Source of the DNA: Minisyncoccota bacterium
GTDB taxonomy: Bacteria; Patescibacteriota; Minisyncoccia; Phycocordibacterales; JAQTLZ01
Length of the DNA stretch: 64,000 nt
Reading direction: 5' to 3'
Assembly (NCBI GenBank): GCA_028714635.1
Contig: JAQTLZ010000001.1
Coordinates: forward strand, 173,272 to 237,271
In this document: one piece after another, positions 1-64,000 of the stretch
How positions within the stretch are numbered: the stretch's first letter is position 1
Layout of the letters: every line of letters begins with the position of its first letter
Made by a program: the position numbers and the translations under genes
Notes under the pieces: model-generated
The model's database searches: none
What the model saw: the letters and a program-made list of their open reading frames with translations, nothing else
Told to the model about the DNA's origin: nothing

Positions 1-309
1 TCCAGCAGGAAAATATTTTGCGCCGATAACTTTTCCGGGAACTCCCGCATTATCTTCATGCACTGCTACCCATCCTCCATTCGCGAATGTTACTGAATCT
101 AGATAGAGAGTACTGCCAGGGAATTGCGCACCTACTGCGAGCTTATCGCCGCCCGCTGAAACCATTGTGTTTGTTGGAGTTGGCGTTGCCTCTGTCGTTG
201 ATGGAGTAGAATTTCTAGTAAAAAGATATGTTCCAAGCGCGAGGACGACAATAACGACTACGATGCCGATAATCATATTTTTCGAACTTGAATTTGTTGT
301 TGGTTCCAT
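1..309 (-). CDS. hypothetical membrane-anchored protein (N-terminal part; gene continues beyond window start)
   Basis: Minus-strand ATG at 307-309 opens frame MEPTTNSSSKNMIIGIVVVIVVLALGTYLF... with an N-terminal TM helix then a Thr/Pro-rich segment; it runs off the window edge and is not in the ORF track. Confidence 0.35.
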   Translation of the reverse strand, partial: MEPTTNSSSKNMIIGIVVVIVVLALGTYLFTRNSTPSTTEATPTPTNTMVSAGGDKLAVGAQFPGSTLYLDSVTFANGGWVAVHEDNAGVPGKVIGAKYFPAG

Positions 310-390
310 TTAATTAAATATTAATGAATAAAACAAGAACTCTTTTGCTTCATTTAGTATAGCACTTATGCCTCTTGCTAAAATTTCATT

Positions 391-936
391 TTAGATTCCG
401 AATTTTTTTCGCAGTGACCAGAGGCGGAATATCATGCATGCCATATTCTCGTTATAGATCAGATCTTTTTTTATCATTTGAAATGCTTTGTCTATAGAGA
501 CGGGTACGACCTTAATATCCTCGTCCTCATCTTTCAGAAGACGATCGGGAGTGAGTTTTGTTGCAACATAAGCGAAGCGTCTCCATACCCAGGATTGCCC
601 GCCTTCTGCGAGACGAAAAAGTTTCAGATTTTTTGCCCGCACTCCCGCTTCTTCGCGGAGCTCTCTTTGTGCAGCCCGAACAGGGGTTTCTCCCTTCTTT
701 ACTTTTCCTGCTGGCAGGGCCCAGATATATTTTTTGATTCGCGAACGGTATTCGCGGATGAGGAGAAGGCGTTTCTTCGCATCGATAGGAAGGATCATAA
801 CGCTTGGCGGACGATGCATTGTCTCGAAGACTTCTTTTTTACCAGAAGGCATTACCGCGATAGCGCGCTTCACTTCAAAGGTGTGTCCCTTGAAAACTGT
901 CTTATATTTCCCAATTTTTGCGCGAGGTTTTTGCAT
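391..936 (-). CDS. Nudix hydrolase
   Basis: Nudix box GKVKKGETPVRAAQRELREEAGV in the 206-aa ORF 391..1011; likely start at internal Met MQKPRAK (936). Confidence 0.7.
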   Translation of the reverse strand: MQKPRAKIGKYKTVFKGHTFEVKRAIAVMPSGKKEVFETMHRPPSVMILPIDAKKRLLLIREYRSRIKKYIWALPAGKVKKGETPVRAAQRELREEAGVRAKNLKLFRLAEGGQSWVWRRFAYVATKLTPDRLLKDEDEDIKVVPVSIDKAFQMIKKDLIYNENMACMIFRLWSLRKKFGI

Positions 937-1016
937 AGAAATGGTAAATAAAAGGGGTAATCTCCTAGTATAGCACCCCGCGGCAAAATTTTCTAGAAAA
1001 TTTTGCCGCACCCCCT

Positions 1017-1430
1017 TTATCTATTTAAAAGACCCGATCGGAAAATGTCCGGCTTATGAGAACTTATTTTTAGTATTTCAATCGGGAAGGGGAATTTCCC
1101 CTTTGCATTTTCCAGCGCATTTCCTAAACCATCTTGATCATATCCGAGCGCGACCACGTCTGGCTTGTTTTTGAGAATGACATTCCATGTTCCGAGTGTT
1201 TCATCGGCTTCAATTACGTAGTCCGCAATTTTTTCTGCTCCCAGATCCGCAATTCTTTTTTGGAGCGAAAAGCGGGGAGAATGTTTCTTTAATGTTTCAA
1301 CGTGTTCATCACGAGCAACTGCTACGATGAGTATGTCGCCAAACTTTTTCGCTTCGCGCAAAAAATGCCGGTGTCCCTCATGTACTCCGTCAAAGGTGCC
1401 AAAAACTAAAACTTTTTTACCGTTTTTCAT
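1017..1430 (-). CDS. nucleotidyltransferase (cytidylyltransferase-like fold; FMN adenylyltransferase/RibF-N-like)
   Basis: Motif VLVFGTFDGVHEGH matches the (H/T)xGH nucleotidyltransferase signature of the RibF N-domain and CTP-transferase family; 137 aa. Confidence 0.5.
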   Translation of the reverse strand: MKNGKKVLVFGTFDGVHEGHRHFLREAKKFGDILIVAVARDEHVETLKKHSPRFSLQKRIADLGAEKIADYVIEADETLGTWNVILKNKPDVVALGYDQDGLGNALENAKGKFPFPIEILKISSHKPDIFRSGLLNR

Positions 1431-1431
1431 G

Positions 1432-2361
1432 TTAGGAGAAAATAAGAAGCAGTGTTCCTGCGATCATTACACCGATTGCAAAAAATTTTTGTAGGATGTC
1501 TCGTCCAGAGAGTTTTTCTTTCCCCAATTTGGGGAGGAAAACAGTAAGTATGATACCGATTATAAATACGAAGAGGGGCTGGAGACTATTTACAAGAAGG
1601 AGAAGTGCGATTGGTACCAAAAGACTTACGTAGTTGGAAGCAAGTTTTGCTACAAAACTTAGGACTTCCCCCAGGATATTTACAAGAACAAATCCTGCCG
1701 TATTTTGTCTCATGAGGCTTAAAAATTGCTGTCGATAAGATTTGATGCAGATAAATAAAAAGAGAGAGAAAATCACAATACCGGCATATTCCCAAAATAC
1801 GCTTGCCCAGAAATTCTCTTGGAGCGCGATGATTTTGAATAGGAGAATTGAAAGTGAGACCAAGAACGCCGCGCCCATCATTTTCAAGAGAATACCTTTT
1901 TTAATTTGTGCCGATTTCTTGTCAAAGGAAATTGAGATACTGATAGCCCCCAAGATGATTAAAAATCCTCCGATAATTTGTATATTTCGCAATGTTTCTC
2001 CAAGAAAGAAAAATCCGAGAATATAGCCGAAAATAGGAATGAATTGCCATAATGGTGTGATGACAGAAGCTTCTTCATATTCAAGTGCGGAAAAATAGGG
2101 AACGTAGGAACCAACCAAAAACATTCCGCTTAGGATGATGACAAGGGCGTGAGGGAAAGAGATGCTGATTTGGGAAGGAATTGAAATTCCAATTACAAGG
2201 CAAAATAGGATACTTATGAGGCCAGTAAAAATAACGAGAGAGCCAATTCCGCCTTTTTCAGAAGTGCGGTTCTTAAAAAAACGTTCGACAAGGTATTTGT
2301 CAACGTGATTGTTGATTGAATAGAGAAGGGGAGGTGCGAGTGCGATGATAAACCATTTCAT
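1432..2361 (-). CDS. polytopic membrane protein, DMT/EamA-like transporter
   Basis: 309 aa with about 10 predicted TM helices in two halves; 1-bp gap to the upstream gene. Confidence 0.45.
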   Translation of the reverse strand: MKWFIIALAPPLLYSINNHVDKYLVERFFKNRTSEKGGIGSLVIFTGLISILFCLVIGISIPSQISISFPHALVIILSGMFLVGSYVPYFSALEYEEASVITPLWQFIPIFGYILGFFFLGETLRNIQIIGGFLIILGAISISISFDKKSAQIKKGILLKMMGAAFLVSLSILLFKIIALQENFWASVFWEYAGIVIFSLFLFICIKSYRQQFLSLMRQNTAGFVLVNILGEVLSFVAKLASNYVSLLVPIALLLLVNSLQPLFVFIIGIILTVFLPKLGKEKLSGRDILQKFFAIGVMIAGTLLLIFS

Positions 2362-2653
2362 AGAAAATAAGTATACGCCCGCGCAAACTTTTTAAAAAGT
2401 TTGCGCGGACAAGCAAGAAAACGCAAAACCCGATCTCCATGTGAGATCGGGGTTAAAAGTAAGAAGAGGGGGATTCCGCTAAAAACTGCGGATATGGGGT
2501 GGGAGTATTTCGAAAATTTCAGATGAAAAAGAAAAAATCGAAACTACCAGGTGGGACGGACTCCCCGCTCTTCTCGCTTCGTAAACATGTGAACTTTACT
2601 ACCTATTATAATACTACCATATCTGATTTAAAAAGTCAAGTACCTTATTTTGA

Positions 2654-2682
2654 TTGACATTAAGGAGTATAGGCTCTTAAAT
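2654..2682 (+). promoter_or_regulatory. putative sigma70-like promoter (TTGACA-N17-TTAAAT) upstream of the 2798 gene
   Basis: TTGACA at 2654-2659, 17-nt spacer, TTAAAT at 2677-2682, in a divergent intergenic region. Confidence 0.3.
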
Positions 2683-2797
2683 AGAGTATAGATAAGTCAT
2701 TTCCCGAGAATTCTCGTAGGGAGAAAGGCTACGTAATTTATTGTTTGGGCAATCGTCATCCATTAAGCATCTTTAAAAGTTTTTAATACTAGGTAAT

Positions 2798-4489
2798 ATG
2801 AAAAAAATTATACAAAAAGACGAAGTTCTCATCTCGTCTCGGTGGGGGAAAGAACTCCATCGACTTGTCTCTGTGATCGCAGTTTCCTCACTTCTTTTAG
2901 GTGTTGTGGCTCCTTTGAGCGCGACAGCTGCTGCTGGTAACTACGAGATAACTCTTAGTTCGCAACAGGTTGGACCATTTTCTATAACTTTGAACGGTAC
3001 TGCAAGCGGTGATCCTATTGTCGGGAAATGTGATGCACAACATATTTCTGTTTTGAGTTGGGATGTTGCACATGGTCAGCTACCTACACCCGAAGATGTT
3101 ACTTTACAAAATTTTGGTTGCAATGATAAGGTTTTAGTAACTGATTGGGCAGCTTCTCATGTATATGCAAATGCCGGCACCTATACTATTCAGGTTAGAA
3201 TTTATCATGCAAACCCTACTGGTGCAGAAGGTTCGGATGTTGCAACGATCGATGTTCCAGTAATTATTCCTCCTGCGACTCTTACGGTTATTAAAGAGGT
3301 GGTTAACAGTACTCAATCAGCCGATGACTTCACTATAAATGTAACTGGTAATGGCGCTTCTCCCGCATCATTTCCAGGTGTTGAATATCCGGGGCAAGTT
3401 GTAAGTCTCCAGCCTGGTGATTACAGTGTTTCTGAAGCGAGTACTACGGACTACACCGCGTCTTTTTCAGCCGATTGTACTGGTTCAGTAGCGTCCGGAG
3501 ACAGTAAGACCTGCACGGTTACGAACACTTTTGTCCCTCCTCCGACCCCTACGCCCACTCCAACTCCTTCTCCAACGCCGACACCAAGTCCAACTCCGAC
3601 TCCAACTCCTTCTCCTACACCTACCCCCACACCGTCTCCAACCCCAACACCGAGCCCAACTCCCTCACCGACACCAGAACCTACTCCTTCGCCCACCCCA
3701 GAACCAACTCCAATACCAAGCGTGACGCCAACCCCAAGCCCCACGCCATCACCCACCCCGTCTCCAACGCCGGAACCAACACCATCACCGACACCAGAAC
3801 CTACTCCTTCCCCAACTCCACAAGCAACTCCAAGCCCAACTCCGGAAATAACTCCTAGTCCTACACCTACTCCAGATGGTGGCGGAGGGGAAACTCCAAC
3901 CCCGACTCCAGAAGCGACTCCGTCTCCAACACCCGAGCCTACTGCCTCTCCGACTCCTGAACCAACAGCCAGTCCAACTCCAGAACCAACTCCCTCTCCT
4001 ACTCCTAACAATGGCGGAGGCGAAAATCCTACACCAACTCCGACTCCTTCTTCCACGCCATCACCAACTCCGAAACCGCATCATTCAGGATCTTCTGGGG
4101 GACGTGTAGGTACGGGCGGAGGTGGTAGTGTGCTTGGAATATCCACTGGGCCTGGTGAAGTGCTTGGAGCTGAAGCTTGCAGTGTGTATCTCAAAACATA
4201 TATACATTATGGATGGAAAAATGATCCAGAAGATGTAAAAAGACTCCAGACATTGCTCAATAGCTATCTGAAAATCAATCTTCCAATTAGCGGTTTTTAT
4301 GGTCCGATGACGAGAGACGCCGTAAATAGACTCCAGGTTATGAATTGGCAAGAAGTGTTAGCTCCTTGGGTACCATTCGGCTTGCCAACGGCACATACTC
4401 CGACCGGATATGTTTACAAGACCACACAACGCTTCATCAATAATTATATTTGTCCGACTCTCAACCTTCCGATTCCGCAACTTCCGTAA
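2798..4489 (+). CDS. secreted cell-surface protein: Cna-B/prealbumin-like fold domain, long Pro-Thr linker, Gly-rich segment, C-terminal putative peptidoglycan-binding domain
   Basis: N-terminal hydrophobic signal; motif YSVSE...TCTVTNT typical of Cna-B-like domains; about 180 aa of (S/T/E)PTP repeats; C-terminus [21 protein letters not shown]...[15 protein letters not shown] resembles the PG_binding_1 domain. Confidence 0.55.
3535..4080 (+). repeat. tandem [13 protein letters not shown]-type coding repeat (Pro/Thr linker)
   Basis: Dozens of 6-15 nt units (ccaactcc, acgccgac, etc.) encoding PT/PS/PE repeats; the antisense GVG-repeat ORF 3451..4056 is an artefact of this repeat. Confidence 0.8.
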
Positions 4490-4549
4490 AATGCTTTGAG
4501 AGAGGAAATCCTCCTTGTTTTTCAATTGCCTTTTGTGTTCTAATAGTTC

Positions 4550-5554
4550 ATGGGTAATTTTCTCAAGCACCACTTTATTCCCCATGAAGGGAATGAATAC
4601 AAGCCACACTTTTTAAGAGAAGCTTCGATTGCTTCGCTCATCTCTCTTGCTCTCATTCTTTTTCTCGGTTCAATTTCGTATGGAATTGTAGCGACCAAAA
4701 CAAATATTTTGGCGTCTATTTACCCGTCTCTGGTTGTTAATCTTACAAATGAAAACCGAACTGCACAGGGCGATCTTCCTCTCCAAGTAAATCCGCTTTT
4801 AGAAAAATCGGCGGGATTCAAGGCAGAAGATATGGCGGAGAAAGGATATTTTGCCCACACCTCTCCGGAAGGGCTCACTCCATGGCATTGGTTTGATCTT
4901 GCTGGCTACGCGTATATCTATGCCGGAGAAAATCTTGCTGTGAATTTTTCTGACACGGATACAGTAGTGAATGCGTGGATGAATTCTCCGACGCACCGGG
5001 AAAATATTCTCAATAATCATTTTACGGAGATTGGCATCGCCACTTCTCACGGAGTATATAAAGGAAGAGATACGATTTTCGTCGTCCAAGATTTTGGAAC
5101 TCCATCTCTCGCATCTGCAGAGGGGAATGTCCGGCCGGTTTTGAAAGAGGTGAAAAGCATTGCTCCTATTTCACAGGTACAAGTCTCTCCTGAAGTAGCC
5201 GGTGAGAGTGTGAAAAAAGATTTTGTGCAGGCAGAAGCGCCGCTTCAGACTTTTGTTGCTGTGAAAAATGAGGCCGCTGTATCTTCCGCACCCGCACAAC
5301 AAGCTATAGATGGAAATTCTTTTCCGAAACTTTCGTGGTATCAAAGAGCGGTGCTTTTGTATCCCAAAATAGTGAGCGATGCATATATTGTCCTTGCCGG
5401 CATCGTTGTTCTTTCACTTGTCCTTCTTATCTTCATTGAAGTTAAAAAACAGCACCCAAAACATATTCTGTACGGATTTCTTGTTTTAGCATTAGTGCTT
5501 GTGCTACTCTACCTCTCTCGGGCAATTCTCTTCCCGCAGGTGATCATAATCTAA
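4550..5554 (+). CDS. CAP/SCP/PR-1-like domain protein with C-terminal TM anchor
   Basis: GYFAHTSPEG, GENLA, WMNSPTHRENIL, FTEIGIA match CAP-domain signature motifs; N- and C-terminal hydrophobic helices. Confidence 0.55.
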   Translation: MGNFLKHHFIPHEGNEYKPHFLREASIASLISLALILFLGSISYGIVATKTNILASIYPSLVVNLTNENRTAQGDLPLQVNPLLEKSAGFKAEDMAEKGYFAHTSPEGLTPWHWFDLAGYAYIYAGENLAVNFSDTDTVVNAWMNSPTHRENILNNHFTEIGIATSHGVYKGRDTIFVVQDFGTPSLASAEGNVRPVLKEVKSIAPISQVQVSPEVAGESVKKDFVQAEAPLQTFVAVKNEAAVSSAPAQQAIDGNSFPKLSWYQRAVLLYPKIVSDAYIVLAGIVVLSLVLLIFIEVKKQHPKHILYGFLVLALVLVLLYLSRAILFPQVIII

Positions 5555-5560
5555 ACACAA

Positions 5561-6775
5561 ATGGCAGAACAGAGAATCAAAAAAGAGCTCGGAGAGTGGA
5601 AGGATATTTCCATCGTGAATCTTATCGATTCGCTTGTTGAGTATGCTCATGCAAACCACGCATCGGATATTCACATTGATCCATCGGAGAAAAAAGTGCG
5701 AGTGCGGCTTCGTATTGACGGCGTTTTGGAAGAGCTTTGTGTATTTCCGAAAGACATTCATCCAGAAATTATTTCCCGAATCAAAATTCTGGCATCTTTG
5801 CGCACTGACGAGCATCAATCGCCCCAAGACGGACGTTTCCGGATTTCGCTTAAGTCGAAGTTCCCGATAGATGTGCGAGTTTCTATTGTTCCAACATTTT
5901 TCGGCGAGAATGCGGTGCTCCGGCTTCTGTCAGACAAAGCGGAAAGCATTTCTTTGGACATGCTTGGTTTAAACGAGAGAGATTACCAAAAACTTAAGAA
6001 AGCTGTGCAGAAATCTTCGGGAATGATCCTTGCTACCGGTCCGACCGGTTCTGGAAAGACCACGACGCTGTATACGATTTTGAAGATGCTCAATACCAAA
6101 GAAGTATCGATTATTACCATTGAAGATCCGATCGAATACGCGCTTGAGGGGATTGAACAGATCCAAGTAGACCCGCGAAGTTCGCTCACTTTTGCAAATG
6201 GTTTGCGCTCTATTTTGCGCCAAGATCCGAACATTATCATGGTAGGTGAGATCCGTGATACAGAAACTGCCGGCATTGCAGTCAACACCGCTCTCACAGG
6301 GCACTTGCTTCTCTCTACGCTCCATACAAATGATGCGGCGACAACGCTTCCGCGACTTCTTGATATGCACATTGAACCATTTTTGGTCGCTTCGACTGTC
6401 TCTGTCGCTATCGGCCAGCGGCTGGTGCGCACGCTCTGTCCGCATTGCAAGGTGCCGAAAACGCTTACAGAAGCGGAAAAGAAAACGCTCGAAGACATTT
6501 TTGCCGGAGTTCCGCTTCCGGAAAATCCCACGTTTTTTGAAGCGAAAGGCTGCGACGAATGCAGCACTGCAGGCTTTCGCGGACGAATCGGCCTTTACGA
6601 GGTCCTTGTCATGTCCCCAGCTATTCGAGAGGCAATATTGCGGAAGACTTCAGCCGCTGAAATAAAAACCATAGCTTTGCAAGAAGGCATGACTCCCATG
6701 GTTCGTGATGGTCTTGAAAAAGCCGCTCGCGGTCTCACTACCATTGAGGAAGTAATGCGTGTCGGCCATGAATAA
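5561..6775 (+). CDS. pilB: type IV pilus assembly ATPase PilB/GspE family
   Basis: Walker A GPTGSGKTTTLY, Asp box, His box (LLSTLHTNDA), tetracysteine CPHC...CDEC zinc motif; 404 aa. Confidence 0.85.
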   Translation: MAEQRIKKELGEWKDISIVNLIDSLVEYAHANHASDIHIDPSEKKVRVRLRIDGVLEELCVFPKDIHPEIISRIKILASLRTDEHQSPQDGRFRISLKSKFPIDVRVSIVPTFFGENAVLRLLSDKAESISLDMLGLNERDYQKLKKAVQKSSGMILATGPTGSGKTTTLYTILKMLNTKEVSIITIEDPIEYALEGIEQIQVDPRSSLTFANGLRSILRQDPNIIMVGEIRDTETAGIAVNTALTGHLLLSTLHTNDAATTLPRLLDMHIEPFLVASTVSVAIGQRLVRTLCPHCKVPKTLTEAEKKTLEDIFAGVPLPENPTFFEAKGCDECSTAGFRGRIGLYEVLVMSPAIREAILRKTSAAEIKTIALQEGMTPMVRDGLEKAARGLTTIEEVMRVGHE

Positions 6776-6944
6776 TCCCCGCCACACTTCAAAAGAACGC
6801 ACTTCCCATCGGCCGTCTCTCCATTCTGAAATGGCGAAAAAAGTTCTTCCCAAAGTCGAAAAGAAAAAACATTTCGGGCACGCAATTGTTCCCAAACTTT
6901 CTCATTCGAGCAAAAAAATAAGAGCAAAAATGGGAGGCTTCCGG

Positions 6945-8033
6945 ATGAAAGTCCAAGCATATTGGAAAACAGATCAAAAAAATAGGTTGCGGCTCAGCAT
7001 GAAAGAGCGTTCCCATTTTGCCAAACGCCTTTCTTTTCTTATCTCCGGCGGAGTGCCGCTTCTCGAGGCTCTTTTTGTGCTTCAAAAGCAAAATCGCTCC
7101 CGGAGGAAAGAGAAATTTTTCGATTCTATTATCGCTGATATTTCAAATGGCCAGACGCTTTCGAAGGCACTCGTGAAATTTCCGAGAATGTTCGATGATT
7201 TTGCAGTGAATATTATTCGAGTCGGTGAATCAAGCGGGACCTTAAACCAAAATCTCCAGTATCTTGCCGAAGAGCTGAAAAAGAAAAATGTCCTTCGAAA
7301 TAAAGTATTGAGCGCGCTTGTCTATCCGATTTTTATCACCATAACGACATTGGCCCTCACCATTTTGCTCACCATTTTTATTTTTCCTAAAATTCAGCCG
7401 ATCTTCACTAGTCTTCGGGTTGCGATTCCTTTGACCACGAGAATACTTATTTTTACAAGCGCATTTCTTCGCGCCTATGGGCTCTGGCTTTTGGCAGCGC
7501 TCGTCGTTTCCGCTATAGTATTTTTGATTTTCCTCAAGAAATCAGAAGGTTTCCGAAAATTTTTCGACAGGAATATATTTCGCATTCCGCTTTTAGGGAC
7601 GATTTTTCAGGGATATAACCTTGCTAACATTACCCGCACTTTGGGGCTTCTTTTGAAAAGCGGGGTCAAATTGAGCGAGGCGGTCATTGTGACCGCGGAT
7701 ACCACAGCTAACGTCATCTACAAACAAGAGCTCCATAATATTTCCGCAGGAGTGCTGAGAGGCGAGAAACTTTCTTTCTACATGGAGAAGAATAGAAAAC
7801 TTTTCCCTGATCTTGTCTCTCATATGGTCGCGGTCGGGGAGGGGACGGGAAACCTTTCCAACACGCTCATCTATCTTTCTGAAAGCGAAGAGGCGGAAGT
7901 GGACGATCTGACCAAAAATCTTTCCAATTCCATCGAGCCCTTGCTTATGGTCTTTATGGGCCTTATTGTTGGATTTATAGCTGTTTCGGTCATAACGCCT
8001 ATCTATGAAATTACCCAAAATCTTCATCCATAA
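6945..8033 (+). CDS. pilC: type IV pilus platform protein PilC/GspF family
   Basis: Two GspF-type repeats, 3 TM segments, ORF 6759..8033; likely start at MKVQAYW (6945) preceded by GGGAGG at 6932-6937; the long ORF overlaps the pilB end. Confidence 0.75.
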   Translation: MKVQAYWKTDQKNRLRLSMKERSHFAKRLSFLISGGVPLLEALFVLQKQNRSRRKEKFFDSIIADISNGQTLSKALVKFPRMFDDFAVNIIRVGESSGTLNQNLQYLAEELKKKNVLRNKVLSALVYPIFITITTLALTILLTIFIFPKIQPIFTSLRVAIPLTTRILIFTSAFLRAYGLWLLAALVVSAIVFLIFLKKSEGFRKFFDRNIFRIPLLGTIFQGYNLANITRTLGLLLKSGVKLSEAVIVTADTTANVIYKQELHNISAGVLRGEKLSFYMEKNRKLFPDLVSHMVAVGEGTGNLSNTLIYLSESEEAEVDDLTKNLSNSIEPLLMVFMGLIVGFIAVSVITPIYEITQNLHP

Positions 8034-8508
8034 AGAGAAGACATGCGGTTTCACTTTAATAGAAATTTTGGTCGTGATGGCGATTTTCACGCTTCTCTCT
8101 GGCCTCGGGTTGTTTATGACATTTGATTCCTATCGCGGAGCTTCTTCGCGTTCCGAGCGCGATACTGTGGTGAGTCTTTTGGAAAGGGCGCGCAGTCAGG
8201 CAATGAATAATGTTTGTTTTGGCGCTTCTTGCGTCGGAGGAAAAAGACACGGTATCTCCATTCAGTCCAACCAATACGTGATTTTTGAGGGAGGAAACTA
8301 TGCCAGTCGTGACAGTGAGGTCGATCAAATTACCCCCGCTAATCCGACAGCCATCATAACTCCTATTGATGTGGTATTTGATCAGCTGACCGGAAAACTT
8401 TACCCGCAACTTTCTCCCGCGACAACCGAATTGATCATCACCATAAAGCAGGCCGACCGGCCCGATTCAATTATTTCAATCAACAATGAAGGCACGATCA
8501 ATTGGTGA
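8005..8508 (+). CDS. pseudopilin (prepilin-type N-terminal cleavage/methylation domain)
   Basis: Class III signal KTCG|FTLIEILVVMAIFTLL; 167 aa; overlaps the pilC end. Confidence 0.6.
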   Translation: MKLPKIFIHKEKTCGFTLIEILVVMAIFTLLSGLGLFMTFDSYRGASSRSERDTVVSLLERARSQAMNNVCFGASCVGGKRHGISIQSNQYVIFEGGNYASRDSEVDQITPANPTAIITPIDVVFDQLTGKLYPQLSPATTELIITIKQADRPDSIISINNEGTINW

Positions 8509-8574
8509 TTTTTGCACCACAAAAATCATGTCAGAAGATTTTTAGCCGAAGGCGTAAAAATTTCTGACTCAAAC

Positions 8575-10188
8575 ATGAAAACTGAAAATACAAAACCAAA
8601 GATAAAAAACTCTCGAGGCTTCAGCACGCTTGAAATACTCATTGCTTTTTCTATTCTCATTTTGGCTTTGACGGCGCTTATTCTCGTGGTCTTCGGCAAT
8701 CAATCGATCTTAATTGATACTCAGGTAAGCAATGAAGCGCTCCATAAAGCGGAAGCCTTGCTTGAGGGTGCGCGTGCCGATTCTCGCTTCGATTTTGGCC
8801 TCGTCAATCCGACCACAACAATAGAAGTGAGCGGTTCGCTCGCTTATACAAAAAAACTTGAAGTGCACCAGGTGGATTTATTTACCAAGGAAGTAAAGAG
8901 TATCGTAAGCTGGCTTGGTCCGAATGACCGCAATCTCTCCGTAACGCTCAGTACGCTTCTTACCAACCCTCAGGCGGTAGCCGGAGGAGATACATGCAGT
9001 TCTGTTCTTGAGGGTAATTGGAATGATGCGCAAATAACCGAGCCGATTGATGTGGGTACGACCTCCAGCGGAAATCCCGTGACCAGCGTGTACGCTTTCA
9101 ATGAAAAACTCTATCTTACGACAGCAAATACTCATGGGCATAATGATGATTTTTATATATACGATCTTTCCGCTGATCCCAAACACCCCACCCAGATAAT
9201 AAGCAGAGATACGAATGGTTTGACTCCTGGATTAAATGCGGTGACAGTTTCGAAAAATGGCGCAAACCAGTTTGCGTATGTAGGGAATGCAAATGATAGA
9301 AATTTTAAAACCTGTACGTCTGGACCGGGTTGTTCGCAACTGCAAGTGATAGATGTTACGAGTCCAAGTTCTCCTTCGGTCGTAGCTAGTTTCTTGCTTC
9401 CAACGAGCACGGCACCGTATGTCCTGGGAAATGTCACAAGTTCCAACGATCAAGCTGTCGGGAAAAGTATTTTTTATAAAGATGGATATGTTTATCTTGG
9501 ATTGACGACCACTTCAAATGGGCCAGGTTTTCATATTATTGATGTGCATGATCCATTGCATCCAAGCTGGGTTGGCAGTTGGCCATCCCCAGCACTGGGA
9601 TTTGGAAGTTCGGGCGCCCCCATTAACGCAATCTATGTTAAGAATAATTATGCATACCTCGCTCATCCTACAGGCCTCGCCGGCGGGTCTTCGGAACAAT
9701 TGACAGTTCTTGATATCAGCAATCTATCCAGTCCCCAGCGCGTCAGTTCTTTTTTTGATAGCGGCGGTGTCGGGGGAAACGGGAAAAGCCTTGGTTTGGT
9801 TGGCAACAAATTATATTTTGGAAGGACAGCGACAAAAATTTCCGGAGCAACGGATTCTCGTCCAGAGTTTTACATTTTGAACAATGCTAATCCCACCTCT
9901 CTCCCAGCTGCTCCGCTCGGCACTCTTGCCTTGGCCACTGCCGAAAGCGCAAACGGAATACTTATCCGCGATTATCTCGCTTTTTTGACCACCACTAATT
10001 ATTTTCAAATCTGGAATATTTCGAACCCCTCAAATATTTTAGCGGTCAAATCATTCTTTATGCCCGACATTGTGCATAGCGGGTCAACCGGTTCGGCATC
10101 AGGATGCGAGGGAAATTATATTTATGTTGGTTCGTATAGGACGAGTAACGATAAGGGGGTAATCCTTGTCGCATATCCAGGACTATGA
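8575..10188 (+). CDS. large pseudopilin with beta-propeller-like (LVIVD-type) repeats; possible pilus tip/adhesin subunit
   Basis: Prepilin N-terminus NSRG|FSTLEILIAFSIL; at least 7 degenerate repeats (YLTT, YVGN, YLGL, YLAH, YFGR, YVGS); ORF opens at 8512, Met at 8575 more plausible. Confidence 0.5.
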   Translation: MKTENTKPKIKNSRGFSTLEILIAFSILILALTALILVVFGNQSILIDTQVSNEALHKAEALLEGARADSRFDFGLVNPTTTIEVSGSLAYTKKLEVHQVDLFTKEVKSIVSWLGPNDRNLSVTLSTLLTNPQAVAGGDTCSSVLEGNWNDAQITEPIDVGTTSSGNPVTSVYAFNEKLYLTTANTHGHNDDFYIYDLSADPKHPTQIISRDTNGLTPGLNAVTVSKNGANQFAYVGNANDRNFKTCTSGPGCSQLQVIDVTSPSSPSVVASFLLPTSTAPYVLGNVTSSNDQAVGKSIFYKDGYVYLGLTTTSNGPGFHIIDVHDPLHPSWVGSWPSPALGFGSSGAPINAIYVKNNYAYLAHPTGLAGGSSEQLTVLDISNLSSPQRVSSFFDSGGVGGNGKSLGLVGNKLYFGRTATKISGATDSRPEFYILNNANPTSLPAAPLGTLALATAESANGILIRDYLAFLTTTNYFQIWNISNPSNILAVKSFFMPDIVHSGSTGSASGCEGNYIYVGSYRTSNDKGVILVAYPGL

Positions 10189-10643
10189 AAACAACAGGCG
10201 GTTTCACTTTAATCGAATCGGTTGTCTACGTCGCTCTTTTAGCCCTCATCATGGGAGGAGTCTTGCCTCTGGTGTATCAAATTTTGCAGGGAAGCAATAC
10301 TCTATCTGGAATAAATGCGGTACAAGAAGAGGCGAATTTTGTATTGCACAAAATCGATTGGGCGCTTGGCGGTATTTCAAATATCCTCTCTTCTTTTTCT
10401 GATGCCGACACCATTACCATACCCAGATACGATGGGAATCAGGTGCGTTTTCGGTTGAACACGGACAAAATCGAGATGAGCGAATCGGGCGGGACATATC
10501 TGCCGATCACTACAGCCAATGTGGCGGCAACTCATTTGCTTTTTCATTACATACCGGCGATGGGCACGGGACCAGCGGGTGTGAAAGTTTCTTTTACTCT
10601 CGGAACTGTTCCATTTGAAATAACGAAATACATACGAAAATGA
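10185..10643 (+). CDS. pseudopilin
   Basis: N-terminus MKTTGG|FTLIESVVYVALLALIMGG; 152 aa; 4-bp overlap with the upstream gene. Confidence 0.55.
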   Translation: MKTTGGFTLIESVVYVALLALIMGGVLPLVYQILQGSNTLSGINAVQEEANFVLHKIDWALGGISNILSSFSDADTITIPRYDGNQVRFRLNTDKIEMSESGGTYLPITTANVAATHLLFHYIPAMGTGPAGVKVSFTLGTVPFEITKYIRK

Positions 10644-11014
10644 TTTTAAAACAAAAACAAGGATTCATCGCTCTTATATCCACCATCGTCATCTCGGTGG
10701 TCTTGCTTCTTGTTGTGAGCACGGCGAGCTTAACCGGGTTTTATGGGCGCTCTGATATTTTGGATTCGGAACTCAAGGAGCGGACAAATGCTCTCGCCGA
10801 AGCTTGCGTGGACAAAGCAATTTTGTATGTAGCAGATGGTTCGGCTCATACTTACCCGGAGCTTGTGTCTGTCAGCACTGACAAGTGTTATATAGATTCT
10901 ATAAGTGCCGGGGTCATTAAAACTCACGCGCTTTACAGCAGTTTCCGAACCAATTTGCAAGTCACTATAAATACTGCGAATTTCTCAGTTTTTTCTTGGG
11001 AAGAAGTGCCTTAG
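10640..11014 (+). CDS. pseudopilin-like small protein
   Basis: N-terminus KQKQG|FIALISTIVISVVLLL; 124 aa; translationally coupled to the upstream gene. Confidence 0.4.
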   Translation: MILKQKQGFIALISTIVISVVLLLVVSTASLTGFYGRSDILDSELKERTNALAEACVDKAILYVADGSAHTYPELVSVSTDKCYIDSISAGVIKTHALYSSFRTNLQVTINTANFSVFSWEEVP

Positions 11015-11105
11015 AATTAAGGATTAACTAAAATTGCTTGCTTTTTTGTCTGCCGGTGCTATATATAAGCAACAGAAGATTGTATTACTAATTTAGATAA
11101 AAAAT

Positions 11106-11552
11106 ATGTTTAAGAAATTATCTGCAAGAAAGGGGGGATTCACTCTTATTGAGATTCTCGTCGTCATCGGTATTATCGCTATTTTGGCAACTATTGTGCT
11201 TATTGCCATTAACCCAGCTCGCCAGTTTGCACAAGCAAATAACACACAGAGAGTAAGTAATGTAAATGCAATTTTGAATGCTATCGGACAGTACAGTGCT
11301 GACAATAAAGGCCAGTTGCCTCCGAACATTGATAATACTGTTAGAGAGATTAAAAAAAGCGGAGGAGCTGATATTTGTTCGAGTCTTGTTCCTACTTATA
11401 TACCAGCACTACCATTTGATCCAAAGACCGGCTCTTATACAGACTGCAGTACTTATGACACTAATTACACTGTTGCAACGACAACTGGTAATCGTGTTGT
11501 TGTATCGGCTCCAGACGCTGAGCTTAGTCAAACTATTTCAGTTACTCGCTAA
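11106..11552 (+). CDS. major type IV pilin (PilA-like)
   Basis: SARKGG|FTLIEILVVIGIIAILATIVLIAI class III signal and conserved pilin alpha-1 helix; 148 aa; followed by a strong terminator. Confidence 0.7.
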   Translation: MFKKLSARKGGFTLIEILVVIGIIAILATIVLIAINPARQFAQANNTQRVSNVNAILNAIGQYSADNKGQLPPNIDNTVREIKKSGGADICSSLVPTYIPALPFDPKTGSYTDCSTYDTNYTVATTTGNRVVVSAPDAELSQTISVTR

Positions 11553-11573
11553 TTTTTTCCCGGGTTTTTAAAA

Positions 11574-11613
11574 ATCCCCGCGAGAACCTTTGGGTTCTCG
11601 CGGGGATTTTTAT
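11574..11613 (+). terminator. rho-independent terminator after the pilin gene
   Basis: ccccgcgagaacc/ggttctcgcgggg 13-bp stem followed by atttttatt. Confidence 0.8.
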
Positions 11614-11848
11614 TCAGTAAGAAATGCTTATTCCCATCGTCTACCACTAAAGAGGTCGAATAATGAAAGGTTTTTATTTTATCCACATTTAATTCACAGG
11701 TTATATACAGGACGGGTTACACAATACATAATTCGTAAATCAAGAGTGCAATCAAAAAATAGACCAGGTAGAATTAGGAAATAATGACGAGGTCGAAAAT
11801 TGTACATTTAAAAATTAAATAATTATTACAAGAATTAATACAAACATT

Positions 11849-14278
11849 ATGAAACAGATAACAATAGAAAAAAGATCGTTTTGGAGCAAAATACTTTCTG
11901 CTTCAGTTTTGAGCTTCATGCTCGCGGTCGCTTTTGCCGGAACTCCTGCAAGAGCAGACGTTGACCCGGCAGGTTGTACCGATAACGGCGGAGGAGTCTC
12001 TGTCGCAGCATTTCGTGCTGATGGAACGACAAATATCGGATCAGGAACAGTGACCGACGGTGAAGCTATTAAGTATAAAGCGACACTTTCCGCACTCCCT
12101 ACTCCGAACTGTGCTTTTGAAGGCGGAACGTGGACACTTACTACTCCAGATGGTGTTTCTCATAATTTGGGCGCTGTGCCTCGAATTGGAGGTACGGGAG
12201 TTGCGAGTCTTTCATCGGCTCTCATTCCTTACACAGTGAATCATGCAGATGAACAGGTGAATTCCACACGACATATTGATGCGATCACAAGCTACAGCGG
12301 AGGAAAATCTCATGCTGACACTCTTGATGAGACAGCGGGCCCAACTCTTGGCGCGTCAAAGATTCTGAAAGTTGTTCACACCCCTACAGTTACTACGAAC
12401 GTACATGACGCAAACCATGCTGTCATCACTTCAGCTCCGATCGGATCTTCTGTACACGACCAAGCAACGGTTACTGGCGAAACTGGCGGTCCTGTTCCTA
12501 CAGGCACTGTTAATTTTAATCTCTACCCAAACACAACTTGTGAGGCGACTCCGACAACGCAATCAGGAGTTGCTTTGACGGCGGGAGTAGGAGAATCCAG
12601 CGCAACAACCGTTCCGACAACAGGTCTCTCTTACAAAGCTCACTACAATGGTGACGGTAATTACCTTGTAGCGGATGGTGCATGTGAGCCATTAACGGCG
12701 ACAAAACTTGATTCCCGCACTTCTACAGATGTTCACAGTGCTAATCACTCAGTTATTACTTCCGCAACAGTTGGGGATATGGTGCATGATAATGCTCTTG
12801 TAACTGGTACGGGTGGAACTGCAACTGGCAATGTTTCCTTCCAGCTTTACAGCGATGGCGTATGTACTGCAACAAATGGTGCTCCTCAAGTAGTAGCACT
12901 TGATGGCACAGGACATGCAGAGACAACTCCTGTTGCTGCAGCTGCTCCAGCGATGTCTTACAAAGCTAGCTATGCAGGAAACGATACTTACAATGCGAGC
13001 GAGGGAGCATGTGAACCTCTAACTGTAAACAAGCTCACTCCATCAGTAGTCACGGAAGTTCACAATGCTTCTGAAGCGGTTGTCAGTGGTTCAGTGATAG
13101 CTCCGGTAACAGTGCATGATAAGGCTACTGTTTCAGGTTCAGGTGGAACTCCAACCGGAACTGTAGATTTCTCATTCTACACATCAACCACTTGTTCTAG
13201 TGAGGCAACACCTTCTGGTTCAGGCGTTTCTCTGGTTTCCGGAGTTGCACACCCTTCATCGAGCCAAGGACCACTTTCTGCAGGTAGCTACGGATTCAAA
13301 GCTCACTACAATGGTGATGCGACCTACTCAGCAGCAGATGGCGAATGTGAACCATTCACAGTAGTTTCTCAAGGTCATATTATTGTAGATAAAGTAACCA
13401 ATCCTTCTGGCGATTCACAAAGCTTTGATTTCACTGCAGGAGGTGCAGGATACACAAACTTTTCTCTCACTGACGCTACGGCACCAAATGACCAGACTCT
13501 AAACGCTGGTACCTATTCTGTTTCTGAAACTCTTCCATCGGGATGGGTTCAGACAAGCGCAACGTGTGACGGTCAAGGAAATACCCCAGCAAGTATCACG
13601 CTTGCTGCAGGTCAGACAGTAACATGTACCTTCACCAACACAAAGAAAGGCCATCTTATCGTTGATAAGGTAACCGACCCAACCGGCGATACGACTTCCT
13701 TCCCAATTAATGCAACAGGAAGCGGAACGATCACTGGTGGTGGAGCAGGTACAATAACTGATGCGGCAAATAAAGACTACGAAGTTACCCCGGGCACCTA
13801 TTCAGTAACGGAAAACACCCCATCAGGATGGAACATGACTGGAAATACCTGTACGGATGTTGCAGTAGGTCCAGGGGAGACAAAGACTTGTACGATCACG
13901 AACACGAAAGCTCCAGTCTTGCAATATTGTTCTCCAGGATATTGGAAGAATCATCCAGCAAGTTGGACAGGATACACTCCAAGCCAGCTCTTCAGTAGTG
14001 TCTTCGAACAGATCTCAATTATGTGGAGCGCAAAAGGCAAGCCTTCTCCAGTGGCAAATCCTACGCTTCAGCAAGCACTTGAGGCGAACGGCGGTGGAAT
14101 CAATCAGCTCGCCCGAGCAACAGTTAACGCTCTCTTGAACACCTCTGCTGGACTCACGACAGGGTTCACTACTCAAGAGATCATCGATGCATTCAACGCA
14201 GCAGTTCCGGGCACAGACAGCGCATACAGCTCTCTTGCTGCTCGATTCACTGCTCCAGAGAACTGTCCGCTCCACTAA
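11849..14278 (+). CDS. large secreted surface protein/adhesin with tandem Ig-like repeats and two Cna-B/prealbumin-like domains
   Basis: Signal peptide; about four ~100-aa repeats each with (V/A)HD(N/K)ATV(T/S)G...GT(P/A)TG(T/N)V(S/D)F...CEP(L/F)TV; then two HLIVDKVT...TCT(F/I)TNTK domains; cysteine-containing C-terminal domain. Confidence 0.5.
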   Translation: MKQITIEKRSFWSKILSASVLSFMLAVAFAGTPARADVDPAGCTDNGGGVSVAAFRADGTTNIGSGTVTDGEAIKYKATLSALPTPNCAFEGGTWTLTTPDGVSHNLGAVPRIGGTGVASLSSALIPYTVNHADEQVNSTRHIDAITSYSGGKSHADTLDETAGPTLGASKILKVVHTPTVTTNVHDANHAVITSAPIGSSVHDQATVTGETGGPVPTGTVNFNLYPNTTCEATPTTQSGVALTAGVGESSATTVPTTGLSYKAHYNGDGNYLVADGACEPLTATKLDSRTSTDVHSANHSVITSATVGDMVHDNALVTGTGGTATGNVSFQLYSDGVCTATNGAPQVVALDGTGHAETTPVAAAAPAMSYKASYAGNDTYNASEGACEPLTVNKLTPSVVTEVHNASEAVVSGSVIAPVTVHDKATVSGSGGTPTGTVDFSFYTSTTCSSEATPSGSGVSLVSGVAHPSSSQGPLSAGSYGFKAHYNGDATYSAADGECEPFTVVSQGHIIVDKVTNPSGDSQSFDFTAGGAGYTNFSLTDATAPNDQTLNAGTYSVSETLPSGWVQTSATCDGQGNTPASITLAAGQTVTCTFTNTKKGHLIVDKVTDPTGDTTSFPINATGSGTITGGGAGTITDAANKDYEVTPGTYSVTENTPSGWNMTGNTCTDVAVGPGETKTCTITNTKAPVLQYCSPGYWKNHPASWTGYTPSQLFSSVFEQISIMWSAKGKPSPVANPTLQQALEANGGGINQLARATVNALLNTSAGLTTGFTTQEIIDAFNAAVPGTDSAYSSLAARFTAPENCPLH

Positions 14279-14305
14279 TCTCGAACTTAAAATTATCAGC
14301 TAAAA

Positions 14306-14346
14306 AACAATCCGGTGCCTTCGTGAAGGCGCCGGATTGTTTTTCT
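14306..14346 (+). terminator. rho-independent terminator
   Basis: caatccggtgcc/ggcgccggattg stem then tttttct. Confidence 0.8.
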
Positions 14347-14408
14347 GCGCATCAGTTTGAATGAAAGTTTGTCCCCAGCCTCGCATTCTTTTGCGGGGTT
14401 TCTTCTTG

Positions 14409-14414
14409 TATAAT
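14409..14414 (+). promoter_or_regulatory. TATAAT -10 element upstream of the methyltransferase gene
   Basis: Perfect TATAAT at 14409-14414, 84 nt upstream of the ATG at 14498; no convincing -35. Confidence 0.3.
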
Positions 14415-14423
14415 ATATGGATT

Positions 14424-14446
14424 GAAGCTACCAGCTAAAAGCTACC
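14424..14446 (+). repeat. AGCTAC(C/A)AGCTA heptamer-type dispersed repeat, copy 1
   Basis: gaagctaccagctaaaagctacc in the intergenic region after the adhesin terminator. Confidence 0.5.
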
Positions 14447-14497
14447 CCAGTAGTAGAGCAAAGCTCACTACGGGGCAGGCAGCTAATAAGCTTTTTT

Positions 14498-15025
14498 ATG
14501 GCCTTTACAGACCCAGAACACAACATACAGCAATTTGGACTTCAGTCTGGAGCGAAAGTCGCAGATTTCGGCGCCGGCAGCGGTTTTTATGCTTTTGAAA
14601 TTGCAAAAGCTGTCGGCGGGGCGGGGAAAGTCTATGCGATTGATGTCCAAAAAGATCTTTTGGCAAAAATTAAAAATGAAGGAAGCAAACGCGGATTTAC
14701 AAATATCGAAATCATCTGGGCGGATGTGGAAAAACCGGCAGGCACGCATTTGAAAGCGGATTCAGTTGATGCGGTGCTCATTTCAAACATTCTTTTCCAG
14801 CTTCCTGATAAAGTCGGCGCCGTCGCAGAAGCAAAGCGGATTGTGAAATCAGGCGGACGCATTCTGGTGATTGATTGGACCGATTCGTACGGGGGAATGG
14901 GGCCGGCATTTGATGCGATTTTTACGGCAAAAAAGGCGCAAGAACTTTTCACGAAAGCGGGGCTCACACTGCAAACCCAAATCCGGGCAGGGGATCATCA
15001 TTACGGACTCATTTTTAAAAAATAG
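14498..15025 (+). CDS. class I SAM-dependent methyltransferase
   Basis: Motif I VADFGAGSGFYA; acidic loop YAIDVQ; 175 aa. Confidence 0.65.
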   Translation: MAFTDPEHNIQQFGLQSGAKVADFGAGSGFYAFEIAKAVGGAGKVYAIDVQKDLLAKIKNEGSKRGFTNIEIIWADVEKPAGTHLKADSVDAVLISNILFQLPDKVGAVAEAKRIVKSGGRILVIDWTDSYGGMGPAFDAIFTAKKAQELFTKAGLTLQTQIRAGDHHYGLIFKK

Positions 15026-15027
15026 CT

Positions 15028-16308
15028 ATGTCCAATTTTCAAATTGTTTTTATCGGAATTCTCATCTTTTTTGCTATCGTCGGCCTCATTACTTTTGCAA
15101 TTGTGAGGGCGCCGGAAGGAAGCGCGACCGCATCTGTGGTGATCTGGGGTACGGTTCCCCAACAAACATTTGACGCTCTTTTCACCGCGCTCAATCAAGG
15201 GAAGCAATCGGAGCTTAAAGTAAGTTATGTTGAAAAAGATGAAGCCACATTCGATACTGATTTAGCAGAAGCTATCGCCACAGGCCACGGTCCCGACATA
15301 TTTCTTTTAGGACAAGATAAAATCTACCGCCACTCTGAAAAGATTGCTCTTATTCCTTTTACCGCTCTTACGCAAAGACAATTTCAAGATACTTTCATAC
15401 AAGAGGGGAATATGTATCTCACAGGCAATGGAATTCTCGCTTTGCCTTTCGTGATCGACCCGCTTGTTATGTATTGGAATCGCGATCTTCTCACGAATGC
15501 TTCCGTAGTTGCTCCGCCGAAAAATTGGAGTGATTTCATCGCATTTACTAAAAAGCTCACGCTTAAAAATAATGCATCCGTACTGCTTCAAAGTGCGGGA
15601 GCGATGGGGGAGTTTAAAAATGTCTCCAATGCAAAAGAAATTCTAGCGACACTTCTTCTGCAGTCGGGCAATCCCATTACAAAATATGACCAGATCGGCT
15701 GGGTTTCTGCTCTTGATTCATCGGGAAACTCCGCCGAAGAGGGGCTTCGTTTTTATGCCCAGTTCGGGAATCCGACCAACGAGGCCTACACCTGGAACCG
15801 CTCTCTTCCTCTTTCTATTGATTCATTCGCTTCTGGCAAGCTCGCTGTTTATTTTGGTTTTGCGTCGGAACTCAAGACACTTCGACAGAAAAATCCGAAT
15901 CTCAATCTCGATATGGCACTTATGCCTCAGCCGAAAGAAGTCACAGTTTCAATGACTTTTGGCAGAATGTACGGCCTCGCAATTCTCAAAACTTCGCCGA
16001 ACTTCGTGAGTGCTCTCAATATGATTACGTATCTCACGTCGCAAGATGTGGTAAGAAATTTTGCTGTAGTCAGCGGCTTGCCTCCAACCCGTCTCGATCT
16101 TTTGGCAGTACCCCCGCAAGATTCATTGAGTCCAGTAATGTATTCTTCCGCGCTTCGTTCCCGCGCGTGGTTTGACCCAAATCCGACAGAGACGAAAAAC
16201 ATTTTCCAGCGGATGATCGAAACAGTATCTTCCGGCCAGGAAAAATATTCTGACGCGATAGGGTTGGGAAGCCAGGCGATTCAGCTTTTGTTTAACCAAA
16301 ATAACTAA
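15028..16308 (+). CDS. membrane-anchored extracellular solute-binding-like protein (ABC SBP family 1-like)
   Basis: N-terminal TM; about 400-aa periplasmic-binding-fold-like region (VVIWGT, DIFLLGQD); weak assignment. Confidence 0.35.
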   Translation: MSNFQIVFIGILIFFAIVGLITFAIVRAPEGSATASVVIWGTVPQQTFDALFTALNQGKQSELKVSYVEKDEATFDTDLAEAIATGHGPDIFLLGQDKIYRHSEKIALIPFTALTQRQFQDTFIQEGNMYLTGNGILALPFVIDPLVMYWNRDLLTNASVVAPPKNWSDFIAFTKKLTLKNNASVLLQSAGAMGEFKNVSNAKEILATLLLQSGNPITKYDQIGWVSALDSSGNSAEEGLRFYAQFGNPTNEAYTWNRSLPLSIDSFASGKLAVYFGFASELKTLRQKNPNLNLDMALMPQPKEVTVSMTFGRMYGLAILKTSPNFVSALNMITYLTSQDVVRNFAVVSGLPPTRLDLLAVPPQDSLSPVMYSSALRSRAWFDPNPTETKNIFQRMIETVSSGQEKYSDAIGLGSQAIQLLFNQNN

Positions 16309-16311
16309 AAT

Positions 16312-16770
16312 ATGGCAGACTTATCTTCCTCAAAAAATATACTTTCGAAAATCTTTCTCGGGTTTTTTGTTTTCTTCGTTATTTTCAGTGTTGCTTTGCC
16401 CGTTTTTGCCTGGAGTCCTTTCCAGCCAGTTGTTCCTCCTTGTGATGGTTCGATTACAGCAGAAAATTCTGATCTCAATGACACCCGCACGGGGCAAAGT
16501 GGTTGTGGATATAACGCCTTCCTCCAGCTTGTTTCCAACATCATTCAATTTCTTCTTTATATCGCGATTCCAATTGCAGCTGTTTCGTTCTTTTTTGCCG
16601 GTTTCCTTTATTTGACCGCAGGAGGAAATCCTGGGAAAATAGAAGAGGCTCATCATATCTTTTGGAGTGCGCTTGTCGGAATTATTATTATGCTTGCTGC
16701 GTGGCTCATCATAAATACCATACTTACTGCGCTCGTCGAGAAAGGTTCAGGTTTTAATTTGCTCGGTTAA
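16312..16770 (+). CDS. VirB2/TrbC-like small 'pilin' (two-TM hairpin domain)
   Basis: C-terminal IAIPIAAVSFFFAGFLYLTAGGNPGKIEEAHHIFWSALVGIIIMLAAWLI is a TM-loop-TM unit shared with the four following genes. Confidence 0.45.
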   Translation: MADLSSSKNILSKIFLGFFVFFVIFSVALPVFAWSPFQPVVPPCDGSITAENSDLNDTRTGQSGCGYNAFLQLVSNIIQFLLYIAIPIAAVSFFFAGFLYLTAGGNPGKIEEAHHIFWSALVGIIIMLAAWLIINTILTALVEKGSGFNLLG

Positions 16771-16780
16771 TTTTCGCAAG

Positions 16781-17932
16781 ATGCTTACCATGAAAACAGT
16801 AGAAAAAGTGGAACATATACTTAAAAATAAATCAGCTTTTTTCTTCGGAATCTTTTTTGTTCTCATCTCGTTTCTTATTTTAGGAGCGCTTCCTTCGTCC
16901 GCTTCAGCTGCTACCTGGTGTTCAAAAGATCCAAATAATGTAGTGCATGTATTTGGTTCGGGTCCAGCGTGTACCCAAGGAAGAGATGCTTCCTGGAATG
17001 TGTGCGGTACTTGTGTCGTATGGTGTGCCATTGGCAAAGACAAAAAAGCGGTCAATGCTTTTCCCACCAATGATGCCTGTGTCCAGTCTATTGCAAATTC
17101 GGGAGTCTCCGGCGGTTCTTGTAGGCAGTGTACCTCTACAGATATTGCTACCATCAACAATAAGCTCAAAGGCTATTACGGAACATCGAAACCCACAAAC
17201 GGTTCCCTTTTTAATTTCAATTTAAATGGAATTCTTTTGGGATTCGGCTCTGGATCGTACATGTCACTTTATTCCGCGGATAATACAATTAATCAGACTT
17301 GGTGTGCCGCTTCGGGAGGTGGCAATGTTGTATTCTATAGTCTCAGCAGTTGTGTTGCCGCGGCTGGTTCGCCTGAAAAATGTTCTCCTTGCCAAGATCA
17401 GGGTGCGGGGAATACGACTCCGCTTCCTACTCTCAATACGGAGCCGGGAGCTTATTGTGATGCAAACGGCACGAATTATCCTTCTTTGTCTGCGTGTGTA
17501 AATAGTCAGGCGAACCAAGGCATTGATAGCCCTTCTTGTGGTCCTTGTTCCGATCCTGCTTTAGGGGGAGGTCCTCATCAATCTCCAGCACCCTTTGATT
17601 TGGGTGACACGGGCAAGAAGCCGTTTGATCTCGGTACTACTGGTGGCAGTTGTTCCGGTAGCAATGGCAGATTGCCGAATCCTCTTGGAAATACATGTGA
17701 TTTGTACACGCTTCTCAATAAAATTCTAAAAGTTGCCGAACAGATTGGCGGAGTGATCATTGTGCTCGCTATTATTTACACCGGCTTTCTCTTTGTAAAA
17801 GCTCGCGGGAATAGTGAAGAGCTTGAAACAGCAAAGAGGGCATTTATGTGGACAGTGATTGGGGCAGGGGTGCTTCTCGGAGCGACTGTTCTATCAAAAA
17901 TCATTGAGAACACCATTAAACAATTACAATAA
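16781..17932 (+). CDS. Cys-rich secreted domain fused to a C-terminal VirB2/TrbC-like pilin hairpin
   Basis: Signal peptide; about 280-aa region with more than 20 Cys; C-terminus GGVIIVLAIIYTGFLFVKARGNSEELETAKRAFMWTVIGAGVLL is paralogous to the neighbouring pilin units. Confidence 0.45.
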   Translation: MLTMKTVEKVEHILKNKSAFFFGIFFVLISFLILGALPSSASAATWCSKDPNNVVHVFGSGPACTQGRDASWNVCGTCVVWCAIGKDKKAVNAFPTNDACVQSIANSGVSGGSCRQCTSTDIATINNKLKGYYGTSKPTNGSLFNFNLNGILLGFGSGSYMSLYSADNTINQTWCAASGGGNVVFYSLSSCVAAAGSPEKCSPCQDQGAGNTTPLPTLNTEPGAYCDANGTNYPSLSACVNSQANQGIDSPSCGPCSDPALGGGPHQSPAPFDLGDTGKKPFDLGTTGGSCSGSNGRLPNPLGNTCDLYTLLNKILKVAEQIGGVIIVLAIIYTGFLFVKARGNSEELETAKRAFMWTVIGAGVLLGATVLSKIIENTIKQLQ

Positions 17933-17954
17933 TTTAATAATTTATTTATTTACT

Positions 17955-18269
17955 ATGAATCCATCACAAAATCTTGCTGCAGCATGTGCGATAGACTTCA
18001 CCACTTTGGCAGATTGTATGACAAGGTACTTGGGACAGATTATTCCTGTCCTGGTCGGGGTTGCTGTCATCGGTTTTCTCTATGGAGTACTCCGTTATAT
18101 CTATTCAGGAGGGGATGAAGAAAAACGAAAAGAGGGAGTACGTTTTATGACTTATGGTATTGTCGGTTTGGCCGTTATCACCACACTATGGGCTCTTGTC
18201 GGGATTATTACCCTAAGTGTCGTTGGTACAAATCCAGTGTTGCCACAACTTACTCCGGGCCTTCAATAA
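17955..18269 (+). CDS. VirB2/TrbC-like pilin paralog
   Basis: VGVAVIGFLYGVLRYIYSGGDEEKRKEGVRFMTYGIVGLAVITTLWALV; Met at 17955 inside ORF 17859..18269. Confidence 0.45.
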   Translation: MNPSQNLAAACAIDFTTLADCMTRYLGQIIPVLVGVAVIGFLYGVLRYIYSGGDEEKRKEGVRFMTYGIVGLAVITTLWALVGIITLSVVGTNPVLPQLTPGLQ

Positions 18270-18393
18270 AGCCGTATTTCATATCCACACGTCTTTCTTG
18301 CTGATTTCCCTCGGTTTGTTACCATTAAAGTACGTTTCATTAAAAAAGTCGTTCAACGAAACTTTATTATTAAGTTATTTATTAATAGATAGT

Positions 18394-18735
18394 ATGAAAA
18401 AATCTCTCATCATTGCTTCAGTTTGGGCGCTTCCTGGCTTAGCGTTCGCAGCGGGTTTTGATAATATCATCGGTCTTGCTCAAAGGACTTTGAGCCAGCT
18501 CGTTCCTCTTTTTATTTCTGCAGCAGTCGTACTTTTTCTCTACGGTGTTCTTACTTATATTCTTGCGGGAGGAGATGAAGAAAAGCGATCAGCGGGGCGA
18601 AACACGATGATCTACGGTATTATCGCAATTTTCGTGATGGTATCCGTCTGGGGTTTGGTGAATCTTCTTCGAGATTCGCTCCAGTTGAATCAGGCAAACA
18701 ACGTTCCGAATCTTCTTCCTGCAACTCATAATTAA
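18394..18735 (+). CDS. VirB2/TrbC-like pilin paralog with signal peptide
   Basis: MKKSLIIASVWALPGLAFA signal; FISAAVVLFLYGVLTYILAGGDEEKRSAGRNTMIYGIIAIFVMVSVWGLV; Met at 18394 in ORF 18217..18735. Confidence 0.45.
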   Translation: MKKSLIIASVWALPGLAFAAGFDNIIGLAQRTLSQLVPLFISAAVVLFLYGVLTYILAGGDEEKRSAGRNTMIYGIIAIFVMVSVWGLVNLLRDSLQLNQANNVPNLLPATHN

Positions 18736-18741
18736 AAAGTA

Positions 18742-18770
18742 AAAGAGCTCATCCACGAGCTCTTTTCTTC
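18742..18770 (+). terminator. rho-independent terminator
   Basis: aaagagctc/gagctcttt stem followed by tcttc. Confidence 0.55.
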
Positions 18771-18783
18771 GTCCTCTTTTCCT

Positions 18784-19014
18784 ATGGAATTACTTGGTAA
18801 ATTAGAAACAGCCGTTTTAAATCCCGTTATCATAATCCTCTTTGGAGTTGCGGTAGTTATTTTTGTGTATGGGGTTGTTCAATTTATCTGGAAATCCGAT
18901 GATGAAGAAGCGCGTCAAGTTGGAGCCCAACATATTATGTGGGGACTTATCGGGCTTTTTATTATGACCGCTGCGATTGCTATAAAATCTTTTATCAAAA
19001 GCACAATACAGTAA
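18784..19014 (+). CDS. VirB2/TrbC-like pilin paralog (minimal 76 aa)
   Basis: ILFGVAVVIFVYGVVQFIWKSDDEEARQVGAQHIMWGLIGLFIMTAAIAI; same two-TM architecture. Confidence 0.4.
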   Translation: MELLGKLETAVLNPVIIILFGVAVVIFVYGVVQFIWKSDDEEARQVGAQHIMWGLIGLFIMTAAIAIKSFIKSTIQ

Positions 19015-19058
19015 GCATAAATTCTTTTCTAAGTCATCTGATTTATTTAGGCAAAAAT

Positions 19059-19100
19059 AATAGGCGGGGAGTGGCTAATGCCCCTCCTCGCCTATTTTCC
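19059..19100. terminator. bidirectional terminator between convergent genes
   Basis: Imperfect GC-rich hairpin taggcggggag...ctcctcgccta flanked by A/T runs on both strands. Confidence 0.45.
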
Positions 19101-19101
19101 A

Positions 19102-19686
19102 TCACCTAATATTTGTACATTGTTTACTGGGTTCTATTTTTACATTTACCTGACTTGGATTCAGGTTTTCTATGAGTACCCATTTTGGTTCATAGTCTCT
19201 TGGCGTGCTGGCGCCGATCCGTTTGTCCGCAGTCCGCTCATCCGGAGCCGCCTCGCTTTCCCTGTAGAAAGTTCGGCTGAATTTCTGCGGATTGAAGTCG
19301 TTCGGCGGAGAGGGGATTTCGTAGTGCACTCCTCCGTCAGGCAGGCAAACCAATTTGCTTTTGCCCGGAGGGACTTCCACGATACACGGTAGCTTTACAG
19401 GCACCCGTGGTTGGATCACCTTCGCTGTGACCACCCGAACTACAGTTTTCGTGGGCCGGGTGGATGGAGCTGGCGCTTTTGCTGTTTTCTGCGGCGCTAG
19501 CGCTTTTTCGATTTTCTTCAACTCCAGCGCCTGTTGCGCTGTTGCCTCGGGGGTGGTGGTGCCATATCCGTGTTCGAGGATATACATCACTACGCTCGAG
19601 ATGGGAATGATGAGAAGACCGAGCGCGATCAGTTTCATTATGATCTCGCCCGGTTTCAGATTGATTCCACCGCTGCTTGCACTCAT
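19102..19686 (-). CDS. hypothetical membrane protein
   Basis: 194 aa, one TM helix, Ala/Pro/Lys-rich linker; chosen over the overlapping plus ORF because it is co-directional with the two following genes. Confidence 0.35.
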   Translation of the reverse strand: MSASSGGINLKPGEIIMKLIALGLLIIPISSVVMYILEHGYGTTTPEATAQQALELKKIEKALAPQKTAKAPAPSTRPTKTVVRVVTAKVIQPRVPVKLPCIVEVPPGKSKLVCLPDGGVHYEIPSPPNDFNPQKFSRTFYRESEAAPDERTADKRIGASTPRDYEPKWVLIENLNPSQVNVKIEPSKQCTNIR

Positions 19687-19709
19687 GCCGATCTCCTTTC
19701 AGGTTTCAG

Positions 19710-29886: not shown

Positions 29887-30630
29887 TCACACCCCCGCAA
29901 CTTGCGCGTACAGCATACGATGTTGAACTTTTCCCACCAGATATTCGTGTGACCATTCTGGCTCGGAAAGTATGATTTCCTCCATCTGCTTGGCTAACCG
30001 CGCATGTTCTTCTTCGGCGACGCTGTGCAAACGGAAGAATTTCCCATCCGCCAACAGCCCAGTTTCGGCTAGCGCATGTACTTCGCCCATTGAGCCGTCT
30101 TCGTTGTCACTAACCGCTCCAAGCAAACGAAAGACAGAAGGTTTGGCGAGCAACGATTGGCAGAATGGCCACCACGGCAGATTCTTCTCAGTACCCCTTT
30201 CAAGGCGGAGAATCGCGGGGTGATCTTCGAGAAACACACTGCAATGATCTCCGCTAAGATCGGACATTTGCTCATCTTCGACAAGTTCTTGTCCACACGA
30301 GAGGTGGACAAATATCTTGCGTGCTTCCGCCAACTTCTTCGCTTTAGACCACTCCCGCTCAGTTCGAAGTGTTCCGATGGTTTGTTCGAGCAGGAAGAGC
30401 GTACGCGCCAAGATGAGTGGAAAGTACAACGGAACCGGCCAGAAGCCAATTCCCGGAATGTTTTTGAGATCTTCCGGAATTCGTTCCCGAGCTGCCAACG
30501 CCTTCACGCACTCGCCCATGAAATCCCCGGCAGACGTTCTGCCAAGCACGGCACAAAGTACGCTATTTTCAGCCGTCCTTAAATCCAATTGCCTTAAATC
30601 GCCGACATGAGAGAAAACCTTCTCATCCAT
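29887..30630 (-). CDS. hypothetical protein (possible heme-oxygenase/TenA-like helical fold); GC-rich
   Basis: 247 aa; HSVAEEEHARLAK HxxxExxH-like motif; markedly higher GC than neighbours. Confidence 0.3.
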   Translation of the reverse strand: MDEKVFSHVGDLRQLDLRTAENSVLCAVLGRTSAGDFMGECVKALAARERIPEDLKNIPGIGFWPVPLYFPLILARTLFLLEQTIGTLRTEREWSKAKKLAEARKIFVHLSCGQELVEDEQMSDLSGDHCSVFLEDHPAILRLERGTEKNLPWWPFCQSLLAKPSVFRLLGAVSDNEDGSMGEVHALAETGLLADGKFFRLHSVAEEEHARLAKQMEEIILSEPEWSHEYLVGKVQHRMLYAQVAGV

Positions 30631-30684
30631 GATGATTCCTCCAAACCAGGCCTAGTCCTTACTATTTCTACAATATCTCTGTGT

Positions 30685-31320
30685 TTATGTAAAGACCACC
30701 TTAGAAACTGAGTAATTTTGCATCCGGTAGTATTCCCATTTCAAATTTTTCGGAATTATTTTTTGGATTTCTATTTTCGGCATCTCACCCGTTTCAAAAT
30801 ATAATTTAGTTTTCCATTTTTTGGCAACGATAGAGGCGATCAGCTCTTCGTATGCTCCCAAAATTCCTTTGGGATGAAAAATTGCGATTTTCGGCTCGAA
30901 CTTAAGTTTTTCTGGCGAGTTACTTTTCAGCACGTACCTTTCATCTCCCCACGGAAGATTTGCAACTATGATATTGGGGGAAAAAATATCTAAATTATCT
31001 ACATAATTACCTGAGCTGCAGATTATATTTGCTGTTTTGTGTATTTTTACATTTTTGCGCGTAACCTTCAAAGCCTTCTCATCAATATCAACGGCGTAGA
31101 TTTTTGCACTCGGAAATTCCTTTGCAAGAGTAACAGCAATACAGCCTGAACCAGTACCAACATCGACAATCGATGACGGATTATTCGCTTCCTCTTTAAC
31201 AAGATTCACTAACTGCTCGGTTTCAATGGTTGGGATGTAAGCGCGTTCGTCAATATAAAATGTCTCACCGCAAAAATCGACTTTCTGTGTTTTGTATTCT
31301 TTTGGTTTGTCGTCGATCAT
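30685..31320 (-). CDS. HemK/PrmC-like SAM-dependent methyltransferase
   Basis: VDVGTGSGCIAVTLA motif I; AVDIDEKAL; IVANLPW in place of the NPPY motif. Confidence 0.55.
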   Translation of the reverse strand: MIDDKPKEYKTQKVDFCGETFYIDERAYIPTIETEQLVNLVKEEANNPSSIVDVGTGSGCIAVTLAKEFPSAKIYAVDIDEKALKVTRKNVKIHKTANIICSSGNYVDNLDIFSPNIIVANLPWGDERYVLKSNSPEKLKFEPKIAIFHPKGILGAYEELIASIVAKKWKTKLYFETGEMPKIEIQKIIPKNLKWEYYRMQNYSVSKVVFT

Positions 31321-31343
31321 TTTTCTAAAAATTAGAAAATTGT

Positions 31344-32189
31344 CTAAAAATCTACTCCCCAGAACTTTTTAAACTTAATGGTGATCTTTCTCGCTTTCTC
31401 TGGATTATTTTCGAGCCAGATACTGCATTTTGTTTTCTTTCGAAATATGGCAAGAACAGCTTGGAGATCAAGATCATTTAATGATTTTGTTTTTTCGTAT
31501 ATTCGATCAATCTCCTCAGCCGTCTTTGGATCAAGTTTTACTGTAACAACAAAATCATCGACGACGTTTATATAGGTTGATCGTTCGTTTTGAAAGTCGC
31601 TTTTACTGAATGAATACTCAACTGCTTTTTTATCCCAAAATTTCTCTGTCCATTTATCCAGAAAAGAATTACCTCCAACAATAAGATAAAGTTTTGATTT
31701 TGCCAATTTCAAGGATTCAATATATTGCTTCTCCTGTTTCGTCTGAACTAAGTGAAACCACGGATGCGGATTCCACCCAAGAAGTATCTTCTTTTTCGAC
31801 TGCTGGATTATCATGAGAAGGAGATGAGACCAAAAGTCATTCATTTTTAGTAAATCTGTAAAATGCCAAATCTCCTTTTTATTTATTTCCGGTAAAACGA
31901 GCGGAGATCGAGGCCTTTCGATATAGGTAGAGGAAAGAGTGTCTGCAAGAGAAAGAAAATTGAGCACCCACGGTAATCGTAAGCTATAGCGAGTTTCTAG
32001 TTTAAATAACATTCCTTCCTCTTGGAGTTTCTTTAATTCTTTATAGAGACCTTGAATTGTATACTTTCTGCCGCCAACCTCTACTACTTTTTTATGAATT
32101 TGGGATGCATTGAGAAATTGCTCTGTAGAAAGAGCTTCTAAGATTGTTTCGGCTAGTTTTTTGCGTTCCTTGAGTATTGATTCAACCAT
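31344..32189 (-). CDS. hypothetical protein
   Basis: 281-aa ORF, no recognised motif. Confidence 0.35.
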   Translation of the reverse strand: MVESILKERKKLAETILEALSTEQFLNASQIHKKVVEVGGRKYTIQGLYKELKKLQEEGMLFKLETRYSLRLPWVLNFLSLADTLSSTYIERPRSPLVLPEINKKEIWHFTDLLKMNDFWSHLLLMIIQQSKKKILLGWNPHPWFHLVQTKQEKQYIESLKLAKSKLYLIVGGNSFLDKWTEKFWDKKAVEYSFSKSDFQNERSTYINVVDDFVVTVKLDPKTAEEIDRIYEKTKSLNDLDLQAVLAIFRKKTKCSIWLENNPEKARKITIKFKKFWGVDF

Positions 32190-32282
32190 TTGTTTAAAAA
32201 ATGCCTGTTTTTCGAAATTTTGTTGATATCTAATATATCATACTTATAATCGAATTGGGAATAGGTAAGAAAGGAGGAAGAA

Positions 32283-32624
32283 ATGAACACCGTTGCAGTA
32301 CCCGGTTGTCCGGGAACAGTGGTTGAGGAATTGCCGAGCGCCCTCGGTAGGCAGTTCTTGCGAGTTACAATCGAGCGTGGTGGTGAGGTGCCACTACACT
32401 CGCACGAATGCGCAGCGACCATGATCGTTACTCACGGATCAGCTCGCAAACTTGTCGAGCGCGGAAACGCCGAAAGGGTGAAAGCGGGTGATGTTATCAC
32501 TAAAGCGGCGCGAGAACCACACGGGTTCACAGAAATTGGAGAGGAGGGATTCTCCTTCATTTCCGTTTCTGGTGGTCTCGGTATTGTCCAAGAAGGTGGC
32601 AAGCTCGACATGGAACTTGTTTAA
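32283..32624 (+). CDS. cupin-domain protein
   Basis: Strong SD AAGGAGGAAG; two-His cupin-like motifs (PLHSHE; HGFTEIGEEG); GC-rich; 113 aa. Confidence 0.45.
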   Translation: MNTVAVPGCPGTVVEELPSALGRQFLRVTIERGGEVPLHSHECAATMIVTHGSARKLVERGNAERVKAGDVITKAAREPHGFTEIGEEGFSFISVSGGLGIVQEGGKLDMELV

Positions 32625-32647
32625 GCAGGTTCCTATCAGCCAGCGTT

Positions 32648-32681
32648 AAGGACGGAGAAGAATTCTCTCCGTCCTTTTTTC
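32648..32681 (+). terminator. rho-independent terminator
   Basis: aaggacggagaag/cttctccgtcctt stem then tttttt. Confidence 0.8.
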
Positions 32682-32728
32682 TTGTCTTAATATTCGGGTG
32701 GGGGAAGGGTAGGGGGTGAAGTAAAGGG

Positions 32729-32763
32729 GCAGCTTGTAGGTTGTAGCTATTAACTTGTAGCTT
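32729..32763 (-). repeat. AGCTACAAGCTAC dispersed repeat, copy 4 (reverse orientation)
   Basis: gcagcttgtaggttgtagctattaacttgtagctt is the reverse complement of the aagctacaag units. Confidence 0.5.
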
Positions 32764-32872
32764 AAAATACGAATACTTAAAAAGCCGCGATTGTCTGAAG
32801 GCAATCGCGGCTTTCGCATTGTTTTTTCAAGAATTTTCTGTTACCTTTGTAGGGTAATGAGGTAACGGAAAT

Positions 32873-32955
32873 GCGTCGGTACCCAAGTGGTCAACGGGAG
32901 CAGACTGTAAATCTGTTGGCTTACGCCTTCGTTGGTTCGAATCCAACCCGACGCA
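32873..32955 (+). tRNA. tRNA-Tyr (anticodon GUA)
   Basis: GCGTCGGTACCCAAGTGGTCAACGGGAGCAGACTGTAAATCTGTTGGCTTACGCCTTCGTTGGTTCGAATCCAACCCGACGCA; class II long variable arm; anticodon loop CTGTAAA. Confidence 0.8.
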
Positions 32956-32962
32956 CAAATTA

Positions 32963-32986
32963 AATCTCCCCGAAAGGGGAGTTTTA
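32963..32986 (+). terminator. hairpin with T-run between tRNA-Tyr and structured element B
   Basis: ctcccc gaaa ggggag followed by tttt. Confidence 0.5.
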
Positions 32987-32990
32987 ATTT

Positions 32991-33136
32991 GTGGCCGAGC
33001 AAGACGCGGGGGGGGGGCGTCTTGCGTGGTTGGATTCGAAGCCTCGATAAGCAGATTTTTAAGTTCGTAATCGAACGTAAAAAATCTCCATCGAGGAAAC
33101 TGGTTCTGTAAGAACCGAAATTCCAACCCGACGCAC
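32991..33136 (+). ncRNA. unclassified conserved structured RNA element, copy B (paralog of 22416..22556)
   Basis: Hairpin aagacgc-G10-gcgtctt; stem cctcgat/atcgagg enclosing hairpin agatttttaagttcg taa tcgaacgtaaaaaatct (33042..33095); hairpin ggttc-tgtaa-gaacc; 3' tail aattccaacccgacgcacaa duplicates the 3' end of the adjacent tRNA-Tyr. Confidence 0.45.
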
Positions 33137-33142
33137 AATAAC

Positions 33143-33171
33143 TAAAAACTTCCGCAAAAGCGGAAGTTTTT
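33143..33171. terminator. bidirectional terminator
   Basis: cttccgc aaaa gcggaag flanked by aaaaa and ttttt. Confidence 0.7.
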
Positions 33172-33176
33172 AGTCT

Positions 33177-34964
33177 CTATAACCCTACTGGAGGCATTGT
33201 TTTTGGAATATCAGGCGGGATTTGCGGAGGCACTGGCGGTGGTGGAGGCGTTGGCATTGGAATAGGTGGAGGCGGAGTTGGTATGACCGGCGCTACTGGT
33301 GTTACCGGCATCGTGGGAACAGTTGGGGCAACTTGAGACGCTACTGGTGTCACGTATACCGGTTTTGGAGCGGGAGGCGGAGTAGGAGCTACTGGCATGG
33401 TTTGTACTGGTGGAGGTGGGGGTGGCGGAGGCTGGACGGATGCAGGAGGTGCTGGAGGAGTAGGAGGAATGACAACTGGCGGAACGAATGCTGGTTTCGC
33501 CACTTGTGCCGGGGAGGTCGGCATTACTTGGATTGTCGAAGGCATAACCGATGCTGTGCTAGCAGGAGCCGTGGAGACTGGTTTCGGCGGAGTGGGCATT
33601 GAGGACATCGGAGAAGCTCCTGGCATTGAAGCAGGCGGAATATAATTTGGCTTCATTGTAACTGGTGGCATCATGCCCGGAGAAGGAATAACAGGAGAAC
33701 TTTTTCTTCGGAAGATTTTTATCATGAGAGCTATGATGAGAAGTGCAAAAAATCCAATTCCCATAACAACATACATCATCACTCCCTCAAAAGGAGAGGG
33801 AACGGCCGAACTTTCAGCAACTGGAGTGACAGCCAACTCTTGTCCGGCAGCTACTGCGATGACTGTTGGACTCGGCTGTGCAACTTCAATTTTGAAGGTT
33901 GTGCTTTTATCCATCGAATAATATGCGCTCGAGTAATAATCGGGAAGCGGTCCGACTAAAAGATAAATAAATCCGGTGTAACTTGGCGTATAAGAAACTA
34001 CATTTTTCGTAGAAGCTTGCACGCTGTATGTTTTGCCGATCTCCACTCTGTCCTTGTCTTGAATTTTAAGTCCTGCATTTATTTGCTTGCTTGGGACGAA
34101 ACTCTTTGTCGCGGAATCATACCCGATTGCCTTGTCAGTTGTGATGAGAGTAAGTGTGATGGGGACATTTTCTGTTACGGAGATTTTAAAATAATCGTAG
34201 TCGCCGTTTTTCTGATTGTGATCAAGATGATATGAGGCCGGATCGATCGCGACCGCCGTGTCATACCCATTTCCTCCTCGAATTGCGATCGCGATATCTT
34301 TATCGGTGTTTGTTTTGTCTATTGGCTTTTCGATATCTTGAATTGCTTTGAATCCGGAGATAAGAGATGCTGAATCTGTGGCGTCAAAATATTTTGCTCC
34401 GCCAGCTGTCGCGATTGCCGAAAGTTGCGTTCGTGAAGCGTCGTCAACTCCAAGCCCGATAACATAGGTTTTTATCTTTGCGGACGATGCCAAAAGTGCC
34501 TTAGCAGAAGCCACCGGATCGCCTCCACAGGTATCTTTTCCATCGGTAAGCAGGATAATACTGTTGTCATTTCCCGCTATGAAATCATTTTGAGCTTGGC
34601 TCAAAGCATATGCAGTAGGGGTGTATGTTCCAATAGCATCGATCGCATTTACTTTGCCGATGATCGCATTTCTGTCAGATCCGAACGGCATGAGAAGCTC
34701 TGTTTGTTTGCAGGCTTCTGCTTGAGTAGTTTTTCTTACATTTCCGAATGGACGGAGCGCGGTTATGATGCTTCCATGAAGGCTTGTGATGATGTCAGAG
34801 AGCGCTGATTTTGCAGCAATGATTTTGGTGGTGTTTCCGAAGCTTTCGAGCATCGAGCCGGAAGCGTCGAAGATGAAAAGCATATTTTTTGCTCCGTCTG
34901 CGCGCGCGACCGAAACGGATGAGAACAAGCTCAAAATTATTGTAAAGAGAAATATCTTTTTCAT
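33177..34964 (-). CDS. von Willebrand factor type A domain membrane protein with poly-Pro C-terminal tail
   Basis: Signal peptide; MIDAS motif LFIFDASGSM and ILLTDGKDT; central TM; about 170-aa Pro-rich tail (PPPPPPPPVQ). Confidence 0.6.
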   Translation of the reverse strand: MKKIFLFTIILSLFSSVSVARADGAKNMLFIFDASGSMLESFGNTTKIIAAKSALSDIITSLHGSIITALRPFGNVRKTTQAEACKQTELLMPFGSDRNAIIGKVNAIDAIGTYTPTAYALSQAQNDFIAGNDNSIILLTDGKDTCGGDPVASAKALLASSAKIKTYVIGLGVDDASRTQLSAIATAGGAKYFDATDSASLISGFKAIQDIEKPIDKTNTDKDIAIAIRGGNGYDTAVAIDPASYHLDHNQKNGDYDYFKISVTENVPITLTLITTDKAIGYDSATKSFVPSKQINAGLKIQDKDRVEIGKTYSVQASTKNVVSYTPSYTGFIYLLVGPLPDYYSSAYYSMDKSTTFKIEVAQPSPTVIAVAAGQELAVTPVAESSAVPSPFEGVMMYVVMGIGFFALLIIALMIKIFRRKSSPVIPSPGMMPPVTMKPNYIPPASMPGASPMSSMPTPPKPVSTAPASTASVMPSTIQVMPTSPAQVAKPAFVPPVVIPPTPPAPPASVQPPPPPPPPVQTMPVAPTPPPAPKPVYVTPVASQVAPTVPTMPVTPVAPVIPTPPPPIPMPTPPPPPVPPQIPPDIPKTMPPVGL

Positions 34965-35206
34965 TTTGCCCGCCTAAATTTTCTACTATAGCTCTTACCA
35001 ACCTCAGCCTTATAGAAAATTTATAAATTAATTTTAAAAATCGATTTTTTTATTATGCACCCGAAAACTTTGGCGGGTGAATAAGTCCTACCTTTTAATA
35101 AATACAGTATATCCTGAAAGACGTTTCTTGTTTGATAAGTTTTACACACCGTCTGTCCGGGCTGGCAGGGTTGTAGAGAACGAGAAATCTTGCTACTTTG
35201 TAGGCT

Positions 35207-36349
35207 ATGATCGCTAAAAATGACCGAATGGGGCTTCGAACGTGGATCGAGGTGGATACTCGCGCAATCGCGCATAATTACGAAATTTTCAGAAAGCTCA
35301 TTCCAAAATCGTGCAAGTTGATGGCGGTGGTGAAATCGAATGCTTATGGCCACAGTCTCGTCGATTTTTCGAAAGAGATTTCAAAACTCGGCGCGGATTG
35401 GATCGGTGTTGATTCTGTTGTGGAAGGATTTGCTTTGCGACGAGAAGGCATTACGCTTCCGATTTTAGTTCTTGGCTACACTTTGCCTGAACTTGTTCAT
35501 GAAGCGGCGGAGAAAAACATTTCCCTCACCGTTTCAGATCTGTCTTTTTTTGAAAATTTGCCGAAAGGAAAATTATCGCAGAAAATACATATTCACATTG
35601 AAGTCGATACGGGAATGCATCGGCAAGGTTTTCTTTCTGAACATAAGGAGACATTATTTTCAGCATTAGAAAAATACAAAGATTTCGTAAAAGTGGAGGG
35701 GTTGTATACGCATTTTGCAGAGGCGAAAAATCCGTCTTCGCTTGAATATACGAAAGGCCAGATCAGCCAGTTTCTGGAATGGAAGAAAAGCTTTGAAAGT
35801 AAAGGGTTTTCTCTCGTTACCCATGCGGGCGCCACAGCGGGCACCCTTCTCTATCCAGAGGCAGATTTTGATATGGTTCGTATCGCTTCCGGCCTTTTTG
35901 GACTCTGGCCATCTCACAAATTACGAGAAGCTTTTGAGGAAAAAATACATCTTACTCCCATACTTTCTTGGAGAACGCTTATTTCAGAAGTAAAAGAAAT
36001 TGAAGCGGGAGAGTCTGTGGGATATGAACGAACATATAAGCTTTCTTCGCGAGCGAAGATCGCAATTTGCCCCGTTGGATATTGGCAAGGGCTTCCGCGT
36101 TCCTTGTCTAATAATGCTGAAGTGCTTTTGAACGGCAAGCGAGCGAAAATCATCGGACTTGTTTCGATGGATATGATCATTCTTGATTGCACCGATATTC
36201 CTGAAGTGAAAGTTGGCGATGTTGTGACGCTTATAGGATATGATCGAGATGAATCTATTGACGTGTATGAACTTGCAGAACATGCAGATACGGGACACAA
36301 CGAAATTGTGACTCGTATTAATCCGCTCATTAAGCGCATCTATTTTTAG
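35207..36349 (+). CDS. alr: alanine racemase
   Basis: PLP-Lys motif AVVKSNAYGHS; C-terminal beta-domain; 380 aa. Confidence 0.8.
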   Translation: MIAKNDRMGLRTWIEVDTRAIAHNYEIFRKLIPKSCKLMAVVKSNAYGHSLVDFSKEISKLGADWIGVDSVVEGFALRREGITLPILVLGYTLPELVHEAAEKNISLTVSDLSFFENLPKGKLSQKIHIHIEVDTGMHRQGFLSEHKETLFSALEKYKDFVKVEGLYTHFAEAKNPSSLEYTKGQISQFLEWKKSFESKGFSLVTHAGATAGTLLYPEADFDMVRIASGLFGLWPSHKLREAFEEKIHLTPILSWRTLISEVKEIEAGESVGYERTYKLSSRAKIAICPVGYWQGLPRSLSNNAEVLLNGKRAKIIGLVSMDMIILDCTDIPEVKVGDVVTLIGYDRDESIDVYELAEHADTGHNEIVTRINPLIKRIYF

Positions 36350-36371
36350 AAGCGAAGAAAGAAAAACGACG

Positions 36372-36402
36372 AAAAATCGGCCCTGCGGGGCCGATTTTTC
36401 GT
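36372..36402 (+). terminator. rho-independent terminator
   Basis: aatcggccc tgc gggccgatt then tttcg. Confidence 0.7.
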
Positions 36403-36433
36403 CTCATTCTGGTGTGGATAACTCTGTTGGTAA

Positions 36434-36479
36434 GTGGGGGAGAGTGGTATAAAATAGAGCCTAGGTGGGAAAGAGTGGT
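36434..36479 (+). promoter_or_regulatory. putative MraZ operator: phased GTGGG/GTGGT direct repeats upstream of mraZ
   Basis: GTGGG 36434, GTGGT 36444, GTGGG 36465, GTGGT 36475 (10-bp phasing); MraZ is known to bind GTGGG-type direct repeats in Pmra. Confidence 0.45.
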
Positions 36480-36511
36480 AAATAATAATTTTTTACTCTA
36501 TACTATGAATC

Positions 36512-36946
36512 ATGCTCATCGGGGAATACACTCACACAATCGACGACAAAAACCGGCTCTCGCTTCCGGTAAAATTTCGAAAAGAATTGGGAAAAAAAGT
36601 GGTGCTCACGCTGTGGCTCGACAATTGTTTGTCCGTGTTTGCCCCCAAGGAATGGGAAAAGATTTCGGAGAAGCTTTCGCAGTCGTCTATGCTGTCGGGA
36701 GACAACAGAAGCTTCAACCGGTTTATGTTCGCAGGCGCAACAGAGGCGGAAGTTGATTCGATCGGACGTATTTTGGTTCCAGATTTTCTTCGCGAAAGAT
36801 CAAATTTACAGGAAAAAGTAGTAATTATCGGAGTAGAAAATCGGGCGGAAATTTGGAATGAGAAGACGTGGAGTGAATATAAGAAGAGTGTGGAGAAGAA
36901 GGCGGATTCATTGGCAGAGAAGTTAGGACAGGCCGGAATTCTATGA
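36512..36946 (+). CDS. mraZ: transcriptional regulator MraZ
   Basis: N-terminus MLIGEYTHTIDDKNRLSLPVKFRKEL and duplicated DxxxR MraZ repeats; 144 aa. Confidence 0.85.
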   Translation: MLIGEYTHTIDDKNRLSLPVKFRKELGKKVVLTLWLDNCLSVFAPKEWEKISEKLSQSSMLSGDNRSFNRFMFAGATEAEVDSIGRILVPDFLRERSNLQEKVVIIGVENRAEIWNEKTWSEYKKSVEKKADSLAEKLGQAGIL

Positions 36947-37836
36947 TCCACACGAGTGTTCTTTTACAGGAATCAATAGATGGATTAGCGATCACAAATG
37001 GTGATGTTTTCCTTGACTGCACAATAAACGGCGGAGGCCACAGCGAAGAGGTAGCTAAGCGATTCGGACAAGCTGTGCAAATCATCGGAATTGATATGGA
37101 TGAAAGTGCGCTCCAAAGGGCTGAAAAACGGCTCTTGGTACAGAAAGCAAAGTTTCTCCTTGCGCAGGATAACTTCCGAAATGTCAACAAAGTGCTTGAA
37201 AAATTTGGCATACAACGGGCGAACAAGATTTTGTACGATTTGGGACTCTCTTCCAATCAGTTCGAAGACTCGGGCAGGGGTTTTTCTTTCCAAAAAGACG
37301 AACCGCTTCTTATGACTTTTAAAGAAAAGCCGACAGAAACTGATTTGACGGTAAAAGAAATTTTGAACAGCTGGGACGAAGAAAATATCGCGGATGTGAT
37401 TTACGGATACGGAGGCGAAACATTTTCACGACGGATTGCGAAGGGAATTGTGGAAGCGAGAGCGGTGAAGCCCATCGAAACAACGGGAGAGCTTGTAGAA
37501 ATAATCAAAAATGCGACCCCAGCACCGTATCACCGCAGAAAAATCCATTTCGCGACGAAAACATTTCAGGCACTGCGCATTACTGCAAACGATGAAATCC
37601 GAGCGCTCAAAGAAGGACTGGAAAAAGGATACGCGATCCTCGCTCCGAAAGGCAGAATAGCGGTCATTTCATTCCACAGCATCGAAGACAGGATCGTAAA
37701 ACAATTTTTTAAATCAAAAGAAAAGGCTGAAGAAGCTATTTTAATAACAAAAAAACCAATTGTGCCGAGCCGAGAGGAAGTAGTGAGAAACCCGCGTTCA
37801 AGAAGTTCAAAACTGCGTATTTTAGAAAAAAGATGA
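36943..37836 (+). CDS. rsmH: 16S rRNA (cytosine1402-N4)-methyltransferase RsmH
   Basis: FLDCTINGGGHSEEV SAM motif; position after mraZ; 297 aa. Confidence 0.8.
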   Translation: MIHTSVLLQESIDGLAITNGDVFLDCTINGGGHSEEVAKRFGQAVQIIGIDMDESALQRAEKRLLVQKAKFLLAQDNFRNVNKVLEKFGIQRANKILYDLGLSSNQFEDSGRGFSFQKDEPLLMTFKEKPTETDLTVKEILNSWDEENIADVIYGYGGETFSRRIAKGIVEARAVKPIETTGELVEIIKNATPAPYHRRKIHFATKTFQALRITANDEIRALKEGLEKGYAILAPKGRIAVISFHSIEDRIVKQFFKSKEKAEEAILITKKPIVPSREEVVRNPRSRSSKLRILEKR

Positions 37837-38153
37837 GAAGCAATGTAGAAAAATTCAATCACTATCAAAAACTCTTTTTCTGGGGTGCTTTTTTGCTCTT
37901 GGTAGTTTCTGTTTGTTCTTATGTGTATTTTCTCAACGGCACTATCCGTAATGTGGTAGAAAGACAAAAGGCAGAGACACGCATCGCCTCAATTCGGGGC
38001 GCAGTGGGAGAGCTTGAATCTCGCTATATCGTCCTTAAAGACTCAATTACCCTCGATCTAGCATCATCGCTCGGGTTTCAGACGGTTCAAAATCCTGTCT
38101 TTATTTCTCGCACAGCGCTTTCGAAAGCACTCTCCGTCAATTCGGTTGAGTAA
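37833..38153 (+). CDS. FtsL-like cell-division membrane protein
   Basis: 106 aa, single TM, coiled-coil; conserved position between rsmH and ftsI. Confidence 0.45.
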   Translation: MRSNVEKFNHYQKLFFWGAFLLLVVSVCSYVYFLNGTIRNVVERQKAETRIASIRGAVGELESRYIVLKDSITLDLASSLGFQTVQNPVFISRTALSKALSVNSVE

Positions 38154-38164
38154 TTCGAGAGCGC

Positions 38165-39877
38165 ATGAAGATCCACTCATTATCTAGAATACGCATCATT
38201 TCTATCGGACTTTTTCTGTTCGCGGTACTCATTGTTGCAAAGTTATATCTTGTTCAAGTGGTAGATGGCCATCTTTATACTGACAAAGCCGATCGCCAGT
38301 ATGTAAAACCGAACGAAAACCTTTTTGACAGAGGTTCTATTTTTTTTCAAACTCGAAGCGGGGATTTGGTCAGCGCCGCGACCTTGAAAACTGGGTATCT
38401 TGTCTCACTCAGTCCTAAATTGGTGACAGATCCCGAAACCACGTTCGAAAAGTTGGAGAGCGTGATTCCGCTTGAAAAAGAATCTTTTTTGGAGAAAGCG
38501 GGCAAGAAAGCTGATCCATACGAGGAGGTGGCTCGAAGAGTTTCTGAAGCAGATGCCGCTAAAATCGAGAGCCTTAAACTTCCCGGAGTTTCTCTCTATA
38601 AAGAAAAATGGAGGTACTATCCTGGAACAACTATGGCCGCGAACGTGCTCGGGTTTGTTGGTTCTGATGGGAAATCTGTTGCCGGTCAATATGGTCTCGA
38701 AAAATATTATGAAGCCGAGCTGAATCGGAGTGATCGAAATTTGAATGTAAATTTTTTTGCTGAAATATTTTCTGACGTAAGCAAAACGCTCGTCGACGAC
38801 AAACAGGCGGAAGGGGACATTGTTTCAACCATAGAGCCTTCAGTCCAGCTTTTTCTTGAAAAACAATTAAAGTCGCTTCAAGCAGAATGGAATCCTGATA
38901 CTTCAGGCGCGATTATTATCGATCCGACAAATGGTGAAGTGTATGCGTTGGCTTCGCTTCCTACATTCGATCCAAACAATTTTAATCTTCAAAAAAATCC
39001 GCGGGTTTTTTCCAATCCGCTCGTCGATAGCGTGTATGAGATGGGTTCGATCGTAAAGCCACTTACCATGGCAGCCGGAATTGATTCGGACACTGTCACT
39101 CCTACAACAACTTACGATGATAGAGGATTTCTGGAACTGAACGGTTTGAAAATTTCGAACTTCGATTTTCGCGGCCGTGGGGTTGTTCCCATGCAGGAAG
39201 TGCTCAATCAGTCTTTGAATACCGGAGCGGCAACCGTCGCTCTTCGAATGGGGAAGGACCTCTTTTCCAAATATATGTTGAATTACGGTTTGGGCGAGGA
39301 GACTGGAATTGACCTCCCGAATGAATCAGCTGGACTTGTAGAAAACTTAAAAAGCCCTCGAGATATCGAGCATGCCACAGCAGCGTATGGGCAGGGAATT
39401 GCACTTACGCCGATCGCCACTGTCCGCGCGCTTTCTACGCTTGGGAACGGCGGGGTTCTCATTGATCCGCATGTGGTAAAAAGTCTCAAATACACGGTCG
39501 GGCTTTCAAAAGATCTGTTCACTGGCAGAGAGGAAAAACGAGTTCTCAAAAAAGAAACTTCAGAAACCATCACCAAAATGCTTGTAGAAGTGGTGGATAA
39601 AGCACTTCGTCATGGCACCATGAAGCTCAAGAATTGGAGCGTAGCGGCGAAAACCGGTACTGCCCAGATCGCAAACCCGGCAGGAAAAGGTTATTACGCA
39701 GACCGCTATCTCCACTCCTTTTTCGGTTATTTCCCAGCGTATAATCCGAAGTTTTTGGTCTTTATGTATATGGTGTACCCAAAAGGAGCGAATTATGCGT
39801 CAGAGACGCTGACCACTTCTTTCTTCGACATCACAAAATTTCTCATAAATTATTACGAAATTCCGCCGGATAGGTAG
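38165..39877 (+). CDS. ftsI: peptidoglycan D,D-transpeptidase (PBP2/FtsI class B)
   Basis: SIVKP (SxxK), SLNTG (SxN), KTGTA (KTG) active-site triad; N-terminal TM; 570 aa. Confidence 0.8.
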   Translation: MKIHSLSRIRIISIGLFLFAVLIVAKLYLVQVVDGHLYTDKADRQYVKPNENLFDRGSIFFQTRSGDLVSAATLKTGYLVSLSPKLVTDPETTFEKLESVIPLEKESFLEKAGKKADPYEEVARRVSEADAAKIESLKLPGVSLYKEKWRYYPGTTMAANVLGFVGSDGKSVAGQYGLEKYYEAELNRSDRNLNVNFFAEIFSDVSKTLVDDKQAEGDIVSTIEPSVQLFLEKQLKSLQAEWNPDTSGAIIIDPTNGEVYALASLPTFDPNNFNLQKNPRVFSNPLVDSVYEMGSIVKPLTMAAGIDSDTVTPTTTYDDRGFLELNGLKISNFDFRGRGVVPMQEVLNQSLNTGAATVALRMGKDLFSKYMLNYGLGEETGIDLPNESAGLVENLKSPRDIEHATAAYGQGIALTPIATVRALSTLGNGGVLIDPHVVKSLKYTVGLSKDLFTGREEKRVLKKETSETITKMLVEVVDKALRHGTMKLKNWSVAAKTGTAQIANPAGKGYYADRYLHSFFGYFPAYNPKFLVFMYMVYPKGANYASETLTTSFFDITKFLINYYEIPPDR

Positions 39878-39964
39878 ATTTGAACTGTGAACCCATTGCG
39901 TGGCTTTCAGAACTTACTAAACAGAGACAGTATATCGGTTTAGCAGTCGAAAAGCTTGAAGCAC

Positions 39965-40639
39965 TTATGGCTTCTTAGGTCCTTTACCAACCAATCTCGC
40001 AAATGATTTTGCGATTGGTTCACCTTTATGAAAGACAAAAGTTCCTTCAACACCAAGTTCTTCTCTAATATCCCAGTAAAATCTTTCTATGCGGTTCGCT
40101 ATCTTCTTTGTAAAACGTGGGTCCACTTGAAAAATACCGTTAATATGGACGAAGCCATTCTCGTGGATATTTAGTTTTGTATTGAAGTGACCAACCTGAT
40201 TTCCTCTGGCACGGACTATCTGGTTTATTGATGCTTTTATACTATCCAGTCTTTTCTGGTAACGCTTACGCTTCTTTTCATCTTTGATGTGGTCAGTCAT
40301 CGTATAGAGCGATGATGTCTGCCTGTTTTCATCGAGAATTGTACCGAGAATGACAATCGCATCTCGTGAATAGACATCAACCATCGAAATAATAATGGTT
40401 AGACTTCGCTTCGGCTCATCTTCAGCAAAGTCATCTTTGTGTTTGCCAAGATACAGAATGAGGTCGGCTTGGTCTCGTAGACGATTGAGACAATCATAAA
40501 CATAATCACTTATGTTTCGTATCTTTCTTGTTTCGTCTATTACTGGTTTCTTTTTTGATTTCATATAGGTGAGGGTTTTGCTTCTTGTCTGCCCTGAGAA
40601 GTATTTGGAACGCTCCAACAATCCTATCTCTTTCTTCAT
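39965..40639 (-). CDS. hypothetical protein (last gene of the R-M/helicase operon)
   Basis: 224-aa ORF, basic, no recognised motif. Confidence 0.35.
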   Translation of the reverse strand: MKKEIGLLERSKYFSGQTRSKTLTYMKSKKKPVIDETRKIRNISDYVYDCLNRLRDQADLILYLGKHKDDFAEDEPKRSLTIIISMVDVYSRDAIVILGTILDENRQTSSLYTMTDHIKDEKKRKRYQKRLDSIKASINQIVRARGNQVGHFNTKLNIHENGFVHINGIFQVDPRFTKKIANRIERFYWDIREELGVEGTFVFHKGEPIAKSFARLVGKGPKKP

Positions 40640-40659
40640 TGGTCCAGTTCGGGACTTTA

Positions 40660-41142
40660 TTATTTTTTACTACCATTGATTTCCTTTATCATTTTCCAGC
40701 TCAATTCTTCGACCGTACCTAATTCATCCACAAAAAAGAGATACAGGTTCAATTTATCCATCACATCAAACGGCATCTTTCGTATGACCATTTTTCTGAA
40801 TGATGTAGGAAAAGCAACTCCGTATTTGTAGCCATACTTGTAACCTCTTGCTCCATTACGGTGCATTCTTGTCAGTATCTGTCCCAGTGCAGAGTTGAAG
40901 CTACTACTCTGGCTCCCTGAAGGGTTTATAACCTTTATTGAGGGGTCTCCTTTGGCTTCTATAAGCCAGTATCGTGCAAAGTTATTGTTTCGGACTTTTA
41001 TATCAACACCTTGCTCCCACAACTCCTTACTAGTTAGTGATTTGCTCCAGCCGTTTAGCTCAAGATGTCTAATGACAGACTTTTGTACAAAATCCTCTGT
41101 GATTATCTGTCTTTCTTTTTTGGTTGGTTTAGGGGTAATCAT
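40660..41142 (-). CDS. small PD-(D/E)xK-like nuclease-fold protein
   Basis: GVDIKV...WLIEAKG fits D...(E)xK restriction-endonuclease-like core; 160 aa from Met at 41142 (ORF opens at 41163 with GTG). Confidence 0.4.
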   Translation of the reverse strand: MITPKPTKKERQIITEDFVQKSVIRHLELNGWSKSLTSKELWEQGVDIKVRNNNFARYWLIEAKGDPSIKVINPSGSQSSSFNSALGQILTRMHRNGARGYKYGYKYGVAFPTSFRKMVIRKMPFDVMDKLNLYLFFVDELGTVEELSWKMIKEINGSKK

Positions 41143-41147
41143 AGAAT

Positions 41148-41171
41148 GGTTCACAACGTTCACATATTCAC
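41148..41171 (-). promoter_or_regulatory. triple GTGAA(C/T) direct repeat immediately upstream of the nuclease gene start
   Basis: Gene orientation: GTGAATATGTGAACGTTGTGAACCATTCTATG; 9-bp phasing. Confidence 0.45.
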
Positions 41172-42703
41172 TATGCGTTTATTTCTTCGATAAATCTCGA
41201 AGCTTTTCCTTTCCATAGTCGTGAACGTACATCAAACTTGAAGTCATCTTTGTTCACTGTGTTCACGTGCTTTCCTTCAATACTGATACTTGAGATGAGA
41301 TGCAGGGCTTTCTTTGCTCTTGTCATACCCACATAGAAAAGTCTTCGTTGGCTCTCAATAGTGTCGTTTCCTTTGGCACGATTTGGTATAACACCTTCAA
41401 TAAGACCAATCATAAACACGTGCTCCGCACCAAGTCCTTTCGACTTATGTATAGACATTATGTTTACTCGTTTTTCCACATCTTCCTCAATGAGCACGAA
41501 TAGGTTTTCAAGCTTTTCGTCTTCGGTATCACCCTCAGCATTGTTGTAGAAATCTGCTAGGTCTAGGAAATAAGGCTCCTGAAGTGCCGTATCAATATCT
41601 ACATATGTTGCTTTAGCTTCATTTGGAAGTTTGCTTGCGACCACACCAAATAGCTCTGCAAAGTCCTGTCCACTGGCATAGTGTTTCTTGATGGTCTCGT
41701 AGAGCTTCTTTCTTGATGACAAAACATTGTATCCAATCAATGCGAGATTGAGGTACTTATGCTTACCAAAAAGACTTCTCAGTACCCACGATTTCCTAAT
41801 GATTTCGGGCTCTACTTTAGCAACAAAATAGTTCTTGTAGTCGATACCAGAACCATCAAGTCGGTTAGTGAGGTTCTCCACGAGAAATCTCACAGGACTG
41901 AGTATCAGAACCTTCTCGTCAGTTGAAGCTCCAATGACCTTCTGGACCTCATCCAAGATATAGTCTGCCGTGTTGGTGTTTGAAGGAAACTGTTTTTGTA
42001 CAATAGTCCCAGCTTTACCTGTCTTCTCCCATTTTTTGTCTACTCGTTTTGTGTTGTTCTTTATCAGTTTCGTAGCACTATCTACCACACTGTCAGGACA
42101 TCTGTAGCACTTGTGTTCGTGCTCAAGCTTCTCGTGAGAAGGGTCTGAGTGGAGCGAAATAATCTTGTCGTTATCGGCATCTTTGAAGTCGTAGATACAC
42201 TGGTCATCATCACCAAGAATATAACTCTCGCTCATTACTTCTACGAGCAAATCAATGAGTTCTTGCTCATTTTTATTGAAGTCTTGGTATTCATCCACTA
42301 TCAATACGGAGTACGCTGAAAGCTTATCTTTGAGGTATGCAGGGTTTGATTTTGCATAGCTGACAAAGCGAGCAATCATCTGGTCAAAAGTTGTTGCTGA
42401 GAAGAAATTGCACAAATCATCGAACCCTATAGAAGTGCTTTTTGAGATTTGAGAAAGCTCACTAATCTCTAGCATATCGAGAACGTGCCTACTTTTGTCG
42501 TGATTGTATTTCACAGCAAACTTATGAAGGGTCATACAATTCTCAGGACTGACACCAATCGGTATCAGGGACTTCTTCAGGTCCTCAACAGTTGCGTTGG
42601 TAAAAGAGATAATCAAAACACCATCAAGATTTGGCTTTGATTGAATGATGTTCTTTATGTTTGTTGTTTTACCAGTCCCTGGTCCTGCGAGTAGTATTTT
42701 CAT
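41171..42703 (-). CDS. UvrD/PcrA-like superfamily 1 DNA helicase (short form)
   Basis: Walker A GPGTGKTT, motif II VDEYQD, motif III GDDDQCIY, motif V HKSKGLGAEHVF, motif VI YVGMTRAKKAL; 510 aa. Confidence 0.8.
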   Translation of the reverse strand: MKILLAGPGTGKTTNIKNIIQSKPNLDGVLIISFTNATVEDLKKSLIPIGVSPENCMTLHKFAVKYNHDKSRHVLDMLEISELSQISKSTSIGFDDLCNFFSATTFDQMIARFVSYAKSNPAYLKDKLSAYSVLIVDEYQDFNKNEQELIDLLVEVMSESYILGDDDQCIYDFKDADNDKIISLHSDPSHEKLEHEHKCYRCPDSVVDSATKLIKNNTKRVDKKWEKTGKAGTIVQKQFPSNTNTADYILDEVQKVIGASTDEKVLILSPVRFLVENLTNRLDGSGIDYKNYFVAKVEPEIIRKSWVLRSLFGKHKYLNLALIGYNVLSSRKKLYETIKKHYASGQDFAELFGVVASKLPNEAKATYVDIDTALQEPYFLDLADFYNNAEGDTEDEKLENLFVLIEEDVEKRVNIMSIHKSKGLGAEHVFMIGLIEGVIPNRAKGNDTIESQRRLFYVGMTRAKKALHLISSISIEGKHVNTVNKDDFKFDVRSRLWKGKASRFIEEINA

Positions 42704-42706
42704 AAT

Positions 42707-42730
42707 GGTTCACGATGTTCACTCATTCAC
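42707..42730 (-). promoter_or_regulatory. triple GTGAA(C/T) direct repeat immediately upstream of the helicase start
   Basis: Gene orientation: GTGAATGAGTGAACATCGTGAACCATTATG. Confidence 0.45.
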
Positions 42731-42733
42731 CAA

Positions 42734-45418
42734 CTACTTTGAGAATAGTCGGACCAGCTCATCGAAGTTCTTGGCTGGATTTTTTTCATAGTCTTCTTGT
42801 TTGACGTATAGAGCCTTGTAAACAACTCTACTTTGTCGAGCGTTTACGTCCTCACACCACTTTTGAAGTCTTTCAAACTTGATTTTGTCGTCCTCTTCTT
42901 CACGACCCTTTGTTTCAATGATGTACACCTGTTTCTCATCAACCTTCACAAAGAAGTCTGGGTAATAATTAGCGATAAAGCCTTCAGCATTCTTGTATTC
43001 AATACGGAGAGCAGTCGCTTCCTTGTTTTGGAAGTTCTTCGCAAACGAGATAGTGTCATCGCATTTTTCAAGGAAAGCAGAGAACTCAAGCTCAAAGTTA
43101 CTATCTCCCACAATTCGGTTGAATACGGATTTTTGAGGAATGAGGAACGCCTTATCATTTACCACAAAAGGGCGTGCATCACTTACCTTGATGTAGTTCT
43201 TGATTTCGGTATCACCCTTGTCTTGGACCGTTAGCTCGTTGATTGATTTCTTGAAGCCGTCTTTGATGAGTTTTATGTACTCAACTTCGGATAGGTTACG
43301 AAGAACATTCAGGTCTGTGAGCTCAACCTTGCTCTCAAACATATGGTTCTCAACAAAATCCTTCACTTTGCCAAAGAGGATGTCATAGCATCCGAATAGA
43401 CGCATTTCTCGCATTATTGCCTGTGCAAAGAAGCCAACGACACTCTGGTAGTTTGGTTCAATATCACCACTCAAAATCGTAGTGTGATGGACCGCTTCAG
43501 CAACCACATCTTTGAAGACAATTTCTCGTTTCTCTTGCTCACTGAACGTCTTTACCTGCACCTTCTCGTTTCCAAAAGTAGAAACATCCAAGTCAGCAAG
43601 ATTTTTGTACTCTCGCTGTATTCTGGCGGTCATTACAGGGATTTCAATATCCAGTTTTCCAATGTCCTTCTTGGTGTTCTCTTTATCAATCTCAATCACC
43701 ATAGGAGAAATAGGTTTTGAACCAGACCCCATCAAACGCTTTTCAAGGAGTACGCCTTCACCCTTGATACTCTCTACGAAGTCCATAAAGGCTGGAGTAC
43801 CGATAACACTCACGTATTCATCAATGTCATCTCTTCCAAAATACATTCTTCGGAGACCTCTACCAAGCGTTTGCTCAGGAAGGATTTTACTATCTGAAGC
43901 GTATGGTCGGAGACCAACAATAGTAGTTACGTTTTTTACGTCCCATCCTTCTTTGAGCATCATTACAGACACGATGACCTTGTAAGGACTTTCCCAGCTA
44001 TCAATCTCGTTCGATTGCTTTCGGAGTTGTTCAAGTTCTTCTTGATTTCTACCTGTTGTACTCTCAGAAATCTCACCACTCTTGTTCGTGTGAATAGTAA
44101 GGACCGCACCCTTTAGTTCAGGGTAGTTCATTTCAAGATACTGAGCGACATCATCACAGTTCTTGGTATCGTCAGTCATTATGAAGAGAAGGGACTTCTT
44201 GTTTGTAGGTAGGAGTTGTTCGTATGTCTTTCTCCATTCTTCAACACCAAGGTGAATGTGGTCTCTCCACTTCTCTGTGAATACAACGCTTTGACCTTCT
44301 TTGAGCTTTCCTCGACTTGCTTCGTCTGGCACAACTGGTTGCTTCACAACACGCTGGTGAATTGCTTCAACCAACGGATAGTCAGAAATAGTCTGTACGA
44401 AAATCGCACCTTTGTTGTTTTTAGGTGTTGCTGTTACGTCTAATTGGAGAGAAAGACCGCCACCTTTTTGCTTGAGTTTATTATCAATATCACGAATAGA
44501 TTTGAGCCACGCATTTTCTTCGTGGATATGGTGAGCCTCGTCATTGATAACAATAAGCTCATCAATATCTCGGACTACCATTCCTAAATCAACAGTTCCT
44601 TGATTTGTTTTAGTAACTGGCTTATCTCCAAGGAAATACTCAGAAGCATCCTCATCGTCTGCATCGTAATCTTTTACATCGCTTTCAAACACTCGGTGAA
44701 TGTTAGTGAGGAAAATGTTTCCAGTATCAGAGACGTTTTTGAGCTCATCTTGGAGGTGAAGTGTAATCTGGAAATCATCCTGCCAGTTTTGACCCATATA
44801 ACCGTTATCAGGAAGAACAGGGTCCAAGAAGAATATCTTGTTTCCTTCAAAGTCATTCTTGATACGCTCGAACACGATTACGTTTGGTGCGATGAGTAGG
44901 AAGTTCTTTGCGAGATTTGAGCCTTCTTCGTAGAGTTTATGGAAATACGCCCACGCAATCACCAAGCTCATTACCTTGGTCTTACCAGCTCCTGTAGCCA
45001 TCTTGATGACAAATCGGAGCCAATCCTCGGTGAACATCTGAGGGCTCAAAACGCCTGTAGAGTTGTAGCGTATCAAATCGTACTTATCCTTCACCTGAGC
45101 GACCTCGTAGAGCCATACAACGGTCTCCAGAGCCTCTCTTTGAGAGAAGTAGTATCGGAAGTTGTAGGATGTACCGTCCTGATTGTAGAGAGTGTGTTCT
45201 TCTTTGAACCACCACGTCAAAAGTGCTTTTGAGGTATCGCTAGCACCCTCATAATTATTATCTCGCCACGCTTTTACTTGCTTACGAAGTTCTGCAACGA
45301 GAGGAGGAATGAGCTTCTCAAATCCTTTTTCTCGAAGGTCCTCATCAGCAGGAAACCACCTAATTTCAGGATTGAGGATTGCGTATGGGTCTTTTGGAAA
45401 ATCTTTGTGTAGTGCCAT
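42734..45418 (-). CDS. res: type III restriction enzyme Res subunit (SF2 helicase + PD-(D/E)xK endonuclease)
   Basis: Walker A MATGAGKTKV, DEAHH motif II, helicase motif VI QTLGRGLRR, C-terminal YYPDF...IIETKG nuclease motif; 894 aa; directly follows mod. Confidence 0.85.
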   Translation of the reverse strand: MALHKDFPKDPYAILNPEIRWFPADEDLREKGFEKLIPPLVAELRKQVKAWRDNNYEGASDTSKALLTWWFKEEHTLYNQDGTSYNFRYYFSQREALETVVWLYEVAQVKDKYDLIRYNSTGVLSPQMFTEDWLRFVIKMATGAGKTKVMSLVIAWAYFHKLYEEGSNLAKNFLLIAPNVIVFERIKNDFEGNKIFFLDPVLPDNGYMGQNWQDDFQITLHLQDELKNVSDTGNIFLTNIHRVFESDVKDYDADDEDASEYFLGDKPVTKTNQGTVDLGMVVRDIDELIVINDEAHHIHEENAWLKSIRDIDNKLKQKGGGLSLQLDVTATPKNNKGAIFVQTISDYPLVEAIHQRVVKQPVVPDEASRGKLKEGQSVVFTEKWRDHIHLGVEEWRKTYEQLLPTNKKSLLFIMTDDTKNCDDVAQYLEMNYPELKGAVLTIHTNKSGEISESTTGRNQEELEQLRKQSNEIDSWESPYKVIVSVMMLKEGWDVKNVTTIVGLRPYASDSKILPEQTLGRGLRRMYFGRDDIDEYVSVIGTPAFMDFVESIKGEGVLLEKRLMGSGSKPISPMVIEIDKENTKKDIGKLDIEIPVMTARIQREYKNLADLDVSTFGNEKVQVKTFSEQEKREIVFKDVVAEAVHHTTILSGDIEPNYQSVVGFFAQAIMREMRLFGCYDILFGKVKDFVENHMFESKVELTDLNVLRNLSEVEYIKLIKDGFKKSINELTVQDKGDTEIKNYIKVSDARPFVVNDKAFLIPQKSVFNRIVGDSNFELEFSAFLEKCDDTISFAKNFQNKEATALRIEYKNAEGFIANYYPDFFVKVDEKQVYIIETKGREEEDDKIKFERLQKWCEDVNARQSRVVYKALYVKQEDYEKNPAKNFDELVRLFSK

Positions 45419-45422
45419 AGGA

Positions 45423-47582
45423 TTATAGTTTTACATCAATCACTCTGGTAGTGTCGTTACCGAAGATGTCCACGACCTTTACTGCAACTTTGTAGTCTCC
45501 CTTTGGAAGCTCTTTTGGTGCAGACTTGAACTCAAGATTTCTATTCTTCTTTGTACGGAAACTTTGCCATTCGTTGTCAAAGATATAGTCTCCAGTCCAA
45601 ACATCTTTTTCTTCACCGTCCTCAATAACCTTGATGATTTCTTTACGGTCCGCAAAGTTGTAATCAACCGCCCAGTAATCAATCCAGTCGCTCCACTTTT
45701 TTGTGAGGACCTCTCGTGATACAAGTTCGGTATCTTTGTCCTTTGTTACTTTCAATACCTGACCGTTTTCGATGATTACTTTTGACCTTCCAGCCTTTAG
45801 TTCTTCATCAATTGCACCATTGTCTTGGTTGTAGAAAACAGAGAAGTCAGTAATCTCAATTGAGAGTTCTTTCATTGAACCTCTACCAGTAATAATTGGT
45901 TTGATGTCGATGTAGGCAACGTCATAGAAGTTCACCTGACCACGCTCAACTGCACGCTTATCAAACACTTCACGTGGAATGATTTTGAAAGCAACATCAA
46001 TACCTTCGTCAGCATACTCACCAAAGTTCATTCCCATTTCGTAATCGAAACCGAGAACATCAATTTTAGTAAGATTTTTCTCCTTACACTCACTAACAAT
46101 TTCACGAATAAACTTTGAAGATACAGGAAGGTTGATAGGACCGATTGCTACCAATCTGTCTCGCTTCTTTCCTACAACGTGTGCGAAGCTCTCAACAGGT
46201 TCAGCTTTGTAGGCAGAGAGAATAAGCTTGATGAACTCTTTTTCTTTTCGGTCTGCTTGTTTTGCTTTCTCTTCAGCACGTAAGTCATCGTTAGTATTTA
46301 GGAAGCTTTCACGCTCGTATTTACCAACGTTCAATATCTCAAATGCACGGAAATCTTTTCCTGCTTTTTTGAGTTCACGTTGAATACCAACCATTCGCTT
46401 TCGAGAGGTGTGTATACCGAACTTACCTAGGTCAGTGCCTATCCACTTACGACCAAGTTTTTCAGCCGTTGCAATCGTTGTGCCTGAGCCAACAAAAAAG
46501 TCAGCTACTAAATCTCCCTCATTTGAGGAGGATTTTATAATTCTCTCTAGGAGGGCAGATGGTTTTTGTGTCGGGTAGTCTAGTCGCTCTTTTGACATCG
46601 AGTTTTCGTAAGGGATTTCCCACACATCGTTCGGTATCATTCCTTCCTCTGGATAGTAGGTTCTCCATTTACCTGCATCAAATCTTTTTCTACACACTTT
46701 TCCATTATCATCTTTATCCCTAAAGTGAGATTTTATGTATTCATCAGAGTAAGGAACACGAGCTCCTTTTTCGTTGAAGTACGTTTTGTTTGATTTTCCA
46801 TAGTAAAAAATAGTGTCGTGCTTTTGTGCAAACCTATCATCTGGTCTTCCTAGTGTTGAGTAATACCAAATAATTTCATTCCTGAAGTTTTCTTTTCCAA
46901 ATATCTCATCGAGCGACATTCTCATAAAAGCACTAACTCGCCAATCACAATGCACATAAATACTTCCATCTTCGGCGAGTAGCTCGTGCATCAACTTCAG
47001 ACGCTCGTAAATCATTGCAATAAAGCTGTCTGCACCTTTACCCCACGTATCACGATAGGCAATCTCTTCAATTACAGAGGGCTTCTTTGTGAAGCTGTCA
47101 TTTTCTTCACCAATTGAAATGTTCATTGAAAAGTCAGCTCCCACATCAAAAGGAGGGTCAATATAGATAAGTTTGAGACCCCCTTGAGCTTCAATCTCTT
47201 TTCGCATTGGACCGTTCTTGAGAGATGAGAGAATGAGTTTGTTATCTCCCCAGATTAGTTTGTTGGTCCAGCCAGTAATTTGCTTACCAGAGAAATCAAA
47301 CAACGTACCTTTGTCGCCAAACTCTTTACCTTCTCGTGGTTCATCAATCTGCTCAATTACTTGGAATGGAAGAACTACGTTTGTAACTTCGTTAGTCTTT
47401 CCATTCCAAACAAGCTCGACTTCACGGTCATCTTTGAAGAGAAGGAAGCGGTACTTTTCTGGAAGGGGTTTTCCAGCTTCGAGGAACTTCACAATGTCTC
47501 GCTTTTCGTTGTCAGAAAGATAGAGTGAGCCACTCTTGGTCTGTCCGTTCTTTTGTTGTTCGTTGTCTTTTTTCATATACAT
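45423..47582 (-). CDS. mod: type III R-M DNA methyltransferase Mod (beta-class N6A/N4C MTase)
   Basis: Motif IV IYIDPPFD precedes motif I FFVGSGTTIATAEKLGRKWIGTD (beta-class order); 719 aa. Confidence 0.85.
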   Translation of the reverse strand: MYMKKDNEQQKNGQTKSGSLYLSDNEKRDIVKFLEAGKPLPEKYRFLLFKDDREVELVWNGKTNEVTNVVLPFQVIEQIDEPREGKEFGDKGTLFDFSGKQITGWTNKLIWGDNKLILSSLKNGPMRKEIEAQGGLKLIYIDPPFDVGADFSMNISIGEENDSFTKKPSVIEEIAYRDTWGKGADSFIAMIYERLKLMHELLAEDGSIYVHCDWRVSAFMRMSLDEIFGKENFRNEIIWYYSTLGRPDDRFAQKHDTIFYYGKSNKTYFNEKGARVPYSDEYIKSHFRDKDDNGKVCRKRFDAGKWRTYYPEEGMIPNDVWEIPYENSMSKERLDYPTQKPSALLERIIKSSSNEGDLVADFFVGSGTTIATAEKLGRKWIGTDLGKFGIHTSRKRMVGIQRELKKAGKDFRAFEILNVGKYERESFLNTNDDLRAEEKAKQADRKEKEFIKLILSAYKAEPVESFAHVVGKKRDRLVAIGPINLPVSSKFIREIVSECKEKNLTKIDVLGFDYEMGMNFGEYADEGIDVAFKIIPREVFDKRAVERGQVNFYDVAYIDIKPIITGRGSMKELSIEITDFSVFYNQDNGAIDEELKAGRSKVIIENGQVLKVTKDKDTELVSREVLTKKWSDWIDYWAVDYNFADRKEIIKVIEDGEEKDVWTGDYIFDNEWQSFRTKKNRNLEFKSAPKELPKGDYKVAVKVVDIFGNDTTRVIDVKL

Positions 47583-47602
47583 TTGGTTGATTAGCTAATA
47601 AG

Positions 47603-47821
47603 TTACTTTGGCGACTGGACAAACTTTTCGAGGTCCTCTTTTTTATATCTTCTTGCTCTACGTTCACCAATTCGTATGGCAGGAAGTATGCCTTTCTTAT
47701 CCCATTGCCGAAGCGTGTTGGGATGACACTTGAGATAAGCAGATGCTTCTTCCAAAGTGAGAAGTTCTGGCAAATCCCCATCATTTTGCGGTGTTTTTTT
47801 CGTTGATTTCATACCTAACAT
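47603..47821 (-). CDS. small helix-turn-helix DNA-binding protein (excisionase/MerR-like)
   Basis: LTLEEASAYLKCHPNTLRQWDKKGILPAIRIGERRARRYKKEDLEKFV resembles Xis/AlpA-type HTH; 72 aa; leads the mod-res operon. Confidence 0.5.
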   Translation of the reverse strand: MLGMKSTKKTPQNDGDLPELLTLEEASAYLKCHPNTLRQWDKKGILPAIRIGERRARRYKKEDLEKFVQSPK

Positions 47822-47843
47822 TTGATAACATTATTATACATAA

Positions 47844-47878
47844 CCTTCACAACGTTCACAATGTGCACGGACCGTGAA
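47844..47878. promoter_or_regulatory. GTGAAC-type repeat cluster in the divergent intergenic region between the HTH gene and the 431-aa gene
   Basis: ccTTCACaacGTTCACaatGTGCACggaccGTGAAaacc; adjacent TATGTATAAT (minus-strand sense) could be the HTH promoter. Confidence 0.45.
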
Positions 47879-47889
47879 AACCAATGTAA

Positions 47890-49185
47890 ATGTATATGAG
47901 TAGCCTCAAAACCACTGAGAAGAAGATACTTGAAAAGCTTTTCAATATGGAAGGTGGCTATGTGCTGAGTTTTACTGATAAATCATTCGAGAAGTTCCTC
48001 AAAGATGACTTCAATATCTCGGTCTACAGTGAGATGTACGACTTGGACTTTCCAAGTAAATCAAAAGCAAACCGACTACGTGGTATCTGGAGTGTAGAAG
48101 ATGATGCGAAAGTTGGAGGTATTATTTTGGAACTTGTTGAGTGTGCGGAGACCGACATTTTGACATCAGGCAAAGAGATGTCTGCTATTGAAAAGGACCT
48201 TACTTCAAAGGCACGTGATATAGGGATACGCTTACTGTTTACAGAAATTGCTGACGGAAGCACCAAACCAGAAGTTCAGAAGCTGAAGACTAAGGCTGAA
48301 CTCATAAAGGGTTTCAATAGTATTGATTTCAAGGAGATGGAGCCTAACAAGCGTATCTATCTGCTAAAGGTTCTGTTCTCTTACTACGATGCGATTATTC
48401 GTGCATACAGAGGCTCAGGATTGTTCTATCTCACATCAGGCATTGATGACCTCAATGACTATTTCAAGGTCCTCAGAAAGCGAATGATTGAGCTACTCGA
48501 TACATACGACACTTTTGTTGAAATGAAGAAGTCGCCCACTTATACGGACTTCATTGAGCCTGTAACAAGCCTTTACGCAAGTCAGGACTATCTTGAAGTC
48601 GTGTGGGAAGAAAGCGTGCTCCCTATGCTCATCAATTTCCGTGAAGACATAGCTGATAGAGACCTGTTTGATAATCAGTCAGAAGTTCACAAAGTTCACG
48701 TTGAGGTGTTGAGCTTTTTGGATGCTATCTCAAAAGAGATTGAGGCTCTCAATGGGTATATGAGCCAGCAAACAAAGAAGTTCTACGATACTGACCTACC
48801 AGCAGAGAAAGAAAGGCTATCCAATATCTTTCCATCCGAAGAGCTATACATCACAAAACAAGGTGATGATTTTCGATACAAAGGAAAGCTACTGAACCTC
48901 TCGAAGAAAGCCGACTACTACAAAGTTTTTTGTGCTTTATACGCACTCCTTCCGCAAGGTGGAGAAATTGAATACAAGCCTCTTATAACTGAAATCAAAA
49001 GCAGAATACCGAAGACCAAAGCGAAGTCTGACGAAGAAATGCGAAAGCTTATACAAGGTAATCTCACTGATAAAAGCAACGGCTTTATCCGCTATGCAAA
49101 ACTGCCAAATACGGAGGACAATTCCAAGCCACTCATCGAAGTTATAAAGGGCTTTGGAGTGCGTTTCAACAATAAAGCTGGCTAA
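47890..49185 (+). CDS. hypothetical protein
   Basis: 431 aa, acidic, begins MYM; no recognised motif. Confidence 0.4.
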   Translation: MYMSSLKTTEKKILEKLFNMEGGYVLSFTDKSFEKFLKDDFNISVYSEMYDLDFPSKSKANRLRGIWSVEDDAKVGGIILELVECAETDILTSGKEMSAIEKDLTSKARDIGIRLLFTEIADGSTKPEVQKLKTKAELIKGFNSIDFKEMEPNKRIYLLKVLFSYYDAIIRAYRGSGLFYLTSGIDDLNDYFKVLRKRMIELLDTYDTFVEMKKSPTYTDFIEPVTSLYASQDYLEVVWEESVLPMLINFREDIADRDLFDNQSEVHKVHVEVLSFLDAISKEIEALNGYMSQQTKKFYDTDLPAEKERLSNIFPSEELYITKQGDDFRYKGKLLNLSKKADYYKVFCALYALLPQGGEIEYKPLITEIKSRIPKTKAKSDEEMRKLIQGNLTDKSNGFIRYAKLPNTEDNSKPLIEVIKGFGVRFNNKAG

Positions 49186-49224
49186 TCCTGAAACTTCCTG
49201 AGAATAGATAAGTTCTCCTGACTA

Positions 49225-49259
49225 AAACACCTTTGAAATAAAGGGTGTTTTTTCGTTTT
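49225..49259 (+). terminator. rho-independent terminator
   Basis: aaacaccttt gaaata aagggtgttt then ttttcgtttt. Confidence 0.75.
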
Positions 49260-49361
49260 CCTGAATGTTCAGGAAGTACGCAGAACAATCTCAAAAAGCA
49301 AAAATCAATCTATAGAACTTTTCTTGGCGGAAGTTCACTTACTCATAAAACACCAATGTAA

Positions 49362-49664
49362 ATGATTATGAAAAGAAACAATGAGAGCGATGAGCTCCAC
49401 AACGTCCCTTTGGACGATTACAAAAACTATTACTACTCGAACGATATTGATGTCGCATCAACCCTCATATGTAAAGGATATGAATTGGTAGACATCACAC
49501 CGATAAGCCACAACAAGGCTACCTTCGTATTCAAAAATCATCCTGCAATTACGGATGCGGTTGAAGGCTTTTGGAGCAATCGAATTGAGGTCCGACCTCT
49601 TGAGTTCGCTAACGTCAGAAAAAATCTGAAATCACGCATCTTCGGAATGCGGAAAACTTACTAG
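49362..49664 (+). CDS. small hypothetical protein typical of mobile-element replication modules
   Basis: 100 aa; YYSNDIDVASTLICKGYELVDITPISHNKATFVFKNHPAITDAVEGFWSNRIEV resembles a small family I recall from phage/ICE loci; low certainty. Confidence 0.35.
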   Translation: MIMKRNNESDELHNVPLDDYKNYYYSNDIDVASTLICKGYELVDITPISHNKATFVFKNHPAITDAVEGFWSNRIEVRPLEFANVRKNLKSRIFGMRKTY

Positions 49665-49676
49665 CCCATAAATGAA

Positions 49677-51032
49677 ATGTATATGCAAAACAAAGAAGAA
49701 AGACAAGAAAAAATTATCCTGAAGACAAGTATCACAACGCCAAACGAGCTCTACGAAATGGTGTTTGACCGAAGTGAAAACAAAACCTCTTTCATAAAAA
49801 TTGATAGAGATGGAAAAATTGAGACCCTGCTGGAAGAGGTGGAAATTGGCGGAAGAAAGTATCGACCACTTCCATCTGATTACAACCTCGTGGACAAGAA
49901 CGTCATCTTGTTTCCATCACTTGCTACACCTTATGAAAGCGAGGAAGAAATACTCACTGAAGTACAGCATTTTATCCATAAACACCTAGACATCTCTGAG
50001 GTATTCGAGCGTATAGCTACTTACTACGTTCTGTTTACGTGGCTATTCGACAAGTTCAATGAGGTCCCGTATCTACGAGCAATTGGTGATTTTGGAAGCG
50101 GTAAATCACGCTTTCTCCAAGCTATCGGAATACTCTGCTACAAGCCTGTATTTACTGGAGGTGCGACTACTCCAAGTCCGATATTCCGCATCATCAATGA
50201 GGTAAAAGGAACGCTCATCATAGACGAAGCTGACTTCAAGTTCTCGGATATGACATCAGAGATTGTGAAGATATTGAACACTGGATACCAGAAAGGAATG
50301 TCCGTGCTTCGTTCTGAAGGAAAAGGGACCTTTGAAGTAAAAGCCTACGATGTATTTTGTCCGAAAATTGTAGCCACTCGTGAGACCTTCGCTGACAAGG
50401 CACTTGAGAGCCGATTTCTCGTTGAAGAAATGGGTGCTGGAAAGTTGCGTACCGACATCCCACGCACTCTTGATGAGAGCTTTTATGAGGGTGCTGAATT
50501 GATACGAAACAAGCTCCTGATGTGGCGACTGAAGAACTACTTTGAGCCGATAGAACGTAGGCACGATTTGATTGAAGGAATACATCCACGACTGAACCAA
50601 ATCGTTATGCCACTTTTATCCATCATCAAAGACGAGAGTATCAGAAATCAGCTCAAGACTTTCATTGTTCAATACAACGCTGAACTGGTAGCAGACCGTG
50701 GTCTTTCGTGGGAAAGCGACATTGTTTTTGCAGTCCTGAAATTGGAGTACGAATTGAAAGGAAACGAGCTAACAGTCAAACAGATTACTGACGAAGTGAA
50801 CAAGGAAATAGATGTAAGCGATGACACCCTACAGGCTCGAAAAGTCGGGTGGTATTTACGAGCAAAACTACAACTCAAGCCTTATAAAACTCGAAAAGGA
50901 TACGTACTTTCTTTCAAGGAAAACAGGAAGCGATTGGATATGTGGAAGGAACGCTTTGGTATCACCGATGCGGATATTCGTGGTGAACAAGTGAATGTCG
51001 TGAACGATGCTGAAGCTATTACCAATAACTAA
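49677..51032 (+). CDS. P-loop NTPase, probable replication/primase-associated protein (VirE/D5-like)
   Basis: Walker A AIGDFGSGKS, Walker B LIIDEADF, about 130 aa N-terminal domain before the P-loop; 451 aa. Confidence 0.45.
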   Translation: MYMQNKEERQEKIILKTSITTPNELYEMVFDRSENKTSFIKIDRDGKIETLLEEVEIGGRKYRPLPSDYNLVDKNVILFPSLATPYESEEEILTEVQHFIHKHLDISEVFERIATYYVLFTWLFDKFNEVPYLRAIGDFGSGKSRFLQAIGILCYKPVFTGGATTPSPIFRIINEVKGTLIIDEADFKFSDMTSEIVKILNTGYQKGMSVLRSEGKGTFEVKAYDVFCPKIVATRETFADKALESRFLVEEMGAGKLRTDIPRTLDESFYEGAELIRNKLLMWRLKNYFEPIERRHDLIEGIHPRLNQIVMPLLSIIKDESIRNQLKTFIVQYNAELVADRGLSWESDIVFAVLKLEYELKGNELTVKQITDEVNKEIDVSDDTLQARKVGWYLRAKLQLKPYKTRKGYVLSFKENRKRLDMWKERFGITDADIRGEQVNVVNDAEAITNN

Positions 51033-51041
51033 ATCATTCTT

Positions 51042-51554
51042 ATGGAAAACAAGTCAAAAGGTGGTCCAAAAACAACTGAAGGAAAGGCAATCTCGAAGTA
51101 CAACGCAATCAAACACGGATTGCTCTCAAAAGAGGTGCTTGTTGATGGTGAAGATGAGAAGACACTCCTAGAACTCAATCAAAGCGTACACGACCAATTT
51201 CAGCCAGTAGGACCGATAGAAAAGATGCTGGTAGACCGTGTTGTATCAAATCTCTGGAGACTACGAAGAGCTGTCTTTGTCGAGACTGCAACGATGAACT
51301 GGTATCGAGCTGACATCAATCTCTTTCCAATTGGACAGGATGATGAGCAACAAGAACGACAGAACGTAAAGAATATGTTGAGCAACGAAAGTATCGAGAC
51401 CATTCTTCGATACGAGACAACCATTGAAAGAAGCATCTTCAGGGCTCTTCACGAGCTTGAGCGTATACAGGCTAAAAGAAACGGGAAAGACGTTTCAATT
51501 CCAGCCGTGGTCGATGTAAACGTGGATAGTTCGTTTCGCAAAAATGACCAATAA
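51042..51554 (+). CDS. hypothetical protein
   Basis: 170 aa, helical, no motif. Confidence 0.35.
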   Translation: MENKSKGGPKTTEGKAISKYNAIKHGLLSKEVLVDGEDEKTLLELNQSVHDQFQPVGPIEKMLVDRVVSNLWRLRRAVFVETATMNWYRADINLFPIGQDDEQQERQNVKNMLSNESIETILRYETTIERSIFRALHELERIQAKRNGKDVSIPAVVDVNVDSSFRKNDQ

Positions 51555-51569
51555 CAGTGAGGTTCTCAA

Positions 51570-52211
51570 TTGATTTCGGAAGATAAAAACATTATGAGTA
51601 AAACAGAAGCAGATGACTGCAAGAAAATAGAAATATGGTGGCTCCTGCGAGACATCAAGGAGAAAGGTGGTTACAAATACACCACTGTTTCTTGGGGTGA
51701 AAATGGTTCACACGGAAGCGTATCTGTGCAGGTATCTGTATGGGACGAAGAAAAATACGCTCGCTTTATTTACTCGCAAACTGACCATTCTACAGGTGAA
51801 AAGAAGGACTTCGACTACAAGGTCCCCATCATCACCACACCTTGTCATCTAGGTGGAGAACGATATTGGTTCAAGTGCTCTCTATTCAAAAACGGAGAGC
51901 AATGTGGACGACGTGTTGGTGTGCTCTACAAAGATGGTGATTGGTTCGGTTGTCGTCATTGTTACGAGCTCACCTACAAATCAAAAAACGTAAACAAGGG
52001 GTACAAACACTATCCGATGTTTCGAGTTCTTGAGCTAAGGATGGAAATAGACAGGCTCGAAGAGAAGTCACATCGACACACATACAACGGAAAACCAACC
52101 AAGAAGCGGATGCGACTAGAAAAGCTTTATCGAGAAGCAATGCTCCAGCATCGTGCTTTTTACGAGACTGAAAAAGGTCTCAAAGTCAGCAAAAAAGGTC
52201 GAGAGTTCTAA
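51570..52211 (+). CDS. hypothetical protein with Cys-rich zinc-ribbon-like region
   Basis: CHLGGERYWFKC...CGRRVG...CRHC pattern; 213 aa. Confidence 0.35.
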   Translation: MISEDKNIMSKTEADDCKKIEIWWLLRDIKEKGGYKYTTVSWGENGSHGSVSVQVSVWDEEKYARFIYSQTDHSTGEKKDFDYKVPIITTPCHLGGERYWFKCSLFKNGEQCGRRVGVLYKDGDWFGCRHCYELTYKSKNVNKGYKHYPMFRVLELRMEIDRLEEKSHRHTYNGKPTKKRMRLEKLYREAMLQHRAFYETEKGLKVSKKGREF

Positions 52212-52225
52212 TCAAAAATGTTATT

Positions 52226-52468
52226 ATGAGTAAGTTACACGAAAGCCTGAATAATGCTCCGCAACCGCAACCTTCCAAGGAGCAGGACCAGCTTTTGTGT
52301 GAAGGTCCAAAGCACCTGCTCTCGAAAGATACCCTTGATGCTTTGGAAGAACTCGGTGGTGTTCTCAGGAACATTCACAGGAGAATGGTATCTGAAGGAT
52401 ACGAAATTGTAGATGGAAACATCCGCAAAGTAGTACCGCAAAATGTAAATGTATATGAAAAAGCCTAA
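52226..52468 (+). CDS. hypothetical small protein
   Basis: 80 aa; overlaps the recombinase start by 20 nt. Confidence 0.3.
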   Translation: MSKLHESLNNAPQPQPSKEQDQLLCEGPKHLLSKDTLDALEELGGVLRNIHRRMVSEGYEIVDGNIRKVVPQNVNVYEKA

Positions 52469-54146
52469 TATCAAAACTGAAAAAGATTTGATTGCCGAAA
52501 TACTCTCTGGTAAATACCGTGATTGTCATTTGATATATAACAGAAAGAGTACGGACGAAGCTGACAACCAGAAGAACTCCATTTCATATCAAAAGATAGA
52601 GAACACTCGTTTTGCACATCGAGAAAAACTTTCCATAGCACAAATCACCATCAAAGGTTTCTCTGCTGACGGCATCATTTCCGAAAAGCACTCAGGGTTT
52701 ACTGAGGACGATGATATAAACATTACCGATGACGGTTTGGTTCAATACAGAATTGATAGACCAAAGTTCCAGAGAATGCTTCAGTTCGTTAGCCAAGGGT
52801 ATTTCAAAGGTGTCGTATGTCTTTGTTGGGACCGTATCAGTAGAAATAAAGGAGATGACACTCTTATCCGAAAGCTTATGCGTAAGGGTGTAGATTTTCG
52901 CTTTGTATACGCTAAATACGAGAAGACAAGTTCAGGTGCTCTTCATATGGATATTGATGGAATGTTCTCTCAACATCACTCACGTGTTACAAGTGAGAAA
53001 GTAACGCTCACCATCCGTAACTCACGAGAGAAAGGCATATGTACTTACAGAGCACCAATCGGCTATCTCAATCAAGGGAAAATGGAAGATAAACCACTAG
53101 ACCCATTCCGTGCACCCATAATCAAGCAGATGTATGAGTATTACGCTACAGGAGACTGGAGCCTGTCAGACATTGCTCGCTTTGCAAATGACCAAGGTTT
53201 TACCACAGTACCGATGAGGCGTAGAAGGACAAAAGAAGAAATGCTCGCTGAGGAAGACGAGTTTGAGGAAATAGAAAAGACCTCACGTCCTGTAAACGAA
53301 AACCATATCAGCAGAATACTTACTAATCGCTTTTATACAGGAAGGACCCTCAACTCAGAAGGTAAATATATCCAAAGTATCAGCCACGTAGCTATCGTAA
53401 GCGATGAGCTCTTTGATGACGTTCAGGCTGTGCTCAAAAAGAAGAAAGTGAGCGTTCACTATACGGAAAAACTCGACCAGCCACTTCGAGGTGTTGTACG
53501 TTGTGCACATTGTGAACGTGTATACACACCATACATAAAGAAAGGTATTCAATACTACAATTCACGCTGTACAAAAGACTGTAAGAATACGGACAAGAAC
53601 TTGAGTTTTGAGAAGATTGATAAGAAAATCAGTGGACTTATTACAGGTCTGCATTTTACCGATGACGAAATAGAACAGATGGATGCTCGTGCAGGTACAG
53701 AGATTGCGTTGCTCGAAGAGAAGCGTCATAAAACACTCGACCAAGTAGAGAGAAAAAAGAAAAAGATACGAGAAGACCTTGCATACCTACGCTCGAACAA
53801 AATACCTCTCTTGAAGGCTGGAGTGTATACACCTGAGAGTTATGTTACCGAGGAAACAAAACTTGATAGTGAACTTTCTTTGTTGCAGAGCGAAGAGCAA
53901 GCATCAGACATCGCAATGCACGAGACAATGAAAGAGGTTCAAAAACTTTCAGAACTCGTCAAAAACGTTGCTCTATATTATCAATTCGCAAAACCACACG
54001 AAAAAGAGCAGATTGTTCGTGTAATCTTTTCAGAACTTTCTATTGCTCAAGATGTGTTGCAATTCAAGGTCAAAAAAGGATTTGAAGCCTTTGAAAACCG
54101 TTTCCTTGCTATTTGTGACCCTACAGAGAATCGAACTCTGATTTGA
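52449..54146 (+). CDS. large serine recombinase
   Basis: Resolvase catalytic domain with Ser in YNRKSTDEADNQ and CLCWDRISRN (RxSR-like) motif, recombinase domain, C-terminal Cys4 zinc ribbon CAHCERV...CTKDCK; 565 aa. Confidence 0.85.
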   Translation: MYMKKPNIKTEKDLIAEILSGKYRDCHLIYNRKSTDEADNQKNSISYQKIENTRFAHREKLSIAQITIKGFSADGIISEKHSGFTEDDDINITDDGLVQYRIDRPKFQRMLQFVSQGYFKGVVCLCWDRISRNKGDDTLIRKLMRKGVDFRFVYAKYEKTSSGALHMDIDGMFSQHHSRVTSEKVTLTIRNSREKGICTYRAPIGYLNQGKMEDKPLDPFRAPIIKQMYEYYATGDWSLSDIARFANDQGFTTVPMRRRRTKEEMLAEEDEFEEIEKTSRPVNENHISRILTNRFYTGRTLNSEGKYIQSISHVAIVSDELFDDVQAVLKKKKVSVHYTEKLDQPLRGVVRCAHCERVYTPYIKKGIQYYNSRCTKDCKNTDKNLSFEKIDKKISGLITGLHFTDDEIEQMDARAGTEIALLEEKRHKTLDQVERKKKKIREDLAYLRSNKIPLLKAGVYTPESYVTEETKLDSELSLLQSEEQASDIAMHETMKEVQKLSELVKNVALYYQFAKPHEKEQIVRVIFSELSIAQDVLQFKVKKGFEAFENRFLAICDPTENRTLI

Positions 54147-54187
54147 GCCTTGAGAAGGCTCCGTCCTGACCGTTAGACGATAGGGCC
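54116..54187 (-). tRNA. tRNA-Glu (anticodon CUC); 3' part overlaps the recombinase gene end; one acceptor-stem mismatch
   Basis: Reverse complement GGCCCTATCGTCTAACGGTCAGGACGGAGCCTTCTCAAGGCTCAAATCAGAGTTCGATTCTCTGTAGGGGTC; D-arm and anticodon loop TTCTCAA closely resemble bacterial tRNA-Glu; acceptor pair 2:71 is G:G. Confidence 0.55.
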
Positions 54188-54217
54188 GCACACGCGGAGA
54201 ATACTAACATTTTTCTC

Positions 54218-55183
54218 CTATTTGGCAAAAAACGCCATAAATTTCATTGGGTCAATTGAGATGTCGTTGATTCTTACTGTGATGTGAAGATGCGGACTTT
54301 CTGCGTAGCCGGTTTGGCCAGAGAGAGCAATTGTCTGTCCGATGTTTACTTTCTCTCCCACTTTCACATTTATTTTTGAGAGATGCATGTAAATGCTCAT
54401 AAGCCCGAGACCGTGGTCAATGACGACAGTGTTTCCGTAAATTTGGTATAACCTTGCGATTCTTACAATTCCTGTATTCATTGCGAGTACCGGTGTCCCT
54501 TCGTCTGCATGGAAATCCGTGCCTTTATGATTGATCGCTTCACCGACGGTTTGACGAACGTAGCCGTAATCGTCAGTAACAGTTATCTTGCCTGCGAGCG
54601 GGAACCGGAAAGGCACTGTCCAAAGCGCTGTGCTTGCCGTTTTAATGCCGAGGAGGGTTTGGCTTTCCTGCGCCATAGTGCTAATGACATTCGTTACTGC
54701 TTCTTCTGTGTTTCCCCCAAGTTTTTCTGGAATGCCAAGCGGGGCTTCGACTTTTGGACGTATGCCGATGGTTATATTTTTTTCAAGTTTTTCTCCGGTA
54801 GTTAAAGTTGCGAGAAGTTTGTAAGTTCCAGGTTTCTGATTGAGATCGATACCGATCAAAGCACTCGGTTCCGATTTGTATGAAAATACTCCTAAAAATT
54901 TTCCATCGAAAGAAATATTTTTAATTTCCGGCAAGTCGGCGCTTTTTATTTGTACTAGGATTGGTTCTCCTTGAATGATTTTGGCTGGCGTGATTGAAAT
55001 AGACGGAGCGGGGGTCGGGTTTGCTCTCGGAGTTGAAACAGGGGATGGTGTGGAGGAAATGGTTGGGGTAGGGGATATCGTCGGTGCAATAATCGGAGTG
55101 ACAGAGGCGGAATTTTTTTCCAAAAGGAAAAAAATTCCGCCAAGGACTAGAACCGCGACAAATATCTTTACTACGAAGCTCAT
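54218..55183 (-). CDS. M23 family metallopeptidase (LytM-like) with TM anchor and PT linker
   Basis: HKGTDFHADEGTPV (HxxxD) and SPHLHITV (HxH) motifs; 321 aa. Confidence 0.8.
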   Translation of the reverse strand: MSFVVKIFVAVLVLGGIFFLLEKNSASVTPIIAPTISPTPTISSTPSPVSTPRANPTPAPSISITPAKIIQGEPILVQIKSADLPEIKNISFDGKFLGVFSYKSEPSALIGIDLNQKPGTYKLLATLTTGEKLEKNITIGIRPKVEAPLGIPEKLGGNTEEAVTNVISTMAQESQTLLGIKTASTALWTVPFRFPLAGKITVTDDYGYVRQTVGEAINHKGTDFHADEGTPVLAMNTGIVRIARLYQIYGNTVVIDHGLGLMSIYMHLSKINVKVGEKVNIGQTIALSGQTGYAESPHLHITVRINDISIDPMKFMAFFAK

Positions 55184-55500
55184 TGGGGTAGTATAACAGT
55201 TTGTTTGACAAAAATGATGCGTAGGAATAAACTGGATTTATGAGTATGTTAGCTGACAAATTCTTTCATTTCTTTTATTTTAGCCGTTAAACGGGAGATT
55301 TTGTTGCTATTTATAACTTAAACCTAGCAAAGAAAAACTCCCGCAAAACGGGAGTTTTTTCTCATCTGGAAATTGAGCGTTTGGATAAAAAGCAAGTTCT
55401 CAATTTCCAGGTCAGAAGATTTGGATTCATGCCCGTGCGGGTTGTGGATGCCCATTTCGGGCAGAATGCGTTCTTCATGCTTTTGGGGAAGGGAGGTCGT

Positions 55501-56196
55501 ATGCACCAATTACCAACATTTCCAGCGTGCGACGCTGTGAGGTGGAATGATCTGGCAAAACGCCAAGCACTGTTGTCTCCCAGGATTAGGGCGGTTGTCT
55601 CTTACGCTCTCGGGCCTGCGGGCACTAACATGGAGCAGGTCGCGCGGCTCTGGCATGCTCACATGGGTATCGAGAACAAAGCGGTTATTGAGCTTTGCGA
55701 TTTGCCAGAAACGGCGGTCAAAAGGGCAATTGCAATGCAGGAGGACGGTGTTCTTGCAGTGTTCTGGACGTGCGCCGTGTTTGCTCGGTTGCATAAGGTT
55801 TTCTTCGGAAATCCCGCAACGTTGCCGCTTTTCTTCGTACAGCAAATGGCTCTCGACGAAATGCAGCTTGCCGTACGTAATCTGAAGTACCTCTCCTTAA
55901 TCGTCGAGCAAGGCGGGACTCCGAACGCTCTTTCGGGGATTAAGATCGCTAGTCATGTTTCTCCAGCTCCGCTTCTCGATACACTTGTCGCTAACAGGGC
56001 GACACTTGTTGATGCGAAGAGCAACGCACAAGCGGCCGAGATGTGCGCAGTTGGCGAAGTGGAAGCTTGCATGACGACTGAGTCGGCTCGCAAGCTTCAC
56101 CGTTTGACCATGGTGCACGTATTCGGCTCCCCGCCGATGCTTTTCTTCGGTGGGATTACCGCATCGGGATTCAAACTCCTCAAAAGCACCCAGTGA
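55501..56196 (+). CDS. prephenate-dehydratase-like (PDT/periplasmic-binding-fold) domain protein; GC-rich
   Basis: YALGPAGTNMEQVA resembles the PDT N-terminal LGPxGTFS motif; start Met at 55501 after GGGAGG (ORF opens at 55381). Confidence 0.3.
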   Translation: MHQLPTFPACDAVRWNDLAKRQALLSPRIRAVVSYALGPAGTNMEQVARLWHAHMGIENKAVIELCDLPETAVKRAIAMQEDGVLAVFWTCAVFARLHKVFFGNPATLPLFFVQQMALDEMQLAVRNLKYLSLIVEQGGTPNALSGIKIASHVSPAPLLDTLVANRATLVDAKSNAQAAEMCAVGEVEACMTTESARKLHRLTMVHVFGSPPMLFFGGITASGFKLLKSTQ

Positions 56197-56286
56197 CTTT
56201 TGCATGAAAGTGCGAAAGTAACTAATTTGAGCTCTCGTCGGATTTTTAACAGATCCAGACGAGAGCCCAAATTTATTTTTCTTCAA

Positions 56287-57822
56287 ATGGATTCAAAAAA
56301 ATTTACATTTACACAAGCAATTATTGGCGCCAGAGGCAGTATGGGCCAGTTTTTGGTCGATACCCTTTCTCCCGTTTCTAAAATAATGAAAGTGAATCGC
56401 GATAGTTCCAAAGCAGATTGGGATAAGGCTTGGAGAGCCGATGCGATCTGGCTTTCCGTTCCTCGCTCATCCTTGGATGAAATGCTTTCTGGCAAAAAAT
56501 TTACCAAAAAACAACTTCTTATAGATCTCTGTTCTCTCAAAAGGGGATTGGGAAAGGTGATAGAGAAAACTGGCGCAACCCATCTTTCTTTGCATCCGCT
56601 TCATGGGGCGAAGGTGCCTCTTATTGGCCAGCGCTGGGCGATTATTGAGACTTCTTCTCATGGAGAGAAAAATCCTCATGCAAAAGTGCTTATAGATTTT
56701 TTTAAAAAACAAGGCGTGGCATTTTTATCGGCCAGTTCGGAAGATCAGCATGATTTTATGATGGGAATCACTTTAAGTGTCCCGGAAGTTCTCACCATTA
56801 TTTTAGAAAAAGTTATTGGCAATTATGCAAAAGATGCTGGAAAATCTTCTCCGACCCAGGAAGAACTTATGCGATGGGCGGTTCCGGCATCAAACGCCAT
56901 TTTTGGAGCATACGCGCATACGATAAACAGCACTCCCGAATGGCTTCGAAACGAAATTATCCGCGAAGCCCCGCACGACCTGCTTCAGTCTGTAAAAGAA
57001 GCCTGCAAAGAAATACAGAATATTTCTCTCGAAAGCGTGGAGGAATCTATTGCCACTCAAGCAAAAAAGATCACTCAAATTGCTCCGGCAGAAAGAGATC
57101 GTATCCGAAGATGGATCAATCAGTGGTTTGTGGATTCGACCAAGACTTTTTTCAAATCCGCAAAAGAGAGCCGAGTAAAGCCGAATTTGAATATTCAGTG
57201 GATGGAAGCAATAAAAAATATTTTTCCTGCAAAGAAGAAAATTCTTACCGTAGGAATACACGGTATCGACGGATGCTTTACTCATGAAGCGCTTTTGCGT
57301 TTTCTCGAGGAAAATGGAATTTCGGAGATGCGAGTCGAACCAAAGTTTTTGGTGACTGCAGAGAATGTACTGAAAGCAGTAGATTCTGGAAAGACCGATC
57401 TGGGGATTTTTGCTATCGCTAATTCTGGTTCCGGCGCATATGTTTCCAGCATGGCACCTTTGGCAAAATATACCTTCAAGATACAAGCAGTCCTCGGAAT
57501 GGAAATCATGCAATGCCTTTTGGCCCACAAATCAATAAAGGATGTCGAAGCTATAAAGCAGGTGTTCGGCCATCCTCAAGCCGTGAGTCAATGTAAAAGA
57601 ACTCTCGAGGAAAGTTATCCGAAATTGAAAGTTGTTTCAGGCAAAGATAGCGACGATACTGCTCTCTGCGCCAAAAGAATTTCGAAAGGGGATTTGCCCA
57701 AGACCACTGCTACCCTCGCTTCCCAAATTGCCGCAAAAAGGTACGGATTGAATATTGTTTCCTACAACATGCATCACGACCCATTCAACACGACAACATT
57801 TTTGCTTGTGTCAAAAAAATAG
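56287..57822 (+). CDS. prephenate dehydrogenase-like N-domain fused to PDT-like C-domain (TyrA/PheA-like)
   Basis: Rossmann IIGARGSMGQFLV, SLHPLHGAK; C-terminal GIFAIANSGSGAY resembles the PDT ENS motif; Met at 56287 (ORF opens at 56200). Confidence 0.4.
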   Translation: MDSKKFTFTQAIIGARGSMGQFLVDTLSPVSKIMKVNRDSSKADWDKAWRADAIWLSVPRSSLDEMLSGKKFTKKQLLIDLCSLKRGLGKVIEKTGATHLSLHPLHGAKVPLIGQRWAIIETSSHGEKNPHAKVLIDFFKKQGVAFLSASSEDQHDFMMGITLSVPEVLTIILEKVIGNYAKDAGKSSPTQEELMRWAVPASNAIFGAYAHTINSTPEWLRNEIIREAPHDLLQSVKEACKEIQNISLESVEESIATQAKKITQIAPAERDRIRRWINQWFVDSTKTFFKSAKESRVKPNLNIQWMEAIKNIFPAKKKILTVGIHGIDGCFTHEALLRFLEENGISEMRVEPKFLVTAENVLKAVDSGKTDLGIFAIANSGSGAYVSSMAPLAKYTFKIQAVLGMEIMQCLLAHKSIKDVEAIKQVFGHPQAVSQCKRTLEESYPKLKVVSGKDSDDTALCAKRISKGDLPKTTATLASQIAAKRYGLNIVSYNMHHDPFNTTTFLLVSKK

Positions 57823-57953
57823 CAATGCCGAGAGTTCTTTGATGTTTTCCAATGAGACGAGTTGCGTGGATCTTTAGAAGGATCTACGCAACTCGTCTCA
57901 TTGTGAGCGAGTTTTAAACCAGCGATTAAACGGATACAAAAGGGAGAGTTCAA

Positions 57954-59153
57954 ATGGTTCAAGCGAGACAGTCGTGGCTTCGGTCTCGACCGAAGAACGT
58001 GTTCCATCAAGTCGACGATCAATGCACATTCGCGCAAGCGAATGGCGTCGCATTGTATCGATTTGATGTCGGCCTGCCTTCGGGGCCTGCATTTCTTTAC
58101 GCTCGCAAAGCAGCTGCAAGGGCTGTGATGTCGATCAAAGAAGCGATGCATACGTACCAAAAGAATGGATCTCCCGGAGTTCCTGATTTTGCGCGGGATT
58201 TTGTTCTTTGTCACGTCCCATCCTTGGCGAAACATCTCGACAAGGTAGCTTTTGTGCCCGTGCCCGGATTGAAGTCGATGTTCGAACTTATCCCGCGCGC
58301 ATGCGGGATTCCAGCGGAGCGTTCACGCGGGGTGCTCTACACCATGACGGATCCGGGGTATCCGCCGCCGGAAGATATGTGTGCAGATCTTGGTATCAAG
58401 AAGCACCGCAGGCTCGTGACGAACATGCGTAACGATTTCCTCTTTGAACCTGAGAGAACCGGCGCAAGGAAAGGGGACGTCATCATGATCAATTACCCGC
58501 ATAATCCAAGTGGGCAAGTAATGAACAGAGCTTGGCTTCGTCAGCTTTGTGCGCATTGCGAGAAATACGGTATCCGGCTTTTCAATGATGCTGCTTACGT
58601 CTTTCTCGACCATACTGGAAAGCGTGTGACATTGGCGGAGATTGCGGTTGAATTTCCGAATTTGTCATGGGCTGAAGGATTTTCGGCTTCGAAGATCGGC
58701 AATTTTACCGGCTGGCGTATCGGCGCGATTGTCGGTTCCTCCGACTTCATCGCTGATATTTGCCGGAAGAAAGCCAATATCGATAGTGGTTTTTGCGCGG
58801 CGCTTGCTTTGGCGGTGCTTCGTCAGTTACAAAATCGTCCTCAAGATGTCGAGGCGATGCGCTTGGTTTACAAACGTCGTCTCGATGGGGTCATTTCGGT
58901 GTTGGAGCGGTATGGTATGAAGCTCGCATTTCGTCCGAAAGCCGGCGCGTTTAGTCTCTGGCAAACGCCTCGCTACGCATTCGGGAAGCGGGTTGTAAAT
59001 GCCAAATTCTTCAATCACGAGTTGATTCTCCGGACGGGCGTGGTCGGCGTCGACTTCGACCCCTACTACAGGGTTGCAAGTTTCGGAGACGTTGAACCGA
59101 TGTTTCCCCAATTGGAACGGGCGTTCAAGATGGCGGAAGTGAGTTATCGATGA
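57954..59153 (+). CDS. class I/II pyridoxal-phosphate aminotransferase
   Basis: NYPHNPSGQV (NPxNPTG-like) and SASKIGNFTGWRIG (SxSKxxxxxGxRxG PLP-Lys) motifs; 399 aa. Confidence 0.7.
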   Translation: MVQARQSWLRSRPKNVFHQVDDQCTFAQANGVALYRFDVGLPSGPAFLYARKAAARAVMSIKEAMHTYQKNGSPGVPDFARDFVLCHVPSLAKHLDKVAFVPVPGLKSMFELIPRACGIPAERSRGVLYTMTDPGYPPPEDMCADLGIKKHRRLVTNMRNDFLFEPERTGARKGDVIMINYPHNPSGQVMNRAWLRQLCAHCEKYGIRLFNDAAYVFLDHTGKRVTLAEIAVEFPNLSWAEGFSASKIGNFTGWRIGAIVGSSDFIADICRKKANIDSGFCAALALAVLRQLQNRPQDVEAMRLVYKRRLDGVISVLERYGMKLAFRPKAGAFSLWQTPRYAFGKRVVNAKFFNHELILRTGVVGVDFDPYYRVASFGDVEPMFPQLERAFKMAEVSYR

Positions 59154-59170
59154 AGAGCAGGTTTTTCGAG

Positions 59171-59198
59171 GGCGGTTGTGTTGTGCATCCGCCTTTTT
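59171..59198 (+). terminator. rho-independent terminator
   Basis: ggcgg ttgtgttgtgcat ccgcc then tttttt. Confidence 0.65.
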
Positions 59199-59215
59199 TC
59201 TTTTCCACACCTTGC

Positions 59216-59243
59216 TTGACAGCAAGGTAGGCAGGGTTATGAT
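59216..59243 (+). promoter_or_regulatory. sigma70-like promoter TTGACA-N16-TATGAT
   Basis: TTGACA 59216-59221, TATGAT 59238-59243, in a 500-nt non-coding gap. Confidence 0.4.
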
Positions 59244-59249
59244 GGATAT

Positions 59250-59394
59250 ATGCAGTTGAGCCGAAACATTATTTGCAAGATTATCATTAACTCTCAAAAA
59301 GGGGAGACTTTTGATCCGTGTTGCGAATAAACTGAAAAATACAAACACTTACATCACCAAAAGCCTCCCTCTCCGGGGAGGCTTTCTTGTTTGA
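59250..59394 (+). ncRNA. candidate small RNA (promoter-to-terminator unit)
   Basis: Predicted TSS about 59250 after the promoter above; ends at hairpin aagcctccc tctccgg ggaggctt (59361-59384) then tcttgtttg; no convincing ORF inside. Confidence 0.25.
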
Positions 59395-59668
59395 AAATTG
59401 GGCATCTGTGAGAACAGACGAACAGTTTCCAGACAAGTCGTTGCACTTCGCAAAGACACGGTGTTTGGGAAAGTTCTGTCAAAAAAAGGAGACGAGCAGC
59501 CATGCAGGATCATCGGTGTGAAGTGGGTTCAAAGGTCGCAGAAGAAACTACACCAAGTAGCGTTCTTCCGCCGGTACCGGTTTTTCCTCTGAAGGATCTG
59601 GAGGTTCTTCGATCGGGGAAAAATCCCGCTAACGAAAGAAGGGATGCTTTGTGGGGAGAGGAGATACC

Positions 59669-59974
59669 ATGCAGCGATTAGATCCCGAAGTTGCGATGTA
59701 TATGCGGGAGGGACAAGAAGCATATAAGAAGGGTCTCGATCTCAACTCTTGCCCCCACCCTCGTGGACTGAGTGGCAATAACTGGAAATGGGGATGGATG
59801 AAGCAGATGGGACGCAGAGTTGTAGAAGGGATCATCCGAAACCGCGGTCCGGACTCTGCGCTTCTCAACGCGCCAGATCAATGCCATCGTTTTCATGGCT
59901 GGGTTGCTTCAGCCTTCGAAGATGGATTCAGAGAGACTGTGGAAGAGGTTAGAGGAGGTTCGGTGGCGACATGA
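59669..59974 (+). CDS. ribosome modulation factor (RMF)-like small protein
   Basis: QEAYKKGLDLNSCPHPRGLSGNNWKWGWMKQMGRRVV aligns with E. coli RMF (QRGYQAGIAGRSKEMCPYQTLNQRSQWLGGWREAMADRVV); SD GGGGAGAGGAG before the ATG at 59669. Confidence 0.45.
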   Translation: MQRLDPEVAMYMREGQEAYKKGLDLNSCPHPRGLSGNNWKWGWMKQMGRRVVEGIIRNRGPDSALLNAPDQCHRFHGWVASAFEDGFRETVEEVRGGSVAT

Positions 59975-60005
59975 CAATGTTGCCACTTTTTTATATTCTG
60001 AAGAA

Positions 60006-60527
60006 ATGAAAAAGGTTATTTCTCAAAATTTTTTCAATCGGCCGATACTTAAAGTCGCTCCGGATTTGCTCGGGAAATATTTGGTGCGGAAAATCAGGCG
60101 GAAAATTGTGAGGCTTAAAATTACAGAAGTAGAGGCTTACGATGGCGAGAAAGATTTGGCTTGTCATGCCTGCAGGGGGAGGACGCAACGGACTGAAATT
60201 ATGTATGGAGAGGCGGGTCGTTTTTATATTTATCTTTGTTATGGAATGTATTGGATGCTCAACATTGTCACGGGGCCAAAGGAATATCCGGCTGCGGTTT
60301 TGATTCGGGGAGTGGAAAGTTTTGAGGGGCCGGGAAAGCTCACTCGAGAGCTAAGAATTGATAAACGCTTCAACAAAAAAATAGTTAAGCCTCTGAGTGG
60401 GCTTTGGATAGAAAGTGGAGAAGAGAAAATACAGAAAAGCGCCGTCCTTCGGACGGCGCGTATCGGAGTTTCGTATGCCGGACCAATTTGGTCCAAGAGA
60501 AAGTATCGGTTCGTTTTAAAAAAGTGA
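60006..60527 (+). CDS. mpg: DNA-3-methyladenine glycosylase (Mpg/AAG family)
   Basis: LLGKYLV, EVEAYDGEKDLACHA, YIYLCYGMYWMLNIV, VLIRGVE match the AAG-family core; Met at 60006 inside ORF 59895..60527. Confidence 0.7.
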   Translation: MKKVISQNFFNRPILKVAPDLLGKYLVRKIRRKIVRLKITEVEAYDGEKDLACHACRGRTQRTEIMYGEAGRFYIYLCYGMYWMLNIVTGPKEYPAAVLIRGVESFEGPGKLTRELRIDKRFNKKIVKPLSGLWIESGEEKIQKSAVLRTARIGVSYAGPIWSKRKYRFVLKK

Positions 60528-60968
60528 TTCAACAACTGCCTTTACGTCGCCCCCGTCAGCCATTCCTTTTGTTTCTTTCATTACTGCACCCATAAGTTTT
60601 CCCGCACCCGCTTTGTCCGTCACGCCCATTTTTTCTTTCATAGCAGTTGCGATTTTTTTAATTTCGTCCTGTCTCATCATTTTTGGCATAAAGGTCTCGA
60701 GTACGCCCAATTCGGCCTGTTCGACCTTCACGAGGTCCATTCGGTTGCCCTTGGTAAACTGCTCTATTGAGTCTTTTCTTTGCTTTACGAGGCGTTTAAT
60801 GACAGTCATGGCATCTGTGTCAGAAAGCTCATCTGTCGGCTTTTTCATTTTTGCCACAAGCTCATTGGTAAACGCCGCAGAAATCCCTCGGACAACACCA
60901 AGTCGCAAAGCATCTTTTGCGAGCATGGCTTTTTTAATTTCTTCTTTGATGGATTGCTGGATGGACAT
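60516..60968 (-). CDS. GatB/YqeY domain protein
   Basis: MSIQQSIKEEIKKAMLAKDALRLGVVRGISAAF matches the YqeY N-terminus; 150 aa from the internal Met. Confidence 0.65.
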   Translation of the reverse strand: MSIQQSIKEEIKKAMLAKDALRLGVVRGISAAFTNELVAKMKKPTDELSDTDAMTVIKRLVKQRKDSIEQFTKGNRMDLVKVEQAELGVLETFMPKMMRQDEIKKIATAMKEKMGVTDKAGAGKLMGAVMKETKGMADGGDVKAVVESLF

Positions 60969-61047
60969 AGAAAATATAAGAATTTGTAATGAGGATAGTA
61001 TAGCAAAAATAGAGGAAAGAAAAATAGCTGGCACGCAAGCGCACCGG

Positions 61048-61404
61048 CTATTGATACGGATTGAAATAATCCTTAATAAACTCATTCACGTATGCATCGT
61101 ACAACATCCACATCCCGATGAGCCAGCATATTGAGAGGACGTGATATCTGACAAATTTGTCTCTCCAAATTGTCCCAAAAAGAAGAGCGGGGAGTGTCGC
61201 TAAGTAGAAATAGGCGACAATAACGAAGTTCTTTCCGATGATTGCCAGATTTTCCCTTACTTCTGGCGGTGTGGGTACACGTGACGTATAACGGACATTG
61301 AGAGCCATCACTAATGCGAACACGCAAAGCCACGCAAGATTGATCAGCCAGAAATTATTCCACGGATCATTGCGTCCGGCTTCTTCTCTTTTTTCTCTTT
61401 CCAC
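61048..61404 (-). CDS. hypothetical membrane protein
   Basis: 118 aa, 3 TM helices. Confidence 0.35.
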   Translation of the reverse strand: MEREKREEAGRNDPWNNFWLINLAWLCVFALVMALNVRYTSRVPTPPEVRENLAIIGKNFVIVAYFYLATLPALLFGTIWRDKFVRYHVLSICWLIGMWMLYDAYVNEFIKDYFNPYQ

Positions 61405-61522
61405 CGGACACCTCTCTTTCGTAAAGGGTTAATTTCCAAGTTAAAAGTAGCTATTTTTCTGTGGGGTGTCAAATGAAAAACACCCGGGCGGTAAGGCTCG
61501 GGTGAATCTAGGACGTGCGGAC

Positions 61523-61786
61523 CTACAATTTTCGAAGACCTTTCAGGTGATCTTCGTAGTGAAGGCCAGTAGTGAAGGCATCCTTGTTTGCTTCCCTCGG
61601 GCGATCCGAAGGTTTTTCGGTTGTACAGAGGACGCCGTGCTTCAGAAACACAGCGAGATGGTTCTCAAGATCTCCCGCGTTTCTGATTTCATGGTCGCAG
61701 AACTTTTGTTCAAGTTCTTTTTTTGTCTGCGGCCACTTAATCTTTTGAAACCACGGAGATGCGAGAATTTCTTGCGAGGTGTACAT
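61523..61786 (-). CDS. hypothetical small protein
   Basis: 87-aa ORF. Confidence 0.3.
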   Translation of the reverse strand: MYTSQEILASPWFQKIKWPQTKKELEQKFCDHEIRNAGDLENHLAVFLKHGVLCTTEKPSDRPREANKDAFTTGLHYEDHLKGLRKL

Positions 61787-61864
61787 GACTCATTCTCCAG
61801 AGTTGACGGTTAAACTTCCCATTTAAAATTACCATTATTAAAAAATTGTTGCTATAATTTCAGT

Positions 61865-62908
61865 ATGTTGATAACTCTTTTGACCACACTTATTGTACTT
61901 GTTGCAATTGTCATCATTTTTTTGGTGCGGATGAATATGAAAAAGTCGCCGGAAAAAGGCGAAGATGTGGGGTTTAAGCTTCTTTTGGAACAGATGAATG
62001 AACTATCTCGTACGGTTCATGATGTGAATAAGACTGTTGATGCAAAGATGACCACGCAATTTACCGAGTCGCAACGGCTCATTAAAGACATCACTCGCGA
62101 GCTTACTGAAGTGAAAGAGACGGGGAAGCAGGTTATTTCTTTTGCTGATCAGCTTCAGAATTTGCAGGATATTTTGAAGAATCCGAAACAGCGGGGGATT
62201 TTGGGCGAATATTATCTCGAAACTTTGCTCAAAAATGTCATGCCTCCGGGCTCTTATCAGATGCAATACAAATTTCCGGATGAGACCATCGTGGATGCTG
62301 TGGTCTTTGTGAAAGATAAAATTATTCCGATCGATTCTAAATTCAGTCTTGAAAATTACAATCGTATTGTTGAAGAAAAAGACGAGACTCGCAAAAAAGA
62401 GTACGAAAAAGTCTTTCTGAATGATTTAAAAAACCGAATTCTGGAAACTTCAAAATATATTCAGCCGAATAATGGCACGATGGATTTTGCCTTTATGTTC
62501 ATTCCCCACGAGGCGATTTATTACGATTTGATCGTGAATAAAATCGGCGGGAATCAGGATGACGACGAAAATCTCATTCAACGAGCAGCAAGCAAGTACA
62601 AAGTTATCATTGTTTCGCCGACATCATTTCTTGCATACCTCCAGACCGTGCTTCAGGGGCTGCGCGCGCTCAAAATCGAGGATACCGCGAAGGATATTAT
62701 TAAAAGAGTGGATGAGCTCGGTAAGCACCTCAAAAGCTACGAGGACTATCACGGCAAGATGGGGAACGCTTTGGCGACGACGGTAAACCATTACAACGCC
62801 TCCCAAAAGGAATTTAAGAAGATTGATAAGGATGTGCTTCGGGTGACGGGGGACGCCCTAGAAATTGGAGCTATCGTTTTAGACCGTCCGGACCGCGAGG
62901 AGGAGTGA
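61865..62908 (+). CDS. rmuC: DNA recombination protein RmuC family
   Basis: N-terminal TM, coiled coil, C-terminal KYKVIIVSPTSFLAYLQTVLQG region typical of RmuC; 347 aa. Confidence 0.6.
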   Translation: MLITLLTTLIVLVAIVIIFLVRMNMKKSPEKGEDVGFKLLLEQMNELSRTVHDVNKTVDAKMTTQFTESQRLIKDITRELTEVKETGKQVISFADQLQNLQDILKNPKQRGILGEYYLETLLKNVMPPGSYQMQYKFPDETIVDAVVFVKDKIIPIDSKFSLENYNRIVEEKDETRKKEYEKVFLNDLKNRILETSKYIQPNNGTMDFAFMFIPHEAIYYDLIVNKIGGNQDDDENLIQRAASKYKVIIVSPTSFLAYLQTVLQGLRALKIEDTAKDIIKRVDELGKHLKSYEDYHGKMGNALATTVNHYNASQKEFKKIDKDVLRVTGDALEIGAIVLDRPDREEE

Positions 62909-62952
62909 GGGAATTTGCCATTTTAAGCCACTTTTGCTAGGATAGTGCCACT

Positions 62953-63273
62953 ATGAAGGATTTCGCAGTCATACAAACAGGTGGCAAGCAATACAAAGTC
63001 TCCGTCGGAGATGTCCTTAAAATTGAGAAAATGCCAGGGGAATTCAAGGCTGGCGACACTATTTCTTTTGACAAAGTGCTTATCGTGGACAACGGCAAAG
63101 ATACGACTATCGGAACTCCATTTATCGAGGGTGCAAAGGTTGCTGCTATTTTCGAAAAAGCCGGCCGAGCTCCAAAAATCGACGTGGTTAAATACAAAGC
63201 AAAAAGCAAATACTACAAGAAACGAGGCCACCGACAGCCATTCTTTGAGGTGAAGATTAAATCAATACAATAA
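62953..63273 (+). CDS. rplU: 50S ribosomal protein L21
   Basis: MKDFAVIQTGGKQYKVSVGDVLKIEK canonical L21 N-terminus; 106 aa. Confidence 0.85.
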   Translation: MKDFAVIQTGGKQYKVSVGDVLKIEKMPGEFKAGDTISFDKVLIVDNGKDTTIGTPFIEGAKVAAIFEKAGRAPKIDVVKYKAKSKYYKKRGHRQPFFEVKIKSIQ

Positions 63274-63277
63274 AAAA

Positions 63278-63312
63278 ACGGCGCGGGGCATAAAGCTCGG
63301 CGCCATTTTCGT
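63278..63312 (+). terminator. putative rho-independent terminator
   Basis: GC-rich hairpin acggcgcgg...ctcggcgcc then attttcgtttcg. Confidence 0.5.
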
Positions 63313-63321
63313 TTCGTTGAC

Positions 63322-63819
63322 TCACTTGTATTCCTCGGGTTCAGGTAATTTCCCGATGCCAAAAGCATAGTACTTGTATGCTTGGAGCGCGTCAGTGGTG
63401 AACTTATTCTCCATGCGCTCACCTAGGCTCTCGCGAACCAAGGATGTGTATACCGCTTCGGCAGTGTTATCGTACCGCACTGACCCGCGGTATTTGTCTT
63501 CGATTCCCCTGAGGTGTTCTTCCGTTTGTTCGATTGCCTTGTGGTTCAAATTGGGATATGTCTCGTTGAACCAGCGTTTCCAGCCGACGTCTCGCTCGTA
63601 ATCTTTTACTGCGCCACCTATCCAATAGAGCGCGACGACAGGAATCCAAAGAGAGAGGTAAAAAAGAATGGCCCAAATTGTCGGTGATGAGCTCACTTTG
63701 GCTTCCTTCGCATAGATTACAAAAATGATGATATTTGCAATCACCACGAGGGTAAGCAACACATATATCGCGTTTGCTATTGGGTGCTTGATGTGGTATA
63801 GGCGCCTTTTGAGGTGCAT
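63322..63819 (-). CDS. hypothetical membrane protein
   Basis: 165 aa, 2 TM helices then a soluble domain. Confidence 0.4.
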   Translation of the reverse strand: MHLKRRLYHIKHPIANAIYVLLTLVVIANIIIFVIYAKEAKVSSSPTIWAILFYLSLWIPVVALYWIGGAVKDYERDVGWKRWFNETYPNLNHKAIEQTEEHLRGIEDKYRGSVRYDNTAEAVYTSLVRESLGERMENKFTTDALQAYKYYAFGIGKLPEPEEYK

Positions 63820-64000
63820 GGTATTTCCCTCCTAGTTGGTACAGGTCTTTTTCGAGGAGCTTTAGTCCACAATGGACACAAAAAACAGCTGCTCTTCGCA
63901 TACCATATCAGCATATTTTCACTTCGTCAAATCACTTGGAAGCTGAGCTTCCAAGTCGAATTATGAGCGGTTTTTGAAAGCGTTTTTGAGAGTGTCTGAA

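Follow-up and report, generated by a model that had tools for sequence, protein, structure and literature searches.

Four loci in the genome of a CPR bacterium (Paceibacteria, a Candidatus Pacebacteria MAG) carry short tandem arrays of one seven-nucleotide unit, AGCTAC[A/C]. With a probability of roughly 60%, they represent a lineage-specific family of dispersed heptanucleotide SSRs. The arrays lie in a 64,000-nucleotide stretch (the window), and the sampled portion of the genome, to which statements about them apply, amounts to 77.5 kb. In sequence, the cysteine desulfurase (IscS) encoded in the window exactly matches a protein from a Candidatus Pacebacteria MAG.

An initial annotation had reported a specific 13-mer recurring four times, and all four of its loci exist where it placed them. 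The recurrence itself stands, but the 13-mer is not the unit of repetition: its exact sequence occurs only at 26147, and the remaining loci match it with one or two mismatches. What recurs is the heptamer, arranged head to tail in two to five units per locus. TRF independently detects two of the arrays (2 and 4), describing the former at 25463–25496 as period 7, with 4.9 copies and the consensus AAGCTAC. Ten matches to the 13-mer were observed at up to two mismatches, against 0.73 expected, and none of 100 shuffles reached ten. This excess over chance holds after correction for all hexamers: AGCTAC forms three-unit arrays at three loci, whereas one locus was the most that any hexamer reached in 100 Markov shuffles. 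The arrays are real and non-random. Single AGCTAC hexamers outside them show no clear enrichment (23 versus 15.5 ± 4.2; shuffle maximum 27). All four loci fall inside 18.3 kb, and the remaining 59 kb of the sample has no array. We calculate a probability of about 0.04 that four points placed at random in 77.5 kb would fall this close together, which leaves room for a local process. Read forward, the unit is open in all three frames; read in reverse, it places TAG in all three. The unit lacks G-tracts, and its folding in isolation is weak.

GCA_028711105.1 and the Logan assembly of SRR22315508 represent the same population in two further assemblies, whose contigs match the window at 99.94–100% identity overall. 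Wherever these assemblies cover the four arrays, the sequences agree exactly (array 1 in L276, of the second assembly; arrays 2 and 3 in L001; array 4 in L277 and the Logan contig L278), and the arrays are therefore not artefacts. No copy-number differences occur between the three assemblies, a weak test given that they differ by only about 0.01–0.06%; single-nucleotide differences exist elsewhere, outside the arrays. In about 50 kb from three related species (L002, L003, and L004, with 77–84% IscS identity), there are neither AGCTACN arrays nor any other recurrent heptamer family. Array sequence is missing at three comparable sites in these relatives, and the positions corresponding to arrays 1 and 3 contain no seed sequence. 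The absence of arrays from orthologous sites in the sister species, with the iscS site ambiguous, suggests that they were probably gained after divergence. The earlier proposal of a genus-specific short interspersed repeat is thus right as to lineage specificity, but the repeat is a tandem SSR and does not extend through the genus as sampled by the three relatives.

Three of the arrays are intergenic. Array 1 (14426..14446, plus strand; AGCTACC AGCTAAA AGCTACC) lies in the leader of a methyltransferase gene. It starts 9 nt past a -10-like box, TGTATAAT, and 51 nt separate its end from the ATG at 14498; a terminator-like hairpin (14377–14400) sits 25 nt 5' of it. The array belongs to a segment of about 70 nt (14424..14494, plus strand) that is absent, by comparison, from L003 and that also carries the AGCT-containing heptamer-like pieces AAGCTCA, AGCTAAT, and AAGCTTT. 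This segment forms a long imperfect hairpin, with a U-run as its 3' arm and the start codon directly after the stem. The RNA fold of 14417–14500 has a free energy of -29.1 kcal/mol (z = -2.8), and an Rfam search of the segment gave no match.

Array 3 (26147..26160, plus strand; AGCTACA AGCTACC) starts 28 nt past the stop codon of iscS. Just 4 nt, without a Shine–Dalgarno sequence, separate its end from the start codon (ATG, 26165) of a gene for a trypsin-like peptidase. Of the 21 nt from a TAGTAT -10-like box to this start codon, the array supplies 14. The spacer between iscS and the peptidase gene measures 46 nt in the window, versus 32 nt in L002 and L003 and 40 nt in L004, whose spacers contain no array sequence. 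Array 4 (32728..32762, minus strand; AGCTACA AGTTAAT AGCTACA ACCTACA AGCTGCC) lies 3' of a cupin gene and 5' of tRNA-Tyr, in a roughly 100-nt spacer flanked by terminator-like hairpins (32648–32676 and 32781–32814). Its plus-strand reading has TAG in all three frames, and an Rfam search returned no match. A separate G-tract run adjoins the array. The intergenic context originally described, after a terminator or 3' of a gene, is borne out, and loci 1 and 3 lie also in the leader of the next gene.

The second array (25464..25498, plus strand; AGCTACA AGTGACA AGCTACC AGCTACA AGCTATC) is inside the cysteine desulfurase gene (24940..26118, plus strand), which encodes an IscS/NifS-like class-V aminotransferase (Pfam PF00266, E = 6.8e-62). 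Three of its five units are perfect, making it an interrupted array. It is read in frame as (K)ATSDKLPATSY(P), and the residues it encodes (175–186) form the end of a helix (163–177) and a ten-residue coil before a strand (188–192, FFHTD). In the AlphaFold2 model (mean pLDDT 88), values fall below 50 at residues 181–183. The helix-to-strand loop varies in length across 27 homologues, and homologues in the PDB are shorter in the array segment. The repeat had been assigned to a surface loop, and a variable, low-pLDDT coil is indeed where it lies.

The same annotation had described an in-frame insertion of 36 nt adding ATSDKLPATSYP. The frame is as described, but there is no clean 36-nt insertion: the segment measures 39 nt against 21 nt in the three closest homologues, which lack the array, a net gain of 18 nt or six amino acids. 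The SYPF at its end conforms to YP[YF], the consensus of the family, which the closest relatives lack, and in the more distant homologues P0005 and P0006 the loop is as long as in the window. P0006 (68% identical) carries a different heptamer array, AAGCTTC GAGCTTT AAGCTTT, of the same length in the same place, while its sister P0005 has no heptamer array in the loop. Among the 120 best homologues, peptide words derived from AGCTAC occur in this loop only in the IscS of the window. Judged from these sequences, a simple recent insertion does not account for the history of the loop, because SYPF is retained and because P0006 has an array where P0005 has none. What array 2 alters is the length of a surface loop, at a position that IscS would tolerate, and any effect of this on function is most likely incidental.

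Arrays of the unit are sporadic across many unrelated bacteria, other CPR genomes included. Three consecutive AGCTACN units were found in at least 120 stretches in species-representative genomes (12 in CPR and 1 in DPANN), with matches on several contigs in several genomes. Elsewhere, in-frame arrays occur in Lgt, LspA, a Mur ligase, a Bud32-like kinase, and three prepilin leader peptides, and some arrays end 1–6 nt before start codons. In viral contigs, 50 such stretches were found, and composition-matched controls gave 9, 16, and 26. The chance expectation for heptamer arrays of this kind in these contigs is about 0.7 (our estimate from database size), and heptamer arrays as a whole far exceed chance levels.

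Cyanobacterial STRR (short tandemly repeated repetitive) units are heptamers. Together with the G-quadruplex repeats GGGNATC and GGGGA(C/T)T of Xanthomonas and Nostoc (Rehm 2015, PMC4692102), they form a class of dispersed heptamer arrays of 2 to 26 units, over-represented in non-coding DNA and near the starts and stops of ORFs, and mostly transcribed (PMC4692102). Unlike AGCTACN, units of the GGGNATC type are G-rich, fold into G4, and prefer four units. Another counterpart is TAACTGA, which occurs in marine Beggiatoaceae as 169 sets of two to six copies, mostly intergenic with some in ORFs (MacGregor 2015, PMC4679880), and also in some Cyanobacteria and Bacteroidetes (PMC4679880). Both families consist of one 7-nt unit in small sets at many separate loci, and in both, one orientation has stops in three frames. 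Some TAACTGA sets are ‘split’ by related 7-mers, as arrays here are by AGTGACA, AGTTAAT, and ACCTACA. Many of the intergenic sets end a few nucleotides before a start codon without a ribosome-binding site, as at locus 3, and the minority inside ORFs occupy tolerant positions, as does array 2. TAACTGA is likewise phylogenetically sporadic, and its mechanism of transfer is not known (PMC4679880). The two differ in unit sequence and in closed orientation, which is the reverse here (TAG in GTAGCT) and the forward in TAACTGA. Furthermore, only four sets are documented here, in 77.5 kb, and they belong to a CPR bacterium with a small genome.

Mrazek et al. 2007, as cited in PMC4679880, studied LSSRs (units of 5–11 nt), proposed polymerase slippage as their origin, and found that heptanucleotides outnumber the other classes in most prokaryotic genomes. 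As characterised there, LSSRs resemble the present arrays in being tandem, in the 7-nt unit, and in their patchiness among species. The arrays here are short (two to five units) and imperfect; the length criterion of that study, longer than expected for the genome concerned, is one that applies to whole genomes.

If the arrays are SSRs of this kind, they would arise and change length through replication slippage or short templated duplication, and would persist only at sites that tolerate them. Such sites would be intergenic spacers, 5' leaders, and a flexible, length-variable enzyme loop, where only the forward orientation, read as ...ATSYKLP..., could be accommodated.

Tandem heptads can serve as operators of a ribbon-helix-helix repressor, as for omega of pSM19035. 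The arrays could similarly be selected cis-regulatory sites in 5' leaders, read as an operator of this type or by a trans-acting RNA- or DNA-binding protein, with the copies in the ORF and between terminators as by-products; this seems unlikely. Arrays 1 and 3 are oriented forward to the next gene and start 3–9 nt past -10-like hexamers, but these boxes have no statistical support (29 promoter-like sites versus 24.6 expected). Across 147 arrays (the window plus 120 other loci), nine forward arrays end within 5 nt of the ATG of an ORF of at least 100 amino acids (for example, in L137, L154, L105, L132, L150, and L179), compared with two in reverse, a weak bias that rests on crude ORF calls. The placement of array 3 directly before a start codon parallels that of TAACTGA (MacGregor 2015, PMC4679880), for which S1, Csp, and CsrA-like proteins are candidate binders (PMC4679880). 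Locus 3 and the arrays just 5' of start codons in other genomes lend some support to a protein- or RNA-binding role, which the arrays may have. Against regulation, however, only three loci are intergenic, array 4, read forward, is not followed by a gene, the genes downstream of the others are unrelated (methyltransferase and peptidase), close relatives cope without arrays, and no candidate binding protein has been identified.

A less probable source still is a small mobile or templated-insertion element, such as a hairpin MITE-like unit or patches of ectopic gene conversion, of which the arrays would be footprints or parts. Such an element would explain the presence of pre-formed units at seedless sites, as those of arrays 1 and 3 are in relatives. 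Compared with L003, locus 1 has about 70 inserted nt, which fold into a long hairpin made largely of AGCT-containing pieces, and in other genomes inverted forward/reverse pairs of arrays surround short spacers (L209, L170, L131, L133, L141, L150, and L175). The 21-nt sequence AGCTACCAGCTACAAGCTATC is common to the iscS array and the Lgt array of the Uhrbacteria genome L152, but such sharing can come from one unit in one frame. Beyond the heptamers, the four loci have in common neither flanking sequence nor terminal inverted repeats nor a target-site duplication; array length is not constant (two to five units); and a non-exhaustive search of the window linked no transposase or reverse transcriptase to the arrays.

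There is little to recommend phase variation, in which gain or loss of 7-nt units would switch genes by frameshift or by altered promoter–start spacing. The SSR contingency loci of Haemophilus, Neisseria, and Moraxella (PMC11868660) similarly have tandem units in ORFs or in the promoter–start gap, where a one-unit change alters expression. Within an ORF, a 7-nt change does shift the frame unless three units change together, and the Saccharibacteria contig L120, where AGCTACA arrays code for the leader peptides of three neighbouring prepilin genes, offers a classic setting for a slippage switch. In the window, however, the ORF-internal array is in a housekeeping gene, its interruptions lower slippage, the arrays have only two to five units, and all four are invariant in every population assembly that covers them, despite single-nucleotide differences elsewhere.

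A DNA-uptake signal, also suggested initially, is very improbable. Like the DUS of Neisseria and the USS of Pasteurellaceae, the motif is short, specific, and over-represented in a host with type IV pili (T2SSE, T2SSF, N_methyl, and T4SS_pilin matches in the window, found in L103 and L276), and two loci adjoin terminator-like hairpins, near which some DUS/USS copies lie. An uptake role would lead one to expect hundreds of single AGCTACAAGCTAC copies in the complete genome, together with uptake bias. The arrays differ in density (four loci in 77.5 kb, not about one per kb, with single copies in no clear excess), in arrangement (tandem and direct rather than single or in inverted pairs), and in conservation, being absent from the roughly 50 kb of three related species, and AGCTACN forms arrays in many unrelated phyla. 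Chance likeness of short sequences has almost no probability: two-unit, one-mismatch matches are individually not rare over all hexamers (our estimate), but the excess of matches, the recurrence of three-unit arrays of one hexamer, and the TRF detections all oppose it.

Under the preferred reading of a dispersed heptanucleotide SSR family, slippage accounts for the expansion of the arrays, but not for one unit at four unrelated sites. The arrival of the unit at seedless, unrelated sites is unexplained, and equally so in the known heptamer families. Heptanucleotide SSRs are already known in other bacteria, and the AGCTAC[A/C] arrays are best read as a species-specific case, most likely with only incidental functional effect.

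The four loci are short tandem arrays of a heptamer, AGCTACN, with A or C at position 7, and a unit-by-unit reading gives two to five head-to-tail units at each. On the forward strand, array 1 (14426-14446) reads AGCTACC AGCTAAA AGCTACC, array 2 (25464-25498) reads AGCTACA AGTGACA AGCTACC AGCTACA AGCTATC, and array 3 (26147-26160) reads AGCTACA AGCTACC. Array 4 (32762-32728) lies on the reverse strand and reads AGCTACA AGTTAAT AGCTACA ACCTACA AGCTGCC. Tandem Repeats Finder, applied to the window, returned a repeat of period 7 with 4.9 copies and the consensus AAGCTAC at 25463-25496, together with a period-14 row at 32731-32763. The initial annotation had described a 13-mer dispersed over four loci. 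The loci are present where it placed them, but the repeat is a head-to-tail heptamer. With a single exact copy of the 13-mer, in array 3, and a unit of 7 nt, an exact 13-mer family is ruled out.

That the motif recurs beyond chance, as was also claimed, is borne out. Allowing up to two mismatches, the 13-mer has 10 overlapping matches, all within the four loci, against 0.73 expected, and none of 100 shuffles reached 10. Because the motif had been chosen post hoc by the earlier reader, the test was redone across all hexamers: three-unit AGCTAC arrays (up to two mismatches) occur at three loci, while in Markov-shuffled versions of the window (n = 100) the maximum reached by any hexamer was one locus. 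Both tests exclude chance recurrence, the probability of which is negligible. Single AGCTAC copies outside the arrays number 23, compared with 15.5 ± 4.2 in shuffles (maximum 27), which is not a clear enrichment. Scans for period-7 and three-unit repeats of other heptamers found background singletons only, both in the window and in the iscS regions of three related species (L002, L003 and L004). No larger element common to the four loci was seen beyond the heptamers when their flanks were compared by eye. A separate repeat tract, at 3542-4005 inside an ORF (2798-4489), consists of nested repeats with periods of 6, 12, 18 and 24 nt (ACTCCA / CCAACG-type); translated, it would give the 563-aa product, which has no Pfam match on record, a low-complexity stretch rich in Pro and Thr.

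An identical copy of the window's cysteine desulfurase (24940-26118) is encoded by a Candidatus Pacebacteria MAG. Five contigs of GCA_028711105.1 (L001, L103, L104, L276 and L277), a second assembly from this population, and one Logan contig (L278, from SRR22315508) match the window at 99.94-100% identity. Each array is unchanged in every contig of these two assemblies that covers it, which rules out an assembly artefact. No differences in copy number or length were found among the covering assemblies, which is a weak test at 99.94-100% identity. The sampled source genome amounts to 77.5 kb, that is, the window and 13.5 kb from the contigs of GCA_028711105.1, and the additional 13.5 kb contains no further arrays. 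All four loci lie inside 18.3 kb of this sample, a mild clustering (p ~0.04 for four random points, by our own calculation).

Direct reading of the sequence shows no stop codon in any frame of the forward unit when position 7 is A or C. Its reverse complement carries TAG, which hits all three frames within three units, so that an array inside a gene is possible only in the forward orientation, as in array 2. Three of the four loci are intergenic, and the sole ORF copy is forward, in frame and situated in a variable loop of low pLDDT.

The three related species, compared around iscS over ~50 kb in total, encode IscS proteins that are 84, 79 and 77% identical to that of the window by search (L002, L003 and L004, respectively), or 87, 82 and 80% identical with the loop left out. 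A count of the motif in relatives had been proposed, and the result is zero AGCTACN arrays, with no other recurrent heptamer family either. A lineage-specific interspersed repeat was the right option among those originally offered, provided that it is recast as a tandem heptamer SSR. The value of the case is comparative: sister species have no arrays at the sites that can be compared (those of arrays 1-3), which allows the insertions to be defined with single-base precision.

The spacer between iscS and the downstream peptidase gene measures 46 nt in the window; it is shorter in L004 (40 nt) and in both L002 and L003 (32 nt). In L002 and L003 a -10-like box lies 8 nt from the peptidase ATG; in the window, a TAGTAT box is 21 nt from this ATG (26165), and array 3 makes up 14 of those nucleotides. 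The array ends 4 nt before the ATG, without an intervening Shine-Dalgarno sequence. Array 1 starts 25 nt past a terminator-like hairpin (14377-14400) and 9 nt past TGTATAAT. It forms part of a methyltransferase leader in which the distance from TATACT to ATG, 17 nt in L003, is extended by ~70 nt. A long hairpin with imperfect pairing is predicted for this insertion (-29.1 kcal/mol, z = -2.8), its 3' arm being a U-run that abuts the ATG at 14498. The insertion would be expected to affect expression of the downstream methyltransferase, SBP and pilin gene string. The leader hairpin at 14417-14500 resembles an intrinsic terminator or attenuator ending exactly at the methyltransferase ATG; the 17-nt leader of L003 carries a GAGGA box. 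A promoter consensus scan returned 29 sites against 24.6 expected, which is not above background, and the -10-like boxes beside arrays 1 and 3 are consequently sequence observations of little weight.

Array 4 is flanked by terminator-like hairpins (32648-32676 and 32781-32814) and lies upstream of tRNA-Tyr. The interval containing it, from ClpB to alanine racemase, differs in gene content from that of the relatives and is a variable region. In the window (29887-35200) it holds three minus-strand genes, a cupin gene, tRNA-Tyr and a VWA-domain gene; in L002 (14849-16514) and L003 (14832-17419) it holds only one or two genes, of other sizes. Adjoining array 4, at 32696-32729, is a G-rich tract (GGG T GGGGG AA GGG TA GGGGG ... 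GGGG) that fits a plus-strand G-quadruplex motif. No gene was called and no Rfam match was found in this stretch of ~100 nt between the two hairpins; a small RNA is one possibility, a structured spacer another. The arrays alone fold no better than shuffled sequence. At the gathering threshold, Rfam detected only tRNAs in the whole window, and permissive scans around loci 1 and 4 gave chance-level matches (E = 0.46-0.82).

The copy within iscS had been described as an in-frame 36-nt insertion in a surface loop. Array 2 encodes (K)ATSDKLPATSY(P). These residues connect a helix to the beta-strand FFHTD, where the conserved motif H-x-D-A-x-Q is found. All 27 aligned homologues show variation in the length and sequence of this segment, and the closest cysteine desulfurase of solved structure has 10 residues fewer here. 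An AlphaFold2 model with a mean pLDDT of 88 shows coil at residues 178-187, and pLDDT falls below 50 at 181-183, which supports a predicted flexible loop. The segment thus does lie in a loop, but this is not a clean insertion: 39 nt in the window correspond to 21 nt in the relatives (encoding DSGVKIA or similar), with a net gain of 6 aa over the nearest relatives' IscS. Comparison of orthologues, which had also been suggested, gives a divided answer. The array sequence is missing from the proteins of the three relatives (P0002-P0004), but two more distant homologues, P0005 and P0006, have loops equal in length to that of the window. Furthermore, SYPF in the window protein fits the family consensus YP[YF], which is lost in P0002-P0004.

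At the same loop position, P0006 (68% identical) has a different heptamer array, AAGCTTC GAGCTTT AAGCTTT (L005:620-665, contig JAWVHF010086177.1), and its loop DNA is identical to that of the window at 33 of 48 positions by our count. No such array is present in P0005, which is 77.5% identical to P0006, or in P0002, the sister of the window protein at 86.8%. Array-type IscS loops might have had two origins here; alternatively, an old array may have undergone several losses, or recombination may have moved the segment. Convergence on a single site could explain the P0006 array, as could an old array subsequently overwritten; the loop sequence of P0005 (on contig L006) is unrelated to that of P0006. 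AGCTAC-derived peptide words in the loop are confined to the window protein among its 120 best homologues.

Arrays of AGCTACN are patchily distributed, being absent from L002-L004 and present in diverse phyla. Scanning a species-representative genome collection for a three-unit pattern, AGCTACNAGCTACNAGCTAC (18 specified bases), yielded at least 120 stretches. The matches listed, none of which is a contig of the present species, include Alcanivorax, Halomonas, Pseudomonas, Shewanella, Bacteroides, Acidobacteriota, Gemmatimonadota and others, and several of these genomes are matched on two or three contigs. At least 12 stretches belong to CPR bacteria (Saccharibacteria, Peribacteria, Uhrbacteria, Microgenomates and unclassified Patescibacteria) and at least one to a DPANN archaeon. 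Among the matches listed, CPR arrays have a median of four units and a maximum of seven, with A, C or T at position 7, while arrays in non-CPR, more GC-rich genomes are longer and favour G at that position. Classing these foreign arrays by open-frame length over-calls coding (it counted window loci 1 and 3) and was used qualitatively only. In-frame arrays among the CPR and DPANN loci listed occur in genes for Lgt (twice), LspA, a Mur ligase and a Bud32-like kinase, and also in three prepilin genes, within the part that encodes the leader peptide (MNRINPTSYKLQATHSSRGFTLVEM...). These three are neighbouring prepilin-type genes (Pfam N_methyl) of a Saccharibacteria MAG (L120:744-3501, CAZSMD010000011.1); each has the leader MNRINPTSYKLQATHSSRGFTLVEM, the PTSYKLQAT portion of which is encoded by an AGCTACA array of three to four units. 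A 21-nt sequence, AGCTACCAGCTACAAGCTATC, is identical in the window iscS array (25478-25498) and in the Lgt gene of an Uhrbacteria MAG (L152:3374-3407), with a shared reading frame (KLPATSY). The match may be a coincidence of like units or point to a common source. Reverse and forward arrays face each other across a short spacer at L209:4920-4991, L170:2270-2353 and L131:2020-2121, and also in L133, L141, L150 and L175, forming long potential hairpins, some beside terminator-like sequences. The window contains no such inverted pair. In viral contigs, three-unit AGCTACN arrays number 50, compared with 9, 16 and 26 for three composition-matched control heptamers and a chance expectation of ~0.7 (our estimate, from implied database size). 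As the controls are also far above chance and AGCTACN is only 2-5 times commoner, this heptamer is common rather than exceptional.

Dispersed heptamer repeats are known from other bacteria. One Beggiatoaceae genome carries 169 sets of two to six TAACTGA copies, some split by related 7-mers (MacGregor 2015, PMC4679880). The majority are intergenic and end a few nucleotides before a start codon that has no ribosome-binding site; a minority lie within ORFs at tolerated positions, one orientation being closed in all frames, and the repeat has a patchy phylogenetic spread with no evident transfer mechanism (PMC4679880). As cited in that paper, Mrazek et al. (2007) reported heptanucleotides to be the most abundant class of long SSRs in most prokaryotic genomes and proposed polymerase slippage as the cause of long SSRs. 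GGGNATC repeats in Xanthomonas and Nostoc have a similar placement (Rehm et al. 2015, PMC4692102). A literature search found no paper on AGCTACN, in its rotations and orientations, or on such repeats in Patescibacteria.

The window arrays resemble this class of dispersed heptanucleotide SSRs (LSSR, STRR or TAACTGA-type) in their head-to-tail 7-nt units, in the occurrence of one unit at several loci beyond chance, and in being lineage-restricted, patchy and mostly non-coding, with an ORF copy at a tolerated spot. As to abundance, the class has tens to hundreds of sets per genome; four sets are known here from 77.5 kb. To our knowledge, neither the means by which one unit of a dispersed heptanucleotide repeat spreads to many loci nor its function has been established. 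We consider it probable (roughly 0.6) that the arrays are a species-specific family of such SSRs. Slippage or short templated duplication would create the arrays and alter their length, they would persist at sites where they are harmless, and their consequences for leaders and the IscS loop would be incidental. This explanation leaves uncovered how one unit reached unrelated sites without a seed sequence in the relatives, a gap that the known families share.

A selected cis-regulatory site, comparable to that envisaged for TAACTGA, is unlikely, and is the main path towards a more interesting outcome. Arrays end 1-6 nt before a start codon in L137, L154, L105, L132, L150 and L179, among the matches listed. 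Across 147 arrays, from the window and the 120 other loci listed, nine forward arrays against two reverse arrays end within 5 nt of the ATG of an ORF of at least 100 aa; this forward excess is suggestive, the count being a crude one. A broader and distinctly less likely proposal is that AGCTACN arrays are not neutral slippage products, but a selected, possibly horizontally spreading element common to small-genome CPR and DPANN lineages and some other bacteria. Pre-formed units would be inserted at two kinds of site: directly before start codons, where they would take the place of the Shine-Dalgarno leader and be recognised by a shared RNA-binding factor, and within surface loops and prepilin leader peptides, in frame. 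If true, a lineage whose gene regulation is almost unknown would possess its own equivalent of the network proposed for TAACTGA.

A small hairpin or templated-insertion element is hinted at by locus 1 and by the inverted array pairs of other genomes, but is improbable, as the four loci have no common element body. A MITE or other mobile element likewise finds no common body, terminal inverted repeats or target-site duplications, a hairpin body being present at locus 1 only. Phase variation through contingency repeats would draw on the frameshift caused by a 7-nt unit change in the iscS ORF, and on the position of array 3 between a -10-like box and an ATG. It is very unlikely here: iscS is a housekeeping gene, its array is interrupted, and no heterogeneity is seen between near-identical assemblies. 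Phase variation is plausible for the Saccharibacteria prepilins, where a one-unit change shifts the frame and makes the arrays a candidate slippage switch for CPR pilin expression. The DNA uptake sequence originally raised as an option fails on density (four loci in 77.5 kb against ~1 per kb, with no clear excess of single AGCTAC), on arrangement and on conservation across related species (zero copies in ~50 kb of three relatives), and is highly improbable.

For the window itself little follows in practice: neither annotation of the motif as an uptake signal nor treatment of the IscS segment as a functional insertion is warranted. More broadly, a CPR genome is now added to the cases of dispersed heptanucleotide repeats, and the in-frame AGCTACN arrays of other CPR and DPANN genomes, which lie in housekeeping enzymes and pilin leaders, may serve studies of protein-loop evolution or pilin variation.

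Follow-up and report, generated by a model that had tools for sequence, protein, structure and literature searches.

Organization of the locus

The genes lie in a Minisyncoccota bacterium (GCA_028714635.1, contig JAQTLZ010000001.1), within a stretch of 64,000 nt (173,272-237,271, forward strand) that was analysed as a whole and is termed the window; positions below are those of the window. As originally predicted, five tandem plus-strand open reading frames (ORFs) occupy 16312-19014 (p1 to p5; Table 1), and their start sites match independent gene calls on identical contigs. The sequencing runs SRR22315508 and SRR22315509, from the source samples, also contain the locus. By hydropathy, each of the five products ends in two C-terminal hydrophobic helices with a short charged loop between them, and AlphaFold2 places these helices at residues 305-338 and 342-379 of p2 and at residues 22-57 and 62-95 of p4, for which the model has a mean pLDDT of 77. 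The terminal unit had been described as identical in all five proteins, which is correct for the two-helix hairpin (5/5), but not for the GG(D/N) loop, which is present in p1, p3 and p4 only and reads RGN in p2 and SDD in p5. Judged from the sequences, the sharing of the hairpin is not a matter of chance, since all five proteins score above the gathering threshold of the Pfam family PF18895 and a hidden Markov model of the five hairpins recovers exactly these five among the 802 ORFs of the window (next best match, E=0.12). By inspection, p1, p2 and p4 carry signal-peptide-like N-termini with AxA-type sites, that of p4 ending AFA|A, while p3 and p5 have no signal peptide. In p1 the N-terminus is followed by a short ectodomain with two cysteines and then by the hairpin. 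Pairwise identity among the five proteins is 13-41%, the upper value being that of p3 and p4.

Table 1. Coordinates of the genes, protein regions and putative RNA elements at the locus
Feature	Position	Strand	Description
Terminator-like hairpin	14377..14400	+	after the gene for an 809-aa surface protein; consensus scan
Methyltransferase	14498..15025	+	small class I SAM-dependent enzyme, 175 aa; heads the conserved block; Pfam
Solute-binding protein	15028..16308	+	membrane-anchored, MalE-like, 426 aa; SBP_bac_8 (1.6e-23), SBP_bac_1
p1	16312-16770	+	152 aa
p2	16781/16790-17932	+	383/380 aa; 380 aa from the second ATG
p2, signal peptide	16790-16909	+	
p2, conserved head	16910-17164	+	8 Cys
p2, hypervariable middle	17165-17665	+	
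p2, pre-hairpin motif and hairpin	17666-17929	+	motif NPLG..C
p3	17955-18269	+	104 aa; longest ORF begins at 17859
p4	18394-18735	+	113 aa; longest ORF begins at 18217
Stem-loop	18741..18766	+	directly 3' of the p4 stop; T-rich tail; candidate attenuator
p5	18784-19014	+	76 aa
GC-rich hairpin	19059..19096	.	strong; between the convergent p5 gene and a minus-strand gene (19102-19686)

Upstream of the pilin genes lie the genes for a methyltransferase and a solute-binding protein, with a gap of 3 nt between the binding-protein gene and p1 and intergenic gaps of 2-3 nt in the operon. The methyltransferase matches the Pfam families Methyltransf_31, Methyltransf_11, Methyltransf_25 and Ubie_methyltran, and its nearest solved structure is the SAM methyltransferase 3dh0 (E=1.9e-20); the binding protein matches solved maltose-binding proteins weakly. 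Both genes are linked to the pilin array in related genomes: an orthologue of the binding protein precedes the array in 69 of 73 loci, and an orthologue of the methyltransferase abuts the binding-protein gene in 60 of the 71 loci with enough upstream DNA. An importer of the ABC type that depends on such a binding protein would have adjacent permease and ATP-binding subunits; neither BPD_transp nor ABC_tran was found among the scanned ORFs of the window or, in 81 loci, among the genes that recur beside the array. The block is embedded in a neighbourhood of housekeeping genes (gyrA, infB, ftsZ, lepB).

Three putative RNA elements accompany the operon. The hairpin at its 5' side probably marks the upstream boundary, for which the evidence is weak because such sites are no more numerous in the region than in shuffled sequences. 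At the 3' end, the GC-rich hairpin (RNA fold of 19012-19105, -32 kcal/mol) is probably a bidirectional terminator that ends the operon. Between p4 and p5, the stem-loop AAAAGAGCTC-loop-GAGCTCTTTT folds with about -16 to -21 kcal/mol, and in all four syntenic loci (4/4) the stem is kept and the loop varies, which makes it a candidate attenuator.

Membership in the T4SS pilin family

The original prediction placed the hairpins with the pilins of conjugative type IV secretion systems (T4SS), to be recognized by T4SS-pilin or TrbC profiles, and this was upheld for the first and not for the second. All five proteins exceed the gathering score of PF18895 (T4SS_pilin; 26.6 bits), with 32.3 bits for p1, 42.1 for p2, 33.0 for p3, 38.8 for p4 and 30.7 for p5. 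Precomputed PF18895 matches exist for the same pilin genes in public contigs, all of 100 sampled relatives match the family (100/100), and NCBI names p2, as the 380-aa protein, "pilin [Ca. Paceibacterota]". By contrast, the TrbC/VirB2 profile (PF04956, gathering score 27.9) is reached by none of the five: p2 aligns over the full length with 23.7 bits (E=5.5e-5), there is no match for p1, p3, p4 or p5, and among the 100 relatives three match at E<=0.01, again below threshold. Similarity to canonical TrbC/VirB2 proteins is weak. The profile of the pilin-like proteins of Mycoplasma integrative and conjugative elements (ICEs; NF045849) aligns with p1-p5 over nearly its whole length (E 5e-8 to 0.016), with all scores below the curated cutoff of 40 bits (best, 32.4 for p5). 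A search of all PDB sequences with the family profile gave nothing below E=0.47 and no conjugative pilin, and a Foldseek search of the PDB with the p4 model returned nothing at E<=0.001 and only generic helical hairpins; in both searches the two-helix hairpin is too simple for the result to exclude homology. Matches to holin and ECF-transporter families (E 1e-2 to 1e-3) look like noise from transmembrane composition.

Arrays of such genes have been described in Patescibacteria, where 441 VirB2-like arrays of 2-11 genes were reported (Quinonero-Coronel et al., 2025, Microb Genom). An array is defined there as at least two pilin genes in tandem or one gene apart with about 25% mutual identity (PMC12102498), and the present locus has five contiguous genes with the identities given above. 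The five genes belong to these published arrays and are thus of a kind already known; the window holds no new kind of element.

Extended pilins and the cysteine-rich ectodomain of p2

One of the five genes had been singled out as a fusion with a cysteine-rich extracellular domain of 280 aa and more than 20 cysteines; the domain is real, although the mature ectodomain of p2 measures about 265 aa and the cysteines number 18. The latter are consistent with an extracytoplasmic location. Among six p2 orthologues the mean pairwise identity is 81% in the head, 32% in the middle and 78% in the hairpin. Pfam contains nothing that matches the ectodomain, and among 1.84 billion representative proteins a search returned four clusters, all fused to a pilin and all from one small clade, so that these matches give no functional lead. 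In the AlphaFold2 model of p2, built from a 7-sequence alignment (mean pLDDT 49), the cysteine-rich domain is unresolved.

The extension of p2 is also no single event, since p1 orthologues carry unrelated ectodomains with 140-230 extra residues: the positional orthologues of p1 (292, 378 and 304 aa) share a hairpin that is 56-60% identical and have unrelated ectodomains. At least one pilin of at least 200 aa, extended at the N- or the C-terminus, occurs in 15 of 81 loci. Extensions at either end fit a hairpin with both termini outside the cell. A role in surface display or host interaction, as first suggested, would fit the topology and the variability of the ectodomains, because both termini of VirB2-type hairpins face outward.

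Paralogue classes with a fixed order

The set had been read as an expansion to five paralogues, which the orthology does not bear out. In comparison with three related genomes, positional orthologues are 53-88% identical while neighbours in the array are 13-41% identical, and the orthologous positions follow in the same order in all four genomes. A genome scan with the p4-family alignment as query extends this order, p1-p2-(p3/p4)n-p5, to 81 species-level Paceibacteria loci, in most of which the p5 class, a bare hairpin, comes last. Since orthologues are closer than neighbours and the class order recurs across these loci, the sequences indicate that the set is old, subfunctionalised and non-redundant, i.e. 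that p1-p5 are ancient paralogue classes. The most conserved of the five is p4, which is 83-88% identical to its orthologues.

No genomic linkage to a T4SS

As noted originally, no VirB4, VirB6 or VirD4 is encoded nearby: none was found among the scanned ORFs of at least 150 aa in the 64-kb window, nor were VirB3, TrbL or TrsD. From the array it is more than 16 kb to one end of the window and 45 kb to the other; the few ORFs of this size near the ends that the scan did not cover (e.g. 391-1011, 1432-2361 and 63322-63819) are all much shorter than a gene for VirB4. Within 10 kb of the array in 79 further Paceibacteria loci, VirB4, VirB6, VirD4 and TrsD are absent, and a reading of all ORFs of 480 aa or more yielded only housekeeping genes; a recurrent 823-aa upstream neighbour that was considered as VirB4 is GyrA. 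On three long contigs the gyrA side contains only housekeeping genes and no T4SS motor genes for about 18-19 kb. Given this absence in the window and in relatives, the operon has no genomic linkage to a T4SS. It is neither near virB4 (within 20 CDS) nor in a T4SS cluster, the two settings considered in the description of the arrays, where no more than 1,135 of 1,948 assemblies have a pilin gene near virB4 (PMC12102498). According to the published tables, arrays in other CPR genomes occur 5-10 genes away from TrsD/VirB4. The published T4SS tables do not include GCA_028711105.1 or its relatives. A survey of virB4 counted 2,474 genes in 3,035 genomes, and most Patescibacteria encode VirB4 somewhere.

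Possible assembly and function

Patescibacteria, which live attached to host cells, account for a large part of bacterial diversity. Few systems have been shown to be essential for this lifestyle, and the T4SS with its unusual pilins is one of them. In Southlakia epibionticum a series of pilins (SEML1_0006-0019) is essential (Wang et al., 2023, Cell) and lies inside the T4SS cluster (PMC10633639; PMC12857230). A pilus of such proteins has been seen in no patescibacterium, and a review calls it a possibility (PMC12857230). For the present locus, the explanation that best accounts for the whole, and that we regard as rather probable, is a conserved Paceibacteria operon of methyltransferase, solute-binding protein and PF18895 pilins whose products are assembled by a T4SS with its genes at another place in the genome. 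Pilus formation and dependence on a T4SS are here inferred from the established topology of VirB2/TraA and from the Saccharibacteria pilins inside an essential T4SS cluster. In such a scheme, p1, p2 and p4 would lose their signal peptides and become membrane hairpins, while p3 and p5 would insert directly, in each case with the two termini on the outer side and the charged loop facing the cytoplasm. The distant T4SS would then extract the hairpins from the membrane to build a filament or conduit at the surface. As the most conserved member, and with a conserved stem-loop 3' of its gene, p4 may be the major subunit, with p3 and p5 as minor or priming subunits. The N-terminal ectodomains of p1 and p2, as low-abundance subunits, would be placed outside and contact the host cell, that of p2 possibly as a disulfide-rich head carried by a variable stalk. 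On the assumption that a domain of 265 aa per subunit is hard to pack in a VirB2-type filament, p2 would be only a minor component. The products of the two co-transcribed upstream genes, the binding protein and the methyltransferase, probably work on the pilins or together with them, by ligand capture, chaperoning or modification.

The missing linkage to a T4SS can also be taken at face value, in that the operon would encode a self-contained envelope complex, in which the two-helix proteins form a hetero-oligomer in the membrane or at the surface and cooperate with the anchored binding protein. Such a complex might, for instance, capture a sugar from the host and pass it to a conduit of hairpins, with the methyltransferase modifying a component. 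The strict linkage of methyltransferase, binding protein and pilins across Paceibacteria speaks for this, as do the binding protein without permease or ATPase partner in the window, the lack of any T4SS gene within 10-20 kb at any locus examined, and the position of the block amid gyrA, infB, ftsZ and lepB; the fixed order and number of the classes furthermore suggest an assembly of defined stoichiometry. However, the order of genes in core regions may be retained without functional coupling, and we know of no transporter dependent on a solute-binding protein that uses two-helix subunits. PF18895 members are essential and lie inside T4SS clusters in Saccharibacteria, other CPR arrays are close to TrsD/VirB4, and VirB4 is encoded somewhere in most Patescibacteria. 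Overall, a T4SS-independent complex seems unlikely. It is similarly improbable that the pilin set, the MalE-like protein and the methyltransferase form a core envelope apparatus, unlinked to any T4SS, in the shape of a filament or conduit that captures host carbohydrate or senses the host and whose modular subunits bear exchangeable N- or C-terminal ectodomains for recognizing the host; if it were so, the label "T4SS pilin" would be misleading for Paceibacteria and the operon would encode a new surface machine.

That the hairpins never polymerise and are membrane anchors only, each displaying an N- or C-terminal ectodomain, would agree with the large and variable ectodomains of p1 and p2, with the extended pilins in 15/81 loci, with the generic hairpin fold seen by Foldseek and with a pilus not having been demonstrated in the literature (PMC12857230). 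Yet p3, p4, p5 and most members of the family (95-135 aa) have almost nothing to display, and the hairpin is the most conserved part, with 78-88% identity in the transmembrane segments and the loop, a degree of conservation beyond the needs of a passive anchor. Among 100 relatives, the loop sequence GGDEEKR hardly varies. We give mere anchoring, which comes close to the surface display first suggested, a small probability. Smaller still, to the point of being very improbable, is the chance that the copies are recently duplicated, interchangeable pilin variants serving antigenic or host-range variation, an idea put forward for VirB2 paralogues in Bartonella and Anaplasma and suggested for Patescibacteria (PMC12102498). 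The low identity of the paralogues and the differences in the p1 and p2 ectodomains between close relatives would be expected of such variants, but recent duplication is largely refuted by the orthology pattern, in which each position resembles its counterpart in other genomes (53-88%) far more than its neighbours (13-41%); the class order conserved across 81 species-level loci indicates that the copies are ancient and non-redundant.

The Paceibacteria version of the array is a core operon in which the paralogue classes follow one another in a fixed order and are linked to the genes for a binding protein and a methyltransferase. It is physically uncoupled from any secretion ATPase, and some of its subunits carry swappable ectodomains. 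It offers experimental handles in the identity of the major subunit, the ligand of the binding protein and the need for VirB4.

Comparison with known systems

The closest systems are the VirB2 arrays of Patescibacteria, which as here consist of tandem PF18895 genes with a paralogue identity of about 25%, in monoderm, host-dependent, ultra-small organisms and without a relaxase or coupling-protein context. Unlike in Southlakia and the published arrays, the array here lies neither in nor near a T4SS cluster and belongs to the class Paceibacteria. It also differs from the published arrays in sharing its operon with genes for a methyltransferase and a binding protein, partners that are unmentioned in Quinonero-Coronel et al. 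(2025) and Wang et al. (2023), and in having two positions with large, variable ectodomains. The canonical pilins TrbC, VirB2 and TraA (PF04956; F, RP4 and Ti; diderm) are likewise small, with a leader, as in some of the copies here, and with two hydrophobic helices around a short basic/acidic loop, and p2 gives the sub-threshold full-length TrbC match. By contrast, the present system is monoderm, has five paralogues in a set order instead of a single pilin gene, misses the Pfam threshold and matches no solved pilin; ectodomains of 140-265 aa are appended to some copies, and VirB3, VirB4, VirB5 and VirB6 are not adjacent. Mbov_0395/MMCAP2_0565 of Mycoplasma ICEs (NF045849) is a two-helix protein of 80 residues from a monoderm conjugation system, but is encoded by a single gene in a mobile element, whereas the operon here is chromosomal, multi-gene and part of the core.

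Type IV pili and the pseudopili of type II secretion combine an abundant subunit with conserved subunits of low abundance in a fixed gene order, and modular type IV pilins with a grafted, displayed domain exist, e.g. PilB and PilC of Streptococcus sanguinis. The likeness to p1-p5 is one of analogy only, as fold and machinery differ. An identity of p1-p5 as type IV pilins is rejected because they lack the N-methylation motif: N_methyl (PF07963) gives no match in any of the five even at E<=1. Real type IV pilins with N_methyl are encoded elsewhere in the same window, at 8005-8508 and 10185-10643.

A PF18895 pilin array and its link to known pilins

Five consecutive genes, p1 to p5 (see table), each encode a product whose C-terminal end consists of two strongly hydrophobic segments with a short charged loop between them. 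In AlphaFold2 models the helices span residues 305-338 and 342-379 of p2, whose model is of poor overall confidence, and residues 22-57 and 62-95 of p4 (mean pLDDT 77). All five score 30.7-42.1 bits against the Pfam T4SS_pilin profile PF18895, above its curated threshold of 26.6 bits, and, out of 802 six-frame ORFs in the window, an HMM of the five hairpins matched p1-p5 and no others (next best E=0.12), so that the shared hairpin is not a chance resemblance. Thus, ORFs, hydropathy and both profiles confirm the five tandem hairpin genes of the original prediction, whereas the GG(D/N) loop that it ascribed to all of them is present in three paralogues and missing from the other two. By inspection, signal-peptide-like N-termini with AxA sites are seen in p1, p2 and p4 and are absent in p3 and p5. 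The p3- and p4-type pilins have in common a proline-spaced C-terminal tail (…NPVLPQLTP, …NNVPNLLP; consensus P..P..P in the family alignment; window 17955-18735), which might serve in processing or as a contact site.

Features of the probable pilin operon and of the type IV pilus cluster 5' of it. Lengths of p1-p5 follow gene calls made independently on public contigs of identical sequence; identities are to positional orthologues.
Feature	Position	Strand	Length (aa)	Identity (%)	Remark
T2SSE	5561-6775				type IV pilus cluster
T2SSF	6759-8033				type IV pilus cluster
N_methyl pilins					type IV pilus cluster
SAM methyltransferase	14498-15025	+	175		5' of SBP gene
SBP_bac_8/1 protein (SBP), membrane-anchored	15028-16308	+	426		between methyltransferase gene and p1
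p1-p5	16312-19014	+			ORF calling
p1	16312-16770	+	152	56-60	identity of hairpin
p2	16781/16790-17932	+	383/380	53-71	
p3	17955-18269	+	104	64-77	
p4	18394-18735	+	113	83-88	
Stem-loop	18741-18766				directly 3' of p4 stop codon
p5	18784-19014	+	76	70-80	
Strong hairpin	19059-19096				RNA fold; 3' end of unit against convergent gene

Arrays of this type have already been published, and the p2 gene is already annotated as a pilin: its closest database entry is 100% identical and carries the NCBI name 'pilin [Candidatus Paceibacterota bacterium]' (GCA_028711105.1), which places the window in the Paceibacteria (Patescibacteria/CPR). When 3,035 Patescibacteria genomes were searched with the profiles PF18895 and PF04956, 383 assemblies yielded 441 'VirB2 arrays' of 2-11 pilin genes each (mean identity 25%; Quinonero-Coronel et al., 2025; PMC12102498). 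The mutual identity of the window paralogues (13-41%) matches this description, and p1-p5 are almost certainly an array of PF18895 proteins like those published. In Southlakia epibionticum an essential series of predicted pilins lies within a T4SS cluster (Wang et al., 2023; PMC10633639), and a 2025 review treats the possible pilus of monoderm Patescibacteria as an open question (PMC12857230). Judged by sequence, membership of p1-p5 in PF18895 is firm and homology to VirB2 plausible. The tie to canonical conjugative pilins is weaker than the Pfam name implies, since the TrbC/VirB2 profile has a full-length match to p2 only, below threshold (23.7 versus 27.9 bits), and reaches E≤0.01 in 3 of 100 relatives, all 100 of which match PF18895. 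The proposed T4SS-pilin/TrbC likeness stands for PF18895, which all five pass, and is plausible for TrbC/VirB2. The family profile found no solved pilin in the PDB, and Foldseek with the p4 model returned generic helical hairpins only, a two-helix hairpin being too simple for such comparisons to decide on homology. The Mycoplasma-ICE pilin-like family NF045849 gave sub-threshold matches from all five.

Inferred operon structure and conservation

The methyltransferase, SBP and p1 genes adjoin with gaps of 2-3 nt, and a terminator-like hairpin separates the methyltransferase gene from that of an 809-aa surface protein; from spacing and strand, we infer that 14498-19014 is a seven-gene operon with p1-p5 as its distal part. 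The SBP is only distantly MalE-like, with no permease or ATPase partner found within the window, and for the methyltransferase the closest match is an uncharacterised SAM enzyme; both are dedicated partners of the pilin array. As had been predicted, VirB4, VirB6 and VirD4 are lacking nearby: these families, VirB3 and relaxases had no match among the scanned window ORFs of at least 150 aa.

The methyltransferase-SBP-p1 to p5 block also occurs in three related genomes (L003, L005 and L006). Since each pilin resembles its positional orthologue far more than the pilins beside it (53-88% versus 13-41% identity), p1-p5 are old, non-redundant paralogues and not a local expansion, contrary to the expansion to five paralogues previously suggested. 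After p4, the most conserved of the five, comes a stem-loop, AAAAGAGCTC-loop-GAGCTCTTTT, whose tail is T-rich; in all four genomes the stem is kept while the loop varies (L003 ~11955-11990, L005 ~11905-11935, L006 ~11928-11957). This suggests transcriptional attenuation after a putative major subunit, which may set the major:minor subunit ratio.

A scan with the p4-family alignment, taking one genome per species, gave 521 confirmed matches, and 79 loci were retrieved. Every locus holds a same-strand tandem array, most commonly of five genes, and, when classed by HMMs of the five window paralogue classes, the genes follow a recurrent order of p1, p2, one to four p3/p4-type genes and p5 last. 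All-against-all clustering placed an SBP gene in 70 of the 81 loci and a methyltransferase gene in 66, in either case on the same strand and 5' of the array. The SBP gene lies within 3 kb in 69 of the 73 loci with sufficient upstream DNA and adjoins the first pilin in 59 of those 69, and the methyltransferase gene adjoins that of the SBP in 60/71 loci. The wider surroundings are housekeeping genes, with LepB, Pth, S1, an MBL-fold hydrolase and GyrA upstream and SPFH-like, RbfA, IF-2 and ClpB downstream. No recurrent family is VirB4-sized, and a reading of every ORF of 480 aa or more at the loci revealed no VirB4; on the gyrA side, followed at three loci to roughly 18-19 kb past the array, only HisRS-like, YbeY, FtsA, FtsZ and similar genes were seen. 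Members of the window's clade have, in place of the gyrA side, the type IV pilus cluster and surface protein or, in L006, other genes, and keep the methyltransferase-SBP-pilin block intact, which speaks for the block being a unit. Linkage of SBP or methyltransferase to pilin arrays was not found mentioned in the papers searchable; this operon, the fixed class order, the lack of T4SS linkage in Paceibacteria and the recurrent ectodomain-bearing subunits go beyond that literature.

Ectodomains

p1 has 152 aa in the window, with almost no ectodomain, versus 292, 378 and 304 aa in the three relatives, where the extensions are mutually unrelated and in part tandem Cys-containing repeats. The ectodomains of these orthologues (L003 9111-9989, L005 8848-9984, L006 9077-9991) differ completely, the types being three tandem 'DWYxYD...GPY...C...C' repeats, two Cys repeats of ~55 aa, and a Cys-free domain. 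p2, credited at first with more than 20 cysteines, has 18. Its head (residues 41-125) is conserved, with eight invariant Cys and 81% mean identity, as is its hairpin (78%), and its middle (residues 126-292) is hypervariable and indel-rich (32%). Among 1.84 billion proteins, the p2 ectodomain turned up in just four representative clusters, fused to the hairpin in every case. In one metagenomic relative of p2 (P0008, 647 aa) the entire Cys-rich head-plus-stalk module stands in tandem duplicate before the same hairpin, and this ectodomain thus grows in modules. Pilins of at least 200 aa occur in 15/81 loci, extended N- or C-terminally. The C-terminally extended pilins (242-364 aa; L026, L032, L040, L065 and L074, at array position 3 or 1) have an N-terminal hairpin, so that cargo is possible on both hairpin ends; four of them form their own sequence cluster.

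Proposed assembly and alternatives

In F-pilus and T-pilus structures, the VirB2/TraA pilins have both termini outside and a cytoplasmic loop. By analogy, the p1-p5 hairpins would insert in the membrane with their termini outside, so that the extracytoplasmic space, where disulfides can form, would hold the Cys-rich domain of p2 and the N- or C-terminal extensions of relatives. A T4SS encoded elsewhere would pull the hairpins out to build a filament or conduit, with p4 as major subunit, p3 and p5 as minor subunits, and p1 and p2 as sparse subunits presenting their ectodomains to the host. With 2,474 virB4 genes in 3,035 Patescibacteria genomes, most have a T4SS. We consider the chances of such T4SS-dependent filament assembly to be evenly balanced. 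A T4SS-independent complex made with the SBP would fit the strict SBP linkage of the array and the complete absence of T4SS linkage in Paceibacteria, but is without known precedent, and PF18895 members are embedded in T4SS clusters elsewhere. Passive membrane anchoring for display would account neither for the three bare hairpins nor for how strongly the hairpin sequence itself is conserved. Recent duplication for antigenic variation is contradicted by the orthology pattern of positional orthologues in fixed class order.

Other features of the window

Directly 5' of the operon, an attachment and surface gene block (2798-14278) encodes a SpaA-like and peptidoglycan-binding protein, a CAP-domain protein, the type IV pilus ATPase and platform protein, two N_methyl pilins, an LVIVD-repeat protein and the 809-aa Ig-like/SpaA protein; its position is held by gyrA in most Paceibacteria. 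Convergent with the operon, three membrane or Pro/Ala-rich proteins without Pfam match are encoded on the - strand (19102-21963), where other Paceibacteria have SPFH/Band-7-like proteins; the first shares ~13-38% identity with its close-relative counterparts, versus 93-98% for the flanking IF-2. The minimum of the cumulative GC skew falls at the tRNA cluster 22316-22886 (window ~22000-24000) and is followed by a steady rise; no dnaA was found in the window. The stretch 39965-54187 may be an integrated element: it encodes a UvrD-like helicase, a ResIII/TnsA-like protein, an N6/N4 DNA methylase and four proteins without family match (47890-52211). A serine recombinase is encoded there as well (52449-54146), and a tRNA-Glu (54115-54187, - strand) overlaps the end of its gene.

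Follow-up and report, generated by a model that had tools for sequence, protein, structure and literature searches.

The element that follows the tRNA-Tyr gene (copy 1) is a member of an undescribed family of non-coding cassettes, about 140 to 180 bp long, that lie just 3' of tRNA genes in Patescibacteria and that we tentatively regard as mobile. The window (the whole 64-kb stretch of DNA analyzed here) holds three full copies, following tRNA-Tyr, tRNA-Lys and tRNA-Leu(TAG), plus one truncated remnant (Table 1), and roughly half of its tRNA genes bear a cassette. A pattern scan of 185,579 species genomes yielded 45 further copies in 42 loci, all 45 in MAGs of Patescibacteria (CPR), and a search with a covariance model, as proposed in the preliminary description of the window, recovered additional and variant copies. 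In these scans, the family was found only in Patescibacteria (Paceibacteria-type CPR), and no copy was found in viral contigs (scanned with two core patterns) or in phage and plasmid collections (BLAST).

The earlier statement that copy 1 belongs to no known class still stands: Rfam matched only tRNAs, both at the gathering threshold (whole window and 12 loci) and at a permissive E-value (451 nt and three loci), and ARAGORN and cmscan found six true tRNAs in the window, with the element itself uncalled even at E ≤ 10. Literature searches returned no description of the cassette; the subject of a preprint on tRNA introns in Patescibacteria is group I introns at position 35/36, which are distinct from it. 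Because a 35-nt core and a 24-base degenerate pattern are each expected 0.00 times in shuffled windows, yet are observed two and three times, respectively, and in view of the fold z-scores and covariation given below, the element is beyond chance.

Several known identities were considered and rejected. A tRNA (RF00005) or tRNA pseudogene does not apply, as neither ARAGORN nor the Rfam model detected a cloverleaf, and no tmRNA was found in the window or in L001 to L042 (ARAGORN -m), nor by Rfam. Among self-cleaving ribozymes, the best matches were RAGATH-1-hammerhead at 16.9 bits (gathering score, 56.3) and drz-agam-2-2 at 10.2 bits; moreover, the junctions UUCGAAG, GGUACUG and GAAAU (alignment A3) do not fit a hammerhead core such as CUGAUGA...GAAA. 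Judged by eye and with Rfam, the invariant junction residues are off the consensus of hammerhead, C/D-box, K-turn, group II domain V and T-box alike, and a T-box or other cis-regulatory leader is further contradicted by the position of the element, downstream of tRNAs, and by the lack of an Rfam match.

Read in the orientation of the tRNA, a cassette locus consists of the tRNA, a spacer (often a terminator), an anti-acceptor segment that is antisense to the acceptor 3' strand, hairpin 1, a 12-nt arm that is antisense to the T-stem 3' strand and T-loop of the upstream tRNA, the core and, finally, a tail that repeats tRNA positions 54 to 74 in sense and is decaying. No genes are present inside the unit. 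All features listed in the preliminary description are present in copy 1 where it had placed them; the AU-rich hairpin inside the CCTCGAT/ATCGAGG stem is imperfect. It had missed the exact reverse complement of the T-loop and T-stem 3' strand that follows hairpin 1. Copy 1 is flanked by the tRNA-Tyr terminator on one side and by the end of a convergent gene on the other; its spacer is a bidirectional terminator that forms the tip of a long hairpin, H0. The second copy, said to carry compensatory substitutions, was recovered on the minus strand (22417 to 22555), with such changes in all helices.

Table 1. Host tRNA genes and cassette parts in the window
Feature	Position	Strand	Basis or remark
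tRNA-Tyr(GTA), host of copy 1	32873..32955	+	ARAGORN; Rfam tRNA, 57.9 bits
Segment S of tRNA-Tyr (T-loop to 3' end)	32936-32956	+	
Copy 1 spacer: A-tract, GC hairpin (32966-32981), T-tract	32957..32998	+	Terminator scan; ssDNA fold
Copy 1 hairpin 1: GCAAGACGC / G9 loop / GCGTCTTGC	32999..33025	+	Branch on H0
Copy 1 antisense arm GGTTGGATTCGAA: exact reverse complement of tRNA-Tyr positions 54-66	33028..33040	+	12/12 Watson-Crick
Copy 1 P2: stem CCTCGAT/ATCGAGG, internal loop, AU helix, purine-rich internal loop, apical hairpin	33042..33096	+	Folds, covariation
Copy 1 junction AAACT and P3 hairpin GGTTC-TGTAA-GAACC	33097..33116 (P3, 33102-33116)	+	
Copy 1 tail GAAATTCCAACCCGACGCAC: sense copy, tRNA-Tyr T-loop remainder through C74	33117..33136	+	
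tRNA-Lys(CTT), host of copy 2	22581..22653	-	S runs to 22580
Copy 2 including spacer	22417..22580	-	Covariance model, 87.3 bits
Copy 2 anti-acceptor GCGCCCA	22549-22555	-	
Copy 2 hairpin 1	22527-22547	-	
Copy 2 arm GAAGGGATCGAA	22513-22524	-	
Copy 2 P2	22457-22511	-	
Copy 2 P3	22437-22451	-	
Copy 2 tail, decayed	22417-22436	-	
tRNA-Leu(TAG), host of copy 3	22317..22398	-	S runs to 22316
Copy 3 including spacer	22140..22316	-	Covariance model, 90.8 bits; more diverged than copies 1 and 2
Copy 3 terminator	22288-22305	-	
Copy 3 hairpin 1	22247-22268	-	
Copy 3 arm GGGAGAGGACTTGAA	22232-22246	-	
Copy 3 P2	22178-22230	-	
Copy 3 P3	22159-22172	-	
Copy 3 tail	22140-22158	-	
Truncated older element: junction GTACCG, P3-like GGC-GTA-GCC	22094..22122	-	

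A tRNA on the same strand ends just upstream of the cassette in 39 of the 48 instances, with 20 anticodon classes represented, and in none of the 48 does the upstream tRNA lie on the opposite strand. The suspected association with tRNA 3' ends was thus borne out for these 39, but not for four orphan copies (L003, L027, L040 and L042), which have the tRNA-like frame and no detectable upstream tRNA. Many copies are found directly behind an intrinsic terminator, with no recognizable promoter; copy 2 and L035 are located within tRNA operons, with no terminator in between. The neighbors in the window are housekeeping genes, and all-against-all clustering of 410 ORFs neighboring cassettes revealed only housekeeping synteny, with no recurring recombinase, transposase or reverse transcriptase (RT).

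The antisense relationship to the upstream tRNA is specific. Among 31 copies, the arm is a 12/12 Watson-Crick match to the cognate tRNA in 21 (mean, 11.5 of 12), and its T-loop part matches 7/7 in all 31, across six T-loop variants; it always ends at T54 (alignment A3, column 8). The median exact shared stretch is 12 nt with the cognate tRNA versus 5 nt with non-cognate tRNAs, and acceptor antisense of at least 6/7 is seen for 61% of cognate versus 13% of non-cognate comparisons. Of 35 scored positions at which the tRNA forms a G.U or U.G pair, 31 show in the element the base complementary to the tRNA 3' strand, and one shows the base found on the 5' strand of the tRNA. The acceptor register had been wrongly set for three tRNAs, which inflates this count, and about 15 positions are clearly informative; in the case of tRNA-Ala, for example, G3.U70 is replaced by A3 in the element. 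It is this behavior at G.U positions that speaks against the suggestion of a tRNA-derived element that arose by duplication. Partial duplication of a tRNA gene, as well as a sense T-arm with TTCGAA as target-site duplication, was rejected on the same ground and, additionally, because the arm is the reverse complement also for the non-palindromic T-loops TTCGATC and TTCAAGT.

Where the tail has decayed, the arm remains 12/12 to the tRNA; in other words, it is the upstream tRNA, and not the tail, that the arm follows. That would be expected of a cis-acting RNA element of the tRNA precursor, whose antisense would pair, upon read-through, with the tRNA 3' half (forming H0) and would thereby control 3'-end maturation, termination or decay of unterminated precursors, possibly through RNase III-type cleavage. 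The terminator at the tip of H0 fits this explanation, as does the minimum free energy fold of the full tRNA-Tyr-plus-element RNA, in which S of the tRNA pairs with the antisense. Nevertheless, we consider it distinctly unlikely: the element is present at only some tRNAs and is missing in relatives, an antisense to the 3' half of the tRNA would do harm, not good, wherever no terminator separates the two, and the 85-nt core, the tail, the tandem arrays and the orphans are left without explanation.

The ends of the antisense are sharp, at T54 and past the discriminator, and hairpin 1 splits it exactly between positions 65 and 66. Perfect Watson-Crick antisense that runs into a palindromic trailer might also be produced if a polymerase or RT copied the tRNA 3' region and the product were integrated, for instance by self-priming from the paired A-tract/U-tract end of a terminated precursor with run-off at T54, much as a retroviral primer-binding site is regenerated from its tRNA primer. 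The duplicated segment ends at the tRNA 3' end and takes in the CCA where this is encoded (L039), in line with such a retro-type origin. We deem the latter very unlikely, given that no RT gene is located near any copy, that simple copying would not be expected to place hairpin 1 precisely between 65 and 66, and that the antisense continues along the palindromic genomic trailer instead of following the mature CCA end.

The core is a conserved 85-nt three-way junction (P2 and P3); both of its purine-rich internal loops are conserved, and its junction GGTACTG is invariant. Over 41 family members, the structure is 94.9% paired, with a covariation score of 0.364 versus 0.093 for shuffles (0 of 500 reaching 0.364) and 0.04 to 0.08 for slid controls, strong covariation that bears out the earlier claim of a structure under selection. 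P3 shows double changes in 4 of its 5 pairs (96.6% paired); in H0, hairpin 1 and P3, the sequence varies and pairing is kept; and hairpin 1 has a stem of 8 to 9 bp that is nearly pure Watson-Crick in 44 copies. RNA folds of the two copies originally described gave z-scores of -3.6 and -5.4; folded as single-stranded DNA (ssDNA), the unit from T54 to P3 reached -12 (copy 1) and -14 (copy 3), yielding H0, with the terminator at its tip, plus hairpin 1, P2 and P3. The resemblance of the cTGTAAg loop in P3 to a Tyr GUA anticodon loop proved coincidental: the GUA triloop, closed by a covarying U-A or C-G pair, is the same beside 20 tRNA species, whatever tRNA adjoins.

Such conservation, including invariant unpaired nucleotides as in functional RNAs, brings us to the main rival explanation, a stable tRNA-framed ncRNA, which we do not think likely. 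The antisense strands and the tail would form a tRNA-like acceptor/T minihelix, with hairpin 1 in the position from which the D and anticodon arms would project; cleavage by RNase P and 3'-end enzymes would release an RNA of about 150 to 170 nt, and its P2/P3 core would bind protein or RNA. Besides the core covariation, its strengths are the constant co-orientation with tRNAs, the occasional position in operons without a terminator (copy 2 and L035), the T-stem pairing between arm and tail, which reaches 4/5 or more in about 23 of 31 copies, and the self-complementary frame retained by orphans such as L042. Furthermore, a 2-nt insertion after position 59, shared by six tails (window copy 1, L001, L002, L019, L024 and L028), favors a three-way junction over an extended helix and suggests that the tail is possibly important for folding. 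Copies within one genome, finally, differ by compensatory changes in hairpin 1, P3 and P2c, as if each were maintained individually.

Other observations count against the RNA. Cassette helices consist almost wholly of Watson-Crick pairs: G.U accounts for 1.6% of pairs, a depletion compared with the 3.6% measured for the tRNA stems at these loci (P = 0.003), and the ratio of G.U to A.C is 19:13; therefore, there is no RNA-strand signature. tRNA identity elements are lost (G3.U70 becoming A3-U70), and neither the presence of the T-loop in antisense nor the tracking of the upstream tRNA by the arm is explained. Together with the upstream terminators and frequent want of a promoter, the scarcity of G.U and the neutral-like evolution of the tail, which would be needed to close the RNA, weaken the reading as a stand-alone ncRNA, one of the options raised at the outset.

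The tail itself points to insertion. In copy 1, it contains the 2-nt insertion and, over its last 15 nt, matches the tRNA-Tyr 3' end (32942 to 32956) exactly; we interpret it as the displaced original 3' end of that gene. For the family, such displacement is shown by relatives with "empty" sites that are colinear with the tail plus the spacer that follows it. Six metagenome loci (L051 to L056) contain tRNA-Lys, a spacer of 9 to 29 nt and tRNA-Leu without the element, and their spacer is homologous to the sequence 3' of the tail in the window and in L009; likewise, tRNA-Leu(TAA) has an insertion of about 216 nt in L009 and is empty in the window and in L006. Relative to these sites, the cassette is an insertion that leaves the tRNA gene intact. 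In the search for an empty tRNA-Tyr site, synteny was found to be lost around homologues of the cupin gene neighboring copy 1. The idea that the tail always matches the neighboring tRNA holds for part of the family, with matches of up to 24 nt; in several copies, the tail has decayed, badly so in copy 2/L006, L009, L024 and L032, in which arm and core are intact. For copy 3, a comparison of the window with L009 gave 12/24 identical positions in the tail versus 73/77 in the core. Tandem units are identical in L021 and L035 and heterologous in L013, L015, L016 and L026, and distal truncated remnants occur, such as the one at 22094 to 22122, which is common to L006 and L009 and includes a 12-nt exact piece of the tRNA-Leu(TAG) 3' end.

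Duplication of a tRNA 3' end is the classic scar of integrase-mediated islands, and ordinary debris has to be considered as well, be it decayed att remnants of such islands or a functionless intergenic repeat kept palindromic by template switching. Quasipalindrome correction could indeed maintain near-pure Watson-Crick palindromes, and one tRNA (L010) has both a gene-bearing insertion and an additional decayed copy of its 3' end; a 251-amino-acid ORF of L010 had no informative Pfam match. Still, we give this explanation very little credence: the core is almost invariant across many genomes, with asymmetric internal loops and junctions persisting while the adjacent tail decays, nothing like the antisense arm is known from ordinary att scars, and the same architecture recurs at 20 tRNA species.

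Taken together, the empty sites, the colinear tail, the tandem and heterologous arrays and the tail decay lead us to prefer, among the options originally listed, a miniature tRNA-targeting integrative element with a footprint. Specifically, we cautiously propose, as somewhat short of an even bet, a non-autonomous cassette that enters at G53/T54 and brings a replacement 3' end. The unit would comprise S (replacement positions 54 to 74), the spacer or terminator, the exact antisense of S split by hairpin 1, and the core (P2 and P3). Placed between G53 and T54, it would leave a tRNA gene that is intact by using the S, and often the terminator, of the element, and the original 3' end would be pushed downstream as the tail, there to decay. 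In the single-stranded form, which we infer to be the active one, S and its antisense would pair into H0 and so rebuild the duplex of the target tRNA gene base for base, upon which a hypothetical recombinase or nuclease, encoded elsewhere in the genome and acting in trans, would swap strands at G53|T54, as at integron attC sites or the CTX-phi attP hairpin. Survivors would be cognate insertions only, as the tRNA would be ruined by any S that did not match it. With no recombinase, transposase or RT recurring nearby, the enzyme is entirely hypothetical. The cassettes would presumably be mobile at present.

Some observations sit uneasily with the mobile cassette. The analysis revealed neither an excised form nor identical, very recent copies at different tRNAs, and the compensatory differences between the copies of one genome fit better with long-term selection on each copy than with recent bursts. 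The core is more elaborate than known folded att sites and looks rather like an RNA. The four orphan copies and the 2-nt insertion shared by six tails likewise count against the model. The model does not account for the gain of S plus antisense for a new tRNA species, and for tRNA-Lys and tRNA-Leu(TAA), the element-bearing genes differ from their empty relatives also on the T-stem 5' strand, for which a crossover at 53|54 alone fails to account.

A bolder and rather unlikely reading takes the split antisense as a guide (7 to 9 nt for the acceptor and 12 nt for the T-stem/T-loop), held by a hairpin-1 scaffold beside the core. Cassette RNA or ssDNA would pair with the tRNA gene or the tRNA and direct a CPR enzyme to cleave and rejoin precisely at G53|T54, and the guide would be rewritten from the target at every insertion, making for a self-retargeting, nucleic-acid-guided insertion system with tRNA genes as landing pads. 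Under the same heading, the cassette might instead be a minimal circular replicon, about 150 nt long and extensively base-paired, that resides in tRNA genes.

CPR bacteria have tiny genomes and few recognized mobile elements, and here cassettes are tailored base for base to the host tRNA in about half of the tRNA genes of the window. Should they be mobile, no smaller tRNA-targeting integrative elements would be known, and they would be the first in which the attachment site is a hairpin copy of the target, implying that Patescibacteria possess an uncharacterized recombination activity; should the core instead be an RNA, it would constitute a widespread new class of structured RNA with a tRNA-derived processing frame. 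The exact G53|T54 boundary provides a concrete biochemical hypothesis. In practice, the pseudo-tRNA 3' ends and long palindromes may mislead tRNA annotation, island prediction and MAG assembly.

Among known systems, the tRNA T-loop is targeted by tyrosine-integrase islands, prophages and cis-mobilizable elements that accrete in tandem. Like such tRNA-targeting integrative elements, the cassette is located in the 3' part of the tRNA gene, supplies a replacement 3' end, leaves the displaced one as a direct repeat, accretes in tandem and is variably present among relatives; unlike them, it measures about 150 bp, has no integrase or other gene, and belongs to one family spread over at least 20 tRNA species with each copy matched to its own tRNA. 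To our knowledge, neither an exact antisense of the target nor a conserved folded core occurs in tRNA-targeting islands. Tycheposons are also reported as integrative elements at the tRNA-gene T-loop sublocation (bioRxiv 10.1101/2020.12.28.424599). Of the hallmarks of an integrative element, a tRNA 3'-end direct repeat that bounds the insert, with the tRNA restored, and presence/absence polymorphism were found, whereas no recombinase was present in the unit or recurred nearby.

The tRNA-like RNAs form a second point of comparison, in particular the YrlA Y RNAs (PMC4201824) and mascRNA-type RNase P substrates (PMC8457004), along with the tRNA-like domain of tmRNA. As in these, one can draw helices resembling an acceptor stem and a T-stem, with a hairpin where they meet, making a plausible substrate for RNase P and 3'-end enzymes; unlike them, the cassette has no T-loop fold, no Rfam model match and no conserved tail, and its frame varies per copy as the perfect complement of the neighboring tRNA 3' strand. 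Retroviral and LTR retrotransposon primer-binding sites, some 18 to 20 nt long, are an exact complement of the 3' portion of one particular tRNA. The cassette shares with them this exact complement of about 18 to 20 nt, reaching the T-loop, but is bacterial, has neither RT nor LTRs, and carries a complement that is without CCA, split by a hairpin and adjacent to the gene of that very tRNA.

Bacterial palindromic repeats include REP/BIME, Correia elements, Rickettsia RPE and the IS200/IS605-derived PATEs. With these and with bacterial MITEs (reviewed in PMC10969869), the cassette has in common that it is small, non-coding, multicopy, highly structured and intergenic. It differs in its strict tRNA adjacency and orientation, in same-genome copies that are not near-identical and show compensatory changes, and, relative to MITEs, in having inverted segments copied from the local tRNA rather than a fixed family TIR, with a duplicated segment of about 21 nt.

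Folded single-strand recombination sites are known from integrons (attC) and from CTX-phi (attP(+), the forked hairpin used by XerCD). Unlike attC, the cassette has no IntI/attI context and no GTTRRRY/RYYYAAC boxes, the base of its hairpin being TTCRAN/NTYGAA from the tRNA T-loop; unlike both, its target is a tRNA gene that the hairpin copies exactly, and it has an extra three-way-junction core and no ORF cargo. No integrase family recurs among the 410 ORFs neighboring cassettes. What the cassette shares with both sites is a structure that is retained although the sequence of some helices is poorly conserved, imperfect palindromes, conserved extrahelical features, a hairpin that mimics a duplex site, and cassette-like tandem arrays. 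Moreover, its order (target 5' part, S, spacer, antisense, remainder, target 3' part) is the leftover expected of a single-strand exchange with a hairpin site.

Every feature that the preliminary description had assigned to copy 1, the element following tRNA-Tyr, was found (32999 to 33136): hairpin 1, an AU-rich stem (within P2), a TGTAA hairpin (P3), and a tail duplicating the tRNA 3' end. Absent from that description was the segment of 12 to 15 nucleotides between hairpin 1 and P2, which in all three full copies of the window is the exact reverse complement of the T-loop and T-stem 3' strand of the tRNA upstream. Since the nonpalindromic T-loops TTCGATC and TTCAAGT appear reverse-complemented in this arm, it is antisense, and its reading as a sense T-arm was ruled out. 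The second copy previously described was located as well (copy 2), with compensatory changes relative to copy 1 in every helix; folded as RNA, the two copies have z values of -3.6 and -5.4. The hairpin 1 loop of copy 1 consists of nine Gs (33008 to 33016; ten Gs run from 33008 to 33017, the first stem base included), while the loop is GGG or GGGG elsewhere in the family; this stretch may be prone to slippage or may have arisen in assembly as an artefact.

Positions of the tRNA-associated elements and their parts (window coordinates unless a locus from another genome, L, is named)
Feature	Position	Strand	Remarks
tRNA-Tyr(GTA), host of copy 1	32873-32955	+	ARAGORN, Rfam tRNA model
Bidirectional terminator after tRNA-Tyr	32966-32981		Terminator scan
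Copy 1, hairpin 1	32999-33025	+	
Copy 1, P2	33042-33096	+	Stem around AU-rich imperfect hairpin
Copy 1, P3	33102-33116	+	Short hairpin, loop TGTAA
Copy 1, tail	33117-33136	+	20 nt; final 15 nt exactly the tRNA-Tyr 3' end
Copy 2	22417-22555	-	Between tRNA-Lys(CTT) and tRNA-Leu(TAG)
Copy 3	22140-22316	-	More diverged; after tRNA-Leu(TAG) and its terminator
Older, truncated element distal to copy 3	22094-22122	-	Junction GTACCG, GGC-GTA-GCC hairpin, 12-nt exact piece of tRNA-Leu(TAG) 3' end
Antisense arms			Tyr GGTTGGATTCGAA; Lys GAAGGGATCGAA; Leu GGGAGAGGACTTGAA
Other core types	L015 5477-5620; L009 6114-6240, 6571-6700; L020 6880-6990; L013 5921-6053; L026; L016 520-700, 1700-2140; L030 990-1160		

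A degenerate pattern, matching all three window copies and with an expectation of 0.00 in shuffled sequences, gave 45 matches at 42 loci in 185,579 species genomes, all of them MAGs of Patescibacteria (labeled Taylorbacteria, Paceibacterota, Parcubacteria, or "Saccharibacteria" TPA bins); none was found in the viral contigs, phages, and plasmids searched. The adjacency to tRNA 3' ends raised earlier was borne out: a same-strand tRNA ends at most 300 nucleotides upstream in 39 of 48 instances (at most 135 nucleotides before the pattern in 32), an opposite-strand tRNA in none, and the upstream tRNAs represent 20 anticodon classes. Of the remaining instances, several are truncated at contig ends or come after a probable intron-containing tRNA. 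The latter is the case for L011 (~3223 to 3430), where a tRNA 3' exon (GGTCGTAGGTTCGAATCCTACCGCCGGAGCAC), itself preceded by a long structured insertion, lies before the element; this is probably a tRNA with a group I intron that escapes ARAGORN (cf. bioRxiv 10.1101/2025.07.03.662931). The closest paper on Patescibacteria tRNAs concerns group I introns at position 35/36, and a full-text literature search found no description of the element. Four loci are true orphans (L003, L027, L040, and L042). In L003 (minus-strand view, 3250 to 3860), L027 (1 to 143), and L040 (1 to 144), the element is preceded by a common noncoding stretch with a GCGCGTACTCGCGC hairpin and no Rfam or ARAGORN match; as the L003 tail (...CCCGGCATCTCCAC) is reminiscent of the 3' end of a tmRNA, the stretch could represent a divergent CPR tmRNA or some other RNA gene.

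Across 31 copies, an average of 11.5 of the 12 arm positions complement the cognate tRNA (12/12 in 21 copies), and the T-loop part of the arm does so at 7/7 in every copy, covering six T-loop variants; the longest exact shared stretch has a median of 12 nucleotides with the cognate tRNA versus 5 with noncognate tRNAs. A second antisense segment usually precedes hairpin 1 and targets the acceptor 3' strand and discriminator, matching at all 7 positions in 13 copies and at 6 or more of the 7 in 19 of 31, a level reached in 13% of noncognate comparisons. At G.U pairs of the tRNA, the base in the element is the one that forms a Watson-Crick pair with the 3' strand, not the one present on the tRNA 5' strand (e.g., Ala G3.U70 gives A3); some acceptor registers are off by one, and essentially all of the ~15 cleanly informative positions agree. 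The antisense always ends at T54; the following base is G or A, and C, the complement of G53, never occurs there (column 8 of A3, our alignment of 41 cores). At its other end, it often runs past the discriminator into a palindromic spacer, the tip of which is formed in some copies by a terminator hairpin and in others by a loop motif (GAGCGNAGCGA / ACGAACGCAGTGA) with an A-tract on one side and a T-tract on the other. The motif recurs in copies without a terminator (L004, L005, L020, L023, L029, L030, L031, L036, and others). The terminators at 32966 to 32981, 33141 to 33175, and 22288 to 22305 are symmetric (A-tract, GC hairpin, T-tract) and should act both ways; in the first and third, the palindrome extends on both sides to take in the tRNA 3' end and its antisense. 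Positions 54 to 74 of the tRNA, the spacer, and the antisense are together predicted to fold into a single long hairpin, H0, from which hairpin 1 branches; as single-stranded DNA, the segment from T54 to P3 has z values of -12 (copy 1) and -14 (copy 3).

The structure proposed for the core (P2, P3) is 94.9% paired in A3, with changes on both sides at 15 pairs and a covariation score of 0.364 (shuffles, 0.093, with 0/500 reaching 0.364; slid controls, 0.04 to 0.08), in keeping with the earlier claim of selection on the structure; RNAalifold agreed. Sequence is nearly invariant in P2a (CCCGATTG/CAATCGGG), the AU helix, the junction GGTACTG, and the loop, while in hairpin 1, P2c, and P3 pairing is kept and sequence is not. 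The P3 loop had been likened to a Tyr anticodon loop, a candidate that we rejected: it consists of a GUA triloop with a covarying closing pair (U-A or C-G), and the resemblance is coincidental. No Rfam family matched at gathering or permissive thresholds. A covariance model of the family (R1) retrieved further copies and several variant cores (L013, L015, L016, L020, L026, L030, L032, and L009) sharing the tRNA-matched frame. One variant type is marked by arms reading GAGTCGGGGTCGCG...GTGACC and by a CAGTAG loop, another lacks hairpin 1 and has an antisense contiguous over 21 nucleotides, and hybrids are also present. The principle common to all core types is the tRNA-antisense frame, not the core.

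The three-way junction, conserved purine-rich internal loops, and invariant junctions do look RNA-like, and stems compensated in a manner proper to each copy in a genome suggest selection on every copy, as for a stable, tRNA-framed ncRNA. However, a terminator precedes many copies (that of tRNA-Tyr for copy 1, on the other side of which a convergent VWA-domain gene ends), and the tail, needed to close such an RNA, shows no conservation. Furthermore, G.U pairs are rare (3/369 in hairpin 1, 1/205 in P3; 1.6% overall versus 3.6% in tRNA stems of the same loci [p = 0.003]), and a G.U-to-A.C ratio of 19:13 gives no strand signature. We consider a stand-alone RNA unlikely. That the element acts in cis within a precursor appears improbable.

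Evidence for insertion came from a metagenome scan for tRNA-Lys and tRNA-Leu(TAG) at most 30 nucleotides apart, which returned six loci with spacers of 9 to 29 nucleotides and no elements. Since the empty-locus spacer (e.g., AGTGAGTAAAATAAAT) is homologous to the post-tail sequence in L009 and the window, tail plus spacer represent the ancestral tRNA 3' end and spacer, and therefore the sequence from T54 of the present tRNA through P3 was inserted. A ~216-nucleotide block after tRNA-Leu(TAA) is likewise present in L009 and absent from the window and L006. Identical tandem units occur in L021 (147 nucleotides) and L035 (140 nucleotides), alongside mixed tandems, with older truncated pieces lying distally; the window's own truncated remnant is kept in L006 and L009. 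The tail evolves as neutral sequence: between the window and L009, copy 3 is identical at 12/24 tail positions versus 73/77 core positions. In copies with a decayed tail, the arm is still a 12/12 match to the tRNA. Insertion is also the picture given by the MFE structure of the entire tRNA-Tyr-plus-element RNA, in which tRNA positions 1 to 53 pair with the tail, and the unit lies between G53 and T54. Inert att debris is a very improbable account of the family.

The neighboring genes are housekeeping genes (IF-2, RbfA, methyltransferase, alanine racemase, LepA, ClpB, and others), with no recurrent recombinase or RT; a retro-type, templated origin seems decidedly improbable. In four genomes (L020, L023, L029, and L032), element-bearing tRNA-Arg/tRNA-Gly loci adjoin a gene with predicted poly(A) polymerase head and HD domains, resembling a CCA-adding enzyme, a recurrence that probably reflects synteny. 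In L010 (5072 to 5827), tRNA-Val and its element are separated by a 251-amino-acid ORF with no informative Pfam match; beyond the ORF lies one more tRNA 3' end copy, in decay, which points to a distinct insertion, carrying a gene, at this tRNA. In L006 (~2165 to 2350) and L009 (~6330 to 6495), two close relatives, a structured noncoding block of ~190 nucleotides lies between tRNA-Leu(TAA) and tRNA-Lys; the window has a 58-nucleotide spacer (22654 to 22711) instead.

The resulting order is tRNA 1 to 53, positions 54 to 74, spacer, branched antisense of 54 to 74, core, and old 54 to 74. Single-strand exchange with a hairpin site is the mechanism of integron attC sites and of the CTX-phi attP hairpin. 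By analogy, it is quite possible, if short of probable, that the arrangement was left by a single-strand exchange at G53|T54 in which the tRNA gene recombined with a small element bearing, as its attachment site, a hairpin copy of the target. The perfect Watson-Crick antisense would follow from such a hairpin-copy exchange, which would also account for the abrupt stop at T54, the tRNA being restored and provided with a terminator, the arrays and tail decay, and the observation of cognate insertions alone. Such an exchange leaves unexplained the missing enzyme, the core's RNA-like complexity, the rise of new tRNA specificities, or the differences in T-stem 5' strands that also distinguish filled from empty tRNA-Lys and tRNA-Leu(TAA) genes. 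That the split antisense is the guide of a nucleic-acid-directed insertion system is unlikely but a genuine possibility; such a system would be of a categorically new kind.

In its working, the element comes closest to a combination of tRNA-targeting integrative elements and folded single-strand att sites. Unlike the former, it has no integrase inside or nearby; unlike integron attC sites, it has no attC core boxes; and it lacks the fixed terminal repeats of MITEs. From tRNA, tmRNA, and ribozymes it differs in having no cloverleaf and no match to the corresponding Rfam models. It lacks the defining feature of each system to which it can be likened, and we class it as a previously undescribed variant on the theme of tRNA-targeting insertion elements.

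Follow-up and report, generated by a model that had tools for sequence, protein, structure and literature searches.

A non-viral mobile element inserted at a tRNA-Glu gene, with an attachment site inside its own serine recombinase gene

The window analyzed here is a stretch of 64,000 nucleotides from a Minisyncoccota bacterium. It contains an integrative, non-viral mobile element that abuts the 3' boundary of a host tRNA-Glu(CUC) gene and was inserted there by its own large serine recombinase (LSR). The attachment site of the element (attP) lies inside the LSR open reading frame (ORF), about 30 codons ahead of the stop codon. Integration therefore carries the last 30 codons of the gene to the opposite end of the element. 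We consider this anatomy as a whole highly probable: the element, attP within the LSR ORF, a crossover in TGTGA, the displaced tail, and an enzyme that excision would restore.

Boundaries of the element

The stop codon of ftsI is at position 39877. It is followed by 13 ORFs, the last of which encodes the LSR (52449–54146, plus strand; 565 amino acids in the integrated form; PF00239 and PF07508). The element spans 39886–54118, approximately 14,228 bp, and its ends are resolved nearly to the base level. An earlier, sequence-only reading had proposed an LSR-mediated insertion of 13 genes between ftsI and the tRNA, with the recombinase gene last, and had suggested that related genomes be searched for the empty site. 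The proposal is borne out. The empty site was recovered in a sister genome (locus L084), where the synteny of ftsI, tRNA-Glu(CUC), and an M23-peptidase gene is kept and the 14 kb are absent; the FtsI proteins are 94% identical. The empty-site junction (attB) reads ...ATTTGAACTGTGA and then, across the junction, CCCTAC...; its longer form is ...GATAGATTTGAACTGTGA followed by CCCTACC....

Locus L091 is a second copy, 99.93% identical over 14,265 nt, with another left flank and another tRNA-Glu. Its identity to the window runs from 39886 to 54120. A relative of the element is circular (locus L083; an 11.7-kb circle, assembled as a contig of 11,834 bp with a 127-bp terminal repeat), and the circularity is known from the contig of this relative. 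The circle carries a contiguous attP and an intact LSR gene, whose product of 584 amino acids is 83% identical to the window LSR. The genes of the circle follow the order of the window element, circularly permuted.

That the region is a prophage, or a chimera in the assembly of a metagenome-assembled genome, is extremely improbable. The GC content of the element region is slightly lower than that of its flanks (approximately 0.40–0.42 versus 0.43–0.47), and the element encodes an excisionase-like HTH protein; both would fit such an origin. However, virion, terminase, and lysis genes found no matches among the element ORFs, for which the only PHROG matches were integrase and excisionase. A search for relatives in IMG/VR, INPHARED, and PLSDB returned none. 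Over 40 independent assemblies show this junction architecture, and the same element is found in NCBI, ENA, and Logan assemblies.

Attachment sites and the tRNA gene

The host DNA to the left of the crossover (B arm, 39852–39885) comprises the ftsI stop codon and ATTTGAAC. It aligns colinearly with the L084 empty site, where the 19 nt adjoining the core (ATAGATTTGAACTGTGACC) are identical. No conservation was seen among B arms compared across 24 related junctions. The core TGTGA, at 39886–39890 in attL and, from comparison of the junctions with the empty site, at 54114–54118 in attR, is the sole stretch common to attL, attR, and the empty-site attB; it contains the crossover. A GTGAAC repeat at the left edge, which had been taken for a repeat of the element, is really the attL junction, made up of host TTGAACTGTGA (also present in the empty site) and ACCC from the element.

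The P arm (54081–54113) lies within the LSR coding sequence and has the consensus TTTGAa.CcTTTgAaAACCGtTTt..tgCT.TTT over 28 loci. The P' arm (39886–39978, plus strand) is the detached end of the LSR gene, that is, the last 30 codons and the stop codon; within it, TGGCTTTCnGAAC is conserved at the DNA level. The two arms are dyad-related at 8 of 11 positions at ±15–25, with the dyad axis at the T/G step. TCGAAC in the B' arm ends at +22 and TCAGAAC in the P' arm at +27, a register shift of 5 bp. In several relatives, attL and attR carry different bases at position −1, which favors GT or TG, one to two bases to the right. On this layout, the LSR would bind the dyad-symmetric attP through GGnTTTCA motifs at ±16–25. 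It would also bind the tRNA T-arm, in a register 5 bp closer, as is typical of attB sites for LSRs. The strands would be exchanged at a dinucleotide inside GTGA.

The acceptor and T-arm of the minus-strand tRNA-Glu(CUC) gene (54115–54187, ARAGORN), which is intact, form the B' half of attB. The LSR ORF overlaps the 3' part of this gene by 32 nt, an overlap that the sequence-only reading had also described. The crossover falls in the last few nucleotides at the tRNA 3' end (positions ~71–75), so the tRNA is host DNA, and so are the last 10 codons of the LSR. The overlap exists because the ORF, cut by integration, continues into host tRNA DNA. Codons 1–555 are element DNA. The terminal 10 codons (CDPTENRTLI, then stop) run from the crossover core into the tRNA antisense strand; of these, the initial two lie in the shared core and the others cross untouched tRNA.

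A recombinase ORF that covers 32 nt of T-arm and acceptor strand might also be expected of a classical tRNA-reconstituting island, an arrangement usual for tyrosine-integrase islands (PMC7192596). There, attP would carry the 3' half of the tRNA, the last LSR codons would be owned by the element, and a mismatch would record imperfect replacement. The sequence-only reading had argued for such an element-supplied T-arm and acceptor segment, citing a G:G mismatch at acceptor pair 2:71. However, the pair is a G:U wobble in the ARAGORN drawing. The left end of the element contains no displaced tRNA fragment, and attL and attR share TGTGA alone. The element-free strain has the very same tRNA 3' end, GGGTCAC, and G2:U71 is present in the empty site; thus, the wobble is native. 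The 5' GGCCC and 3' GGGTCAC ends are found in L084 and in most LSR-adjacent tRNA-Glu genes of the related loci checked. Finally, the identical element in L091 adjoins a tRNA sequence that differs from position 54121 onward. The L084 and L091 junctions refute the reconstituting island, to which we assign almost no probability.

The displaced C-terminal tail

The tail-coding segment lies beside ftsI, at the element's left end, 14 kb from the LSR body. It encodes C-E-P-I-A-W-L-S-E-L-T-K-Q-R-Q-Y-I-G-L-A-V-E-K-L-E-A-L-M-A-S followed by the stop. In frame and by homology, it corresponds to the C-terminal ends of 18 intact homologues and of circular L083, where this stretch is contiguous with the rest of the LSR. 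Since attP is within the LSR ORF, the C-terminus encoded before recombination differs from the one encoded after it. Judged from the sequence, excision would rejoin the tail and give a protein of approximately 585 amino acids, as against 565 in the integrated form.

The arrangement recurs among 80 homologous genomic loci. The LSR gene runs into a minus-strand tRNA in 43 of them (Glu 38, Ala 3, Val 1, and Ser 1), and an intact WLSEL tail is found in 18; many of the intact-tail homologues reside in large chromosomes. In about 20 loci a tail-coding segment lies on the LSR strand, kilobases upstream of the LSR. An LSR gene split by its own attP next to a tRNA did not appear in the literature searched.

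The invariant residues of the LSR are R32, S34, and four cysteines. A phmmer search against solved LSRs gave no sequence-level match, and a profile found only the catalytic domain of TP901-1 (E 0.007). The AF2 model of an intact homologue has the fold of full-length serine integrases (Foldseek E 2e-14 to 2e-10 against the SPbeta, phiC31, Bxb1, and LI integrases). In this model, the crossover falls in a low-confidence linker (residues 550–561), ahead of a helix at 560–582, and the tail is thus predicted to be the C-terminal helix. We infer that exchange of this helix changes the abilities of the enzyme between the integrated and the free state.

The swap may instead have no functional effect, with attP simply overlapping a dispensable gene end, both forms equivalent, and a separate directionality factor alone setting the direction. 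This is rather unlikely in our estimate. It is favored by the tail, which diverges faster than the enzyme body (approximately 55% identity to L007, by eye, versus 88%), and by the integrated copies, which in dozens of loci have an ORF that is intact as far as the junction. The strongest conservation in the tail, at W-L-S-E, is under DNA-level constraint by its codon usage, and conservation of the att site would explain it. Against this, I11, I15, and L18 are kept at the amino-acid level across phyla while synonymous codons vary freely, the model predicts a defined helix, and the position of attP within the ORF is maintained throughout the tRNA-targeting clade.

Loss of the tail could also inactivate or destabilize the LSR, as in the SSV-type archaeal tyrosine integrases. 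Integration would then be one-way, unless an incoming element brings a full-length enzyme. An att site within the int gene defines such "suicidal" integrases, in which the partition is proposed to block excision (PMC8371274), and arrays and remnants of tail segments beside tRNAs (L020, L024, and L047) suggest accretion without excision. However, merely 5% of the protein is lost, beyond the last folded domain. The near-identical copies at two sites and the circular relative speak of recent mobility, though entry of a fresh copy into each host would also explain both. We regard one-way integration as doubtful. Our tentative preference is that the full-length enzyme integrates and that the tail-less enzyme excises together with the small protein g80.

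Gene content

The conserved core of the element consists of a DUF5659 protein, a P-loop replication-type NTPase, g170, g213, g80, and the LSR. The DUF5659 gene (49362–49664, plus strand; PF18903, 3.2e-10) is present in 16 related loci. The NTPase g451 (49677–51032, plus strand) has the Walker A motif GSGKS and the Walker B motif IIDEAD. It has 1483 homologues, the top 120 at 78–100% identity; some carry fused N-terminal Prim-Pol and PriCT_1 domains, and g451 is probably a replication module. The unassigned ORFs g170 (51042–51554) and g213 (51570–52211), both on the plus strand, are present in 15 and 26 related loci, respectively. The gene for g80 (52226–52468, plus strand) overlaps the LSR start and adjoins the LSR in 62 loci, other phyla included. 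The protein has no family match. It is the conserved partner of the LSR and a candidate directionality factor, a role suggested purely by inference.

The variable cargo comprises a type III restriction–modification (R-M) system, a UvrD/GajB-like helicase, and two ORFs without assignment, all on the minus strand. Neither g224 (39965–40639) nor g167/160 (40660–41142, probable ATG at 41142) has a family match, and g224 has no counterpart in the related loci. The SF1 helicase (41171–42703; PF00580 and PF13361; PADLOC GajB, 1.5e-41) was found without a GajA partner. The restriction subunit Res (42734–45418; PF04851; PADLOC REase_III, 1.4e-21) scores 271 bits against NCBIfam restr_BPTD_3080, under the curated cut-off of 800. 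The methyltransferase Mod lies at 45423–47582 (PF01555, 1.8e-48; PADLOC MTase_III, 2.6e-118). The adjacent HTH_17/excisionase-family protein (47603–47821, minus strand; TIGR01764, 38 bits, cut-off 28.8; PADLOC mad1) occurs in relatives only where Mod is also present. Control of the R-M module is a likelier role for it than that of a recombination directionality factor. The earlier cargo assignments hold for HTH, Mod, Res, the helicase, and the P-loop protein, but a PD-(D/E)xK-like identity for g167 has no database support. The ORF g431 (47890–49185, plus strand) is present in 7 related loci and has neither a family nor a PDB match.

The element has a repeat vocabulary of its own, as the first reading had noted. 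GTGAAC hexamers occur at 1.69 per kb inside it versus 0.26 per kb in the remaining window, where the tandem GTGAAC-N3-GTGAAC is absent. Repeats lie immediately upstream of g167/160. A GTGAAC-N3-GTGAA repeat, followed by TATAAT, lies in the divergent HTH/g431 intergenic region (47845–47859, minus strand), and the motif takes promoter-like positions in relatives too. A triple repeat with a 9-bp period at the 3' end of g451 (50983–51005, plus strand) is a candidate iteron or operator, and is found at the same place in L083, L007, L008, L012, L013, L016, L034, and L037. The circular form would replicate by means of g451 and these iteron-like repeats.

Comparison with known systems

The LSR resembles those of phages and integrative conjugative elements (phiC31, Bxb1, SPbeta SprA, and Listeria A118/LI) in its catalytic domain, recombinase domain, and zinc ribbon with embedded coiled coil, and in the catalytic Ser in a YxRxS motif. 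The short att sites, dyad-symmetric attP, 5-bp attB register shift, and tiny shared core are also alike. Unlike the phage-type enzymes, the window LSR lacks a sequence-level match to any solved LSR, its element targets the 3' boundary of a tRNA gene, and attP sits within the integrase ORF. Durrant et al., in their large survey of isolates, make no mention of tRNA. Islander-type tyrosine-integrase islands and tycheposons share with the window element the tRNA-adjacent integration, an integrase at the tRNA-proximal end, defense or adaptive cargo, and tandem accretion at one tRNA. Tycheposons often have replication genes, and an LSR is encoded by 27 of 937 surveyed tycheposons and cryptic elements. 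The attP of these islands, however, includes the 3' fragment of a tRNA, a direct repeat of which is left at the far end, whereas the window element neither carries nor displaces a tRNA fragment.

Many SSV1-type elements of archaeal viruses and plasmids target tRNA genes. Their "suicidal" tyrosine integrases likewise have the att site in the integrase gene, which is partitioned on integration; this compact int–att module is described in PMC8371274. In those integrases, the gene is divided into two large parts, whereas the bacterial LSR loses no more than a C-terminal helix of 30 residues, and codons read antisense through the tRNA complete its ORF. In mycobacteriophage BPs and its relatives, attP is in a coding sequence and the prophage protein is C-terminally shorter than the free-genome protein, which constitutes a switch (PMC4557955). 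The window element likewise has attP in a coding sequence and a shorter protein in the integrated form. In BPs, however, integration splits the repressor gene, and a tyrosine recombinase serves as the integrase, whereas here the serine integrase gene itself is split. The viral-form tail of BPs is an ssrA-like degradation tag; the window tail is amphipathic-helix-like, ends in ...ALMAS, and is not tag-like.

An engineered phiC31 Int–gp3 fusion, which was used for cryo-EM work, is described as having its directionality set by the attachment at the integrase C-terminus (PMC5737554). That fusion is artificial. If the tail swap of the window LSR is functional, the recombination event itself would exchange the C-terminal module of an integrase naturally, with a putative effect on direction.

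Insertion site and ends of the element

In the window, ftsI (PF00905, PF03717) ends at 39877 and is followed by 13 ORFs. The last of these encodes a 565-aa protein with Resolvase and Recombinase domains (52449-54146). ARAGORN places a tRNA-Glu(CUC) on the minus strand at 54115-54187. Since the recombinase stop codon is at 54144-54146, the gene overlaps 32 nt of the tRNA, which comprise the T-arm and the 3' acceptor strand.

The sequence-only reading had proposed an integration between ftsI and this tRNA, which is borne out by an empty site, a second copy and a circular relative. The empty site was reached via FtsI homologues. GCA_028711065.1 carries the closest of these (94% identity) and has the order alr, mraZ, rsmH, ftsL, ftsI, tRNA-Glu(CUC), M23 peptidase, 255-aa ORF, PDT and aminotransferase. 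The comparison with a relative lacking the insertion, which the earlier reading had called for, thus gives the same order as the window minus 14 kb. The empty junction reads ...GGATAGATAGATTTGAACTGTGA|CCCTACCGGG..., where the left of the bar equals window 39870-39890 except at 39876, a position of the ftsI stop codon, where it has A for G. On the other side of the bar, colinearity with the window starts at 54119, and the two sequences agree base for base through CCCTAC.

The second copy is on Logan contig SRR6231203_12645 (14,355 bp), with 99.93% identity to window 39879-54143. Its left flank (...CACTTTTTGATG|TGTGAACCC) differs from that of the window, and on its right side is another tRNA-Glu-type sequence (TTTGTGACC|TCACGGGGAATCGAACCCCGATT). 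Identity between the two copies starts at 39886 and stops at 54120. A search with the predicted circular-junction sequence matched one metagenome contig, Ga0315274_10013035 (11,834 bp). It is a circular assembly, as its 127-bp terminal direct repeat is the signature of one. It encodes an uninterrupted 584-aa recombinase, 83% identical to that of the window, and its gene order is that of the window element, circularly permuted. Its free-element site (attP) is contiguous: ...CTTGCTATTTGTGACCCCATTGCGTGGCTTTCAGAAC....

Because these three independent comparisons agree, we place the ends of the element at about 14,228 bp from each other, with the crossover within TGTGA (39886-39890 and 54114-54118). 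The predicted junction sequences are ...CGTTTCCTTGCTATTTGTGAACCCATTGCGTGGCTTTCAGAAC... for attP and ...GGTAGATTTGAACTGTGACCCTACAGAGAATCGAAC... for the empty host site, attB. An exact 29-mer of the predicted attB had no match among metagenome contigs, because the tRNA of the relative differs in the T-stem.

We rejected the idea that the window joins concatenated MAG contigs, as an aminotransferase ORF spans the supposed boundary at 58743. Window 29630-58743 matches JAQTSW010000002.1 (29,114 bp, GCA_028711105.1); all genes checked there translate identically, and the window extends beyond both ends, so it derives from a longer assembly of this genome or of one nearly identical to it. At another related locus (L085:3200-3480, 83% FtsI identity), the tRNA-Glu(CUC) is on the opposite strand and 17 nt of its 3' end (CCCGGTAGAGTCACAA) are repeated about 150 nt downstream. 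This repeat may be the scar of another integration.

A recombinase gene split by its own attachment site

The earlier reading held that the element supplies the 3' segment of the tRNA and leaves a G:G mismatch at acceptor pair 2:71. The ARAGORN drawing gives G:U for this pair. In the empty-site strain, the tRNA has identical 5' GGCCC and 3' GGGTCAC ends; G2:U71 is therefore native, and a supplied 3' segment is not borne out. The same ends occur in most tRNA-Glu genes that adjoin homologous recombinases in the related loci checked. Judged by these ends, the tRNA is host DNA. The crossover falls at about tRNA positions 71-75. As attP has the same GTGA, the element gives the tRNA at most a few identical bases and a new 3' trailer. 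The supposed GTGAAC repeat at the left edge is actually a junction and lies outside the repeat set of the element. The insertion claim is right, but the mechanism offered for it is wrong.

Of the last 10 recombinase codons (C-D-P-T-E-N-R-T-L-I-stop), the first two lie within the shared core and the others are host tRNA sequence read in antisense. Window 39886-39978, at the left end of the element, encodes in frame C-E-P-I-A-W-L-S-E-L-T-K-Q-R-Q-Y-I-G-L-A-V-E-K-L-E-A-L-M-A-S-stop. In homologues away from tRNAs this tail is contiguous with the gene (...CDPTxWLSEL..., with about 25 more residues), and the same holds in the circular contig. The real end of the gene is therefore at the left end of the element. 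It follows that attP lies inside the integrase ORF, with the crossover in codon 556 of about 585, and that the last 30 codons are separated from the gene on integration. On excision the gene would be whole again, encoding about 585 aa. The anatomy of this arrangement, a serine integrase aimed at a tRNA edge with its own gene split by the att site, is well supported.

In the integrated state, a TTG codon 3 nt past the ftsI stop opens a 32-codon ORF that holds the entire tail (window 39880-39978). Separate synthesis of a tail peptide from this ORF is pure speculation.

Anatomy of the att sites

An att consensus was built from 28 right (attR) and 24 left (attL) junctions. The consensus of the element arm P is TTTGAa.CcTTTgAaAACCGtTTt..tgCT.TTT and that of P' is GTGACCc.at.GcgTGGCTTTCaGAACT. 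The host arm B' has the consensus GTGACCCtACgGAGAATCGAACTC, and the B arms show no conservation. The complement of the P arm from -15 to -25 (CGGTTTTCAAA) mirrors P' from +15 to +25 (TGGCTTTCAGA) at 8 of 11 positions, with the dyad axis at T|G.

Read from the sequence, the end of a TC(A)GAAC motif is at +27 in P' and +22 in B', an offset equal to the 5-bp register shift that the phiC31 structure paper describes for the zinc-ribbon domain in attB relative to attP. In B' the motif is the T-loop and T-stem of the tRNA, which may explain how relatives retarget other tRNAs.

From the dyad, the central dinucleotide had been placed at T|G. We loosened this to within GTGA/TGTGA, as attL and attR differ at position -1 in five relatives (L011, L012, L036, L054 and L077). 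The comparison favours GT or TG within GTGA as the putative crossover dinucleotide.

The recombinase and its detachable tail

The N-terminal resolvase-type catalytic domain with the nucleophilic Ser matches PF00239 (6.9e-15), and the recombinase domain matches PF07508 (1.1e-13). R32, S34 and D36 of the YNRKSTDE motif are invariant in 29 sequences, as are C352, C355, C374 and C378 of the zinc ribbon. The intact homologue P0040 (75% identical) was modelled with AF2 (mean pLDDT 75.7), and the model shows the full serine-integrase architecture, with long helices at 421-511 forming an embedded coiled coil. Foldseek with this model retrieved the SPbeta, phiC31, Bxb1 and LI integrases (E 2e-14 to 2e-10), with full-length SPbeta, phiC31 and Bxb1 at 2e-14 to 2e-11. 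A PDB sequence search with P0040 gave no match, and a profile search gave marginal matches only. By every sequence-level criterion, the protein is a large serine recombinase (LSR).

In the P0040 model, the crossover lies in a low-confidence linker (550-561), which is followed by a C-terminal helix (560-582). Codon usage was compared in 45 distinct tails, a set limited beforehand by a filter requiring hydrophobic residues at both position 11 and position 15. The W is TGG in 45/45, L1 is CTT in 38/40 and E3 is GAA in 45/45; this fixity reflects a DNA-level constraint, that of the att site. I11 uses ATC, ATT and ATA in 15, 9 and 16 tails, I15 likewise uses all three Ile codons, and position 18 is Leu in 39 of the 45 via six codons. 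Without the pre-filter, Ile is found at position 11 in 32/40 and at position 15 in 33/40. The constraint at I11, I15 and L18 is thus at the amino-acid level, and the tail is a selected protein feature. It also diverges faster than the enzyme body. With this divergence on one side and the selected residues on the other, we find it somewhat unlikely that the tail is dispensable.

In the proposed mechanism, the LSR would pair the attP within its own gene with the tRNA-borne attB, cut within GTGA and exchange the strands. This attP x attB recombination is predicted from the empty site, the second site and the circular relative. Two forms of the enzyme would result, a 585-aa one encoded by the circle and a 565-aa one by the chromosome. 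Our tentative reading is that the tail acts as a switch of direction or activity: integration would be the work of the full-length form, and excision that of the tail-less form together with g80, a small ORF of the element. A stronger version, in which recombination itself rewrites the integrase as a self-contained directionality switch and no regulated recombination directionality factor (RDF) is needed, we regard as unlikely. In that version, the C-terminal helix of the full-length enzyme made by the free circle would permit integration only, and the tail-less enzyme of the integrated copy, finished by tRNA-antisense codons, would excise with the always co-encoded g80.

Gene content and kind of element

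A module of DUF5659, g451, g170, g213, g80 and the LSR is kept across the Patescibacteria clade, and the left half of the element is variable among relatives. Of the cargo listed in the sequence-only reading, type III Mod and Res, the UvrD/GajB-like helicase and the HTH and P-loop proteins are confirmed. Mod adjoins Res, and both are matched by PADLOC (MTase_III 2.6e-118, REase_III 1.4e-21) and Pfam (PF01555, PF04851), which identifies type III restriction-modification (R-M) cargo. The helicase does not qualify as part of a Gabija system: it has a GajB-like match (1.5e-41), but neither neighbouring ORF matches GajA or any PADLOC model.

The P-loop protein g451 has Walker A and B motifs and shares 78-100% identity with its closest 120 homologue clusters. 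Some homologues about 80% identical to it (P0353 and P0358, 734-739 aa) have an extra N-terminal Prim-Pol and PriCT_1 primase module, which g451 of the window is without. The motifs and these fusions point to possible replication of the free form. The AF2 model of g451 has a mean pLDDT of 62, with the P-loop core below 50. PDB sequence searches with g451 and g431 gave no match to solved structures, and Pfam searches with g80, g170, g213, g224 and g167 at E up to 5 gave noise only.

g80 is the best RDF candidate because it overlaps the recombinase start and lies beside the recombinase in 62 loci, other phyla included. The excisionase-family HTH protein was also considered as the RDF; this is now unlikely, as its gene travels with Mod. 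It is more likely an R-M controller than an RDF.

Direct repeats of the form GTGAAC-N3-GTGAAC(-N3-GTGAAC), with a 9-bp period, are confined within the window to the element. They are on the minus strand at 41149-41171, 41252-41266, 42708-42730, 47845-47859 and 48685-48699, and on the plus strand at 50983-51005, at the 3' end of g451. The others include sites upstream of g167, UvrD and g431, and eight related elements have repeats at the same positions, above all at the g451 3' end. They are candidate operators or iterons. The starts of Mod (47574-47582), g431 (47890-47898), g451 (49677-49685) and the LSR (52449-52457) share ATGTATATG ('MYM') and are preceded by AAATG-type leaders. This conserved motif may serve all four genes as a signal for translation or as part of a promoter.

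Virion, packaging and lysis genes were absent from the element; its only PHROG matches were the integrase and the excisionase-type HTH protein. Scanning IMG/VR with the LSR alignment found no relatives. Plasmid relatives, which the earlier reading had proposed to look for, did not appear in a tblastn search of PLSDB, and tblastn against the phages of INPHARED also gave none. We read this as an integrative, probably replicative, defence-carrying element and not a prophage.

Survey of the recombinase family

Homologues of the recombinase with E below 1e-10 form 893 clusters. We fetched 80 genomic loci with recombinases 54-98% identical to that of the window. The recombinase 3' end overlaps a minus-strand tRNA-Glu in 38/80 (24 UUC, 14 CUC), a tRNA-Ala in 3/80, and a tRNA-Val and a tRNA-Ser in 1/80 each. 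An intact WLSEL tail is present in 18/80, mostly from Bacteroidota, Verrucomicrobiota, Acidobacteriota and Kordiimonas; 13/80 have other tails and 6/80 are uninformative at the 3' end. In about 20 tRNA-linked loci, the detached tail segment lies 5-10 kb upstream of the recombinase, on its strand, with unrelated host sequence before it. An att site within the recombinase gene is a property of the family, beyond this single locus. Recombinases 98% identical to that of the window lie in other MAGs (L003, L004) at a tRNA-Glu(UUC) adjoining tRNA-Ser and tRNA-Val, so the enzyme uses both tRNA-Glu isoacceptor genes.

Some loci carry arrays. In L024:3362-6218, and also in L020:12-2185, the tail segment is repeated three or four times (82-nt repeats) upstream of a single recombinase at tRNA-Glu. 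In L024, four tail segments delimit single-gene units of 605-1194 bp; two of the array units end in a conserved 53-nt sequence. These arrays look like stacked mini-cassettes mobilised by a serine recombinase. In L047, 80 nt of the recombinase 3' end (10680-10760) are duplicated exactly at the left junction (2500-2600), where they are fused to the tail and form an attP-like site. Entry of a newer element between the tRNA and an older, now mostly deleted element would be expected to leave such a site. L024 and L047 suggest that new arrivals insert beside the tRNA and older ones are displaced outward, a model that fits the non-conserved B arm. By extension, as the enzyme appears to require just the tRNA side of attB, it is possible that new elements and single-gene mini-cassettes stack beside the tRNA, as suggested by the L024 and L020 arrays. 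If true, this would be a serine-recombinase analogue of an integron.

In L017, L039 and L059, the recombinase ends near 7213, 11713 and 11803, respectively, and the tRNA-Glu is 5-9 kb downstream, preceded by unrelated DNA. They have a third kind of tail (CEPILPRVEHY-stop, CEEILTLARTYFEQN-stop and CEPSLPEMEHLGKY...), which suggests that other elements with different P' arms inserted between recombinase and tRNA. Additional tail copies lie downstream of the gene in L028, L055, L065 and L072. In two Bacteroidota loci (L060, L041), a tRNA-Met is distant from the recombinase.

Three homologues with uninterrupted tails are from cultured strains: Kordiimonas aestuarii JCM 17742 (L052), Leadbetterella sp. 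DM7 (L063) and Dokdonia pacifica DSM 25597 (L066). These and the homologue on a complete Bacteroidia chromosome (L064) are 55-57% identical and lie inside large chromosomes. On a 288-kb contig that also has RHS-repeat genes (L089:8444-13721), an intact-tail homologue (65% identical) is flanked by a TraG/TrwB-like coupling protein on one side and an OLD-family (GajA-like) nuclease on the other. Given these neighbours, the family is also on mobilisable, defence-carrying elements in other genomic settings.

Comparison with known systems

With large serine integrases the element shares a minimal core (TGTGA in the window), a dyad-symmetric attP and attB half-sites read 5 bp nearer the centre, as judged from the sequence. 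It differs from Islander-type tRNA-reconstituting islands in having neither a tyrosine integrase nor a displaced tRNA fragment. PF00589 had no match among the 13 ORFs, and the sole recombinase is of the serine type. A direct repeat of the tRNA 3' end at the distal end is absent; TGTGA alone is shared, or a 10-mer with 2 mismatches.

Archaeal 'suicidal' tyrosine integrases, described as confined to that domain, carry att within int (PMC8371274). As in the SSV type, the att site here is within the integrase ORF and the gene is partitioned on integration. Unlike the SSV type, this is a serine recombinase in Patescibacteria MAGs, and the likeness is one of working and not of family. Loss of the tail may likewise disable the enzyme in a 'suicidal' fashion, which we consider rather improbable.

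In the integration-dependent immunity of phage BPs, attP lies within the repressor gene (PMC4557955). The way of working is alike, but here the split gene is the integrase, and the window tail ends in ...EALMAS. The BPs type has an ssrA-like tag on the free-form product; some distant homologues here end in AA (L028 ...CPAA, P0082 ...DRAA). A large isolate-based survey of LSR att sites leaves tRNA unmentioned (PMC10083194). We found nothing relevant in the literature on Patescibacteria and serine recombinases, where coverage is incomplete and an earlier description is possible.

Significance

Serine integrases are a main tool for inserting large DNA segments, and they have been described as targeting protein-coding or intergenic sites rather than tRNA genes. 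The family described here targets the tRNA 3' edge. Among copies 98-99.9% identical, both tRNA-Glu isoacceptor genes serve as targets; in more distant members, tRNA-Ala, tRNA-Val and tRNA-Ser do. Direction control is the central question for serine integrases. Because attP lies inside the ORF of the integrase itself, the C-terminus of the enzyme depends on its integration state, which offers a natural way to ask if direction can be set by C-terminal appendages. With the att sites narrowed to about 50 bp and cultured relatives at hand, these hypotheses are directly testable. Few mobile elements are known from Patescibacteria (CPR bacteria). This recombinase family carries anti-phage cargo and has near-identical copies in different hosts.
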